DNA of 64,000 nucleotides. It comes from Epithemia pelagica (Eukaryota; Protista; Bacillariophyta). The notes beneath the pieces are model-generated. The model was not told where the DNA came from, did not search any database, and was given only the letters and a program-made list of their open reading frames with translations. Location: positions 3,162,001 through 3,226,000 of the forward strand of contig OX337239.1 in NCBI GenBank assembly GCA_946965045.2, written 5' to 3'. The position numbers and the translations under genes are program-made. Each line of letters begins with the position of its first letter. The stretch's first letter is position 1. Positions 1 through 64,000 of the stretch are shown here, piece after piece.

Positions 1-607
1 TGCTGTTGCGGTTCACAATCGATACATAGTTGTAATGGGTGGCTATTCCAACCATCGCCATTTGTCGTCAGTGGATATTATTGATACAAGGAACCACACT
101 GTCACTGCGGGACCAAGCATGACTGTTCCACGACGATGGTGTGCCAGTGCGGTTATTGGTCACCGCATCTTTGTCGTTGGAGGCCAAAACAGTGACGATG
201 AACTTGATTCCGTGGAATATTTGGACTTTGCAGAGGAGAGGCAAAACGACACTTTGTCTACAGTCATTTCCTTCTCATCCAGTTGGATCACCCATTCTGA
301 TTTGGTGCTTCCGAACCCTCGAGCTTATTGTGCAATGGTTGCCGTGGGATCTTGTCTTATTGTGGCCGGAGGAAGCCGTCAAACCGTGGGAGTGTTGGAT
401 ACGCACCGCAACCGCGTTTGGAATCTCCCATCACTCGGAAATGACCGCTTTGACTGCACTATGGTGGCTGTTGCCAATGAAGTTGCCGTGATTGGTGGTG
501 GATTCAATCCTACCTGTGCGACATTACCACTACTGGACAAGAATGCGTGGTGTTTTCGTTGTCTCTGTGAACAGCAGCCCAACGGACGGTATCAGCTTCT
601 GGATTGA
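1..607 (+). CDS. Kelch-repeat beta-propeller protein K1 (5' end outside window; premature TGA removes C-terminal tail)
   Basis: ORF 35-607 carries Kelch motifs (GPSMTVPRRWCASAVIGHRIFVVGG, LIVAGG, VAVIGG) collinear with blades 3-6 of the other copies. The stop is GGA>TGA relative to K12 (gat gga atg gat), and the homologous tail continues after the stop to ~710. Confidence 0.85.
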   Translation, partial: AVAVHNRYIVVMGGYSNHRHLSSVDIIDTRNHTVTAGPSMTVPRRWCASAVIGHRIFVVGGQNSDDELDSVEYLDFAEERQNDTLSTVISFSSSWITHSDLVLPNPRAYCAMVAVGSCLIVAGGSRQTVGVLDTHRNRVWNLPSLGNDRFDCTMVAVANEVAVIGGGFNPTCATLPLLDKNAWCFRCLCEQQPNGRYQLLD

Positions 608-2406
608 ATGGATATTCGACATGTTCATATTTCACCCTTCTCCACCTCTCATAAACGAGCAAGGCCCGATACACGTCATGGTGATGAAGGCAACGATGAA
701 ACTTGAAGTGGGCATCATGTTGCGTTAATGTCCTAACATTGGTAAAACTATCAAATAATCCTTTTGATTTCAAAAAGTTTTCTTAGTGTCTGCTACCTGT
801 GGAATTATCATGTGAGTCCTTATAGTAGAAATGAAATCATAAATCATGTGCAGAAATGAAATCATAAATCATGTCAATGGCGTGTCCGGGAGAACGAGAC
901 TGTTCCGACACGACAAAACACTGTCATGGATTATGCAGAGTTTTGCTCTGTGTTGAGTGCTAGTGTCATATTCTTGAGTCCTTTGGCAGTCCCTGAAGTT
1001 TTTCTCCGTGACAAGTCAAACTCCCTCGCACCATCCGTTTCCATCCTCGGAATGCATAATCTCCTTGTCCACATGACACGTAGACACTCTCGTGACTGGA
1101 GGCAGACCGAGACGCGCTATGCTCGGAGCTACCTTGATCTAACCAAACATCAATGACAGTAAGCGTTTGCTGTGGCTATACGGTTGATTGTTTTCTTGCA
1201 TTGAGGAGAAAGTGGTGGTCGGAACAGGGGTCGATGGTTTGGACGTCAATGGCAAAAAGGGTTTTGGGTAAGTAAAAGTCTGGGTAACCTTATGGTGTGG
1301 GACTGCCTGAACAACCAGTATGTTCCCGAGCGAGTGGAATTCAACACCAACCAAGAATCGGACATGTGTAGCATGGTCAAAAGGTATGGTGAGAATTCTC
1401 AGTCAGTACCCCAAACCGCGCGGTGGAACCTGACCACTTCGACTACGCAATGTGTGATATTGTCCATCTTGCTTCTGGGGCGACGTAGCATGTAGCATCC
1501 CAATTCCCGAGTGTCGCAAGGTCTTCAATGGCATTCAATCGAGCCACAATGCGCGGCGACTATATAGCAAACTCTCCAGGGTTTGAAAGTCGCTGTTGGC
1601 ATCAAGTTGTAGATGGGACTGATCGAATCCTTTCGATATTCGCACATGAGCGTGTGGAAGCGGCGAGCACCATATGCATCCAAACATGCAGCGTCGTCTT
1701 GGAAGACACGATCAATGGTTGAAAGAGATACCGACAAAGAAGAACCAAGGTCACGCCCGTCCAACGAGCAAGGGTAGCTTGAGAGGTCACCACTGAATTA
1801 CCGCTCCGACCACGACAACCCCACAGTGAATTGCAAACAACAGCAACAAGACAATGATGAAGATAATGACGATGATACCAGACAGTGGTGTTTGGCTGCA
1901 TCGTTTGGTTCCATTTCATTCCAGACTCCAGACAGTGTGTTGTTTGATTTCTGGTTGTTGGTTCGTGGTTAGCCCAACGAGACGACACTGCGTCACATCC
2001 TCAACAATATTTTTTGCTATTGCCCTTGCAATTGCCTGTTTCAATGACTGGTGGGGAGTGGGGGAAGATGACTGAGCTTTCATAAGATCACCCGTCCGTG
2101 ACTGGCTGGGAAAGGCTAGGTAGAGATTCGGAAGAGTAACTTTTTTGGTGAGTGCTCACAACTGAGGGCTGGTCTTATCTTTCGTGAACATTCACAAAGT
2201 TCACAAAAGTTCACAATTTTGCACATGTGTTATGACGTGGCCGTGAAAAATTCGTGAATTTACAAAATCGGATTTGAAACGCTTGTTCACTTGTCACAAA
2301 AAGTTCACACAGTGTCTATCATGTCTAGGTGTAGTCTTTTAGCCCCTACGCCTCTAGCCCCTCCGGAACCACCGGAACAACGAATCCAACTTCGACATCA
2401 TCCACC

Positions 2407-3213
2407 ATGGCGGAGCCTCCACAGCCAACCCCTGCACCTCATGAAGATGGTCCATCCAAGAAAAAACCAAAGCGTGTCGAGAAGCCCATGCCTGACTTTT
2501 TGAATGCGTTGGATACATCAACTCTAAATGACTTCCAGTTGACCACAGAATTTAGGATGATTAAAAACCAGCTCGGAGAAGAGGAACTGGTCGAAGTTGC
2601 CTGTACTATCTCAAGAGACAACCAGACAGCCCACCTGGATAAGGACCTGTCAGTCCATCTATTGAGAAAGCTGGTTAGAAAGATTGGTATAACAAGGGGA
2701 AATCTCAACAAGACAGAATTGCGATACCACTTACTACGAACGAAACAAGAAATTGGTACGATCAACCATCGCCTTGAACAAGTGCCGTCAACTCACTGTC
2801 GCATTATCAATGTAATCTTCCATCGTGATCACATTGATGATTTTATGACAATTAATGATGCCAGGCCAAGGGCAGTACAAGAAACAGGGAACGGATCACA
2901 TTTCCAACGATTTTGGAAGACTGTTACGGATGAAGTGAATGGATCGGAGTGTACTCCTATCAAACACAAGGACATCCCAGAGACAATGAAGGACAAGGAA
3001 CCCTCCCCACAGATGCTATTCCCGGCCGAGAAAGACCAAGAAGACGACGCCAGCCATGTAGAGGTCGAGGTTGCAGTTCAACAATATCCGTATGGCAAAC
3101 TTGAAAAACGAGAAGATGACGAAAAGAATGAAGTGTACAACGACCATGTGGAAGATGCCATTTCTTCCGGAGTCAATCCCTCCATTAAAAATACTTATGA
3201 AGATCATCCTTGA
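2407..3213 (+). CDS. Harbinger accessory (Myb/SANT-like DNA-binding) protein, C-terminally truncated
   Basis: 268-aa ORF inside the TIRs. The segment RIINVIFHRDHIDDF...RAVQETG...FWKTVTDEVN resembles, from recall, the accessory ORF of stramenopile Harbinger elements. It runs into the deletion junction near 3190. Confidence 0.6.
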   Translation: MAEPPQPTPAPHEDGPSKKKPKRVEKPMPDFLNALDTSTLNDFQLTTEFRMIKNQLGEEELVEVACTISRDNQTAHLDKDLSVHLLRKLVRKIGITRGNLNKTELRYHLLRTKQEIGTINHRLEQVPSTHCRIINVIFHRDHIDDFMTINDARPRAVQETGNGSHFQRFWKTVTDEVNGSECTPIKHKDIPETMKDKEPSPQMLFPAEKDQEDDASHVEVEVAVQQYPYGKLEKREDDEKNEVYNDHVEDAISSGVNPSIKNTYEDHP

Positions 3214-3487
3214 GAATCTCGTGCAGTTTTTCAAAGGCCTTCAGGGGCATCCTCAAACACTTGATGAAGTCCTTCTCGTTATTTTTCATGTGGGCTTCCG
3301 AGAACGTCTTCCAGTCCACACGTTTGAGTGGAATCCTTGATCTGCGTCGCCTGGTTGATTTCTTGTTTTTCTTGAGTAACATTATGATTTCAGTAAGTCT
3401 AGCAATCTTTTCTATATTTTGGTGTTGAGACTCCATTTCCATGGTTTCCATCTCCTCCAATTTTTCGTAATTAGACTTCGACGTCAT
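3185..3487 (-). pseudogene. Harbinger DDE transposase, N-terminal fragment only
   Basis: From ATG 3487: RRRRSRIPLKRVDW...KDFIKCLRMPLKAFEKLHEILKDDL matches the F-x3-RM-x4-F-x2-L-x3-L N-terminal motif of Harbinger transposases. The catalytic DDE region is deleted. Confidence 0.7.
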
Positions 3488-3953
3488 GGCGTTGACTTTT
3501 GCTGTTTGATTGTTGGTCTCTTGGTGCACATGGATGAGGCATGTTTGTAGACGGGGGATGAAGACAGACGGGCGGGGGATGTGAAAAAAGTTCACACGTG
3601 AACTTCAGGATTGGACCCTCGATTTTCACGCCTAAAAACTGTGACATGCCGAAGCTGTTTTTGTGTGAACTTTGTGAATGTTCACACAAGATAAGACCAG
3701 CCCTGAACCCTGGATCTTCACCGCTGGGGATAAGTCCGAACCCATCAGCAATCACAGGTTTATTTCGGTATCCAAAAACGCCCCCACGATACTCCCAAGA
3801 AGGATGCGTGGTCTTCTTCATCGCGTTGCTATGGTCACGATTTGTCTCGTAACCCATCCATTTCGTCAAGTCAGTCGTCGTGCTTCCAGTCCACACCCAT
3901 CATAATGAAAGGAGCAGAGCAAACTTACGTGCCTTACAAGACAGTGTCTCGAT

Positions 3954-3970
3954 CCCCATAAATTCTGCAG
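3954..3970 (+). promoter_or_regulatory. Conserved TATA-like core promoter motif CCCCATAAATTCTGCAG (class A upstream region)
   Basis: Recurs 15-20 bp upstream of the ATG of K2 and at 7526, 16329, 44993, 50193, 58647 and 61206 (K3, K5, K9, K10, K12, K13). Function is inferred from position only. Confidence 0.4.
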
Positions 3971-3985
3971 TCATTGTTTAGAACC

Positions 3986-5173
3986 ATGAGCATGACACTG
4001 AAAGAACAAGCACGACAGTCGGGCCTTGTCTTATCGGACGCGCCACCTGAATGGAATTTCGAGGACTGGCCTCCTCTTGAGGGTGGATGGCGTTACTATC
4101 ATGCTTCGGTTGTAGTTGATCATACCGATAACCACAAGGAACAAACCGTCGTCGTGTTGGGTGGATATCGAACAGGTCAAGGCGAGCTAGATTCCATTCT
4201 TGTATTGAATCTAGCAGACCCCAGCAAGCAGTGGCGAGAAGGGCCACCCATGAACAAGGCACGTGATGGACATGCCGCTGTTGTTTGCAACGGAGCCGTG
4301 TACGTGATGGGAGGATACAATCAAGGTTCAATTTGGGATTGTATCGAACTCATTGATACCAACGATATACTACAATCATCTTTAACAAAAACCACCACAC
4401 ATGAGAGTCATTGGACAACATTGACATGTCGATTATCAACGGGACGAGTGGGATGTTGTGCTGTTGCCGTGCACAACCGATACATCGTTGTAATGGGTGG
4501 ACGCAGCAATCGTTATTGGTCTTCGGTGGATATTGTTGATACCAGCAATCACACTCTCATTGAGGGACCATCTATGACTGTTCCTCGATCATACTTTGAC
4601 AGCGCAGTCGTTGGACACCGCATCTTTGTCGTTGGAGGCCGAAACGATGACAATGTACTTGATTCGGTGGAGTATTTGGACTTTGCAGAGGAGAGAAAAG
4701 ACGACTCTTTGACGACAGTCATTTCCTTCTCGTCCGCTTGGACCACTCACTCTGAATTGGTGCTTTCCAACCCTCGAGCTTTTTGTGCAATGGTAGCCGT
4801 GGGATCTTGTCTGGTGGTGGCGGGAGGACGAGGCAATTTAAGTTTGGAAGTCTGGGATACGCTTCGCAACCGCGTGTGGAATCTTCGTCGACTGCAAGAA
4901 CAACGATGGTGCTGCAGTATGGTGACCGTTGCCAATCAAGTTGCCGTGATCGGTGGACTGGACAATCGTACCTGTGCGACATTCCCATTAATGGACAAGA
5001 ATACGTGGTGTTTTCGACGACTCTATGAGCAGCCTCAGAACGAATGGTACCAGTTCCGGGAAGGAATGGGTATCCGAGATGCTGACATTTCGCGCTTTTC
5101 CACCTCGACATCAGTTCGTAAACGCGCAAGGTCCAATGCGCACCGTGGTGATGAAGGGAAGGATGAAACTTGA
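3986..5173 (+). CDS. Kelch-only six-blade beta-propeller protein K2 (395 aa, intact)
   Basis: ATG 3986 to TGA 5173, single exon. Six GG-containing Kelch blades, N-terminal closing strand (PEWNFEDWPPL) and basic tail RKRAR. No BTB, BACK or F-box domain. Confidence 0.9.
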   Translation: MSMTLKEQARQSGLVLSDAPPEWNFEDWPPLEGGWRYYHASVVVDHTDNHKEQTVVVLGGYRTGQGELDSILVLNLADPSKQWREGPPMNKARDGHAAVVCNGAVYVMGGYNQGSIWDCIELIDTNDILQSSLTKTTTHESHWTTLTCRLSTGRVGCCAVAVHNRYIVVMGGRSNRYWSSVDIVDTSNHTLIEGPSMTVPRSYFDSAVVGHRIFVVGGRNDDNVLDSVEYLDFAEERKDDSLTTVISFSSAWTTHSELVLSNPRAFCAMVAVGSCLVVAGGRGNLSLEVWDTLRNRVWNLRRLQEQRWCCSMVTVANQVAVIGGLDNRTCATFPLMDKNTWCFRRLYEQPQNEWYQFREGMGIRDADISRFSTSTSVRKRARSNAHRGDEGKDET

Positions 5174-7557
5174 AATTTGCAACGTATTGCATGTATGTCG
5201 TAACAGTAGTGGAATTATAGCATTATCATATTACTCTCAAACAGTAGTTGTAGTGTTTTCTTGATGATATTGCGACCTATAGAGATATCATGTACACCGT
5301 TGTACTAGTATAAAATGAAAGTTACACTATCCGGCATGACACCGCAAACAGGAGTGGAGCCAGGCTTTGGGTAAAGATGCCCATGGTACCATGCCTCTCT
5401 GCTGTTGAATGAGTCGAGTTATCATGCTGTGGAAGATTATGGTTGCGTGCCTGAAACAACATGGCGCAGCGACTTATTTGGACGGTCATCTTCGTTCCGA
5501 CCATGCGTTTAATTGTGTGGGGTCCGGTCCTTCTATGGCTAATGCCTGCGTAAGAGGACAGTACCCCGTCTTTCGATGCTCGTGGCGGTTTTGGGTGACA
5601 GGACAATTGCGAATCCTTTGGAATTTTTAGCACCGACGTGTTCGATATTTCCTCCAATACAGCAACTATTCTTTATCATGAGGTCGGTAATTTGCTCGCA
5701 ATGGACCAGAACGACAACACGGATCGAGTCTCGTCGTTACCACACCATAACCTTCCGAACTACGAACGCAGCCACAAATGAAGAAGTACCTCAATTGGAC
5801 GAAACTGCTGACGGCGCCATTGCCGTGGAACCGACTGTGTTCAATTCCATCTTGGAAGTCGGAGCATTGGCGGCGGCGACGACAACGACAACGAATCAGG
5901 AAACCTCCACCACCGCTATTCCCTGTCGCACTATTGCTCGTTCGAATGCTAATGCCTGGAAACAAGCTGCTCCCCATCGCGATGTCTTGCCCCTCAATGA
6001 CAGTTCCGCCAAACCTTGTTGCACGATTATAACACTGTCGAGCAGCAGTGTTGGACTTCGATCACTACCGCATTTAAGCCTCGTACCGAACTCAGCAGTA
6101 CCAACAACAAAACCGCGACCACGAATGGCGCCGATCATGTCTTGGCTGTAGTCTTATAGAACTTTTGTTGTTGTTCTTCGTTGGATTCTGGTTGGTGTTG
6201 CGAATCTTCGTCTGGTCGATGTGGAAGGGCGATGGGACCCTTTCCCATAATCAATTCTTCACCTGTTGATTCTCCCGTGTCGGGTGCATGACGTAACCGT
6301 GTCGATTCAAATGACGATTGCACCAATGACCCTTGTGCATCAAATCCTCGACAATGCCCACATAGCTCCAAACATCGGAACGAGTCGACAAACTGATGAG
6401 CCGAGTAAAAGGCCACATAGACCACCAAGGCAATTAGTGGCACGGATCAGCCACCATTGGGTGTCATTTGGCAAGAATGACGAACCATCGAGAGTTGTCG
6501 CATCTTTTTGCGGAGATTTGCTGTCCGTAGATTGGAGCGATGCGAACTTGAGGGTCCATGCAAACTCTCTTGCGCTCCTCGATCTATTATGTTGGCAACT
6601 GCCATTGTTTCCCAATGTTGGGACTGATCCTGGGCCTCGCAATTCAATTGTCACGGATTGAAGGAGGCCACTTCATGGTTGTTGTCCTCAATCATCGCTT
6701 CTTGAAGAGACATGTTGTCGCCTTCATCGTGGTCGATGCGATGGAGTAGTCCCCAGCGGGGGTGAGGAGTCGGGTCGCATATGTGTCGTGCTTTTGGTCT
6801 TCTAACTACTCTTTCACGAATTCTCATGACTACCTCCCGCTGGGAGCTAGTCATGGACGTGCACTATGGCCTGTACCTACAATCTTGATGACAGTAAAAG
6901 ATACTAGGTAGAAACGCTAGGAATGTTTTGTGGCGTGGAGAACAACGGGGTCGACGACAATGGACGATGTGGGCCATACCAAGTTCCACCCCACCACCAT
7001 CACAACATGCACTGCGCAACCTTACAGCAATCGTACCGCCGCATCATGGATCACATCATGAATTCGAGATGACTTTTGATGCTTGTCCGTCTCAACCTGC
7101 AATGATCAACCGTAGAACAAGATCAGTGTCCACTGTGCTTCTCGTCGACTCGGTATGCGTAAGGAACCAACAACCAGACAAACTGTGGAGCCTTCATCGA
7201 GAGGGACCACGAAACACTGTGTACTACTAGGACGACGCGTCCCGAAAATTATTTGGCGACGAAACTGACCTGTGCCAGTACCACCACGACAACGACAGGC
7301 ACCCGTTATTCTGGACTCCGACCATCGAACAGCACATCAGGACGGAACAACAAGAGCACAGTGTCAACAAGAACAGGTCGGTCGAAGCAACTGTCACGAT
7401 TTGTCTCGTGACAAAATCTCCTACCCCTCTTTGTTTCATCCATTTCGTACCGTCAGTCGTGCTTCCAGTCCGCACCCGTCAGCATCACAACAACAGACCA
7501 AACCTACGCAAGACAGTGTCTCGATCCCCATAAATTCTGCAGTCGAAAACGTTGAGC

Positions 7558-8765
7558 ATGACAATGAAAGAACAAGCATGGCAGTCGGGCCTAGTCCTTT
7601 TGAACGAAACACCTGAATGGAATGAACACTTTTGTCTCCTCTTATGGGTGGATGGCGTCGCGATCATACTACGGTCGTACTCGATCATCCCGCTAAGAAC
7701 GATAACAACAACCACAGGGGACAAGCAGTCGTCGTGTTGGGAGGATTTTAACAAGGCCAAGGTGTCATCAATTCCATTCTTGTTTTGAACTTGGCAGAAT
7801 CAAATATGCAGTGGCGAGAAGGGTCACCCATGAACAAGAGTCGTCGAACACATGCCGCTGTTGTGTGCAACGGAGCCGTCTACGTAATGGGAGGATACAA
7901 TGGAGGAACTTTGGATTGTATCGAACGAATCGATGCCAATGACTTGCTGCAATTATCCTTACGAAACAGCACCACACATGAGAGCCTTTGGACTACATTG
8001 AATTGTCGACTATCAACCGAACGAAGAGGGTGTAGTGCTGTTGCGGTGCACAACCGATATATTGTTGTAATGGGTGGCTGCGACGATGGTTATTTGCCGT
8101 CAGTGGATATTATTGATAGCGGCAATCACACTCTCATTTCCGGACCATCCATGACTGTTCCTCGGTCATTTTGTGCCAGTGTGGTCGTTGGTCACCGAAT
8201 CTTTGTTGTTGGAGGCTGTAATGAGCATGACAATCTTGACTCGGTTGAGTATTTGGACTTCACAAGGCCATGTGATAATAGGGAGACAGAGAAGGACACT
8301 ACTGCTTCAGTGATATCTTTCTCGTCCACCTGGATCACTCATTCTCATTTGGTCCTTTCCAATGCACGAAGTTCTTGTGCAATGGTTGCCGTGGGATCTT
8401 GTCTGGTGGTGGCGGGAGGACGAGGCAATCCAACCGTGGAAGTATTGGATATGCACCGCAACCATGTGTGGAACCTCCTACCATTCACTAATTACGGTAA
8501 TGGCTGTAGTATGGTGACTGTTGCCAATCAAGTTGCCGTGATTGGTGGATGGGGCGATCCTTCCTGTGCGACATTACCACTAATGGATAGGAAGTCGTGG
8601 TGTTTTCAGCGACTCTGTGAGCAGCCTCGGAACGAATGGGACCCGTTCCGGGAAGGAATGGGTATCCGAGATGCTGATGTTTCACGCTTTTCCACCTCGA
8701 CATCAGCTCGTAAACGAGCTACGCCCAGTACGCAGCGTGGTGATTCAGGAAAGGATGAAACTTGA
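7558..8765 (+). pseudogene. Kelch gene K3, 1-bp frameshift near 7630 (326-aa downstream ORF 7785-8765 remains open)
   Basis: gaacacTTTTGTctcctctt versus gaacacGACTGGCctcctctt in K10 shifts the frame after PEWNEH. Blades 2-6 and the tail are intact downstream. Confidence 0.85.
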
Positions 8766-11048
8766 ATTTTGCGACGTATAAATATTGCATCCATGTCCTG
8801 CAGTTGCAAAACTATAGCATAATCATTTGGTTCTCAAGCACTTTTCTTGTTTTTTTTTTTAATGGCATTGCTAACTATTGAGATGTCATGTCTTCGTTGT
8901 ACTGGTAGAAAATGAAAGTTATAGCGTCCGACATGACCCTGCCGTTCTCCGCATAGAGGAGTGGAGTCATGCTCTTGAGTGCCTGTCCATGGTACCATGC
9001 CTCTCTGCTGTTGAATGGGTTGAGTTACCTGGCTGACCAAGATGATGGTTGTGCGCCTGAAGCACTCTAGTCGGAACCATCAATACCAAACAACGTCAAC
9101 ACATACAAACATGCCGGACACACGCGCGCTTCTCCTCGGCGGTTGTACACAGCGACTCGTTTGGACGGTCGTCTTAGTTCCGACCATGCGACAGTTTGTC
9201 GGTCGGGTCCTTTTATGACGCGTGCTCGTGTCTTCGGGTGGCAGTCGTTATTAGGAAATTTGTGAATTCTTTGGAATTTTTGCACAGCCACAAATTTTTC
9301 AGGAGTCCGATAACTTTATGGGTCGATTCAGCAATCAGTCTCTCCCCAGTGATGTGGCTCTTGGTGAGGCTATGGTCATCGGTCCATGGGAATCAAAAAG
9401 AACATTGCGGTGCGCAACGTCCCAGTTTCCCATGGCATTGTCACGGGGGAAGGCGAAAACGACCATGGTAGTGCTGCGACATCCCCAACCACCACCTCGT
9501 ATCGAAGTATGGCTTGCTCCATACTTTCAACCAGACGGCTTTTCCATTCCAACGTCTGGATTCTAAATTACTGGTCGAAACTTGTTATTCTTCGTTGTTA
9601 AATTCTGGTGGGTGTTGTCTGTCCATTTTCCACGGTAAAACACGTCTACCATCATGGACTGGTCATTACCACTGCACTGTGGTTTGTTTGTTGTTGTTTT
9701 GCGACAGTATTGCTCGTCGATACTGCTTTGTGAATCCAAAATTCTGTTCTCGTGGCCGCAGATCCCCATCCATGACAATGACACGGCATGGTTGTGGAGT
9801 ACAACACCCCAAAGTTGGACGGACAAGACTTGTTTCCAAGAGAGACTGCGCCGATTCGAACCAAGGCTTTGTGTAATCGTGAAGCTGAAAGCACACTTGC
9901 GTCACGTTGACTGAAGAAAAGCATTCTGGTTGCCGTCGTTGCATAGACAAGGACATTGCTTAGAGCTTGTCGGGTGCTGTCAAACTATGGACCAAGCTCC
10001 AGGCCAATAAACACCAGAGAATCGATCGAGCCACGCTCAAACTGCAATGTTGCCGCCGCTGCAGCTACTACCAGGCTTGGATTCACAGTCAGTATCCATG
10101 TTCGCGATCGGTGTTTCATGTCAGAGAACACACAAGCATTGGACAAGGCCACTCTGTCATTGTCTTGTTCATGTTCTTGCCGTTGTCCTACCACCTCTGT
10201 TTCAGAAATTGCGGAACTGGATGTTTTTGGAATAGACCCACAGGAATGCAACTCCCGAATCTGTCAGTCACATCCTGCAATTTCCAACGGCCTCTTTTGT
10301 TGCAACGGTGTATTTCGTCGTTAGTGGTTTGACACCGGCAATTTGACATAGCCTGACACACGAAACTCTTGTACGTTCTCGACGCCAGGTGCATCCAAGC
10401 GACGACTCATCCGGTCTAGTTTTTTCCTTCTTGAACTCTTGTGGTTTTCAATCGAGACAACACCATCACCCATTGGCAAATGTAGCACCGGTCCTGACAC
10501 CCACCTTGGCGAATGGAGGCCCTTGAACCAGTGCAATACGCGTCTGCCACAGGACCAACCTTTGCGGTCCAACCAAATCCACGTGATATTCTCGAAAACT
10601 ACCCAATGAGCGGTGCACATTCGAATCATTGGATCAAGAAGTCAACAAGACCACTCTCTCTGTTGTTGTTGTCGTTGTGAACAGACTGTATAGGACCAAG
10701 GGAAGAATGGTGTTGCTCCATAAATGGCGTGGGACGAGATGACTTGGAAATTAGGGATTGTCAATCTGTGGACCTATTCATCATACAAAAGGACTCTTCA
10801 TCACAAATGTCGCTCTCTCTCTCTCCCTCGTCGTCGTATCTTTTACAGCAAAAGATACTTTTGGGGGCTTGTCATGAAATCTATGTGCGATTGACTGCCC
10901 TTCACCATCGTACGCAGGACAGGCACACCTTTTCTGTCTCCACGCGCCCGGTCTCCAAGCAAAAAAGCAAAGCTTCCACTTCCACGCGTTGCTCTATTAT
11001 ACAAATAGACCCGCTCTCATGCTGCCATTTCTTGTCGACATTGGGATC

Positions 11049-12236
11049 ATGACAACGACACTGAAAGAACAAGCATGGCAGTCGGGCCTTGTACTTTTGG
11101 AAGAGACTCCTGAATGGAATTTCGAGGACTGGCCTCCTCTTGTGGGTGGATGGCGTTACTATCATGCTTCCGTCGTACTGAATCGTACCGATAACAACGA
11201 GGAGCAAACCGTCGTCGTGTTGGGAGGATTCAAACAAGGCCAAGGCTATGTCAACTCAATTCTTGTATTAAATTTGGCAGAGTACAACAAGCAGTGGCGA
11301 GAAGGGCCACCGATGAACAAGGCACGTTATGGACATGCTGCTGTTGCGTGCAATAGAGGGGTTTACGTGATGGGAGGATACAGTCGAGGACTTTTGGATT
11401 GTATCGAACGAATTGATGCCAATAATTTGCTTCGATCATCCTTAACAACCATCACCACGCAGGATAGTCATTGGAAAACATTGACATGTCGGTTGTCAAA
11501 GGAACGACATGGATGTTGTGCTGCTGCGGTTCACAACCGATACATCGTTGTAATGGGTGGCTATAACAACGATCGTTATTTGTCGTCGGTGGATATTATA
11601 GATACAAACAACCACACTGTCACTGCGGGACCATCCATGACTGTTCCACGACAACTTTGTGGCAGTGCGGTGATTGGCCACCGCATCTTTGTCGTTGGAG
11701 GTCATAACGACAATGGCCATCTTGACTCGGTGGAGTATTTGGAATTTACGCAGGAGAGAAAAGACGACACTTTGTCTACAGTCATTTCCTTCTCGTCCGC
11801 TTGGAACACTCTCTCTGAAATGGTGCTCTCCAACCCACGAACTTCTTGTGCAGTGGTTGCCGTGGGATCCTGTCTGGTTGTGGCGGGAGGACGAGGCAAT
11901 GTTAGTATGGAAGTATTGGATACGAACCGCAACCGTGTGTGGAATCTCCTACCATGCGGAAATCGCCGCGATGACTTCAGTATGGTGACTGTTGCCAATC
12001 AAGTTGCCGTGATAAGTGGTTTTGGCAGTCCTACCTGTGCGACATTACCACTACTGGACAAGCATACGTGGTGTTTTCAACGACTCTGTGAGCAGCAGCC
12101 CAACAGATGGTTTCTTTTTGGGGAAGGAAGGAATATCCAACATGCTGATATTTCACCCTTCTCCACCTCGACATCAGCTCATAAACGCGCAAGGCCCAAT
12201 ACACGCCGTGGTGATGAAGGGAAGGATGAAACTTGA
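11049..12236 (+). CDS. Kelch-only beta-propeller protein K4 (395 aa, intact)
   Basis: ATG 11049 (MTTTLKEQAWQSGLVLL) to TGA 12236. Six blades and a KRAR tail. Confidence 0.9.
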   Translation: MTTTLKEQAWQSGLVLLEETPEWNFEDWPPLVGGWRYYHASVVLNRTDNNEEQTVVVLGGFKQGQGYVNSILVLNLAEYNKQWREGPPMNKARYGHAAVACNRGVYVMGGYSRGLLDCIERIDANNLLRSSLTTITTQDSHWKTLTCRLSKERHGCCAAAVHNRYIVVMGGYNNDRYLSSVDIIDTNNHTVTAGPSMTVPRQLCGSAVIGHRIFVVGGHNDNGHLDSVEYLEFTQERKDDTLSTVISFSSAWNTLSEMVLSNPRTSCAVVAVGSCLVVAGGRGNVSMEVLDTNRNRVWNLLPCGNRRDDFSMVTVANQVAVISGFGSPTCATLPLLDKHTWCFQRLCEQQPNRWFLFGEGRNIQHADISPFSTSTSAHKRARPNTRRGDEGKDET

Positions 12237-14289
12237 AATCTGCAACGTATTGCATGTATGTCCTAACAATAGCGGAACTTTAGCATTATCATTTTACTCT
12301 CAAACAGTAGTTGGATTGTTTTCGTTATGACATTGCGACCTATAGAGATATAATGAACACTGTTGTACTAGTAGAAAACGAAAGTTACACTATCCTGCAT
12401 TACACCGCAAACAGGAGTGGAGGCAGGCCTTGGATATAGATGCCCATGGTACCATGCCTCTCTGCTGGTGAATGAGTCGAGTTATCTTGCTGTGGAAGAT
12501 TATGGTTGCGTGCCTGAAACACTTGGGCGCAGTGACTCGTTTTGGACGGTCGTCTTCGTTCCGACCATGCGTTTAATTGTGTGGGGTCCGGTTCTTCTAT
12601 GGCGAATGCCTGCGTGAGAGGACAGTACCCCGTCTCTCGATGCTTGTGGTTTCGGGTGACAGGACATTTACGATTCCTTTGGATTTTGTGACACCGTCGT
12701 GTGTTCGATATTTTCTCCAATTCGGCAATTTGCTTGCGTCGATCCAGCAATCAGTCTCTCCGTAGTGGCTCGTTGACAGTCCATGGGTATCGGTCCATGG
12801 GGATCCACAAGAACAATCGTAGTGTGCAAAGTTATGTCTTGCCCCTCAATGCCAGTTCCGCCGAAACCTTGTTGCACGATTACAACACTGTCGAACAGCA
12901 GTGTTGGACATTGACCAGTACATCGTTTGTGCCTCGTACAACACCCACACAACCACGACCCGCGCCGATCATGTCATGCCTATCGTCTCACAGCAGTGTT
13001 GGACCTCGATCACTACCACATTTGAGCCTCGTACCGAACTCAGCGGTACCAACAACAAAACCACGACCACGAATGCCGCCGATCATGTCTTGGCTGTAGT
13101 CTACTAGAATTTGTGGTTGTTGTTGTTGTTTTTCTTCTTCTTCGTTGGATTCTAATTGGTGTTGCTGCCTTGTCGTTCCGCACCAACACCAAGCTTGAAT
13201 CTTCGTACGTATTAGACTTGAAAGGGCGATGCGATCCTTTCCATAACCAGTTCTCCACTACTCCAATCGGACGCATCGGGAGGAGTTGAAAAAGGGTCCA
13301 TCCTTCAATCCGTAGTACTGCACTCCTCGTCACGGTGGTCCGACTTTGAGCATTCGTTGCAAACATACGACGTTTCCATTCAGAGCTGTCGTCATAAGTT
13401 TAATACCAGTTGCTGTAAAGCTCCGTACTTTTTTCGAGCCTCCACATTTTTATGTACTTCCAATGGGGCGACTTTGTTATCGATTCAGCACAGGTCCTTA
13501 TGGTGTCATGTCGAGAAAGAGTCCACATATAATTGTCGACCAGACTGCCATGCGGTGCCACAACACAAAGAGATTTGCGTGGTCTTGTAGTATGGTGTTC
13601 TTTTTTCGTCCAGTGTGACAACGACAAATGCGGTTTGGTTGTTGTACTTTTGCTATGGGATTCCATCGTGGTTTCTTTCCTGGCTTGCGCTGTTGCGGCG
13701 ACACTGGGCTGTAGGAGCACTTCCCACATACAAGTCCAACGCCAAAAGAGAGACATGTCTTCACACCGTCGTCAGATCGGTCCATGGAGATCCACAATAG
13801 CAGTTTGCAGAGTACAAAGTATAGCCACTTTCCCATGGCACTATCACGGAGGAAGGAAAAAAAGACCATGGCAGTGCTGCGGTATCCCCACCAACCACCT
13901 CGTGTCCAAGTATGGCTTGCTGGATTGTCCATGCGAGCAAACAAACGGCAAACATCTGGATTCTAAATGACAGCACTTGTGGTGCATACATGAGTATAAC
14001 ACTTTGGTCCTCCACTGTTGAAGTCCAGTGGAGGAGGACAATCTTTGTTACAAAAAGCACAATAGTGGCCGTATGGTGCTGATTGCTGATTTTGTCGTTT
14101 CAATAACACTTTGGTACTCTACGTTGCACGTCCAGTGGAGGAGGACACAAGAATGGCCGTGCTGATCTTTTTTTGTCGTTTCAGTAGCGGCGCGCGTGCG
14201 GCAGCTGGAAGAATAGACTATTCTTCCCTTTGTTTTTTGTCGTTATAATAGATCTTCCCCCAAACTGTGATGTGGAGTCCCCCCCCCGA

Positions 14290-16345
14290 AGTCTGTGGAG
14301 TCCCTTCCAAATCTTGGTCGCGGAATGAGGACAGGAATGGCTCGCAGGCGCGCCGACCGAGACGAGCCCTGTCACTCTAAAATATCGATTGATGTCGCCA
14401 AAAGACGACCACTCTTTAATAGAACCTACTGCTACACTCAATGGGAAACAAGGCATCTACGGTATCATCCCAACGGCAACGGCGTTCGATCCACGGCCAT
14501 GGCAGCCAAAGAATGATCATCCCAATTGGCAGTCTAAACTCATGGCAGGTATTCCTTGGGAAACATCCAACCACACTCCCACTAGCGCAGCAGACGGACC
14601 CATAGTATGCATAGCGCAACCTGCCCGTGCTTTTTGTAAAAGACGCCTAGCCAGGTTGCCAAGGTCGACAGTTTGCAAGCACCGTATCTAGTCATGTCAG
14701 CAGCAAGTGGCCTTGGCCTTTTCATCCGTTGTATTACTGGGGTTCTTCGCGAGAGACACCACGACCCATGGCAAAAATTGCAGGATGACGAAACTGACCT
14801 GAGCCAGTACCATGACAACGACCGGTACCCGTCATGACCATCGACCAGCAGCAGAAGAAGTAGCAGGATGGAACAACAAGAGCAGTGCCAACAACAACAG
14901 CTCGGTCGACGAAACAACAACAGCTCGGTCGAACCAAGTTCCTTCCCAGACGACTCGCATCACTGCCCAGGTCTCCATCCACGGCCTGTGCGCAGTGTCG
15001 TTGCTTCTCGGTCGATTGGGTATTCGTTGATGGGAACCAACAACCAGACAGACTGTGAAGCCTTCATTGCATTGTTGGGTATTCCATGGCATTGTGATTG
15101 GGATGTATGGAAATGCCAAACAAAACCCGACCATACTGTACTCCACCACCCATTGCAAGTGACATCCGCAACAACCACAAAAGATCTGACACGAATCCAC
15201 ACGACCTTCATGGCTGTTACGGGCATTCTCCGTTGACGCTTCATGGCCTGCAGCTATAACTTTCTTCTTGTTCGGTACTAAAGGGACTCTTCTTGTCGCC
15301 ACCAGAAATGATCCACTCAATTCCCAATGTCGACCTTTTCTTGTTGGGACCCACCAACAAATTGTTATTCTGCTACTAGAGGGGATTGGAAACAAGTCTT
15401 GGTTGCCAGCAATGAGCATTCTACCATTCTTGTGGTGCGAGTCGAGAGGATGACGGAGGAGCGCATGTCCAATCGGTATACTGCTAGTTCCCATGGGCGC
15501 TTCGCAAAGCTCGGACATTGGCGGAAACGAGAGACGACGGAATGACGAACATGTGCACAATCAGTGCAGTGCAGTAATGAGTGTAGCAGCGGCAGCACCG
15601 AGGATGCAGAACCGTTGACGATTCGTCATTCCTCATCCACAAAACTCCCTCTGTAAGCTTGCTCCTACGGCTAAAAAGCTTCGAGATGGTCTGCCCAAGC
15701 CCGTGGGCAATCATGGTCTGCAATGAGACTCTCGATCGATTAAGTGTTCCCAGCAGTTGGTCGTCTTCCCCACAACATCCTAACGCAAGATGAGCAACAA
15801 CATCAGGAGGTATCCATCGGGCCAAAACATGCATGGAGGAAGCGAATCTCTTCTGATTTACCGCTTTCATCCTCAGAGTGAGGGAGGATCCGCAATGAGG
15901 GGTATATGGAATCTCTTGTTTCGTGTAATGTACATCACCATCTCATGGGTCCCTCCGTAAGAAGAGAAGTTGTGGTTATCAAAAGCAGAGGCTCAGATTG
16001 CAAAGAGATCCTCTAGTCATGAGCGCCCACGAAGAACCTATGGATGCAACACAAGGAGACAAAGAGATGGATAGGAGCCATACATATCAGTGGTTGTCTG
16101 TCTCACCATGAGGTTAATTTCGGTATCCAAAACTTTTCATGGAACTCCAAACAAGAAGGCGCGATCTTCTTTATTGCGTGGCAACGGTCACGATTTGTCT
16201 CGTGACGAAAGCTCCTACCCCTCTTTGGTCCATCCATTTTCTGCAGTCAGTCGTGCTTCCAGTCCGCACCCATCAGAATCACAACATCAGAGGAAAACCA
16301 CTAACCACTTAGCATACAGTGTCTCGATCCCCATAAATTCTGCAG
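14290..16345 (+). repeat. Spacer module upstream of K5, paralogous to 42960-45010 (upstream of K9) and partly to 47580-49900 and 56990-58650
   Basis: Long collinear similarity, e.g. ggaatgaggacaggaatggctcgcaggcgcgccgacc and gagggaggatccgcaatgaggggtatatggaatctc. K5 and K9 also share their 3' flank. Confidence 0.8.
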
Positions 16346-16362
16346 TGGAAACGTTTGCAACC

Positions 16363-17547
16363 ATGGCCACCACACTGCAAGAACAAGCGTGGCAGTCGGG
16401 CCTTGTCATATCGAAAGAGACAGCAGAATGGAATTAAGCCGATTGGCCTCCGCTCGAGGGAGGATGGCGTGTAGGTCATGCTTTGGTGGTACTTAATCAT
16501 CCCGATAATGACGACGATATCAACAACAAGGGACAAACCGTCATCGTGTTGGGTGGATATCAAGCAGGTCAAGGCCAGCTCAATTCCGTTCTGTAATTGA
16601 ATCTGGCAGACCAAAACAAACAGTGGAGAGAAGGGCCACCCATGAACAAGAAACGTGATGAACATAGCGCTGTTGTGTGTAATGGAGACATTTATGTGGT
16701 AGGAGGATACAGTGAAGGGTTGCATATGAATTGCTTGGAGCGGATTGATGCCGATGATTTGCTGCAATCATCTTCGACACCAAGCAGTTCTACGAAGAGC
16801 CATTGGACGACATTCCCGTGTCGCTTATCAACGGAACGACGAATGTGTTGTGCTGTTGCGGTTCAAAGCCGATACATCGTTGTATTGGGTGGCTACACCA
16901 ACCGTTGTTTGTCGTCGGTTGAGATTATTGACACCTGCAATAACATTGTCATTGAGGGACCAAGCTTGACTATTTCACGACGACAGTGTTCCAGTGCGGT
17001 TATTGGTCACCGCATCTTTGTCGTTGGAGGCCAAAACGAGAACGGCAATCTTAACTCGGTTGAGTATTTGGACTACGCAACACCCTGTGACAATGACGAG
17101 GCAAAAAAGGAGACTGGCTTGACATTCATTTCTTTCTCACCCATCTGGACCACTCATTCCGAGTTGAGGCTTTCCAATGCACGAAGTTCTTGTACAATGG
17201 TTGCTGTGGGATCTTGTCTGGTGGAGGCGGGAGGATGGAATTTATCTATGGAAGTCATGGATACAATCCGCAACCGCATGTGTAATTCTCCTCTATTGGC
17301 AAATACCCGGGATGGCTGTACTATGGTAACTGTTGCCAATCAAGTTGCCGTGATTGGTGGATGGGGCTTTCCTTCCTGTGCGACATTACGACTTATGGAC
17401 AAGAATACGTGGTCTTTTTGTCGACTCTGTGAGCAGCCACGGAACGAATGGTATCATTGTCAAGAACGATCGGGGAACGGAGATGTTAATGAAATATCCT
17501 GCACCAGCTTAACATCCGCTCGTAACCGATTGAGGACCAATACATGA
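16363..17547 (+). pseudogene. Kelch gene K5 with two in-frame stops (TAA 16435-16437, TAA 16594-16596)
   Basis: ATG 16363 is in frame with the 316-aa ORF 16597-17547. Blade 1 (RVGH) lies between the two stops. Confidence 0.87.
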
Positions 17548-19643
17548 TAGAGGATGGTACTTGAGAAATGTGCAACAAGTTGCACGGCCATAAGCCCGGC
17601 AACTATATCATGGCCATAATACTCTCGAACAAAACAGGAGATCGTATCCATCCTAAGTTACGTTGTGAGTTATATAAGTTAATGAAGTGAATCATATATC
17701 TAAGAGCAATTTCTTGTGTGTTTTGAACGCATTCACCTGTCACAGTCACTCTTGGGTGGATGGCCATGGTATCATTCCTCTCTGTGCTGTTGAATATTCT
17801 CTGGTCTTGATCAGAATGAATCATCTCTCAATGGAAGATGAACTTCTTTCATAGTCTCGTTGGATTCTTTGAACATGGAAAGAACGACCCGACTTGTGTC
17901 TCTACCAGAGATGGCACATAAGGAACAAGTGACGTCTCGACCATGACCTAAAAGTTGTGGGACGCAGTCGGTGGGGCCATGGATTGGTAGCAACGGCTGG
18001 ATCCGACAGCCAACACAGTTTGTCTATGTTTTGCTTTCCGTTGCGAGCGCAACAGTGCAAACTCTACTTCCCCTGTTGTAGGCAAAACATGTTTATCGTG
18101 AGTCGTCGTCGATTCCTCTTTCTTGGTGTCAATGTCTCGTTGTGGAGCAACCAATCCGTCGACGCGGTACAAATATTGGTGGTGTGCTACAATTCCCAAG
18201 ACTGTGCTTCTGGTGAACCTTGTTCCAACAAGGCACCTGTTTTGGAAGTCGTCATTTGATCCACCCATTGTGATGATGATGCATCGATCGACCTGTTGTG
18301 CAAGCGACGATTGTTCTTCTTGGTGTTTGGCTGCTATTGGTGGATCAGGAGTTGTGATTTTTCACTTCTTGTCGTGATCCTTGTTGAAAGAGACGGGCGA
18401 TTGTTCTAGTTGGGTGTTGTTTGGATGGTCAAGGCGAATCTTGTTGTCACTGTTGTCCACTTCTGATTGTTCTTTGTAGAAATCGAGCATGGGTGGTTGC
18501 TACTTCTGTACTTTTGTTTTGTTATTGGGCGTGGAAGTGGGGAAACCGACAAGTTTTACACCACCGCTCCACCACGGTAATATTTGTACCTCGAACTAAG
18601 CAGCAGAATTAGCAAGCGACAAAAAGGACAAGAGAGGCCCCTACAATGCCTTGTCACGAGCAGGACAGGAATGATGATTGATTGTTCATTGTCAAGTCTG
18701 GTTTCTCTTAGTTGTCGTGAATGCTTCATCTAGTTTCACTCTTTTTGGCTGGAGGTCGTTTTGACATAACAAAACTCTTGTACGTTCTCGACGCCACAGG
18801 TGGATCCAAGCAACGACTCATCCGGTCCACTTTTTGCTCGTTGAACTCTTGTGGTTTACAATCGAGACGACAACGTCACCTATTGACAAATGTAGCACTG
18901 GTCCTTACACCCACCTTGGCGGACGGAGGCCATTGACCGCGTCTGCCACAATCAATGGACCACATGCGCGAGCAATACTGACAACCGGCCAAGACGGCAC
19001 GAGACGGTTTTGCCTCTCCAACAATGATGATTGATATAATGACATTGGGGACCAACCTTTGCGGTCCAACCACATCCACGTGACATTCTGGAAAGCGGTC
19101 CAAAGAAGACGAATGCAGGCGTCTGCTGCGAGCTAATGCAACACATCATGAGCGCCATGATGGGATGCTGAATGACATGTTTCTTCTGGCCCATCATGTC
19201 GTCAGATTCTTGCTTTTGTGTGATTGTCCTTGTGGCCTTGGTTCCTTGACTTTAACCCGATGAGTGATGCCCATTCGAATCATTGATCAAGAAGTCAAAA
19301 AGACCACTCTCTCTTTTGTTGTTGTTGTTGTCGTTGTCGTTGTGAACTTGACCAAGGAAAGAATGGTGTTGCTCCATAAATAGCGTGGGACGAGATGACT
19401 TGGAAATTATGGATTGTCGATCTGATGAATAGGACCTCTTCACCACAAATGACGCTCTCTCTCTCCCTCGTCGTCGTATCTTTTACAGTAAAAGATACGT
19501 CATGTAATCTATGTGCGACTGACTGCCATCCATCGTACGCAGGACAGGCACACCTTTCCTGTAATCTATGTGCGATTGACTGCCCGTGGAAGCTCTCGCT
19601 GCGAAAGCTTTCCCATTCCACGCGTTGCTCAATTGCCGTGACC

Positions 19644-20908
19644 ATGACAACGACACTGCAAAAGCAAGCATGGCAGTCGGGCCTTGTCCTGTTAGACGAG
19701 ACACCTGAATGGAATTTCGAGGACTGGCCTTCTCTTGAGGGTGGATGTCGTTACTATCATGCTTCGGTCGTACTGACACACCTGAATGGAATTTCGAGGA
19801 CTGGCCTTCTCTTGAGGGTGGATGTCGTGAAGCACATGCTACGGTCGTACTTCATCATACCGATAACAACAAGGAACAAACCGTCGTCGTGTTGGGTGGA
19901 TATCGAATAGGTCAAGGCGAGGAGCTCGATTCGGTTCTTGTATTAAATTTGGCAGACCCAAACAAGCAGTGGCGCGTGGGACCACCCATGAACAAGAAAC
20001 GTGTTCGACATGCCGCTGTTGTGTGCAACGGTGGCATCTACGTTATGGGAGGAAACGCCGGCTATTCAAGGTGGGATTGCATGGAACGCATTAATGCTAA
20101 TGATTTACTGCAATCATCTTGGACATCAAGCAGTACTCAGAAGAGCCATTGGACGACATTGAATTGTCGATTATCAACGGAACGATCAGGATGTGGTGCT
20201 GTTGCTGTTCATAACCGATACATCGTTGTAATGGCTGGATGCAACGGTCGCTATTTGTCGTCGGTGGATATTATTGATACCCGCAACCACGCTGTTACAG
20301 CAGGACCAAGCATGAGTGTTCCTCGACAATTATGTGCCAGTGCGGTCATTGGACACCGCATTTTTGTCGTCGGAGGTTGGATTGAACATGGCCGTGTTGA
20401 CTCTGTGGAGTATTTGAACTATGCAGCACCCTGTGAGAATGATGAGACAACAAAGGAGATTGCTTTCTCCTTGTCTGGCTGGAAGACTCATTTGGATCTG
20501 GTACTTTCTGGCGAACGATATCAATGTACAGTGGCTGTCGTGGGATCCTGTCTGGTTGTGGCCGGAGGAGACAGTGCAACCGTGGAAATCTTGGATACAA
20601 ACCGCAACCGCGTGTGGAATCTCCCACAATTCGTGAATCACAACATTGGCGGCAGTATGGTCACTGTTGCCAATCAAATTGCCATGATTGCTGGATTTGA
20701 GAATCCTACCTGTGCGACATTCCCATTAATGGACAAGAATACATGGTGTTTTTGTCAACTCTGTGAGCAGCAGCAGCCCAGCGGATGGTATCATTCTCTG
20801 CAAGGAATGGGTTACCGAGTTACTGATATTTTGCCATGTTTGACCTCGACATCAGCTCGTAAACGAGCAAGGAAGAATACGCGCCAAAATGAGAAAGGGT
20901 CTGATTAA
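19644..20908 (+). CDS. Kelch gene K6: 77-bp tandem duplication frameshifts the ATG-19644 frame; ATG 19745 gives a 387-aa six-blade product
   Basis: Repeat units start at 19701 and 19778. ORF 19745-20908 reads MSLLSCFGRTD-TPEWNFEDWPSLEGGCREAH and continues through all blades to an RKRARK tail. Confidence 0.75.
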
Positions 20909-21856
20909 GCATAGCCATTTTGTTCTCGAGTGGTTGACTCATTTTCTACATTCAATTGCAATCCTATTAGGACCTACAAAGTGTTTTCTCAAAAGTAGAA
21001 AGAACATGTTGCAAGATAGGGGGTACTTGTTTGTTGTCAAAGGCTGGAAGGAACGATCCGACTTGCGTAATGACGCGACAAGAATCTGGTGCTTTGATGG
21101 GATGAATGACATACATGAGTATAACACTTTGGTCCTCCACTGTTGCACGTCTAGTGGAGGAGGACAATCTTTGTTACAAAAAGCACAATAGTGGCCGTAT
21201 GGTGCTGATTGCTGATTTTGTCGTTTCAATGGATCTCAAAGCGATCCAAAGAAGACGAATGCAGGCGTCTGCTGTGAGCTAATGCAACACGGGAAGCGAG
21301 TCAGAATGGGATGAATGACATGTTCCTTCTGGTCCATCATGTCGTCAGATTCTTGTGTTTGGTACTTGTACTTGTACTTGTACTTGTGGCCTTGCTTCCT
21401 TCACTATATACCTGATGAGTGCTGCCCACTCACATCATTGGATCAAGAGAGGACCACTGTCTCACTCTGTTTTGTTGTTATTGATGTGAACAGTCCGTAG
21501 GCCCAAGGCAAGAATGGTGTTCCATAAATGGTGTTGGTCGAGATGACTCAGAAACTAGGGATATCTACCCAGTGGATGTTGGATTGTCGATCTGTGGACC
21601 TCTTCGTCATAGGAGGACCTCTTCATCACAAATTGGGATGTCGATCTCTCTCCCTCTCGTCTCGTCCTATCTTAGAGCAAAAGATACTTTTCTTGGGGTC
21701 ATGAAATCTATGTGCGATTGATTGCCCTTCATCATCGTACGCAGGACAGGCACAACTTTCCTGTCTTCACACATCACTCTCTCTCCTCTCCTCGCTGCGA
21801 AAGCTCAATTGCAAAGCTGTCATTTCTCGTCGACGTTGTTGTAAAGCGCCGTGACC

Positions 21857-23047
21857 ATGACAACGACACTGAAAGAACAAGCATGGCAGTCGGGCCTAGT
21901 CCTTTTGAACGAGACACCTGAATGGAATATCGAGGACTGGCCTTCTCTTGAGGGTGAATGGCGCTGGCATCATGCTACGGTCATAATTGATCATCCCGAT
22001 AACAACAAGGAACAAACGGTCGTCGTGTTGGGAGGTTACAGACAAGCCCCAGGTGCCACGGATTCCGTTCTTGTATTGAACTTAGCAGACCCAGACAGGC
22101 AGTGGCGAGAAGGGCCACCCATGAACAAGAAACGTGGTGGACATGCCGCTGCTTTGTGCAATGGCGGCGTTTACGTAATGGGCGGATTCAATCGAGTAAC
22201 TTTGGATTGTATTGAACGAATCGATGCCAATGATTTGCTACAATCATCCTTAACAACAACCACCACGCATGAGAGTCATTGGACGACATTGACATGTCGA
22301 TTATCGACGAGAAGAAATGGATGTTGTGCTGTTGCGGTGCATGATCGATACATTGTTGTAATGGGTGGCTGTTACAACCATCGCTGTTTTTCGTCGGTGG
22401 ATATTATTGATACCAGCAATCACATTGTCACTGCTGGACCATCCATGACTGTTCCACGAGCATCCTGTGCCAGTGCGGTCATTGGCCACCGCATCTTTGT
22501 CGTTGGAGGCGAAAACGATCTTAACTCGGTGGAGTATTTGGAATTTTCAAAGCCTGGTGACAATGAAGAGACAAAGAAGCAACCTGGCTTGACATTGAGT
22601 TCTTTCTTTTCCACCTGGATAACTCATTCTGATTTAGTGCTTTCCAATGCACGAAGTTGTTATGCAATGGTTGCCGTGGGATCTTGTCTAGTGGTGACTG
22701 GAGGATACGAATCATCCGTGGAGGTCTTGGATACGAACCGCAACTGCGTGTGGAATCTTCCACCATTCGCATATCACCGCGATGGCTGCAGTATGGTGAC
22801 TGTTGCCAATCAAGTTGCCGTGATTGGTGGTTTGTACAATCCTACCTGTGCGACATTACCACTAATGGATAGGAATTCTTGGTGTTTTCGTCGACTTTGT
22901 GAACAGCAATCGAACGGATGGTATCATTCTCTTGAAGGTATGGGTATCCGAGATGCTGATATCTCACCCTTTTTCACCTCGGCATCAGCTCGTAAACGAG
23001 CAAGGCAGAATACGTGCCAAAATAAGAAAGGGTCTGATGAAACATAG
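21857..23047 (+). CDS. Kelch-only beta-propeller protein K7 (396 aa, intact)
   Basis: ATG 21857 to TAG 23047. Six blades and an RKRAR tail. Confidence 0.9.
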   Translation: MTTTLKEQAWQSGLVLLNETPEWNIEDWPSLEGEWRWHHATVIIDHPDNNKEQTVVVLGGYRQAPGATDSVLVLNLADPDRQWREGPPMNKKRGGHAAALCNGGVYVMGGFNRVTLDCIERIDANDLLQSSLTTTTTHESHWTTLTCRLSTRRNGCCAVAVHDRYIVVMGGCYNHRCFSSVDIIDTSNHIVTAGPSMTVPRASCASAVIGHRIFVVGGENDLNSVEYLEFSKPGDNEETKKQPGLTLSSFFSTWITHSDLVLSNARSCYAMVAVGSCLVVTGGYESSVEVLDTNRNCVWNLPPFAYHRDGCSMVTVANQVAVIGGLYNPTCATLPLMDRNSWCFRRLCEQQSNGWYHSLEGMGIRDADISPFFTSASARKRARQNTCQNKKGSDET

Positions 23048-23292
23048 CGGATTTTGTTCTCAAGTGGTTGACTCGTTTTCTACATTCAATTGTAATCCTA
23101 GGACCTAGTAAGTGTTTACTAAAAAGTAGAAAGAACACGTTGCAAGATAGGAGGTACTTCCTTGTTGTCAAAGGCTGGAAGGAACGATCCGGCTTGTGTA
23201 AGGACGCGACAAGAATCTGGTGCTTTGTCGTGGCATCGTGGCACTTTACACGACACAAAGTCGTCGTTCATGGATTCATCTCGATTCGGACA

Positions 23293-24293
23293 AAGATACC
23301 GATAACAACCACAAGAGACAAACCGTCGTCGTGTTGGGAGGATATCGAACAGGTCAAGGCGAGCTAGATTCCATTCATGTATTAAACTTGGCAGAATCAA
23401 ACAAGCAGTGGCGACTAGGGCCACGCATGAACCAGAAACGTGATGGACATGCCGCTGTTGTGTGCAACGGAGCCGTCTACGTAATGGGAGGATACAACGA
23501 TGAAATAATTGTGATGGGACGATTCAATCAAGGTCCATTGGATTCTATCGAAAGAATTGATTCCAATGATTTGCTGCAATCATCTTTGACAACCAGCACC
23601 ACACATGAACGTCATTGGACGACATTGACATGTCGATTATCAACGGGCCGAGATGGATGTTGTGCTGTTGCGGTGCATGATCGATACATTGTAGTAATGG
23701 GTGGCTACAGCGATCATGATTTGTCGTCAGTGTATATTATAGATACAAACAACCACACTGTCACTGCGGGGCCAAGCATGACTGTTCCACGAAAATGGTG
23801 TGCCAGTGCGGTTATTGGTCACCGCATCTTTGTCGTTGGAGGCCAAAACGGGTACGGCAATCTTGACTCGGTGGAGTATTTGGACGACACAACACCCTGT
23901 GACGGTGATGAGACAGAAAAGGAAACTGACTCGACGTTGATTTCTTTCTCACCCACCTGGACCACTCATTCTGATCTGGTCCTTTCCAATGCACGAACTT
24001 CTTGTGCAATGGTTGCCGTGGGATCTTGTCTGGTTGTTGCAGGAGGATGGGGCAATTCAACCGTGGAAGTCTTGGATACGCACTTCAACCGCGTGTGGAA
24101 TCTTCCACCATTCGGAAATCACCGTGATGGCTGCAATATGGTGACTGCCAATCAAGTTGCCGTGATTGGTGGTGTGTACAATTTTACCTGTGCGACATTA
24201 CCACTAATGGATAGAAATTCGTGGTGCTTTCGTCGACTCTGTGACCAGCATCCAAACGGATGGTATCAGTCTCTGGATGGACTGAGCATCTAA
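23293..24293 (+). pseudogene. Kelch gene K8, 5'-deleted (promoter, start and most of blade 1 lost), premature TAA before the tail
   Basis: Kelch homology begins at gataccgataacaaccacaag, only ~245 bp after the K7 stop. The listed ORF start at 23220 is a GTG. The stop atc TAA cat replaces atc CAA cat. Confidence 0.8.
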
Positions 24294-24373
24294 CATGCTG
24301 ATGTTTCTCCCTTTCCTACATCGACATCAGCTCGTAAACGCGCAAGGTCCAATGGAGTTTATTTCTCTAGTGG

Positions 24374-24644
24374 TATCAGCGGTCATGCGCCTCCATTCCA
24401 TTCTCTCATCACACACATCCAAAAATGTCGATCTCACACTACACCCAATATAGTATCTAGCCATAACTTGAGAAATAACAAAACCTGCACTACAATTTAC
24501 ATTTGTCCTTAGCAGTGTTCAACAGACTGCAAAACCGGACCTATCCGAATGACCATGGGAACCTCCCTCCACGGAACGGCCGCCTCATTCGGACATTCTA
24601 CGAACAACTCATCGTGTGAAATGGAAAACCACCTCACAATGAGA
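24374..24644 (+). repeat. 5' LTR of copia element 1 (TATCA...TGAGA)
   Basis: Identical by eye to 31117-31387. Directly followed by the PBS. Confidence 0.93.
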
Positions 24645-24656
24645 GGTTATGAGCCC
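24645..24656 (+). promoter_or_regulatory. Primer-binding site GGTTATGAGCCC (half-tRNA-iMet type)
   Basis: Abuts the 5' LTR. One mismatch from the GGTTATGGGCCC PBS of Drosophila copia, which is primed by an internal fragment of initiator tRNA-Met. Confidence 0.7.
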
Positions 24657-24989
24657 AAGCGGTTCCACTGGGTTGTAACAGTATTCACCTTACTGATGAC
24701 CGTCAGCATATCGATGAGAATTGATTTACTTATGGATTCATTCGTGGTACGACATATCTTACCTGTGCCCCTTTTACGAATCCGAACTCTACTGCGACCA
24801 ACCTTCGGCAACTGGGAATCACCCTTGCAGTTGGAAACTTGGTCCACCAACCAAATCACTTCTTCGCTTTGCCCAACACGATCTAGCGCACGGGAGCTAC
24901 CACTCACTTTTTGGACCGATCCAAAACAGCTACGTGCTTACCGTATACTTTCATCATTGAAACCTTTACCTTTGCTTACCTTTGCGACC

Positions 24990-26393
24990 ATGAAGATCCC
25001 TACGCCTGTTTCTACCCCCAAGAAGTCTTCTGGAGTTGGTTCTCTCTCGGCAGATACCCAGATCAACGGCATCGCTTTGACGGCTACGAAGAATCGCTCG
25101 TTCGAACTTGGAGCCTTCGCTGATACTGTCTCCCCAGCCTATCGCAGTTCTTTGACGGGCAAGACCTTGTTTGACTTTCGAAACGAAGCTGTTACTGGCC
25201 TTACTCCTCCTTTCAGCTTCACGTGGGCAGTTGTTAGTACGACTGATGACAAGTCCTTCTTTGAAGACAACAACAAGATCATGATGCAACTCTATGCCCT
25301 CAAGACTCGCCTTACCACGTACTGCATGCACTCGGTCTTCGACATTCTCCCAGTTGACGAGACGACCGGTATTTTGGACTCCTCTGGTGCTACCATGAGC
25401 TTGTTGGACCATGCATGCTCAATTTCGGAAACCCAAGTCCGGTTGAGTAACCAGATTTATGCCGAACGCACGACTGATAGTTTGCATCCGCAGAATCTTT
25501 CCTGGACTCAAGACCTGTTGCTTGCCTCTTGCGATGGAACTCTTCGTGCCGACCTCGAGAACCGTTTGGTCACGATTCCAGACAACGAGCAGGGTGGTCC
25601 TTTGGTTCTTCACATGATTCTGACTCAACTCATGATGACTACCACCGAAGCTGCCCGTGGCATTGTTCGTCGGTTGGAGAAGCATTGTGTTACTGCCTAT
25701 CCTGGTGAAAATCTCAATCAGTTTTGTTCTACGTTTAACAATGTGGTACTACGTCTGAATTTGAGCGGACACGTTCCCGCTGACATCTGTAGCATCTTTG
25801 TGGAACGTCTTCTCACCTGTACCGTTCCCAAGTTCCTCAGCATGATGGATTACTTGGATAATCATGATGACCCTATCCTTGACGACTTTTTCGGCTTACG
25901 CGAACGTGTGGTGTCCAAATATCACTCTCTTTTACTTTCGGAAAAATGGCTCCCGACCGTCAAGACTGATACTTCTGCCTTTCCCGCTCTTACCGAAACC
26001 AAGACAGCTGCTCCGGTTGGGACCCCCAAGTCGAATACTGGCCGTCGTCCTCCTTTACCTATTGATACGACACCTCCTGGACCCGGTGAGGCTAATTCTA
26101 AACCTCATCCAACGAATCCCAAACGTAAATTGTGGTGGTGTGCTCTGTGCCCCAATGGCACTCCAAATGGCATTGGACGATGGGGTAATCACAGCACAGA
26201 TCGCCATGACCCCACCAAGGTGAACTCCCGTCGACCTCCTGCTGCTGCACCTTCCGAGACGACTGCCGCTGCGACTACCACGGACTCTTCTCCAGTCACT
26301 CCTTCGACCGACAGCACTACGGATGCACCAACTGCTGCACCACCTCAGACTTACGCCAACGTCGCTCTCACCTCCTTGCGGGATTTTCACTAG
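24990..26393 (+). CDS. gag: Gag of copia element 1 (467 aa from ATG 24990)
   Basis: First ORF of the element. It has a helical capsid-like core (QGGPLVLHMIL, VTAYPGENL) and a C-terminal C-x2-C...W-G-N-H-x4-H motif. The frame is also open upstream to ATG 24549 inside the LTR. Confidence 0.8.
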   Translation: MKIPTPVSTPKKSSGVGSLSADTQINGIALTATKNRSFELGAFADTVSPAYRSSLTGKTLFDFRNEAVTGLTPPFSFTWAVVSTTDDKSFFEDNNKIMMQLYALKTRLTTYCMHSVFDILPVDETTGILDSSGATMSLLDHACSISETQVRLSNQIYAERTTDSLHPQNLSWTQDLLLASCDGTLRADLENRLVTIPDNEQGGPLVLHMILTQLMMTTTEAARGIVRRLEKHCVTAYPGENLNQFCSTFNNVVLRLNLSGHVPADICSIFVERLLTCTVPKFLSMMDYLDNHDDPILDDFFGLRERVVSKYHSLLLSEKWLPTVKTDTSAFPALTETKTAAPVGTPKSNTGRRPPLPIDTTPPGPGEANSKPHPTNPKRKLWWCALCPNGTPNGIGRWGNHSTDRHDPTKVNSRRPPAAAPSETTAAATTTDSSPVTPSTDSTTDAPTAAPPQTYANVALTSLRDFH

Positions 26394-26424
26394 GGCGGGT
26401 GTTTCTCCAGCACTCCGATGCCCT
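26381..26424 (+). promoter_or_regulatory. Predicted -1 programmed ribosomal frameshift signal (G_GAT_TTT plus 3' hairpin)
   Basis: The heptamer GGATTTT (26381-26387) is in correct phase two codons before the gag TAG, and -1 slippage enters the pol frame (GGA TTT TCA CTA GGG CGG GTG). A hairpin AGGGC-GGGTG / CACTC-GCCCT starts 4 nt downstream. Confidence 0.72.
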
Positions 26425-29400
26425 TTATCCCCCTTGGTTGGAAACCTTTATTTGTTGGTTCGGCCTTTGTGGTTGGTTCTGTTTGATCTCGACGGTTGAT
26501 TGTTTTGTTCTGACACTGGTTGGTCGTTTGTATCGGTTTACGTCGTCTAGCCGCGCCCATCTTCGCCACCTCAATCGGTTACTTCCCAAACCACCGTTTC
26601 ATTTTCCTCCCAGTGGTTTCGATAGCCGACTTTGCTTATCCGATCATGTAATTTGCTTGACTCCACTTTCGGTCCTTTACCTTGCATTTCATCTCCTCGT
26701 GTTCACGTCGTCAACTTACCCTTTGGGAGTCATGAGTTTCACTCCTCCACGGGTCAGGGGCGAGCATGGTACAAGAACAAGACGACGAACATGGTGCAAG
26801 TCAAGATCCGCCACGAACTGGAACCATTGGCCCACGATACGTGCATTACGTTTACACGACACCACGGTTGATGGTTATGACAAGCTCAAGTTGTTACCGC
26901 TGTCCAGAGATCCCACGATCTACACTCTTGGCTCCGATTTTAGCAATCTTCTCCGTGCGAATTGTGAGACACCCCGTTTCACCTATCGTTATGCCATGCA
27001 CCAAATTGATCCTACCATGACTGTCTTTCAGTCCACTCAAACTGATGCTCCGAGTGACCCTGTTGTGCCAATCATTCTTGACACTGGTGCTTCGAATGGA
27101 CTGACAATGAATGAGGATGACTTCGTTGAATTGGTGTACGGCAACTATGGTTCGATGTCAACCGCAGCAAGTGACAACCGTTTTCCCATTATTGGTACTG
27201 GAATTGTTGGATATGACGCGATACACGAAGATGGATCCATCCGTCGTTGGGTTTTTCCAGCCAATCTCTGCAAGGCTGCCGGCACAAGACTTTGTTCTCC
27301 TCAAATCACTGCCGCTTACTTACGCCAAGATCAACGATTTCCCACTTTTGTTAGCAATCAAGCATTCGCGAGTATCATGATCGACAAGGCAACAGATCGT
27401 CGCATTACCGTACCAATCGACTACTCAAGTAACCTTCCGATCGTTCGCGTGAAAAATATCAAGGGTTCTCAACACGCAGACTCTTCCCGCCGTCCGGTTG
27501 ATTGTCGTTGTGGCTTTAATCAATGGTGCCGTTGCCCATTGGAAATTGCATCTCGAACAGAGACTCCGCCTACACTCCACCAGTATTTGGCTGACCATGA
27601 AGACAATCCTTTGGATATTGCCAATCGGAATTTGAGTGGGCCCCAAAAACAACTTTTGCTTGACCATCAACGATTGGGACACATTCACATGCGAAGGATT
27701 CAGCGTCTGTATCGTGACAACTCCAACGCCGACCATGACGACACTACACCATCATGCTTACCAACAACATTCCGAAGCAGTAGCACTTGTGCGGCTCCAA
27801 AGTGTCTCGCTTGTTTATACGCCAAGGCACGACGTCGACCAACTCAGTCAAAAGCAAACGTACCGCATCCTCAGGCTGGCCATTTAACTCCAACCGATCG
27901 GAAACTTTCACCCGGCGAATTGGTCTCGATGGATCATTTCGAGTCTACCGTCCGTGGCCGTCTTTGGCACACACGTGGTCGTGAGCGGCCAGAGCACCAG
28001 TTTGTTGGAGGGACCATCTTCTTTGACCATGGTTCCAAAGCCATCTTCTGTTACCCTCAAGTATCCCTTGGCAGCAGCGACACCATCAATTCTAAAGACC
28101 GATTCGAGCATTCTCTTAGTCAGACCGGTCAACATGTTCATCGGTATCATTCCGATAACGGCGTCTTCACCTCCCATGCATTCCAGGAGTCCCTCAAGGC
28201 ACCTCGGCACACCTTTCCGTCACCCACCAATACCTTATCTGGCGTCGGAGCACATCATGAGAATGCTGGAGCAGAGCGGGCAATTCAAACAGTGACTTAC
28301 ATGGCACGGGCAATGATGATTCATTGTCACATCCGTTGGCCGTCCGCTTTCTCTCCTTCACTTTAGCCCATGGCCATGGAGTACGCCACATGGATCTACA
28401 ACCATGTCCCTCACGAAGATACAAGTCTGTCACCCATGGAGATGTTTTCTGGCACCCGGATTGATTGTACTTTACTGCGTCGGGTTCGTGTATGGGGATG
28501 TCCGAGTTATGTGTTGGATCCAAAACTCCAAGATGGCAAAAAGCTCCCCAAGTGGAATCGTCGCTCACGCCGTGGTCAGTTCCTTGGATTTTCCCCAACC
28601 ATTCCAGTTTGGTGGGGATGATTCGGAACCTGGACAAAGGCCACATTTCACCCCAGTTCCATGTCGTATACGACGAACTCTTTATGTCAGTCTGTAGTAC
28701 TTGGTCGCTCCCTTCGGATAATAGCTTACCCGACTTCTTTACTCGCGACCACTACCTGGAAGATCATGACGTGACACGTGATGGGCCTATGCCCGATTTG
28801 GATTCCATCTGGTCCAGTCCTACTGTTTCCTTCGAGGACACCACGACTCCTCCTGATTCGCATGTCCCCGAGGGCGAGCATACCCAACCACCGTTGGCTG
28901 ACAGTCCTACTACTCCGTCTACACCACTTGATCTTGGTCGTAATCACCGTCGGACGACTCTGGATCCATCATCCGTGGCTTCACCCCTCCACTTGGATGT
29001 CACCGATACTCCATTGCCGTCGGTTCCCGAGCACGATGACGATGACGATTCCGAACTCTCTTCAAAACCGGGCGAGCCTTCACCTTCTTCAAAACCGGGC
29101 GAGCCTTCACCTTCTTCAAAATCGGGCGAGTCGCAACCTTCTTCGAAATCGGGCGAGTCGCAACCAGCCGACGCCTCAAATGATCAACGTCCAACACGAC
29201 AACGCCGTCCACCTCGACGATTCCCAGATCCAGAGGACTCTTCACCCTCACCATCCGAAAGTACATGGACTCACTTCAGCTCAAGCAACCAAGCCTTTAC
29301 AATGTCAGCCATCAACGACGACCCTGTCGCATTCGGTCATTATGCAAATTCCATCAACTGGAATCTCCCATCCACATTGGACCCCAACAAGTTGAGCACA

Positions 29401-31098
29401 ACATTTGATTCGCAACTACTGGCACAAATTCGTTCACCTCTGGGGATTATTGATGATTGGCACCCTTTATACTTCAGTGCCAAGGCCATAAACGAAGACG
29501 CGCCCTCCTACTTCGACATCCGTCACCTATCACAAGAGGAACAAGACAAATGGATCGTCGCAATGGACAAGGAACTCAACGAACTTGAAGAAAAGAAAAC
29601 ATTCAGGCTTGTTTCCCGTGCAATGGCGAAAGGGAAAGAAATTGTGGACGTCATGTGGACCTTCGTCAGAAAGCGCAAACCAGACGGAACAATCTCACGC
29701 TACAAAGCCAGACTGGTAGTCCGTGGGGACCAACAAAAGGCATCCTTCAGCCGTGACGACACATTCGCTCCCGTTATTGACTGGCCAACCGTTCGCTTGT
29801 TGTTGAATCTGTCTATACAACACAAGTTACACACCGTGTCAATTGATTTCAAGAACGCTTTTGTGCAATCTGATCTTCCCGAACCAATCTACGTCAACCT
29901 TCCACAAGGATATGGCGCAGGTCAACACGATAAGGTCCTAGAAGTCACCAAGAGTCTGTATGGGGATTGTCGCGCACCACGTCTGTGGTACGACTACTTA
30001 CGTAACAAATTGGAGCAACTCGGACTCAAGCCCGACGGATCTGATCCTTGCCTCTTTATTGGAATGGGGTGTATCATGATCACCTACGTCGACGACGCAA
30101 TCATCTGTGGACCTAACGCCGAAAGTGTCAATCGAGTTCTCGATGGACTCACTCGCTTAAAAATGGACTACGAACATCTCGGTGACTTACCGACTTATCT
30201 TGGAGTCGAGATCAAGCACCACCATGACGGGACCGTCGAACTACGTCAACCACATTTGACACGAAGTATCATCAACGCATTGGGTCTTGAAAAGTCCAAC
30301 CCAAAGCCTACACCAGCTACAAAGACAATCGGCAAAGACATTGGCGGAGCACCATTGAACGCCGACTACAACTACCGATCCGTCGTGGGCATGCTCCTAT
30401 ATCTCGGGAACAATACCCGACCCGATTGTGCCTTCGCAATAAACCAGACTGCACGCTTCAGTAACAACCCTACTGCATTGCATGGCGAAGCATTGAAACG
30501 AATCGGGCGCTATCTCATGGGCACTGTTGAACGAGGATTGATATTACAACCATCCACAGAACTCAATCTACACTGCTATGTGGACGCCGACTTTGCGGGC
30601 CTGTGGAGCAACGAAGACTCTGACGATCCAACCTCCGTCCGTTCCCGAACCGGATTCATCATCACCATCGGTCAGTCTCCAATCACCTGGTGTAGTAAGC
30701 TGCAAACGGAAATCGCTCTCTCAACCATGGAGGCTGAATACATCGCAGCCTCAACAAGTATGCGAACTCTCATCCCACTACGAAATCAACTTTCCAAGAT
30801 ACTCACCCACTTACAACTTGCCTCCACTGGACCCAGCTTCGTCTGTACCGTGTGGGAGGATAATCAAGCAGTACTCCAATTGGCCACCAAAGATCCACCG
30901 CGAATGACACCACGCAGCAAACACATCGGCATTAAGTACCACTGGTTCCGTGCACATCTTAGCTCTCCCAACAGCACCGATCCTAACGGAATCTTCATGA
31001 AGGCTATTGCAACAACCGACCAACTCGGCGATGCATTTACCAAGCCGTTCGACGCTGGACCGTTCGAAACGGCACGCAAGAAAATCATGGGTTGGTAG
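26388..31098 (+). pseudogene. pol: Pol of copia element 1 (PR-IN-RT-RNase H) with a nonsense codon and a frameshift
   Basis: PR IILDTGAS (~27080). IN HQRLGH, CxxC, MDHF, HSDNG, AERAIQ. RT YKARLVVRG, YVDDA. RNase H YVDADFAG. The TAG at 28364-28366 stands where L-W-P is expected. A 1-bp loss in the C-run at 28593-28596 breaks GFSPNHSS. Confidence 0.9.
29059..29166 (+). repeat. 27-bp tandem repeat x4 in the IN-RT linker (SSKPGEPSP x2, SSKSGESQP x2)
   Basis: Directly visible: tcttcaaaaccgggcgagccttcacct twice, then two diverged units. Confidence 0.9.
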
Positions 31099-31107
31099 CC
31101 CTCGATC

Positions 31108-31116
31108 AAGGGCGAG
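31108..31116 (+). promoter_or_regulatory. Polypurine tract of copia element 1 (AAGGGCGAG)
   Basis: Purine-rich run immediately 5' of the 3' LTR. Confidence 0.7.
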
Positions 31117-31387
31117 TATCAGCGGTCATGCGCCTCCATTCCATTCTCTCATCACACACATCCAAAAATGTCGATCTCACACTACACCCAATATAGTATC
31201 TAGCCATAACTTGAGAAATAACAAAACCTGCACTACAATTTACATTTGTCCTTAGCAGTGTTCAACAGACTGCAAAACCGGACCTATCCGAATGACCATG
31301 GGAACCTCCCTCCACGGAACGGCCGCCTCATTCGGACATTCTACGAACAACTCATCGTGTGAAATGGAAAACCACCTCACAATGAGA
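31117..31387 (+). repeat. 3' LTR of copia element 1
   Basis: Identical to 24374-24644. Followed by TSD AGTGG. Confidence 0.93.
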
Positions 31388-31579
31388 AGTGGTTGACTTG
31401 TTTTCAACGTTCGATTGCAATCCTAGGACCTAGTATTATAAGTGTTTACTCAAGAGTGGAAACAATATGTTGCAAGATAGAACATGCTTGTATTTTGTGA
31501 AAGGCGGGGAAAGAACGACCCGATTTGTGTACCTCTACAAGTGGTACTACGCTTCGGCCATTACCCATTTATATCTGTC

Positions 31580-33694
31580 AGTTGTGGGACAGTGCCACAA
31601 CCGTGACTGTGCAGTCGTGAGACCACACTCTAAATAACACAGAATGGATTGCTAGCTGTGGCACGGAGGCCACCAACCAATGAGAGGAGCAGGAACAAAA
31701 GCACGCCAAGGCAAAACCTTGTTGGACCTGACGTTGTCGAGTTTGTATGGAAGTAAGGAGGCAGGACCATGTCATATCCAATTCCGACATGATGGCCAAG
31801 AACAGGTTGTCCCTTTCGGAGGAGTCTCCGCGCTCCAATCACAATGCCTTCTTCTACCTGATGTTGCATGTGAATCACAATACGTTGCTGCACTTGACAT
31901 GTACCATAGTAATGTGTCATTTGCCCGATATGAAAGGTCGCCACACTTGGATCATCCGCAAACGTTCTACGGGTTCTTCTCGTCGCCTGACTCGCCACGC
32001 TTCGAGAATCCTAGTACCGAGATGCCTGGCTTGCATCACTTTTTTGCGGGTCATTGGTACTTCCCTGTGAAAATGCTTTGAATTTCTTTGTTCCTGCGCC
32101 CGGAGGCAACATCGTATCAAACCGATCTTCCGTATGATTGTGTTCGTCTTCGGTCATTGGATCGTCAAAGTGCTGTCCGATGGCAAATGGCTTCGTATCA
32201 AAGGTCAACACAGATGCACCGTCCACTTCGGACTCAAACGGACCACCAGCATTCCCATCTCCCGCTTCCTCCGATGGCAATGGCAAATTATGGTTGCTCA
32301 ATGCCGTCTTGCGACAGGCCACTCTCTTCTTCGACAACGCTTTCCAAGCACAAATGAAACACTTGGAATTTTTATCCAATCAAGTCTATCGGGAGCTCCA
32401 TCTGTTGGTCCAATGACGAAGAAACCTGCGACTGTGCTCGATAATTTCCACCAAGGCCAAAATACCTTGCCGTGGAAGGCGCCGCCGACTCCGCCGACGC
32501 TGAAGTAGTAGGTTTTTGGTCCAAATCAAATCCCCATAGGGGTTTGGTAGCAGGTCAAGAAAGTCCCAACGCCCCAAACACTTGAACCGTGGAGGAAGGG
32601 GATCCGACTCGAGAAATGTACGCACACGAGATGGAACACAAGCGACCAACGGGTGCCGCCTTGGGTAATAGCGGTTTGAGCAACGAGTGCACAGAGGACT
32701 CGTCCTGTGTGTCGCCCTTGCTGCTGTAACAGAGAAAATTGGTTGTTATGTTGGTGGTGCAACAGGAGAAACTGTGTTCTCGTACGGTGGTATGCAGAAC
32801 TTGTCGGACAGTATCCATGGCTTGCCAGGGTTAAATCAAATCTTCCATTGCATCGGCCCAATCCATTGCATTGACCAATGCCATGGTGGTAGATCCCACA
32901 CGAGACGCTTGTTGCGCCAATTCACGAGCCATGATATTTCCAGCAGCAGTATCCCAGTGTTCCAAAATAGCTGCATCGGTCAACTCGGACAGCAAAAGGT
33001 TTCACCAGGTAGGGTACTGGTTCGAATCAAGGCGGCCAACAAGCAATGCTGCACTGCGGCGAGGGGAGAACGAACCGCGGATGCATCGTGTCGGATTTGG
33101 AGGGTAAAGGACAATGCCCAGACACTGCTTTCAATTGCCTCTTCAGCCTCGACCTAATCCTCCTGAGACAAGGCTTGACAGCGACTGAACCGTGGGTGTT
33201 GTTGCTCCTCCTTTTCCTTCTCCTCGTTGCCAGTCTTTTGTGAATGTCTGCATGGGAGATGCCGGATGGAGCGGTGGTGGTCGGGGAGACGGAGTCTCCA
33301 TTCCCGAGACTTGACTGGACGTATTCCGTACCGGCGACGTTTGAAAGGAGGTCTTGGTAATAGATTTGTCGGGTGCGGTGGGTTTCCACGAGACAAAGGC
33401 CCACAAGGAATCAATCGGGTCTTTGACTGGACCCCACAATGGACGATCGTCTTGGGAGGCATCGGCCGCGGTCGCTACCAAATCCAGCAAACGACTTTGC
33501 AGTTGTCGCCCATCATGTTCCAGCGCTTCTTGTTGGTGCTGTTGCACTTGTTCTTGTCGTGTGAGCTCCAAGTTGCCGGGTGGTACCAACAGTGTTGTCA
33601 GTGGTGATCTCCAAGCAGCAGCAGAAGCCGAAGAAGAGGAAGAAGAAGCATGGGCCCCATCTATGGAACTCCAAAGACGGAATGGAGCCGTCAT
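31580..33694 (-). pseudogene. RAB3GAP1: Decayed Rab3 GTPase-activating protein catalytic subunit-like gene
   Basis: Across several frames on the - strand, in the expected order: KAAPVGRL..ISRVGSPSS (~32660-32600), DLIG*KFQVFHLCLE (~32390-32345) and PMTED (~32150). From recall these match RAB3GAP1 KSAP.DSL, LLHQKLQMLNCCIE and PMTED. Many stops and frameshifts. Confidence 0.55.
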
Positions 33695-33872
33695 TGAGAA
33701 GCAAAGGGAAGGAGGCAGTCTGTGGACTGCGGCAACCGCACCGACAGTACTTCAATTGAACTTAAACAAAAGACGGCGACGGCCACAGACACATTGTGGT
33801 GCTGATTGCTGATGGTATCTTTTTTTGTCGTTTCAATGGATCTTCCCCCAAACTGTGATGTGGAGTGCCCGC

Positions 33873-34251
33873 AGTCAAAGTACACAGGATACTCTGTAGT
33901 AGCTAGGGGCAGTACCTATATTGGCGTGGAGGTGATCAAGTCTCCACGACAATACACTAGAGAAGTTGTTTCACAACTTTCTGTTTGTTGATACTATAAG
34001 CTCTAGGTTTAGGAACTACATTCGATTCCTCATTTGATTCCTCACGAGGAATCAATTCCTCATTTACTCATGGAGGTTACTTTGGAACCATTGATGCCAA
34101 TGGCTAGAGCTTGGTTACTATGCGACGGGCAATGCCTTCTCTGGTAGTAAGGCATTGCTCTTGGATACATAGTGGGGACACGATTCTATGTCTCACAGAT
34201 TCGAATCGTGACTGCCATATCGCCTGTCCGTCACACTGATTAACCGCGACT
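33873..34251 (-). repeat. 3' LTR of copia element 2 (AGTC...GACT)
   Basis: Identical by eye to 42564-42942. Preceded on the - strand by the PPT. Confidence 0.93.
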
Positions 34252-34260
34252 CTCCCTCTT
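34252..34260 (-). promoter_or_regulatory. Polypurine tract of copia element 2 (AAGAGGGAG on - strand)
   Basis: Pure purine run abutting the 3' LTR. Confidence 0.8.
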
Positions 34261-34292
34261 GACAAGGGCGATATCTTTTCAAACACAGTCAA

Positions 34293-37200
34293 TCACCAAC
34301 CTTGATTCAGTTTCCGAATCCTCTCAAAAACATCACGGCAGAGTCCTTTGGTAAGATAGTCCGCTCGTTGCATCGTTGTTTCGATCTTGGAGATTCTAAC
34401 TGTTGCATTCGTCCCTTTCACAGCTTCCCAGAACCAGTGGTATTTGTTGTTGAGGGATCTGGAACGGGACGAGAGGCGCTGGTTGTTGGCAAGAAGATAC
34501 GCGCTGTTGTTGTCCTCATGGACTTCAGCAAAGATGGTTGGGGAGTCGGTGCCGAGGTCAAGGTGGTGGTTGATCTGGAACAAGATGTCTTGGAGCCACA
34601 CAACAACACGCATGCTTTGCGAAAGCGCGACGTATTCGGCGTGGAAGGTACTGGTGGCAATCTCACTTTGGAGCTGAGATTTCCAGACCAAGGGACAGCC
34701 GCCAAAATGGATGATGTATCCAGTGCGTGATTTGGCACTGATCGGTTCGTCCTCGGATTCACGGCCATGGAGGCCCATGAAATCCGCATCCACATAGCAA
34801 TCAACCTTGAAGGCGGTTGTTGGCCGAAAAATTGTCCCGCAATCTACAGTTCTCCAGAGGTATCGGACAATCATTTTGATGGCTTGGGCATGGGATTGTT
34901 TCGGGTTGGTTGAAAAGCGAGCGACTTGGGAGACGGCAAAACTGATATCTGGCCGTGTGTTGGTGGAAAGGTAAAGGAGCATGCCGACGATGGAACGGTA
35001 GTTCCATTTTTCTTTCATCGGTGGTCCATCAGGGTCACTGCCAAGGCACACTTGGGAGGCTGGCACAAAGTTGCCATTGCAATTTGTCATGCCTGTGGCC
35101 TCAACGATCTTCTTAATGAGCCCTGGTTGGGTCATTGTAATTGTTCCATCTTTCCGAGTGAAATGGATGCCCAAGTACTCAGCAAAATCACTGTCCACGG
35201 AGAGCTCGAATCCTCGAGCCTTGAGTCGTTTCACAAATTTGTTGATTGCGTCCATCGTCGGAGCGATAATACCACAATCATCCACCCAGAGAAACACCAT
35301 CATGCTTTCCTTGAGGAAGACACATTCGTCGAATTTGCTCTGGGTGAAGCCGTCGTCGAGCAAGGCTTGTCGGAGACGTTGGTACCACAACCGAGGTGCG
35401 ACCGAGAGTCCATAAAGGCTCTTGTGGAGTCGGAGACAGGTTTTGGTGGTCTTGGTGGAGGAGAAACCGCGCGGGATGTGGATCCAAACAGGATCTTTTA
35501 ACTCGGCCTGGACGAAGGCATTGTTGAAATCGATGCAAACCATTGCCCAGTTGCGAGCCAGGGCGAGCACCAAAGCAATACGGATCGAGGCCCAATTGAC
35601 GACGGGTGAGTAGGTGTCGAAGTCGCCTTCTTGGAGATCCCCACGGACACAGTATCTGGCCTTGTATTTCTTGATGGTTCCGTCTGGGTGGCGCTTGCGC
35701 TTGAAGACCCAGGTACCAGGGATGATTCTTGACGTTGCTTCTTCCTCTGGAACCTCACTCCATGTTCCCTTGCTAGTTAATTCTTCAATTTCTATTCTAG
35801 CCGCTTCTCTCCAATGGTCGATATCCTTGTCTTGTCTTGCTTGTTCGTAGGACAGAGTGTCTGGATCTGAAATGGCAACCTTGAATCCACTGATGTCATC
35901 GAATTCGGCTTGATTGGCGACATAGGATTGTTGGGCGGCGTCCATATTCTCGATGAGACGACTTGGTGAACGACGGACATGGTTGGATCGTCGAGCAGAT
36001 GGTGCGTCGGAAGGAGGATCGCTTGGTGGCTCCCTTTGAGAAGGCGGCTCCCTCTGAGAGGAGGGCTGTCTCGAGGAGAGAGACTCCCTCTGAGGAGAAG
36101 AGGGATTGGAGGCTGGTGCCACACGGAGAGGCGACAGTGGTGCTGGATTCTCCCTCTGTTCCGAGTGCACGGGGACAGGAGACGACGGGGAAGGCAAAAC
36201 GAGCGGTTCCGAGAAGGAAACAGCAGGTTTTGGCTGTGGAGGTGTCGCCGCGCGCGGAGGGACATCGCGCACTGGCGTGTTCGGAGGTGGCACGGGAGGC
36301 GGAGAAGGGAGTGGGTCACTAGCCGACGGGGCAAGACGAGACAAAGCAGTCGTGGAGGGCTGGGTGGTGGGAGTGGCTGGGGGAGTTCTGGGGACAGAGA
36401 CGGCTGGCGTGTCAACAGAAAGAGGGACAGACGGAACAGTTCGTTCCATAGACGTAAAAATATTGTCTTCAGAACGATGGTTGACAGCAGCAAGTGGTGC
36501 ACTGGTGACAGCGTCGTCCACACAGTCATCGTTGTCGTACCCCGGTGAGTGCAGATGATTGGTCATGTCGCCAAAGACACTGTCAAGTCTGGAGATGTCT
36601 TCTGTGTTGTTGTTGTCGGCTGGAGTCGGCACCGTTGCAAACCAATCGTCGAAGACGACATGGTACTGCGGTGTGATGGCGCCCGTGGAAAGATTCAAAA
36701 CGAGTGGTGCTGTGGTGGCATGGTTGGGAGAAAGTCCCATGTTCATCCCTCGTTGTGATCTTGGTTTCCATCTTGGCAGTTTCTTACCGTCTGCAATCCG
36801 TTTTTCCAGGACGTACACGGGTGCTCCCCAGACATGTAGATCGTGTCGCCGTTTTTGTGGCCATCTCGTTCTTGAAAAGATATCGTGGGGTGAGACGCCA
36901 GTGGACGAATTGGGAACGTGGTTGAAGACAAAGACGGCGTGGGAGACCGCCATGGGCCAGAGGGTGGGATCCGCTGTCTCAGGCCAGTGGATGCTGGCGT
37001 GGAGCATCATCGTCCGAGCCATCGACATGATGGTTTGGATGGCTCGTTCGGCGACGCCATTCTGGTGATGGGCGCCTACTCCAGCGTAGGACCGAATCTG
37101 GGCAAAGGTTTCGAGTTGCCTGGTGTAGTCTTGTGCAGTGAAACAGCTGCCGTTGTCAGTGTGGTATCGTTGGGGAACGACACCCACATCCTTGCAACGT

Positions 37201-40200
37201 TGCTCGAAGGTAAGTTTGGCATGCAAAGTCTCGTGAGTGTTGAGATGCGCCTGAAAGACCACATCGATGTGGCCGCTGGCGTGATCAACAAAGATGCATC
37301 CTCCGCAAAACATTTTCTCATCCTTTGTCTTTCCTTTCGACGTAAACAATCTACCTTTCGTGGAGCAAATAAAGTGGTCCACCGACACACTTTGGCCCGG
37401 AAACAGGTCGTTGTTTTTGAGGGCACCGTCTCGGTCGAGAACTTTGGTGACTGTTTGTCCTGGTGTTGACCGTTGTCGTTGCTTGCCGTATTGACAGGCG
37501 GCACACATGGGCGGACTCCGTAGTTTGCAGATGGCTGTGTGCAACTGACGGTTTGACGCAGAACGTGACAATACACCGGATTTAAAAAGGAATTGGATGG
37601 TCCGAAAGTTCATGTGGCAAAGTCGTTGGTGCCACCGAAGCCATTCCTTCTGTGGTTCGGTCAAGTTCAAGTTTCGTTCGTGGACGACGGTGACAGTGGT
37701 CACGAGTGCTCGGATGGATTGGTGGATTCCATCTTTTCCATAGCCATAGCAGGTGGGAAGGTTGTTGGTCGGATTGATGGTGGCAAAGACCGGGGTCCGA
37801 TTGGAGTCGTCTTGTATCCCGCTGAGAGTTAATCCGCAGTCTTGAAGGGTGATGGTTTCTCCGGGGTATTGTTGGAGGAGATGTGTTGTGCTCAACAATC
37901 TACAATTGGCCGATGGGATGAACAAGGCCAAGAGTTTGAGGGTGCGGAGATTGCCTCTGGTGTCCATGACGGACCAGTGGACGGTGCCGAGTCCGTTGAT
38001 TGGGACGCCTTGGGCAACACCTTTGAGTTGCAGGTCTGGTCGTACTTTTCGGATCGATCCAACAAAATCGGACTTGGTGTTTGACACAGCAATACTCGCT
38101 CCAGAGTCCCAGATGATGGGGAAACTGGATGAGTTTTGGTTTTCCATGGCGGATCTGAATTTGGCTGGAGCTTGGAGGGCCATTTTCAAGGCTTCACTTT
38201 CTCCGAGTTGGTTAATGAGGGCGCAAAGTTGAGGTTCGGAGATGGAGTCTTGATGGGATGGTCCATGGGTGTGCTGCTGGTTGCCTCGTCGTTGGCGTCG
38301 TCGGTGTCGATTGGAACGGTTTGGATGGCGTGCCCTCTGTGGAGCACCATTGTTTGGTGGACTCTCTCCCTCTGGTGTGGAGCAGAGGTTGGGGTAGTGG
38401 TGGATCCACCATGTACGAAACGACGCAACAAACCATTCGGCCAGAGAAGAGCATGCACGTGATGAAGCATGGCTCAGCATTGGGTGTGCCCAAGGGTGCC
38501 GGCGAGGACGGAGATGGTGTTTGGAGCGGGGAAGGAGCCGATGTGTGAGGAGAAATTCACCAATCCACGAGAGGGTCAAGGGGATACAGCAGCCATAGTA
38601 CCACAGATGGTGGAGAAGGACGGTTGGTTGGAGCCATGAAAGGGAGGCCACGATAAGAGCAGAAAACGAAACAATCAAACTGAATTGGGAGGCCAAGGGA
38701 TCTTGGTGCCGATTCCGAGGAGATCGTGGTCGGGAGACAGGGGGACGCCTCGACGGTGGTTGTGTGTTTGGTTGGGTGGTTGGTTGAACACATGCTAAGT
38801 TGGCATGAGGTTCGAACTTCATTCGTTTGCTCGGGGGTGGATCTGGGATGCACGTGGTTTCACACTGCATTTGGGTGGCCGCGTAGTGGGGATTGGTGGC
38901 CATTTCCCAGGCGAAGGTGTACTGGATGCTCAAAGGAGGATCGAGGGCACCGAGCCTGGAGTTGGGGACGGCTTCATCATGGCGGAGAGTCTCGAGATGG
39001 AAGCGGACACTTGTTCGGGCTTGCTCGAGTTGGTTGCGGAGAGGAGAGAGCTGGGAGAGGTCTTCTTCCTTGTTGATGGCCGTGTGCACGTGGATGAGTC
39101 GGGCGACGGCTCGTTCCATGCATTGGATGCGGACTGCTGGATCGTCGGTGTCGAAGGTACGACGGGGACAGGTCGTGTGAGACGGAGGTGAAGATGGCAC
39201 AGCAGTTGGCTCGACCGGCGAGTAAAGACCAAGGGCATTTGTGCGAGGGGTGGTTGGCTCGGCTGGCGCTGCAACAGCTGTTCGCCACGCGTCAAGATGG
39301 CGGTTGAACGGAGTTGGAGGGCGGGCCAGTGGTGCACGTAGGGGGGTTCGGTCTTGGGGAGTACTGATGTCAGCAGAGTCGGTGGTCACACTAATACTAC
39401 TTATAACAGATACAGTAGATGAATCCAAATTTTCGGCTGGTGTAGAACCAGTGGCTGCGTCGGTGTCAGAAGCCAAAAGATCGTAGGATGAGTCGTCGTC
39501 ATTCGAAGGTGGATTCGAAGATTCGGTTGGTTCCCTACTGGTGTTGCTGGGAACAGCAGCATCAGATGGGGCACCGGTGTTGTCCTGGGAGGTCGGTCCG
39601 CCATTGGAGTCATCGTCTCGATCGGCATCGTAATTTGGATCGTGATCGTCGTCGGAAGGAGGATCCGGGGAGTCGTCATCGTCGACAGTGTCATCGTCCT
39701 CTTCATCGGCGGAAGTGTTGTCGTCGTCGTCATCATCAGGATCATCAGCGGTAGTGGCATCGGCTGGAGCTTGAGGAAGGGAGAGGATGAGGGCGGTTGG
39801 CGCTGGGACGGGAAGTGACACTTCGGTGGTTGTGGTGGCAGCAGTTTCGTTGGCGGTGGTTGCCGTGGTGGTGCTGGCACCACTATTGACCGTGTACTCG
39901 TCGAAGGAGGACGCGTCGGCATGGTGGTGATCATGATGGATGGCGTCGTCGGGGTCGATCGGGGTGGTGTCCTCCCCAAGGAAAGGAAAGTTGATGTATT
40001 CCAAGGGGAGGCTACCATAGTCGAATTCAAGGGCCATGGCCGACGGATGGCTGAAAGGACGGCTGAAGGGGACGAAGGGACGGGTGTACGGCGCGGTGGG
40101 ATGCGGCGTCGTTGGGATGTGGCGGAAGGCAGCTGCGAAGTTGGCTTCGCGTCGGTGGTCCGTTGAAGTGGGAGTGTTGTGCACTCGAGTGGGGACGGAG

Positions 40201-42389
40201 GTGATGGACGAGTCGTTGGTGGTGTTGGCCTGTCGGTCAAGACAAGGGGAACGGCCATGGGGAGCTGTGGACAAGGACAAGTTGGAGATGTCGATGTTCA
40301 GGGCGTCGATGTTGCCTGGAGTGGGAGGCAGAAGGATGCTGCGAGTGGAGGAGGCAACAGAGGTTTGGTCATGGTGTTCGTCGTCGTCGTTGTTGTTGTC
40401 GTCTGCCGCAAAGGGTTTGCCGTCTTCACTCGAATCATCAGCAAGGCCAAAATAACAATCAACGGTGTCGGAGTGATCACCAAAACAATCAGCGACAGTG
40501 TCGGTTTCAATCCACAGGGGAGCATCGGCACTTGGAGAGGAGTTGGTGCTCGGTGGTTTGGAGGACGACGAAAGGGAGACGGCGTCATCGTCGTCTTCTT
40601 TGTCGGTGGGAGAAAACTCATCCCAGAAGGAGTCAGGGATGGAGTTGGAGGAGTTTTCGTCGTTTGCGGAAGGAGGAGACGTGTTCTCGTTTTCGGTTTC
40701 GTCTTGGTCGCTGCATTCGACGCAGACGAGTTCGTCCATGTCGATGACCGCGGCCCAGGCGGAGGGGTCAAAGTCGACGGCCAGGGTGTGGGCTTGGGCT
40801 TGGCGGTTGTTTCGATTGTTGTTGTTGTTGCGGCGCCTGTTGGGAACGGGGCCATTGTGGGTGTGGGTGGTGTGGGTGGGCGTCCAACGTTCGCAGATAC
40901 CACACCAGTTGTATGTTTTGCCATCGCTCTGTTTTTGGGTTGGTTGGTCGCCGGTGGGTGCGATTTTCTTCCAGTTCGTGGATGAGGAGCTGTTGTTGCT
41001 GCGGTTGTTGTTGTTGCGAGCATTTCGTCCGCCTTGGTTGCCTCTTCCATCACGGCCACCACGGTTGGATCGTTGCTGGGAGTTGGATTGGGAGTTGGAG
41101 CGACGGTTGGAGTTGTGCCCGGAGTTCTGCTTGGAGGAACGCTGGGGGCAATCTTTGGCCCAGTGATCTTGGGCGCCACAAATCAGACAGGCTCCTTTTG
41201 TGAAAGCACCACCCATGTGCTGCCGAAGGGCCATTGCTTGAACTTCGGTTAGTTTGCCGAAGACTTCGGGGGGGACCTTGGTGTCCTTGTTGTTGCTCGA
41301 CGGTTGCCAGGAGCCGCGGTTGATTGCATCAGAATACAAGGAGTCGGCCTTGTCGCAGATATCTTTGAATGACAGTTCGGCGGCTTCGAGATCGGCTTGT
41401 TGGTCCTGGTCCGATTTGTAACGGACTTCAAGAATCTTGGCTTGGATGAGCGGTTGGAGACTCAACAATCCAAGGTTGTAGAGGCTGTCTCCATTTGCAA
41501 GGGAGAACGCTTCTAAGATGCCAAGGGTCAAGGTTTGTTTGTAAAACCCGGAGGCGAACAAGTCTTCGCAATCTGCTTTCATGTCGGCCGCCATTTCCGT
41601 GATGTTTTGGCCGGCGTACATGAATGGGGTCCTGGAGGCGATCTTGGCGGCGAGTTTGTCATACTTGGTGACTGAATCAGACTGAAGAATGCTGATGAAA
41701 GTCATCCAGGTAAGGCAGAACGAGTCGTTGGAAGAGGTCTTGGTTTCAATTCGCTGGCGGAGCTTGAGGTCGACGGATTCCAAAAGGCACAGACGAGCGG
41801 CCGTGTCGTTTTCGGCGTCATATGTGTCAAACTGTTGGCAATGGGCCGCGGCGGTCTGTTGGACATGGCGCAGGGTGAAGCGAGTGTGCTCCTTCACAAT
41901 ATGGCGCATGCGGGTGTTGTCAGCGGGGTCAAGCATGTAGGCAATGGTGTCCATGCCGCGGAGGATGAGTGTCTCGTCGAGACGCTTCATGAACTTGTGG
42001 AGGTTGTCTCCTTGGTGGAAACGATTCGACAATCCACCACAGCGGGTTTCGAAACCCGTGATGTCCTTCCCGAAACGACGTTGGTGAGGGGTGCGGGGAA
42101 AGGGGGTGGTTCCATTGAATGCGGCTGGATCCAGGCCTTTCCAATTCGCTAGGGGCTTGCCACCAGTCCAGGCAGCCCATTTATACTCATCGAGTTGGAC
42201 TAAACCGCCCATTCGAGGGCTTGGAGGCTTGAACGGGACGCGTTCGGTTGGTGCAGGGGCTGGAGGAGCAGTGGGAGGCATGGTTCCTTGGGTGGAGGAG
42301 TCGTCGGCACTTGGCTCAGCGGATGGATCGCTGGTGGTTTCTTCTTCACTGCCCGAGAGGAATTGGATTTCCTCTTCGATGGGTAGCAA
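34293..42389 (-). CDS. Gag-Pol polyprotein of copia element 2 (2,698 codons from TTG; first ATG at 42281)
   Basis: CCHC knuckle CLICGAQDHWAKDC. PR IIWDSGAS. IN WHQRLCH, CAAC, SVDHF, HTDNG, QNGVAERAIQ. RT YKARYCVRGD, WVDDC. RNase H YVDADF, EDN. Copia domain order with no internal stop. Confidence 0.95.
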   Translation of the reverse strand: MLPIEEEIQFLSGSEEETTSDPSAEPSADDSSTQGTMPPTAPPAPAPTERVPFKPPSPRMGGLVQLDEYKWAAWTGGKPLANWKGLDPAAFNGTTPFPRTPHQRRFGKDITGFETRCGGLSNRFHQGDNLHKFMKRLDETLILRGMDTIAYMLDPADNTRMRHIVKEHTRFTLRHVQQTAAAHCQQFDTYDAENDTAARLCLLESVDLKLRQRIETKTSSNDSFCLTWMTFISILQSDSVTKYDKLAAKIASRTPFMYAGQNITEMAADMKADCEDLFASGFYKQTLTLGILEAFSLANGDSLYNLGLLSLQPLIQAKILEVRYKSDQDQQADLEAAELSFKDICDKADSLYSDAINRGSWQPSSNNKDTKVPPEVFGKLTEVQAMALRQHMGGAFTKGACLICGAQDHWAKDCPQRSSKQNSGHNSNRRSNSQSNSQQRSNRGGRDGRGNQGGRNARNNNNRSNNSSSSTNWKKIAPTGDQPTQKQSDGKTYNWCGICERWTPTHTTHTHNGPVPNRRRNNNNNRNNRQAQAHTLAVDFDPSAWAAVIDMDELVCVECSDQDETENENTSPPSANDENSSNSIPDSFWDEFSPTDKEDDDDAVSLSSSSKPPSTNSSPSADAPLWIETDTVADCFGDHSDTVDCYFGLADDSSEDGKPFAADDNNNDDDEHHDQTSVASSTRSILLPPTPGNIDALNIDISNLSLSTAPHGRSPCLDRQANTTNDSSITSVPTRVHNTPTSTDHRREANFAAAFRHIPTTPHPTAPYTRPFVPFSRPFSHPSAMALEFDYGSLPLEYINFPFLGEDTTPIDPDDAIHHDHHHADASSFDEYTVNSGASTTTATTANETAATTTTEVSLPVPAPTALILSLPQAPADATTADDPDDDDDDNTSADEEDDDTVDDDDSPDPPSDDDHDPNYDADRDDDSNGGPTSQDNTGAPSDAAVPSNTSREPTESSNPPSNDDDSSYDLLASDTDAATGSTPAENLDSSTVSVISSISVTTDSADISTPQDRTPLRAPLARPPTPFNRHLDAWRTAVAAPAEPTTPRTNALGLYSPVEPTAVPSSPPSHTTCPRRTFDTDDPAVRIQCMERAVARLIHVHTAINKEEDLSQLSPLRNQLEQARTSVRFHLETLRHDEAVPNSRLGALDPPLSIQYTFAWEMATNPHYAATQMQCETTCIPDPPPSKRMKFEPHANLACVQPTTQPNTQPPSRRPPVSRPRSPRNRHQDPLASQFSLIVSFSALIVASLSWLQPTVLLHHLWYYGCCIPLTLSWIGEFLLTHRLLPRSKHHLRPRRHPWAHPMLSHASSRACSSLAEWFVASFRTWWIHHYPNLCSTPEGESPPNNGAPQRARHPNRSNRHRRRQRRGNQQHTHGPSHQDSISEPQLCALINQLGESEALKMALQAPAKFRSAMENQNSSSFPIIWDSGASIAVSNTKSDFVGSIRKVRPDLQLKGVAQGVPINGLGTVHWSVMDTRGNLRTLKLLALFIPSANCRLLSTTHLLQQYPGETITLQDCGLTLSGIQDDSNRTPVFATINPTNNLPTCYGYGKDGIHQSIRALVTTVTVVHERNLNLTEPQKEWLRWHQRLCHMNFRTIQFLFKSGVLSRSASNRQLHTAICKLRSPPMCAACQYGKQRQRSTPGQTVTKVLDRDGALKNNDLFPGQSVSVDHFICSTKGRLFTSKGKTKDEKMFCGGCIFVDHASGHIDVVFQAHLNTHETLHAKLTFEQRCKDVGVVPQRYHTDNGSCFTAQDYTRQLETFAQIRSYAGVGAHHQNGVAERAIQTIMSMARTMMLHASIHWPETADPTLWPMAVSHAVFVFNHVPNSSTGVSPHDIFSRTRWPQKRRHDLHVWGAPVYVLEKRIADGKKLPRWKPRSQRGMNMGLSPNHATTAPLVLNLSTGAITPQYHVVFDDWFATVPTPADNNNTEDISRLDSVFGDMTNHLHSPGYDNDDCVDDAVTSAPLAAVNHRSEDNIFTSMERTVPSVPLSVDTPAVSVPRTPPATPTTQPSTTALSRLAPSASDPLPSPPPVPPPNTPVRDVPPRAATPPQPKPAVSFSEPLVLPSPSSPVPVHSEQRENPAPLSPLRVAPASNPSSPQRESLSSRQPSSQREPPSQREPPSDPPSDAPSARRSNHVRRSPSRLIENMDAAQQSYVANQAEFDDISGFKVAISDPDTLSYEQARQDKDIDHWREAARIEIEELTSKGTWSEVPEEEATSRIIPGTWVFKRKRHPDGTIKKYKARYCVRGDLQEGDFDTYSPVVNWASIRIALVLALARNWAMVCIDFNNAFVQAELKDPVWIHIPRGFSSTKTTKTCLRLHKSLYGLSVAPRLWYQRLRQALLDDGFTQSKFDECVFLKESMMVFLWVDDCGIIAPTMDAINKFVKRLKARGFELSVDSDFAEYLGIHFTRKDGTITMTQPGLIKKIVEATGMTNCNGNFVPASQVCLGSDPDGPPMKEKWNYRSIVGMLLYLSTNTRPDISFAVSQVARFSTNPKQSHAQAIKMIVRYLWRTVDCGTIFRPTTAFKVDCYVDADFMGLHGRESEDEPISAKSRTGYIIHFGGCPLVWKSQLQSEIATSTFHAEYVALSQSMRVVVWLQDILFQINHHLDLGTDSPTIFAEVHEDNNSAYLLANNQRLSSRSRSLNNKYHWFWEAVKGTNATVRISKIETTMQRADYLTKGLCRDVFERIRKLNQGW

Positions 42390-42550
42390 GGTGAAGCTTC
42401 CTAGGGAACGGGGAGAGTCGTCTTCACGTGGGGAGGACGACAGCTTGCAAGGGAGGGGGCGGCCGGAGGGGAGATTCAGGCGGCGAGAGGGTTCGAACGG
42501 ATAAGCAAGAGCTTAGAGGCAAAGGATGCGTGAGCGGGTAAGGCAGTAAA

Positions 42551-42563
42551 GGGCGTAATAACC
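42551..42563 (-). promoter_or_regulatory. Probable primer-binding site GGTTATTACGCCC
   Basis: Abuts the 5' LTR on the - strand. Shares GGTTAT...GCCC with the PBS of element 1 but has a different centre. Confidence 0.55.
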
Positions 42564-42942
42564 AGTCAAAGTACACAGGATACTCTGTAGTAGCTAGGGG
42601 CAGTACCTATATTGGCGTGGAGGTGATCAAGTCTCCACGACAATACACTAGAGAAGTTGTTTCACAACTTTCTGTTTGTTGATACTATAAGCTCTAGGTT
42701 TAGGAACTACATTCGATTCCTCATTTGATTCCTCACGAGGAATCAATTCCTCATTTACTCATGGAGGTTACTTTGGAACCATTGATGCCAATGGCTAGAG
42801 CTTGGTTACTATGCGACGGGCAATGCCTTCTCTGGTAGTAAGGCATTGCTCTTGGATACATAGTGGGGACACGATTCTATGTCTCACAGATTCGAATCGT
42901 GACTGCCATATCGCCTGTCCGTCACACTGATTAACCGCGACT
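42564..42942 (-). repeat. 5' LTR of copia element 2
   Basis: Identical to 33873-34251. Confidence 0.93.
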
Positions 42943-45026
42943 CCCGCCCTCCCCCAAAGTCTGTGGAGTCAGTCTGTGGAGTCTCTTCCAAATCTTGGTC
43001 GCGGAATGAGGACAGGAATGGCTCGCAGGCGCGCCGACCAAGACGAGCCCTGTCACTCTAAAATATCGATTGATGTCGTCGCCAAAAGACGACCATTCTC
43101 ATAGAATCTACTGCTACACTCAATGGGAAACAAGGCATCTACGGTATCATCCCAACGGCAACGGCGTTCGATCCACGGCCATGGCAGCCAAAGAATGATC
43201 ATCCCAATTGGCAGTCTAAACTCATGGCAGGTATTCCTTGGGAAACCTCCAACCACACTCCCACTGGCGCAGCAGACGGACCCATGACATGCATTGCGCA
43301 ACCTGCCGGTGCTTTTTGTAAAAGACGCCTAGCCAGGTTGCCAAGGTCAACAGTTTACAAGCACCGTACCATGCCATGTCAGCAGCAAGTGGCCTTGGCC
43401 TTTTCATCCGTTGTATTATTGGGGTTCTTGGCGAGAGGCACCACGACCGATGGCAAAAATTGCAGCATGACGAAACTGACCTGAGCCAGTACCATGACAA
43501 CGACCGGTATTGTACCCGTCATGACCATCGACCAGCAGCAGAAGAAGTAGCAGGATGGAACAACAAGAGCAGTGCCAACAACAACAGCTCGGTCGACGAA
43601 ACAACAACAGCTCGGTCGAACCAAGTTCCTTCCCAGACGAGACTCGCATCACTGCCCAGGTCTCCATCCACGGCCTGTGCGTAGTGTCGTTGCTTCTCGG
43701 TCGACTGGGTATTCGATGATGGGAACCAACAACCAGACAGACTGTGAAGCCTTCATTGCATTGTTGGGTATTCCATGGCATTGTGATTGGGATGTATGGA
43801 AATGCCAAACAAAACTCGACCATACTGTACTCCACCACCCATTGCAAGTGACATCCGCAACAACCACAAAAGATCTGACACGAATCCACACCACCTTCGT
43901 GGCTGTTACGGGCATTCTCCGTTGACGCTTCATGGCCTGCAGCTATAACTTTCTTCTTGTTCGGTACTAGAGGGACTCTTCTTGTCGCCACCAGAAATGA
44001 TCCACTCAATTCCCAATGTCGACCTTTTCTTGTTGGGACCCACCAACAAATTGTTATTCTGCTACTAGAGGGGATTGGAAACAAGCCTTGGTTGCCGGCA
44101 ATGAGCATTCTACCATTCTTGTGGTGCGAGTCGAGAGGATGACGGAGGAGCGCATGTCCAATCGGTATACTGCTAGTTCCCAAGGGCGTTTGGCAAAGCT
44201 CGGACATTGGCGGAAACGAGAGACGACGTAATGACGAACATGTGCCCAATCAGTGCAGTGCAGTAATTGGTGTAGCAGCGGCAGCACCGAGGATGCAGAA
44301 CCGTTGACGATTCGTCATTCCTCATCCACAAAACTCCCTCTGTAAGCTTGCTCCTACGGCTAAAAAGCTTCGAGATGGTCTGCCCAAGCCCGTGGGCAAT
44401 CATGGTCTGCAATGAGACTCTCGATCGATTAAGTGTTCCCAGCAGTTGGTCGTCTTCCCCACAACATCCTAACGCAAGATGAGCAACAACATCAGGAGGT
44501 ATCCATCGGGCCAAAACATGCATGGAGGAAGCGAATCTCTTCTGATTTACCGCTTTTATCCTCAGAGTGAGGGAGGATCCGCAATGAGGGGTATATGGAA
44601 TCTCTTGTTTCGTGTAATGTACATCACCATCTCATGGGTCCTTCTATAACAAGAGTCGTTGTGATTATCGAAAGCACAGAGACTTGGATTGCAAAGAGAT
44701 CCTCTAGTCATGAGCGCATCGGAAGAACCTATGAATGTGACACAGGGGAAGAGAGAAAGCCAAACATATCAGTGGTTGTCTGTCTCGCCATGAGGTTATA
44801 TTTCGGTATCCAAAAACTTCCACGATTCATTGCGTGGCTACGGTCACGATTTGGCTCGTGACGAAAGCTCCTACCCCTCTTTGGTCCATCCATTTTTCGT
44901 CAAGTTAGTCGTGCCTCCAGTCCGCACCCATCAGCATCAGCATCGCAACAAAAGAGCAAACCTACGTGCCTCTTACAAGGCAGTGTCTCGATCCCCATAA
45001 ATTCGCTGCAGTCATTGTGTGGAACC

Positions 45027-46205
45027 ATGACCACAATACTGAAAGAACGAGCATTGCAGTCGGGCCTTGTCTTATCGGACGAGACACCTGAATGGAATGA
45101 AAACAATTGGCCGCCGCTGGAGGGTGAGTGGCGCTGGCATCATGCTACGGTCGTACTCGATCATCCCGATGAAGACAACAACATCATCAGGGGACAAACC
45201 GTCGTTGTGTTGGGTGGCTATCATCAACGCCAAGGTGGCACCAATTCCGTCCTTGTATTGAATCTAGCAGTCACAAACATGCGATGGCGAGAAGGACCAT
45301 CCATGGACAAGAGTCGTCGTGAACATGCCGCTGTTGTGTGCAATGGCGCTGTCTACGTGATAGGAGGACACAATCAAGGTCCGTGGGATTGTATCGAAAG
45401 AATTGACGTAAAGGATTTGCTGCGATCATCTTCGACATCCAGCACCACACAGGACAGCCCTTGGATGACATTGACATGTCGATTATCAACGCGACGGTTT
45501 GGATGTTGTGCTGTTGCGGTTCACAACCGATACATCGTTGTAATAGGTGGCTATTACAACCTTCGTTTTTTGTCGTCAGTGGATTTTCTTGATACCAGGA
45601 ATCACATTGTCACTTCTGGACCATCCATGACTGTTAAACGACAATATTGTGCCAGTGCGGTTATTGGTCACCGCATCTTTGTCGTTGGAGGTTGGAACAA
45701 GCGTGGCAATCTTGACTCGGTGGAGTATTTAGACCTTGCAAGGCCATGTGGTACTGAAAAGACAAAGGAGGACTCGGCTAATACATTCATCTCCTTCTCA
45801 CCCATTTGGACCACTCATTCCGAGTTGCTTTCCATTTCACGAGGTTCTTGTGCAATGGTTGCCGTGGGATCTTGTCTGGTGGTGGCGGGAGGACGAGGCA
45901 ATTCAAGTGTGGACGTCTTGGATACGCACCGCAACCGTGTGTGGAATCTTCGACCGTTTAGTACTTTTCGCAGGGGCTGCGGTATGGTGACTGTTGCAAA
46001 TCAAGTTGCGGTGATTGGTGGTAACGGCAATCCTACCTGTGCGACATTACCACTAATGGACGAGAATACATGGTGTTTTCTTGAACTCTCGGAACGAATG
46101 GTATCATTGTTTAGACAGATCGGGAAACGGGATGTCAATGTATCTTCCCGCACCAACTCGACGTCCACTCTTAAAGATTTAGTACCAATACATGATGGAG
46201 GATAG
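45027..46205 (+). CDS. Kelch-only beta-propeller protein K9 (392 aa; six blades intact, tail altered by small deletions)
   Basis: ATG 45027 to TAG 46205. After WCF the sequence departs from RRLCEQ (LELSERMVSL...) and has no KRAR. Confidence 0.85.
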   Translation: MTTILKERALQSGLVLSDETPEWNENNWPPLEGEWRWHHATVVLDHPDEDNNIIRGQTVVVLGGYHQRQGGTNSVLVLNLAVTNMRWREGPSMDKSRREHAAVVCNGAVYVIGGHNQGPWDCIERIDVKDLLRSSSTSSTTQDSPWMTLTCRLSTRRFGCCAVAVHNRYIVVIGGYYNLRFLSSVDFLDTRNHIVTSGPSMTVKRQYCASAVIGHRIFVVGGWNKRGNLDSVEYLDLARPCGTEKTKEDSANTFISFSPIWTTHSELLSISRGSCAMVAVGSCLVVAGGRGNSSVDVLDTHRNRVWNLRPFSTFRRGCGMVTVANQVAVIGGNGNPTCATLPLMDENTWCFLELSERMVSLFRQIGKRDVNVSSRTNSTSTLKDLVPIHDGG

Positions 46206-49200
46206 CACTTGAAAGGTGCAACAAGTTGCACGGCCATGAGCCCGGCAACTATAATTATAGTCTCGTACAAAACAGGACATCCTAAGTAACGTTGTATGGA
46301 AAGCTCTAAACCACTATACCTACACAGGAGTGGCTTGCTCTGTCGAAAAAAGACATTCTAGTAGAAAAGGCACCAGCTTGCGTAGAAGATGACCGCACAT
46401 GAATTTCCCTCTGAATCCATGGCGTTTGTGGCGGTCGGATCCATCCGCGATAGAATTGATTCTTGTGAGTGAATCGGCTGTCGACCGAGGTCGACAAAGG
46501 TTAAGGACACAAAGTCACCACGATAACTCATGAGACTGTTGGACCATACAGAACAGCCAGCTCAAGACACGAATCTCTGCGAGTTTGTGCGACATGTTGG
46601 TTCTGAGTTGTTTGATATTGTCTCCCAATCGCGGACCACTTTTGATCGTGATAACATGATTTCCTGCTTTGGTTGTTCGTGGACAAAGCCGCACCATTTG
46701 TGAACCACACGAGGTTGGGGCCACGTTGTAAGGCGAAAGAGGAACATGGTCCATTGTCGAATGTAAATGGTGGTGGGCGTCGTTGTTCCTTCGCTACAGT
46801 GTCCTTAGAATTGCCACAGTGGTGTGGGTGTTGTGGGTGGATGGTTGAGACTTTGTCGTCGTGTCTCAATGGTCCTGTTACTATTGTCTTGTGACAGGGC
46901 CATCGTTGTCGCTGTGGTTGCTTGATGGAGCCAGGGAAGAGCTTGACTCGTGGTGGCCGTTGTAGGGAGGTGTCTGGTTGGTGCAGTTGGTGTGTGGTTA
47001 TTGGTGGAAGCAACACCCCCACTCGTTGTTCTACCAGAGCTGAGTGACCGTTGACCAAACTCGAGGCTTGTTCCAATCCTGTACATTCCTGAGTCATGCT
47101 GCCAACCACGTGAATCATGGTTGTGACGGACAGTTGCATCAAAATGGGTCTCTCTCGTGCGTGTGTTCATCTCTTGCGGATCTTGTGGTTTGGTTCCAAG
47201 GTCTAGTGGGGGATGGTGAAGAGTTTTCTTATTCTGACTGCGGCTCACATACAGGTTGAAGATCAGGTGAGGAGGAGGAGAACGATAACGAACTTGATAA
47301 TGCGCCGCCGTATTACGAGATCAAAAGCATGGGGAAGATTGCGATTGTCGTAAAAGGCCAGCCATCACCCCAGAAAGAGTCTTTCTCCACGGGAGACATG
47401 AGAGAGAGAGTAAGAGCTGCCAGAAGGCGCGAAAAGGTCAATCTCCGGAACCAAAGACGGCGACGGCGACAGCGACACATTGTGGTGTGGAGGTATCTTT
47501 TTCCTGTCGTTTCGATGGATCTTCCCCCCCAAAAAAACTGATGTGGAGTGCCCGCCCTCCCCCAAAGTCTGCGGAGTCCGTGGTCGCGGAATGAGGACAG
47601 GAGGAATGGCTCGCAGGCGCGCCGACCGAGACGAGCATAGCCACTCTTTCCTATTCGAATTGACAAGAGGACGATGGATCTCATCGCCAAAAGACGACCA
47701 CACTCTTTAATAGAATTCACTGCTACACTCGATAGGAAACCATGTCAGTTACGAGTCATCTACTTCTCTCTTCTTCCTTTTCTTGGTGAAAGACTCAAGG
47801 ATTGGCTGGACGGAAAAAGACCAACGATAGGAAGGCGCTTCGAATGCTATGAGTGTCGCTGCGGCTGCTTGGAGTACAAGAACAAGAACAACAACGACGA
47901 CGACCATTCCACAACAGGGGTTCGACGAGTCATCAAACAAGAAGGTCGACGGCCGCATGGAAGTTTGGTTCGGACGATGCTTCCACCATGCGGGTTCCAG
48001 GGTCCTCCTTGCGACATCAATGACAGCCACAACAATCACCACTCACGTGTTTGTGTTGGTCCAACACCTTCTCGCTCACCGTCGTCAATCGCGTCGTTCC
48101 GTCTACTTGCACAACGACCACGACGACGACGATTTTTTTTTGAGGCAAGAAAGAAAAGACAGAATTTTATGACCCGCAAGCCGAAGCCACGGCCGTTCGA
48201 CGAACCGTCGCAGCGCCGGAAACGAAAGAGTCCTATGCCGGATGGGGTTGATTTGCCGACCGATGGACCTTTTCCGACGACTCGGTGGTCGCTCTGGCCA
48301 ACCAATTGCATCGTCACATGTATCAACTCTTGTTTGACGACGCCGAATTAGAGATGGAACCTGTGGCGGACAAGGATGGGGTCGAGTTGCAGGAATATGC
48401 CATATGCCACCAAGATGGAGCGGAAGACACCCTTTGAGACCCTGTACCTTGAATCCAAGAAACCCATTCCACGTCGATGCGGCCCTTACAGCGGGTCGAC
48501 CACACTTCCCCATGACACTAATAATAAGAACGACCAACAACTATCCGTGCAACTGCACTGGGAAATGTCCGTGGCTTGGTCGGAATTCGCGTGGGAACCT
48601 TGCGTCCTGTTGGTGGGATCGTCCCACTTGCAACTGGAACAAGATATGCAGCCAAAGAAGATCATCCCAATTGGCAGTACGCGCCACCTATGGAGACTAC
48701 TGTCCAAACCAAGCACAGTAAAAAGGGGAAGGACGTGGACTTGGTCGTCCAAGATTGTGGCCAATCAAAAAATGTATACATTTCAAAAAACACATGGCAG
48801 TTATTCCTTGGGGAACCTCCAACCACACTCCCACTGGCGCAAGAATATTCATGTCCCCATCCATGGCCAGAGCATTGTCGTCATTGTTTGCCACCAACAA
48901 TGTGCTGACACTGTCATCGACGGACCCATAACATGTATTGCCCAACTATACAGCAATTTTGATGCTTGTCCGTCTCAACCTGCAGATGCTTTTCGTAAAA
49001 GACGCCTAACCAGGATGCCAAGGTCAGCAGTTTACAAGCACCGTACCAAGCCATGTTAGAGCAAATGACCTTGGTCCTTTGTATTGCTGGGGTTCTTCGC
49101 GAGAGGCACCACAAGACACAGCACTAAGCATGACGAAAATTACAGGGCGAAGAAACTGACCTAACGACAACGACAGGCACCCGTCATGCCTATCGACCAG

Positions 49201-50227
49201 CAGCAGCAGAACTAGCAGGATAAACAAGAGAAATGTCAACCACAACAGCTGGTTCGAATCACCATGGCCGACGAACTACGACCGACGTGTAGTATTGTCC
49301 AATCATTCAAACAAGTTCCTTCCCAGACGACTCGAATCACAACCAATGTCTCCATCCACGGCCTGTACACAGTGTTGTTGCTTCTCTGTTGACTTGGTAT
49401 TCGTTGATGGGAACCAACAACCAGACAGACTGGAGCCTTCATTGCATGGTTGAATATTCCAACAACAACAAAAAACATCACCTTGATCATTGTAGCGGGC
49501 ATTCTCCGCTTACGCTTCAAGGCCGGCAGCAACTGGATTTTCCTTTTTTTGTCATCTTTCTTCTTGTTCTTGGAAAAGAATACTACACCAAGGACTCTAC
49601 TTGTCTCGACCAGAAATGTTCTACTTGGTCCTCAAAGCAACATGGTGGCTACCTCTTCTTGTTGGCACCCACCAACAAATTGATGTTCTAGAGAGGATTG
49701 GAAACAAACCTTGGCTGCAGGCACTGTCCATCCAGCCATTGGTGTTCTGCAAATCGAGAGGATGACGGAGGAGCACGCACATGCCCTATTGTGTGATATG
49801 CTAGTTCCCAAGGGCGTTTGGCAGGGCTGGGACAATGGCGCAAAAGAGAGACGTTTTGCTGGGGCTCTTTGCGAAAGGCACCACGAAACACTGTGTACTA
49901 CTAGGACAACGCATCCCGAAAATTACATGGCGACGAAACTGACCTCACGACGGACAGGTACCCGTGTCATGCTGTGGACTCCGACCATTGACTAGCAGTA
50001 CTAGCAGGACGGAACAACAAGAGCACAGTGTCAACAAGAACAGGTCGGTCGAAGCAACTGTCACGATTTGTCTCGTGACAAAATCTCCTACCCCTCTTTG
50101 TTTCATCCATTTCGTGCCGTCAGTCGTGCTTCCAGTCCGCACCCGCCAGCATCACAACAACAGACCAAGCCTACGCAAGACAGTGTCTCGATCCCCATAA
50201 ATTCTGCAGTCGAAAACGTGTGGAACC

Positions 50228-51463
50228 ATGAGCATGACACTGAAAGAACAAGCATGGCAGTCGGGCCTAGTCCTTTTGAACGAAACACCTGAATGGAATG
50301 AACACGACTGGCCTCCTCTTATGGGTGGATGGCGTCGCGATCATACTACGGTCGTACTCGATCATCCCGCTTAGAACGATAACAACAACCACAGGGGACA
50401 AGCGGTCGTCGTGTTGGGAGGATTTAAACAAGGCCAAGGTGTCATCAATTCCATTCTTGTTTTGAACTTGGCAGAATCAAATATGCAGTGGCGAGAAGGG
50501 TCACCCATGAACAAGAGTCGTCGAACACATGCCGCTGTTGTGTGCAACGGAGCCGTCTACGTAATGGGAGGATACAATGGCGTAATGGGAGGATACAATG
50601 GAGGAACTTTGGATTGTATCGAACGAATCGATGCCAATGACTTGCTGCAATTATCCTTACGAAACAGCACCACACATGAGAGCCTTTGGATTTCATTGAA
50701 TTGTCGACTATCAACCGAACGAAGAGGGTGTAGTGCTGTTGCGGTGCACAACCGATATATTGTTGTAATGGGTGGCTGCGACGATGGTTATTTGCCGTCA
50801 GTGGATATTATTGATAGCGGCAATCACACTCTCATTTCCGGACCATCCATGACTGTTCCTCGGTCATTTTGTGCCAGTGTGGTCGTTGGTCACCGAATCT
50901 TTGTTGTTGATGGCTGTAATGAGCATGGCAATCTTGACTCGGTTGAGTATTTGGACTTCACAAGGCCATGTGATAATAGGGAGACAGAGAAGGACACTAC
51001 TGCTTCAGTGATATCTTTCTCGTCCACCTGGATCACTCATTCTCATTTGGTCCTTTCCAATGCACGAAGTTCTTGTGCAATGGTTGCCGTGGGATCTTGT
51101 CTGGTGGTGGCGGGAGGACGAGGCATTCCAACCGTGGAAGTATTGGATATGCACCGCAACCATGTGTGGAACCTCCTACCATTCACTAATTACGGTAATG
51201 GCTGTAGTATGGTGACTGTTGCCAATCAAGTTGCCGTGATTGGTGGATGGGGCGATCCTTCCTGTGCGACATTACCACTAATGGATAGAAAGTCGTGGTG
51301 TTTTCAGCGACTCTGTGAGCAGCCTCGGAACGAATGGGACCAGTTCCGGGAAGGAATGGGTATCCGAGATGCTGATGTTTCACGCTTTTCCACCTCGACA
51401 TCAGCTCGTAAACGAGCTACGCCCAGTACGCAGCGTGGTGATTCAGGAAAGGATGAAAGTTGA
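50228..51463 (+). pseudogene. Kelch gene K10 (duplicate of K3) with in-frame TAG at 50372-50374
   Basis: ATG 50228 is in frame with ORF 50411-51463. The stop is AAG>TAG relative to K3. There is an extra in-frame 21-bp duplication (VMGGYNG) at ~50560-50601. Confidence 0.87.
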
Positions 51464-53745
51464 ATTTTGCGACGTATAAATATTGCATCCATGTCCTGCA
51501 GTTGCAAAACTATAGCATAATCATTTGGTTCTCAAGCACTTTTCTTGTTTTTTTTTAATGGCATTGCTAACTATTGAGATGTCATGTCTTCGTTGTACTG
51601 GTAGAAAATGAAAGTTATAGCGTCCGACATGACCCTGCCGTTCTCCGCATAGAGGAGTGGAGTCATGCTCTTGAGTGCCTGTCCATGGTACCATGCCTCT
51701 CTGCTGTTGAATGGGTTGAGTTATCTGGCTGACCAAGATGATGGTTGTGCGCCTGAAGCACTCTAGTCGGAACCATCAATACCAAACAACGTCAACACAT
51801 ACAAACATGCCGGACACACGCGCGCTTCTCCTCGGCGGTTGTACACAGCGACTCGTTTGGACGGTCGTCTTAGTTCCGACCATGCGACAGTTTGTCGGTC
51901 GGGTCCTTCTATGACGCGTGCTCGTGTCTTCGGGTGGCAGTCGTTATTAGGAAATTTGTGAATTCTTTGGAATTTTTGCACAGCCACAAATTTTTCAGGA
52001 GTCCGATAACTTTATGGGTCGATTCAGCAATCAGTCTCTCCCCAGTGATGTGGCTCTTGGTGAGGCTATGGTCATCGGTCCATGGGAATCAACAAGAACA
52101 TTGCGGTGCGCAACGTCCCAGTTTCCCATGGCATTGTCACGGGGGAAGGCGAAAACGACCATGGTAGTGCTGCGACATCCCCAACCACCACCTCGTATCG
52201 AAGTATGGCTTGCTCCATACTTTCAACCAGACGGCTTTTCCATTCCAACGTCTGGATTCTAAATTACTGGTCGAAACTTGTTATTCTTCGTTGTTGGATT
52301 CTGGTGGGTGTTGTCTGTCCATTTTCCACGGCAAAACACGTCTACCATCATGGACTGGTCATTACCACTGCACTGTGGTTTGTTTGTTGTTGTTTTGCGA
52401 CAGTATTGCTCGTCGATACTGCTTTGTGAATCCAAAATTCTGTTCTCGTGGCCGCAGATCCCCATCCATGACAATGACACGGCATGGTTGTGGAGTACAA
52501 CACCCCAAAGTTGGACGGACAAGACTTGTTTCCAAGAGAGACTGCGCCGATTCGAACCAAGGCTTGGTGTAATCGTGAAGCTGAAAGCACATTTGCGTCA
52601 CGTTGACTGAAGAAAAGCATTCTGGTTGCCGTCGTTGCATAGACAAGGACATTGCTTAGAGCTTGTCGGGTGCTGTCAAACTATGGACCAAGCTCCAGGC
52701 CAATAAACACCAGAGAATCGATCGAGTCACGCTCAAACTGCAATGTTGCCGCCGCTGCAGCTACTACCAGGCTTGGATTCACAGTCAGTATCCATGTTCG
52801 CGATCGGTGTTTCATGTCAGAGAACACACAAGCATTGGACAAGGCCACTCTGTCATTGTCTTGTTCATGTTCTTGCCGTTGTCCTACCACCTCTGTTTCA
52901 GAAATCGCGGAACTGGATGTTTTTGGAAAGGACCCACAAGAATGCAACTCTCGAATCTGTCAGCTTCATCCTGCAATTTCCAAGGGCCTCTTTTGTTGCA
53001 ACGGTGTATTTCGTCATTAGTGGTTTGACACCGGCAATTTGACATAGCCTGACACACAAAACTCTTGTACGTTCTCGACGCCAGGTGCATCCAAGCGACG
53101 ACTCATCCGGTCTAGTTTTTTCCTTCTTGAACTCTTGTGGTTTTCAATCGAGACAACACCATCACCCATTGGCAAATGTAGCACCGGTCCTGACACCCAC
53201 CTTGGCGAATGGAGGCCCTTGAACCAGTGCAATACGCGTCTGCCACAGGACCAACCTTTGCGGTCCAACCAAATCCACGTGACATTCTCGAAAACAACCC
53301 AATGAGCGGTGCACATTCGAATCATTGGATCAAGAAGTCAACAAGACCACTCTCTCTGTTGTTGTTGTCGTTGTGAACAGACTGTATAGGACCAAGGGAA
53401 GAATGGTGTTGCTCCATAAATGGCGTGGGACGAGATGACTTGGAAATTAGGGATTGTCAATCTGTGGACCTATTCATCATACAAAAGGACTCTTCATCAC
53501 AAATGTCGCTCTCTCTCTCTCCCTCGTCGTCGTATCTTTTACAGCAAAAGATACTTTTGGGGGCTTGTCATGAAATCTATGTGCGATTGACTGCCCTTCA
53601 CCATCGTACGCAGGACAGGCACACCTTTTCTGTCTCCACGCGCGCCGGTCTCCACGCAAAAAAGCAAAGCTTCCACTTCCACGCGTTGCTCTATTATACA
53701 AAAAGACCCGCTCTCGTGCTGCCATTTCTTGTCGACATTGGGATC

Positions 53746-54933
53746 ATGACAACGACACTGAAAGACCAAGCATGGCAGTCGGGCCTTGTACTTTTGGAAG
53801 AGACACCTGAATGGAATTTCGAGGACTGGCCTCCTCTTGAGGGTGGATGGCGTTACTATCATGCTTCCGTCGTACTGAATCCTACCGATAACAACGAGGA
53901 GCAAACCGTCGTCGTGTTGGGAGGATTCAAACAAGGCCAAGGCTATGTCAACTCAATTCTTGTATTAAATTTGGCAGAGTACAACAAGCAGTGGCGAGAA
54001 GGGCCACCCATGAACAAGAGATGTTATGGACATGCCGCTGTTGTTTGCAATGGCGGCGTGTACGTGATGGGAGGATACAGTCGAGGACTTTTGGATTGTA
54101 TTGAACGAATTGATGCCAATAATTTGCTTCGATCATCCTTAACAACCATCACCACGCAGGATAGTCATTGGAAAACATTGACATGTCGGTTGTCAAAGGA
54201 ACGACATGGATGTTGTGCTGCTGCGGTTCACAACCGATACATCGTTGTAATGGGTGGCTATAACAACGATCGTTATTTGTCGTCGGTGGATATTATAGAT
54301 ACAAACAACCACACTGTCACTGCGGGACCATCCATGACTGTTCCACGACAACTTTGTGGCAGTGCGGTGATTGGCCACCGCATCTTTGTCGTTGGAGGTC
54401 ATAACGACAATGGCCATCTTGACTCGGTGGAGTATTTGGAATTTACGCAGGAGAGAAAAGACGACACTTTGTCTACAGTCATTTCCTTCTCGTCCGCTTG
54501 GAACACTCACTCTGAAATGGTGCTCTCCAACCCACGAACTTCTTGTGCAGTGGTTGCCGTGGGATCCTGTCTGGTTGTGGCGGGAGGACGAGGCAATGTT
54601 AGTATGGAAGTATTGGATACGAACCGCAACCGTGTGTGGAATCTCCTACCATGCGGAAATCGCCGCGATGACTTCAGTATGGTGACTGTTGCCAATCAAG
54701 TTGCCGTGATAAGTGGTTTTGGCAGTCCTACCTGTGCGACATTACCACTACTGGACAAGCATACGTGGTGTTTTCAACGACTCTGTGAGCAGCAGCCCAA
54801 CAGATGGTTTCTTTTTGGGGAAGGAAGGAATATCCAACATGCTGATATTTCACCCTTCTCCACCTCGACATCAGCTCATAAACGCGCAAGGCCCAATACA
54901 CGCCGTGGTGATGAAGGGAAGGATGGAACTTGA
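53746..54933 (+). CDS. Kelch-only beta-propeller protein K11 (395 aa, intact; duplicate of K4)
   Basis: ATG 53746 to TGA 54933. Nearly identical to K4 except a divergent patch in blade 2. Confidence 0.9.
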   Translation: MTTTLKDQAWQSGLVLLEETPEWNFEDWPPLEGGWRYYHASVVLNPTDNNEEQTVVVLGGFKQGQGYVNSILVLNLAEYNKQWREGPPMNKRCYGHAAVVCNGGVYVMGGYSRGLLDCIERIDANNLLRSSLTTITTQDSHWKTLTCRLSKERHGCCAAAVHNRYIVVMGGYNNDRYLSSVDIIDTNNHTVTAGPSMTVPRQLCGSAVIGHRIFVVGGHNDNGHLDSVEYLEFTQERKDDTLSTVISFSSAWNTHSEMVLSNPRTSCAVVAVGSCLVVAGGRGNVSMEVLDTNRNRVWNLLPCGNRRDDFSMVTVANQVAVISGFGSPTCATLPLLDKHTWCFQRLCEQQPNRWFLFGEGRNIQHADISPFSTSTSAHKRARPNTRRGDEGKDGT

Positions 54934-57900
54934 AATCTGCAACGTATTGCATGTATGTCCTAACAATAGCGGAACTTTAGCATTATCATTTTACTCTCAA
55001 ACAGTAGTTGGATTGTTTTCGTTATGACATTGCGACCTATAGAGATATAATGAACACTGTTGTACTAGTAGAAAACGAAAGTTACACTATCCTGCATTAC
55101 ACCGCAAACAGGAGTGGAGGCAGGCCTTGGATATAGATGCCCATGGTACCATGCCTCTCTGCTGGTGAATGAGTCGAGTTATCTTGCTGTGGAAGATTAT
55201 GGTTGCGTGCCTGAAACACTTGGGCGCAGTGACTCGTTTTGGACGGTCGTCTTCGTTCCGACCATGCGTTCAATTGTGGGGTCCGGTCCTTCTATGGCGA
55301 ACGCCTGCGTGAGAGGACAGTACCCCGTCTCTCGGTGCTTGTGGTTTCGGGTGACAGGACATTTACGATTCCTTTGGATTTTGTGACACCGTCGTGTGTT
55401 CGATATTTTCTCCAATTCGGCAATTTGCTTGCGTCGATCCAGCAATCAGTCTCTCCGTAGTGGCTCGTTGACAGTCCATGGGTATCGGTCCATGGGGATC
55501 CACAAGAACAATCGTAGTGTGCAAAGTTATGTCTTGCCCCTCAATGCCAGTTCCGCCGAAACCTTGTTGCACGATTACAACACTGTCGAACAGCAGTGTT
55601 GGACATTGACCAGTACATCGTTTGTGCCTCGTACAACACCCACACAACCACGACCCGCGCCGATCATGTCATGCCTATCGTCTCACAGCAGTGTTGGACC
55701 TCGATCACTACCACATTTGAGCCTCGTACCGAACTCAGCGGTACCAACAACAAAACCACGACCACGAATGCCGCCGATCATGTCTTGGCTGTAGTCTACT
55801 AGAATTTGTGGTTGTTGTTGTTGTTGTTTTTCTTCTTCTTCGTTGGATTCTAATTGGTGTTGCTGCCTTGTCGTTCCGCACCAACACCAAGCTTGAATCT
55901 TCGTACGTATTAGACTTGAAAGGGCGATGCGATCCTTTCCATAACCAGTTCTCCACTACTCCAATCGGACGCATCGGGAGGAGTTGAATAAGGGTCCATC
56001 CTTCAATCCGTAGTACTGCACTCCTCGTCACGGTGGTCCGACTTTGAGCATTCGTTGCAAACATACGACGTTTCCATTCAGAGCTGTCGTCATAAGTTTA
56101 ATACCAGTTGCTGTAAAGCTCCGTACTTTTTTCGAGCCTCCACATTTTTATGTACTTCCAATGGGGCGACTTTGTTATCGATTCAGCACAGGTCCTTATG
56201 GTGTCATGTCGAGAAAGAGTCCACATATAATTGTCGACCAGACTGCCATGCGGTGCCACAACACAAAGAGATTTGCGTGGTCTTGTAGTATGGTGTTCTT
56301 TTTTCGTCCAGTGTGACAACGACAAATGCGGTTTGGTTGTTGTACTTTTGCTATGGGATTCCATCGTGGTTTCTTTCCTGGCTTGCGCTGTTGCGGCGAC
56401 ACTGGGCTGTAGGAGCACTTCCCACATACAAGTCCAACGCCAAAAGAGAGACATGTCTTCACACCGTCGTCAGATCGGTCCATGGAGATCCACAATAGCA
56501 GTTTGCAGAGTACAAAGTATAGCCACTTTCCCATGGCACTATCACGGAGGAAGGAAAAAAAGACCATGGCAGTGCTGCGGTATCCCCACCAACCACCTCG
56601 TGTCCAAGTATGGCTTGCTGGATTGTCCATGCGAGCAAACAAACGGCAAACATCTGGATTCTAAATGACAGCACTTGTGGTGCATACATGAGTATAACAC
56701 TTTGGTCCTCCACTGTTGAAGTCCAGTGGAGGAGGACAATCTTTGTTACAAAAAGCACAATAGTGGCCGTATGGTGCTGATTGCTGATTTTGTCGTTTCA
56801 ATAACACTTTGGTACTCTACGTTGCACGTCCAGTGGAGGAGGACACAAGAATGGCCGTGCTGATCTTTTTTTGTCGTTTCAGTAGCGGCGCGCGTGCGGC
56901 AGCTGGAAGAATAGACTATTCTTCCCTTTGTTTTTTGTCGTTATAATAGATCTTCCCCCAAACTGTGATGTGGAGTCCCCCCCCCGAAGTCTGTGGAGTC
57001 CCTTCCAAATCTTGGTCGCGGAATGAGGACAGGAATGGCTCGCAGGCGCGCCGACCGAGACGAGCCCTGTCACTCTAAAATATCGATTGATGTCGCCAAA
57101 AGACGACCACTCTTTAATAGAACCTACTGCTACACTCAATGGGAAACAAGGCATCTACGGTATCATCCCAACGGCAACGGCGTTCGATCCACGGCCATGG
57201 CAGCCAAAGAATGATCATCCCAATTGGCAGTCTAAACTCATGGCAGGTATTCCTTGGGAAACATCCAACCACACTCCCACTAGCGCAGCAGACGGACCCA
57301 TAGTATGCATAGCGCAACCTGCCCGTGCTTTTTGTAAAAGACGCCTAGCCAGGTTGCCAACGTCGACAGTTTGCAAGCACCGTATCTAGTCATGTCAGCA
57401 GCAAGTGGCCTTGGCCTTTTCATCCGTTGTATTACTGGGGTTCTTCGCGAGAGACACCACGACCCATGGCAAAAATTGCAGGATGACGAAACTGACCTGA
57501 GCCAGTACCATGACAACGACCGGTACCCGTCATGACCATCGACCAGCAGCAGAAGAAGTAGCAGGATGGAACAACAAGAGCAGTGCCAACAACAACAGCT
57601 CGGTCGACGAAACAACAACAGCTCGGTCGAACCAAGTTCCTTCCCAGACGACTCGCATCACTGCCCAGGTCTCCATCCACGGCCTGTGCGCAGTGTCGTT
57701 GCTTCTCGGTCGATTGGGTATTCGTTGATGGGAACCAACAACCAGACAGACTGTGAAGCCTTCATTGCATTGTTGGGTATTCCATGGCATTGTGATTGGG
57801 ATGTATGGAAATGCCAAACAAAACCCGACCATACTGTACTCCACCACCCATTGCAAGTGACATCCGCAACAACCACAAAAGATCTGACACGAATCCACAC

Positions 57901-58680
57901 GACCTTCATGGCTGTTACGGGCATTCTCCGTTGACGCTTCATGGCCTGCAGCTATAACTTTCTTCTTGTTCGGTACTAAAGGGACTCTTCTTGTCGCCAC
58001 CAGAAAATCGGTCATTCTTTACCCACCAAACTCCCTCGAGATGGTCTGCCCAACGACCCCACAGTGCCCGTGCGCAATCATTGTTTGTGATGAGTCTCTC
58101 TCGACCGACCAAGTGGTCCCAGCAGTTGGTCGTCTTCCCAAAAACAGCCTAGCGCTAATAGATGAGCAACAAGAACTGGGAGCGAATCCTCGTCTGATTT
58201 ACCGCATTCGTCTTCAACATGAGGAAAGTTACGTAATTATGGGTACGAGAAATCTCTTGTTTCTTGTAAGTGTACATCATCATCCCGTGGGTCCTTCTGT
58301 AAGAAGAGTAGTCGTGGTTATCGAAAGCAGAGACTTGGATTGCAAAAAAATCCTCTAGTCATGAGCGCCCACGGAGAACCTATGGATGCAACACAAGGAG
58401 ACAGAGAAATGGATAGGAACCATCTGTCTCGCCATGAGGTTTATTTCGATATCCAAAACCTTTCATGGAGCTCCAAACGTGATCTTTTTCACTGCGTGGA
58501 TATTGTCACGATTTGATGTCTCGTGACGAAAGCTCCTACCCCTCTTTGGTCCATCCATTTCGTGCAGTCAGTCGTGCTTCCAGTCCGCACCCATCAAAAT
58601 CACAACAGAGCAAACCTACGTGCCTCTTATAAGACAGTGTCTCGGTCCCCATAATTTCTGCAGTTGAAACATTTGCAACC

Positions 58681-59895
58681 ATGACCACAACACTGAAAGA
58701 ACAAGCATGGCAGTCGGGTCTTGTCCTTTCGGACGAGACAGCAGAATGGAATGAAAACAACTGGCCTCACCTCGAGGGTGGATGGCGTTCGCTTCATGCT
58801 ACGGTTGTACTCCATCATCCCGATAAGAACGACGACAACAACAACAACAGGCGACAAACGGTCATCGTGTTGGGTGGATGGCAACAAGGCCAAAATGATG
58901 TCAGTTCCGTTTTTGTATTAAATTTAGCAGAATCAAACAATCAGTGGCGAGAAGGGCCATCCATGAACAAGGTACGTTCTGGACATGCCGCGGTTGTGTG
59001 CAATGGAGGGGTCTACGTGATGGGAGGATACATGATGAGAGGATACAATCGAGCATATTTAGATTGCATGGAACGAATCGATGTCAGTGATTTGCTGAAG
59101 GCATCCTTAACACCAAGCAGCACACATGAGAGCCATTGGACGACATAAAACTGTCGTTTATCAACAGGCCGACGTGGATGTTGTGCTCTTGCGGTTAACA
59201 ACCGATGCATCGTCGTAATGGGTGGCAACAACGATCATTATTTGTCGTCGGTGGAAATTATAGATACAAACAACCACACTCTCGTTGCGGGACCAAACAT
59301 GACTGTTCCACGACAAGGGTGTACCGGTGCGGTTATTGGACACCGCATCTTTGTCGTTGGAGGCCAAAACGAGGACGATAATCTTGACTCGGTGGAGTAT
59401 TTGGACTTTGCAGAGGAGAGAAGAGACGACTCTTTGACGACAGTCATTTCCTTCTTGTCGGCTTGGACCACTCACTCTGAATTGGTGCTTTCCAGCCGTC
59501 GAGCTTATTGCGCAATGGTAGCCGTGGGATCTTGTCTGGTGGTGGCGGGAGAACACACCTCAACTGTGGAAGTCTTGGATACGCACCACAACCGCGTGTG
59601 GAATCTTCCACCATTCGTGGATTACCGCAGTGGCTGCAGTATGGTGGCTGTTGCCAATCGAGTTGCCGTCATTGGTGGATGGTGCAATCCTTCCTGTGCG
59701 ACATTCCCATTAATGGACAAGAATACGTGGTGTTTTCGTCGTCTCCGTGATCAGCAGCTTAACGCATGGTGCCAGTTCCGGGATGGAATGGATTTCCGAC
59801 ATGTTCATATTTCACCCTTCTCCACCTCAACATCAGCTAATAAACGAGCAAGGCCCGATACACGCCATGGTGATGAAGGCAAGGATGAAACTTGA
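58681..59895 (+). pseudogene. Kelch gene K12 with in-frame TAA at 59146-59148
   Basis: ORFs 58681-59148 and 59218-59895 are in the same frame. acg aca TAA replaces acg aca TTG. Confidence 0.87.
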
Positions 59896-61239
59896 AGTGG
59901 GCATCACGTTGCATTAATGTCACCTACAATGGTGAAATTATCAAATAATCATTTTGATCTCAAACATATTTATTTATTGTCTGCTACCTGTGGAATTATG
60001 ATGTGAATCCCTGTAGTAGAAATGAAATCATTAATGATGCTATACGGCATGTCTAGGAGAACGCGACTGTTCCAAAACGACAAAACAATGTCATGGATTA
60101 TGCAGAGTTTTGCGCTGTGTTGAGTGCTATTTTTGTCGTATTGTTGAGTCCTTTGGCAGTCCCTGCGGTATTTCTCCGTGGCAAGTAATACTCCCTCGCA
60201 CCACCCGTTTCCATCCTTGGAATGCATCGTCTCCGTGTCCACATAACAGGGAGACACTCTGGTGACTGTGGAGACAGACAGAGGCGCGCTATGCTCGGAG
60301 CTACCTTGATCTAACCAAGCCTCAATGACGGTGAGCATTTGCTCTGGCTACGGTTGATTGTTCTCTTGCCTTGAGAAAGTGGTGGTCTGAACAGGGGTCA
60401 ATGGTTCGGACGTTAATGGCAAAAAGGGTTGTGGGTAAGTAAACATCTGGGAAACGTTGTGTGTGGGACTGCCTCAACAACCACTATGTCCCCGAGCGAG
60501 TGGAATTCAACACCAACCAAGAATCGGACATCTGCACCAGTGCCACTTGCGAGTGTCAGAGTGGTGGTGTGGATGTTGCCGGTTGCCAGTTGTTGTGGTT
60601 TGGGTGGTTGAGACTTTGTCGTTTTGTCTTCAAGGTCCTGCTGCTATTGTCTTGAGGCAGGGCTGCAGTCGTCGTCATCATGCTAGTCATCATGGTTGCT
60701 TGATGAAGCCAGGGAAAAGCTTGACTGGTGGTGGTTGTTGTACCACTCGTTGTTCTACCACAGCTGAGTGACTGTTGACCACACTCGAGGCTTGTTCCAA
60801 TCCTGTACATTCCTGACCCATCCGCAGATGCACCCGTCCACAATTGGCCTTGTTCATTCCGAAGGCTGGTTTCTCTTTGTTGTCGTGACAGTGGGGTCCT
60901 CATCTGGTTTGGCTCTATAAAAGGCTGTGGATCGTTTTGACATGAGGATGCTTCGACGCCTTGTTCTTGTGGATGTTGTCCATCGTTTGGTTTTGGGAAC
61001 AGACGCGCATCTTTTGGGGAAAGATACGCTGTGCTTGCTGTGGTCCTGTCATGAAGTCTATGTGCGATATCGTACGTACGACAGACGCTCTCTGGGCTCT
61101 AAAGCTTCCACGTGTATTGTACTGTAAGAGTCCTCTCGCTTCCATCCATCGATCCATGTAATACCAAAACAACTCACAACAGCCGCAAAAGCACTCTTCT
61201 GTGATCCACATAAATTCTGCAGTCAAAACGTTTGGAAGC

Positions 61240-62397
61240 ATGCCCATGACATTGAAAGAACAAGCATGGCAGTCGGGCCTTGTCCTGTTAGACGAGACAC
61301 CTGAATGGAATTTCGAGGACTGGCCTCCTCTTGCGGGTGGATGGCGAGAGCGTCATGCTTCGGTCGTACTAGATCATCCCGATACGGAGAACGACAACAA
61401 CAACAAGAAACAAACGGTCGTCGTGTTGGGAGGATATCAACAAGGCCAAGGCGATGTCAATTCCGTTCTGCTATTGAATCTGGTAGACCCAAACAAGCAG
61501 TGGCGAGAAGGGCCACCCACGAACAAGAGTCGTCGTGGACATGCCGCTGTTGTGTGTAATGGAGGCATCTACGTGATTGGAGGATACAATGGAAATTCAC
61601 GTCTGGATTGCATAGAATGCATTGATGAAAACGACATATTACAATCATCCTTAACAACCACCACCACCCAATGGACGACATTGAACTGTCGATTATCAAC
61701 GAAACGAGGAGGATGCTGTGCTGTCGCAGTTCTCAATCGATTCATTGTTTTAATGGGAGGACGCAACGGTGGGCAACACTTGTCGTCGGTGGACATTATG
61801 GATACCAGCAACCACATTGTCACTGCAGGACCATCCATGAATGTCCCTCGACAATTTTGTGCCAGTGCGGTCATTGGTCACCGCATCTTTGTCGTTGGAG
61901 GTCATAACTATAATGGCCATTTTGACTCAGTTGAGTACGTGGACTATGCAACACCCTGTGACAATGATGAGACAAAAAAGAAGACTGGTTCAACATTCAT
62001 TTCCTTATCGTCCACCTGGACCACTCATTCTGATTTAGTGCTTTCCAATGCACGATGTTCTTGTACAGTGGTTGCCGTGGGATCTTGTCTGGTTGTTGCA
62101 GGAGGATGGGGCAATTCAACCGTGGAAGTCTTGGATACGAACCGCAACCGCGTGTGGAATCTTCCACCATTCGGAAATCACCGTGCTGGATGCAATATGG
62201 TGACTGTTGCCAATCAAGTTGCCGTTATAAGTGGCTTTGGCAATCCTTCCTGTGCAACATTTGGAATAATCGACAAGAATACGTGGTGTTTTCGTCGTCT
62301 CTGTGAACAGCAGCCCAACGGATGGTGTCTTTTGGGGGGAGGAATGAATATCCAACATGCTGATATTTCGAGCAAGGCCCGAGACACGCCGTGGTGA
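61240..62397 (+). CDS. Kelch-only beta-propeller protein K13 (385 aa; six blades, tail shortened by a frameshifting deletion)
   Basis: ATG 61240 to TGA 62397. Relative to K4, a deletion between gctgatattt and gcaaggccc removes FSTSTSAHKR. Confidence 0.85.
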   Translation: MPMTLKEQAWQSGLVLLDETPEWNFEDWPPLAGGWRERHASVVLDHPDTENDNNNKKQTVVVLGGYQQGQGDVNSVLLLNLVDPNKQWREGPPTNKSRRGHAAVVCNGGIYVIGGYNGNSRLDCIECIDENDILQSSLTTTTTQWTTLNCRLSTKRGGCCAVAVLNRFIVLMGGRNGGQHLSSVDIMDTSNHIVTAGPSMNVPRQFCASAVIGHRIFVVGGHNYNGHFDSVEYVDYATPCDNDETKKKTGSTFISLSSTWTTHSDLVLSNARCSCTVVAVGSCLVVAGGWGNSTVEVLDTNRNRVWNLPPFGNHRAGCNMVTVANQVAVISGFGNPSCATFGIIDKNTWCFRRLCEQQPNGWCLLGGGMNIQHADISSKARDTPW

Positions 62398-63798
62398 TGA
62401 AGGGAAGGATGGAACTTGAAATTTGCAACGTATTGCATGTATGTCGTAACAATAGTGGAATTATAGCATTATCATATTACTCTCAAACAGTAGTTGTAGT
62501 GTTTTCTTGATGATATTGCGACCTATAGAGATATCATGTACACCGTTGTACTAGTAGAAAACGAAAGTTACACCATCCGGCATGACACCGCAAACGGCAG
62601 TGGAGCCAGGCTTTGGGTAAAGATGTCCATGGTACCATGCCTCTCTGCTGTTGAATGGGTCGAGTAATCATGCTGTGGAAGATAATGGTTGCGTGCCTGA
62701 AACACTTGGGCGCAGTGACTCGTTTGGACGGTCGTCTTCGTTCCGACCATGCGTTGAATTGTGAGGTCCGGTCCTTCTATGGCCCATGCCTGCGTGAGAC
62801 AGTACCACGTCGCTCGATGCTTGTGGTTTCGCGTGACAGGAAATTTGCAAATCCTTTGGAATTTTTGTTACCGAAGTGTTCGATATTTCCTACACTACAG
62901 CAACTCGTCTTTATGAAGTCTTTATCATGAGGTTGGCAATTTGCTTGCGTCAATACAGCAATTAGTCTCTCCGTATTAGTAGCTCGTTGACAGTCCATGG
63001 GTATCGGTCCATGGGGATCAACAAGAACAATCGTAGTGTGCAAAGTTATGTCTTGCCCCTCGATGCCAGTTCCGTCGAAACCTTGTTGCACGATTACAAC
63101 ACTGTCGAACAGCAGCGTTGGACATTGACCAGTACAAGCTTTGTGCCTCGTAAAACACCACAAAACCACGACCCGCGCCGATCATGTCTTGGCTGTAGTC
63201 TACTAGAACTTGTTGTTGTTCTTCTTCTTGTTCGCTGGATTCTGGTTGGTTTTGCTGCCTTGTCGTTCCACACCAACATCCAGTTTGAATCTTCGTATGT
63301 AGACTTGAAAGGGCGATGCGACCCTTTCCCAGAATTATTTCTTCACTCTTCACTACTCCAATCGGGCGCGTCGGGAGGGAACTGAATAGCGTTCCATACT
63401 TCAATCCATAGTACTGCGCTCCTCGTCACCGTGGTCCGACTTTTAGCATTCGTTGCAAACCATGGTTGGGGAGTGGAATGCTCCTCCACTCTTTTGTCTT
63501 GGTTGAGGATCATCCTGGATGCAAGTTGTATGCCATTCGCTGTCAAGCTAGGTACTTTTGTCGAGCCTCCACATTTGGATGTACCTCCAATGGGGCGACT
63601 TTGTGATCGATTCAGCAGGTCCTCATGGTATCATGTCGAGAAAGGGTCCACATAATTGGCGACCAGACTGCCATGCGGTGCGTGGTCTTGCTGTTGGGGT
63701 TGATACTGATCCACTAATAGTCGGTCAATACTGGAGGAGGATTTTCGTTCCACGAAAGACATGTGGATGAGGAAGCATACCATCGTCCTAGTGCTCTT

Positions 63799-63799
63799 C

Positions 63800-63834
<35 letters not shown>
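63799..63834. repeat. (TTG)n microsatellite, ~12 units
   Basis: Directly visible. Confidence 0.9.
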
Positions 63835-63835
<1 letters not shown>

Positions 63836-64000
63836 GTTGCACTTGACCTCCTGTTGCGAATCGAAAGCCAAGGTACGATTTCTAGCTTGTTGCGATGAAA
63901 GTTGTCGTTGAGTATGTTCATCTTGCTAGAGTCTTCTTTAGAGTCTTTCTCGACGGGAGATGTGAGAGCAAATCACAGCAGAAAACGCTGCCAGAAGGCG

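Follow-up and report, generated by a model that had tools for sequence, protein, structure and literature searches.

The window, i.e. the whole stretch of 64,000 nt of diatom DNA analyzed here, carries a tandem array of genes from a large lineage-restricted family of stand-alone six-blade Kelch proteins, which probably constitutes a germline-encoded repertoire of binding proteins. Each intact paralogue would bind its own ligand via the top face of the propeller, and a constant N-terminal peptide together with a C-proximal segment would link every paralogue to the same partner or location. The likeliest ligands would be fast-evolving non-self proteins, namely products of viruses, parasites or mobile elements, in line with what has been proposed for ubiquitin-ligase adaptors expanded in nematodes and plants.

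Copy inventory and turnover of the array

Using tblastn and nucleotide alignment we located 13 Kelch copies in the window, all on the + strand and arranged head-to-tail. A full-length copy encodes about 396 aa with six blades and is Kelch-only. The original prediction of an array of 13 Kelch-only genes was right about the 13 copies, but not all of them are intact genes: the propeller reading frame is still open in only about 7 copies, and 5 or 6 of the 13 are disabled. K2 (3986–5173, tail present), K4 (11049–12236, a recent duplicate of K11) and K7 (21857–23047, our reference for residue numbering) are full-length and intact. K11 (53746–54933) also has a full-length open ORF, in which the conserved blade-2 Arg is changed to Cys within a conversion patch described below. 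The C-terminal tail is lost or altered in K1, K9 and K13. K1 (1–607) is cut by the start of the window, its gene start lying 487 nt upstream, and its 364-aa ORF ends at a stop ahead of the tail; in K9 (45027–46205) and K13 (61240–62397) the propeller ORF is open, and deletions have altered the region after the last blade in the former, while a deletion has removed the tail in the latter.

Four copies are pseudogenes with stops in the coding region: K3 (7549–8765, a recent duplicate of K10) shows a TAA in blade 1 besides the loss of 1 nt near codon 28, K5 (16363–17547) two in-frame stops and a variant tail, K10 (50228–51463) a TAG near codon 50, and K12 (58681–59895) a TAA in blade 2/3. A copy on another contig matches K12 at 98–99% identity in blade 6 and the tail. 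The N-terminus of K6 (19644–20908) is broken by a frameshifting 77-nt tandem duplication (19701–19851) of the blade-1 cassette, whose two copies differ mainly at hypervariable codons (YY vs EA). K8 (23271–24353) is 5’-truncated, beginning at about codon 37, has a stop before the tail and is interrupted at its 3’ end by a Copia-type LTR retrotransposon (24373–31390, + strand). The 275-nt LTRs of this element are 100% identical, and a K7-type 3’ flank restarts directly beyond its 3’ LTR. A second Copia-type element (33868–42947, - strand) contains a single ORF of 2698 aa and likewise 100% identical LTRs (33872–34171 and 42563–42862).

Two 8.1-kb segments on the + strand, one at 7198–15308 carrying K3 and K4 and the other at 49872–58006 carrying K10 and K11, are 98.2% identical over 8154 nt. 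Since the pairs K3/K10 and K4/K11 derive from one recent segmental duplication they do not count as independent copies. Of the 18 substitutions between K4 and K11, 11 fall into a patch of 52 nt (11312–11363, + strand) reaching from the D-A loop of blade 2 to strand B, a clustering that was reached in none of 200,000 simulations. We read this patch as a probable gene-conversion tract; among the family sequences compared none qualified as its donor. The PHI test gave P<0.001 and the nearest relative switches from blade to blade, i.e. the copies are mosaics. The 3’ flanks are 85–89% identical where coding dS amounts to 0.41–0.46. These data show that duplication, both tandem and segmental, creates new combinations together with recombination or gene conversion among paralogues, including copies on other contigs. 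They also show a birth-and-death turnover, in which copies die rapidly by stops, frameshifts and Copia insertions.

Between the Kelch genes lie minus-strand ORFs of 240–280 aa, which we considered as a candidate for a conserved partner gene. These ORFs, compared within the window and across four other arrays, are mutually non-homologous and without Pfam match, and the candidate was rejected. An LRR-TIR gene just upstream of the window was dropped as well, as the 737-aa ORF at this position has no Pfam match and is unlike the weak TIR-like ORF of another array. A scan for bacterial-type promoters and terminators was set aside as inapplicable to a eukaryote.

Family size, fold and domain content

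Database searches with the propeller yielded 679 matches, the best 120 of which share 65–84% identity. All six relatives that were placed on contigs belong to one assembly (ENA ERZ21939226), in which Kelch arrays occur on several contigs. Among the matches listed, down to about 35% identity, there were no relatives outside ENA. In contrast, a housekeeping acyltransferase gene from a neighboring contig of the same assembly does retrieve diatom relatives, namely proteins of Pseudo-nitzschia and Corethron at only 39–50% identity. Judged by these matches the family is very large, with hundreds of members, and lineage-restricted. We found no paper describing such a diatom family in the open-access literature.

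Pfam assigned Kelch families only, with E-values of 1e-28 to 1e-31 for Kelch_1 and several further Kelch families above the cut-offs. The copies conform to the definition of the Kelch repeat, which spans about 45–55 aa and contains a GG doublet, conserved aromatic residues and an initial Arg; in the alignment the GG doublet and the Arg are invariant or nearly invariant across all six repeats. The AlphaFold2 model is a six-blade propeller with at least 24 strands in six groups and a core pLDDT of 80–95. Foldseek matched this model to the Kelch domains of KLHL20, KLHL12 and KEAP1 (TM about 0.78, E 1e-17 to 1e-18) and, with E-values in the same range (1e-17 to 1e-18), to designed six-blade Kelch proteins.

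The absence of BTB, BACK and F-box adaptors had been claimed before and is confirmed by Pfam searches of the copies and their termini. Full-length copies gave no BTB or BACK match, and neither did the N-terminal 40 aa or the upstream extension of the K11 ORF at E-values up to 10. An F-box, a domain of about 45 aa, was not matched either, and only about 35 residues are available ahead of blade 1. A hidden adaptor in the termini was rejected, since searching these at E-values up to 10 gave nothing usable, and no adaptor or effector domain of a known kind ties the propeller to a pathway. Two terminal segments without match to a known domain are conserved, i.e. residues 1–22 (omega 0.38) and residues 336–360 (omega 0.36). 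The basic KRAR tail is only weakly constrained (omega 0.8–1.0) and missing from several otherwise intact copies, and is a poor basis for the idea of nuclear or transposon targets, which had been derived from it.

Location of variable residues and selection on codons

We analyzed the entropy of an 83-member family alignment and regarded sites with at least 2.4 bits as hypervariable. The proposal had been staked in advance on an enrichment of variable sites in the top-face loops, and this is what we observed: all 19 hypervariable propeller sites are located in D-A or B-C loops and none in strands or in A-B or C-D loops (Fisher P 7.4e-10 compared to the rest of the propeller, 1.9e-5 compared to the bottom loops). 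Averaged over whole loops, entropy was no higher in the top than in the bottom loops (Mann-Whitney P 0.30). The signal resides in a discrete set of sites and not in whole loops, as invariant framework residues and hypervariable residues occur side by side in the top loops.

The conserved D-A Arg is found at K7 residues 36, 93, 153, 201, 266 and 308. The following residue (Arg+1) is hypervariable in all six blades, so that the pattern originally described for blades 1–4 extends to the entire propeller. That both codons after this Arg vary almost freely holds for Arg+1 everywhere, but for Arg+2 only in blades 1, 4 and 5; in blades 2, 3 and 6 Arg+2 is constrained and mostly Gly. The dipeptides listed earlier for blades 1–4 agree with the alignment, for example YY, RD, VG, EA, WH, SL and ER in blade 1 and RW, SY, SF, QL, RQ, AS, KW, QY, QG and QF in blade 4. 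Hypervariable sites are rich in aromatic residues, with 7.6% Trp and 12.2% Tyr (about 20% together), as opposed to 0.6% Trp plus Tyr at variable sites of bottom loops and about 5% expected from base composition. The reported length variation of the loops after the GG doublet is real. B-C loops drift in both sequence and length, partly via short tandem duplications such as a perfect in-frame repeat of 21 nt in K10 (50560–50601).

Substrates in solved Kelch complexes bind to a face made up of D-A and B-C loops (PMC4668279, PMC6720452, PMC10146909). According to the model the variation is located in the loops forming this face, as had been predicted. The assignment is based on strand topology in the model and on PMC4668279 and PMC6720452. 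By analogy with other Kelch propellers, the residues Arg+1 and Arg+2 should line the substrate pocket at its inner rim. As D-A and B-C loops differ between paralogues in any Kelch family (PMC10146909), loop variability alone is not special.

For the selection tests site classes were fixed beforehand from the motif. Tree-free pairwise Nei-Gojobori comparison of the window copies, with dN related to gene-wide dS, gave a ratio of 2.16 (95% interval 1.49–3.04) for D-A Arg+1/+2, 1.38 (1.01–1.79) for B-C sites, 0.53 for bottom loops and 0.37 for the rest. When strictly independent pairs were compared using synonymous change from the same codons, D-A sites reached 1.8–2.2 (P 0.014–0.065), and counting on per-blade trees of 27 copies resulted in 2.02 (P 6.5e-4). 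Omega of B-C loops ranged from about 1.0 to 1.4 and was statistically neutral with same-codon synonymous change; it was 0.37–0.44 for the scaffold and 0.4–0.5 for bottom loops and strands. Five single sites were significant at q<0.05 (residues 38, 94, 154, 202 and 203), all of them Arg+1 or Arg+2, and the ten highest-ranking sites are all located in D-A or B-C loops. The preset test for dN/dS >1 at variable sites thus came out positive at D-A Arg+1/+2, with about 2 by methods that are not tied to a single tree, but not at the near-neutral B-C sites. Synonymous change is not raised at D-A codons (pS 0.26 vs 0.32 gene-wide), which argues against local or targeted hypermutation. These results show diversifying selection on the D-A Arg+1/+2 codons and purifying selection on the scaffold as well as on the 22 N-terminal residues and the segment following blade 6.

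Genomic drift could in principle generate a similar array: the copies would be recently amplified, largely redundant or decaying duplicates, and loop variation would reflect relaxed constraint instead of adaptation. Plant F-box superfamilies have been interpreted in this way (PMC3030570), and the disabled copies, the recent transposon insertions, the near-neutral B-C loops and the near-neutral far C-terminal tail all fit. Relaxed constraint, however, predicts omega of about 1 and not about 2 at Arg+1/+2, the scaffold continues to be under purifying selection, and Trp and Tyr exceed the neutral expectation about four-fold at hypervariable but not at other variable sites. We therefore consider drift an improbable explanation of the array.

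Comparison with known recognition systems

Like the receptors KEAP1, KLHL12 and KLHL20, the diatom proteins form a six-blade Kelch propeller with variable positions in the substrate-binding D-A and B-C loops. KLHL loops are conserved within each orthologue group (PMC10146909), whereas close diatom paralogues differ in theirs. Unlike KLHL receptors the diatom proteins lack BTB and BACK, and they share 18–25% identity with KLHL Kelch domains.

Germline-diversified immune-receptor arrays on repeat scaffolds include the LRRs of plant NLRs and the LRR and TPR candidate receptors of brown algae. They share with the diatom array the clustering of paralogues, a fixed repeat scaffold on which solvent-exposed residues are hypervariable, recombination among copies and numerous pseudogenes. 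In contrast to these arrays the diatom scaffold is a beta-propeller and not a solenoid, no signaling domain such as NB-ARC or TIR is fused to it, and an immune role is putative here.

A close parallel is provided by nematode F-box and MATH-BTB genes and plant F-box genes including F-box-Kelch, lineage-specific adaptor expansions that are under positive selection according to Thomas 2006, as reported in PMC8120010, and to PMC3719486. As in the diatom family, hundreds of tandem paralogues undergo birth-and-death turnover, purifying selection acts on the constant part and positive selection is confined to the substrate-binding part, and recognition of pathogen proteins has been proposed. The signature of the type described by Thomas 2006 is found here as a tandem expansion in which dN/dS >1 is confined to D-A sites and the scaffold is under purifying selection. 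Unlike these adaptors the diatom proteins contain no F-box, BTB or BACK, their constant parts being short N- and C-terminal peptides only. Their scaffold is a stand-alone Kelch propeller, and a link to ubiquitination would be hypothetical.

The same evidence would fit receptors for endogenous proteins or a selfish system (drive, toxin-antidote or mating incompatibility), i.e. an arms race within the genome. Positive selection, tandem arrays and rapid turnover are equally expected in this case, canonical immune domains are absent within the window, and a species-specific nematode F-box gene degrades a host enzyme in hybrids (PMC11573670). On the other hand, nothing in the window hints at a toxin partner or a drive gene, the ORFs that separate the Kelch genes differ from array to array, and a copy number in the hundreds is more usual for recognition repertoires. 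We regard such an internal arms race as rather unlikely. Even with endogenous targets the family would represent a library of Kelch binders made by nature, from which one could read the positions where change is tolerated and rewarded.

Returning to the reading as a repertoire of binders, the combination of hundreds of members, a fixed scaffold, selected D-A residues and recombination makes the family a concrete candidate for a recognition repertoire. Although diatoms rank among the major primary producers, to our knowledge almost nothing is known about how they recognize viruses, parasites or foreign proteins. If the proposal is true, the Kelch fold and the stramenopile algae would join the known cases of repeat scaffolds that carry a variable surface. 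In its most far-reaching form, which we offer tentatively and consider rather unlikely, the family would be an undescribed class of intracellular diatom receptors, comprising several hundred germline-encoded genes shuffled by recombination, whose pocket residues would keep pace with proteins of viruses, parasites or mobile elements and whose conserved terminal peptides would feed into one effector pathway.

The label antibody-like has no backing beyond the diversity of germline paralogues, and the single germline assembly shows no sign of somatic diversification or rearrangement. Somatic diversification, in which broken and intact copies would donate cassettes to an expressed copy by programmed gene conversion, might be suggested by the many broken copies adjoining intact ones, by short conversion tracts spanning variable loops and by the K6 cassette pair, but is highly improbable: specialized signal sequences were not seen, synonymous rates show no sign of targeted mutation over evolutionary time, ordinary ectopic recombination accounts for all the mosaicism observed, which is fixed in a single germline assembly, and most copies possess their own conserved start codon and 100–180 nt of conserved 5’ flank.

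Layout and condition of the Kelch array

An ORF listing and a tblastn search of the window with one copy revealed 13 Kelch paralogues (K1 to K13, numbered in order), all on the plus strand. The window lies on contig ctg1237l (240 kb); K1 starts 487 nt before it, and the array extends further upstream. Copies are spaced by 1.3 to 5.3 kb; only from K8 to K9 is the distance larger, 21 kb, and this gap is occupied by two Copia elements. We judged the status of each copy from the nucleotide alignment and in-frame translations. K2, K4, K7 and K11 are full-length, and K1, K9 and K13 have an open propeller frame with the tail lost or altered. K3 carries a premature stop and a 1-nt deletion, K5, K10 and K12 carry premature stops, and in K6 the blade-1 cassette is tandemly duplicated (77 nt), which shifts the frame. 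In K8 the first ~37 codons are absent and the 3' end contains one of the Copia elements. Because of an 8.1-kb segmental duplication of 98% identity (7198–15308 and 49872–58006), K3/K10 and K4/K11 are recent twins. Together with the damage to individual copies this duplication marks the array as a place of rapid birth and death.

The Copia-type LTR retrotransposon in K8 (24373–31390) has its gag, integrase and RT frames split over three ORFs, and the K7-type 3' flank restarts at once past its 3' LTR. The second one (33868–42947, minus strand) contains a single uninterrupted ORF of 2698 aa. Since the LTRs of each element are 100% identical, both insertions are very recent. An interspersed repeat of ~1 kb (14290–15308, 42971–43997 and 56988–58006; 96–100% identity) shows a right-hand end common to its copies, one of which immediately adjoins the second Copia element. 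Pfam recognized nothing in the repeat's long minus-strand ORF, which looks non-coding. Between K1 and K2 we noticed an ORF of 268 aa that begins with ATG and includes a basic KKKPKR stretch (2407–3213, plus strand), which has no Pfam match; an identical protein is recorded on this contig only.

Pfam assigned Kelch families alone to the paralogues (Kelch_1, E 1e-28 to 1e-31). No match to BTB, BACK or F-box was found in the copies, including their termini at permissive thresholds, which bears out the original prediction of Kelch-only proteins devoid of these domains.

Variable sites and selection on the predicted substrate face

An AlphaFold2 model built from an alignment of 83 family members (mean pLDDT 73, core 80–95) predicts a six-blade propeller with disordered residues 1–23 and 351–396. 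Foldseek matched the Kelch domains of KLHL20, KLHL12 and KEAP1 as well as designed six-blade Kelch proteins (TM ~0.78, 18–25% identity). In solved Kelch structures strand B ends with GG, a Trp is located in strand D and the pocket consists of D-A and B-C loops (PMC4668279, PMC6720452); in KLHL proteins these loops determine specificity and cannot be aligned (PMC10146909). Judging from the strand order in the model and these published structures, D-A and B-C loops would form the substrate face here as well.

In the intact copy K7, used for residue numbering, the conserved D-A loop Arg is found at residues 36, 93, 153, 201, 266 and 308, and the GG doublets at 59–60, 109–110, 170–171, 217–218, 282–283 and 324–325. 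Across the 83 members, column entropy has its maxima at Arg+1 (every one of the six blades), at Arg+2 (blades 1, 4 and 5), at some Arg-1 and Arg-3 positions and in the stretch from GG+1 to GG+5. The propeller sites that reach ≥2.4 bits, 19 in total, are all localized in D-A or B-C loops and none in strands or A-B/C-D loops (Fisher P 7.4e-10; P 1.9e-5 versus bottom loops only). Averaged over whole loops, top and bottom were indistinguishable in entropy (P 0.30). Hypervariable residues on a fixed scaffold had been predicted, and we indeed observed discrete variable sites amid invariant framework residues, enriched in the top-face loops as anticipated; the dipeptides listed for blades 1 to 4 agree with the in-frame translations. 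The initial observation therefore held as a whole, with corrections that include the number of six blades, the predominance of Gly at Arg+2 of blades 2, 3 and 6, and the presence of disabled copies.

Site classes for the analysis of selection were set beforehand by motif, independent of variability. The D-A class comprises Arg+1 and Arg+2 of six loops (12 codons), the B-C class GG+1 to GG+3 of six loops (18 codons). Pairwise Nei-Gojobori comparison of the 13 window copies (dN divided by gene-wide dS), which is tree-free and therefore not misled by recombination, yielded 2.16 for the D-A class (95% bootstrap 1.49–3.04), 1.38 for the B-C class (1.01–1.79), 0.53 for bottom loops and 0.37 for the rest of the propeller. 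Phylogenetically independent pairs with synonymous change taken from the same codons, a procedure immune to regional age differences caused by conversion, gave a pN/pS of 1.8–2.2 for the D-A class (P 0.014–0.065), about 1 for the B-C class and 0.46–0.50 for all non-top propeller sites. Counting on a separate tree per blade, which limits the effect of recombination, was applied to 27 copies from the window and four other arrays and resulted in 2.02 for the D-A class (P 6.5e-4), 1.04 for the B-C class (not significant), 0.45 for bottom loops and 0.44 for the rest of the propeller. The expected dN/dS above 1 after the D-A Arg was thus found, at about 2 across the three methods. Taken singly, residues 38, 94, 154, 202 and 203 rise above neutrality at q<0.05, each of these five codons being Arg+1 or Arg+2, and the ten top-ranked sites are all located in D-A or B-C loops.

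Synonymous divergence at D-A codons is 0.26 versus 0.32 gene-wide; since it is not elevated, the D-A excess is selective and not the product of a local mutational hot spot. Mere relaxation is independently argued against by an excess of Trp and Tyr: hypervariable sites contain 7.6% Trp and 12.2% Tyr and are rich in Arg, Asp and Glu, compared to <1% Trp+Tyr at other variable sites (bottom loops, tails) and ~5% predicted from base composition. At the level of sequence, the proposal that the family diversifies as a set of binders finds support at the residues that follow each D-A Arg, the B-C class being near neutral by two methods. Immune, antibody-like and nuclear-target readings are hypotheses.

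Constraint on residues 1–22, for which a short helix is predicted at low confidence, and on residues 336–360 (omega 0.38 and 0.36) matches that on the scaffold. Constraint on the far tail is weak (omega 0.80, ~1.0 around the KRAR motif), and several otherwise open copies have lost this tail or carry a shortened one; its NLS-like character, originally taken as a clue, is thus weak evidence. For a common docking element, the conserved N-terminal peptide may be a better candidate than the tail.

Recombination and loop length

The copies are mosaics in which the nearest relative switches between blades, often to another contig (PHI test on window copies, P<0.001). Blades 3–6 of K7 are 92–100% identical to a copy on contig stretch L001, and for its blade 1 the best match to any copy is 80%. 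Blade 6 and tail of K12 are 98–99% identical to another L001 copy, the remainder 79–88%. The 3' flanks of K2, K4 and K13 are 85–89% identical despite a coding dS of 0.41–0.46. The twins K4 and K11 show 18 coding differences, 11 of which are packed into 52 nt that cover the blade-2 D-A loop, a clustering reached in none of 200,000 simulations. This pattern points to a conversion tract; no donor was found among the sequences compared. Inside the tract (54018–54026) the otherwise invariant D-A Arg of K11 is changed to Cys (AGA TGT versus GCA CGT in K4), so that this open, full-length copy is missing one framework residue.

Loop length after GG varies as predicted. The blade-2 B-C loop is lengthened by a perfect 21-nt tandem duplication in K10 (50560–50601) and by related GG-motif insertions near 23600 in K8 and near 59040 in K12. 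Such short duplications provide a simple slippage route to length variation. Both mosaicism and length change are explained by ordinary germline ectopic recombination and slippage, and gave no indication of programmed or somatic diversification.

Relatives and comparable families

A word-indexed protein search returned 679 proteins, the best 120 of which are 65–84% identical to K7, and when 1.8 billion cluster representatives were scanned exhaustively without a profile, 142 clusters matched at E<1e-30. All six relatives whose contig was examined, down to 43% identity, belong to ENA assembly ERZ21939226, where they are members of additional arrays or stand singly amid housekeeping genes. Among the matches listed there was no relative from NCBI, UniRef, JGI, MMETSP or EukProt. 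By contrast, an acyltransferase from the same assembly matches Pseudo-nitzschia and Corethron proteins. This distribution agrees with a diatom whose near relatives have not been sequenced.

Among described cases, the nearest parallel comes from nematodes and plants, where tandem families of substrate adaptors for ubiquitin ligases have expanded adaptively (Thomas 2006 via PMC8120010; PMC3719486). In those families the F-box/BTB part is under purifying and the substrate-binding part under positive selection, and recognition of pathogen proteins has been proposed. The Kelch family shares this evolutionary signature, but lacks the N-terminal domains that define BTB-Kelch and F-box-Kelch proteins. 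We found no description of such a family in diatoms in the open-access literature.

Inside Kelch arrays of two other contigs we observed an ORF with a weak TIR_2 match (L005:3482–4843, minus strand; E 1.3e-4, below cut-off) and one with a weak LRR_6 match (L006:5153–5917, minus strand; E 0.003), which hints at TIR and LRR genes interleaved with some arrays; none were found in the window or just upstream. Two distant members, 38–40% identical to K7 by tblastn (L002:10001–11104 and L003:10001–11128), are single genes amid housekeeping genes, possibly of ancestral type and useful as outgroups.
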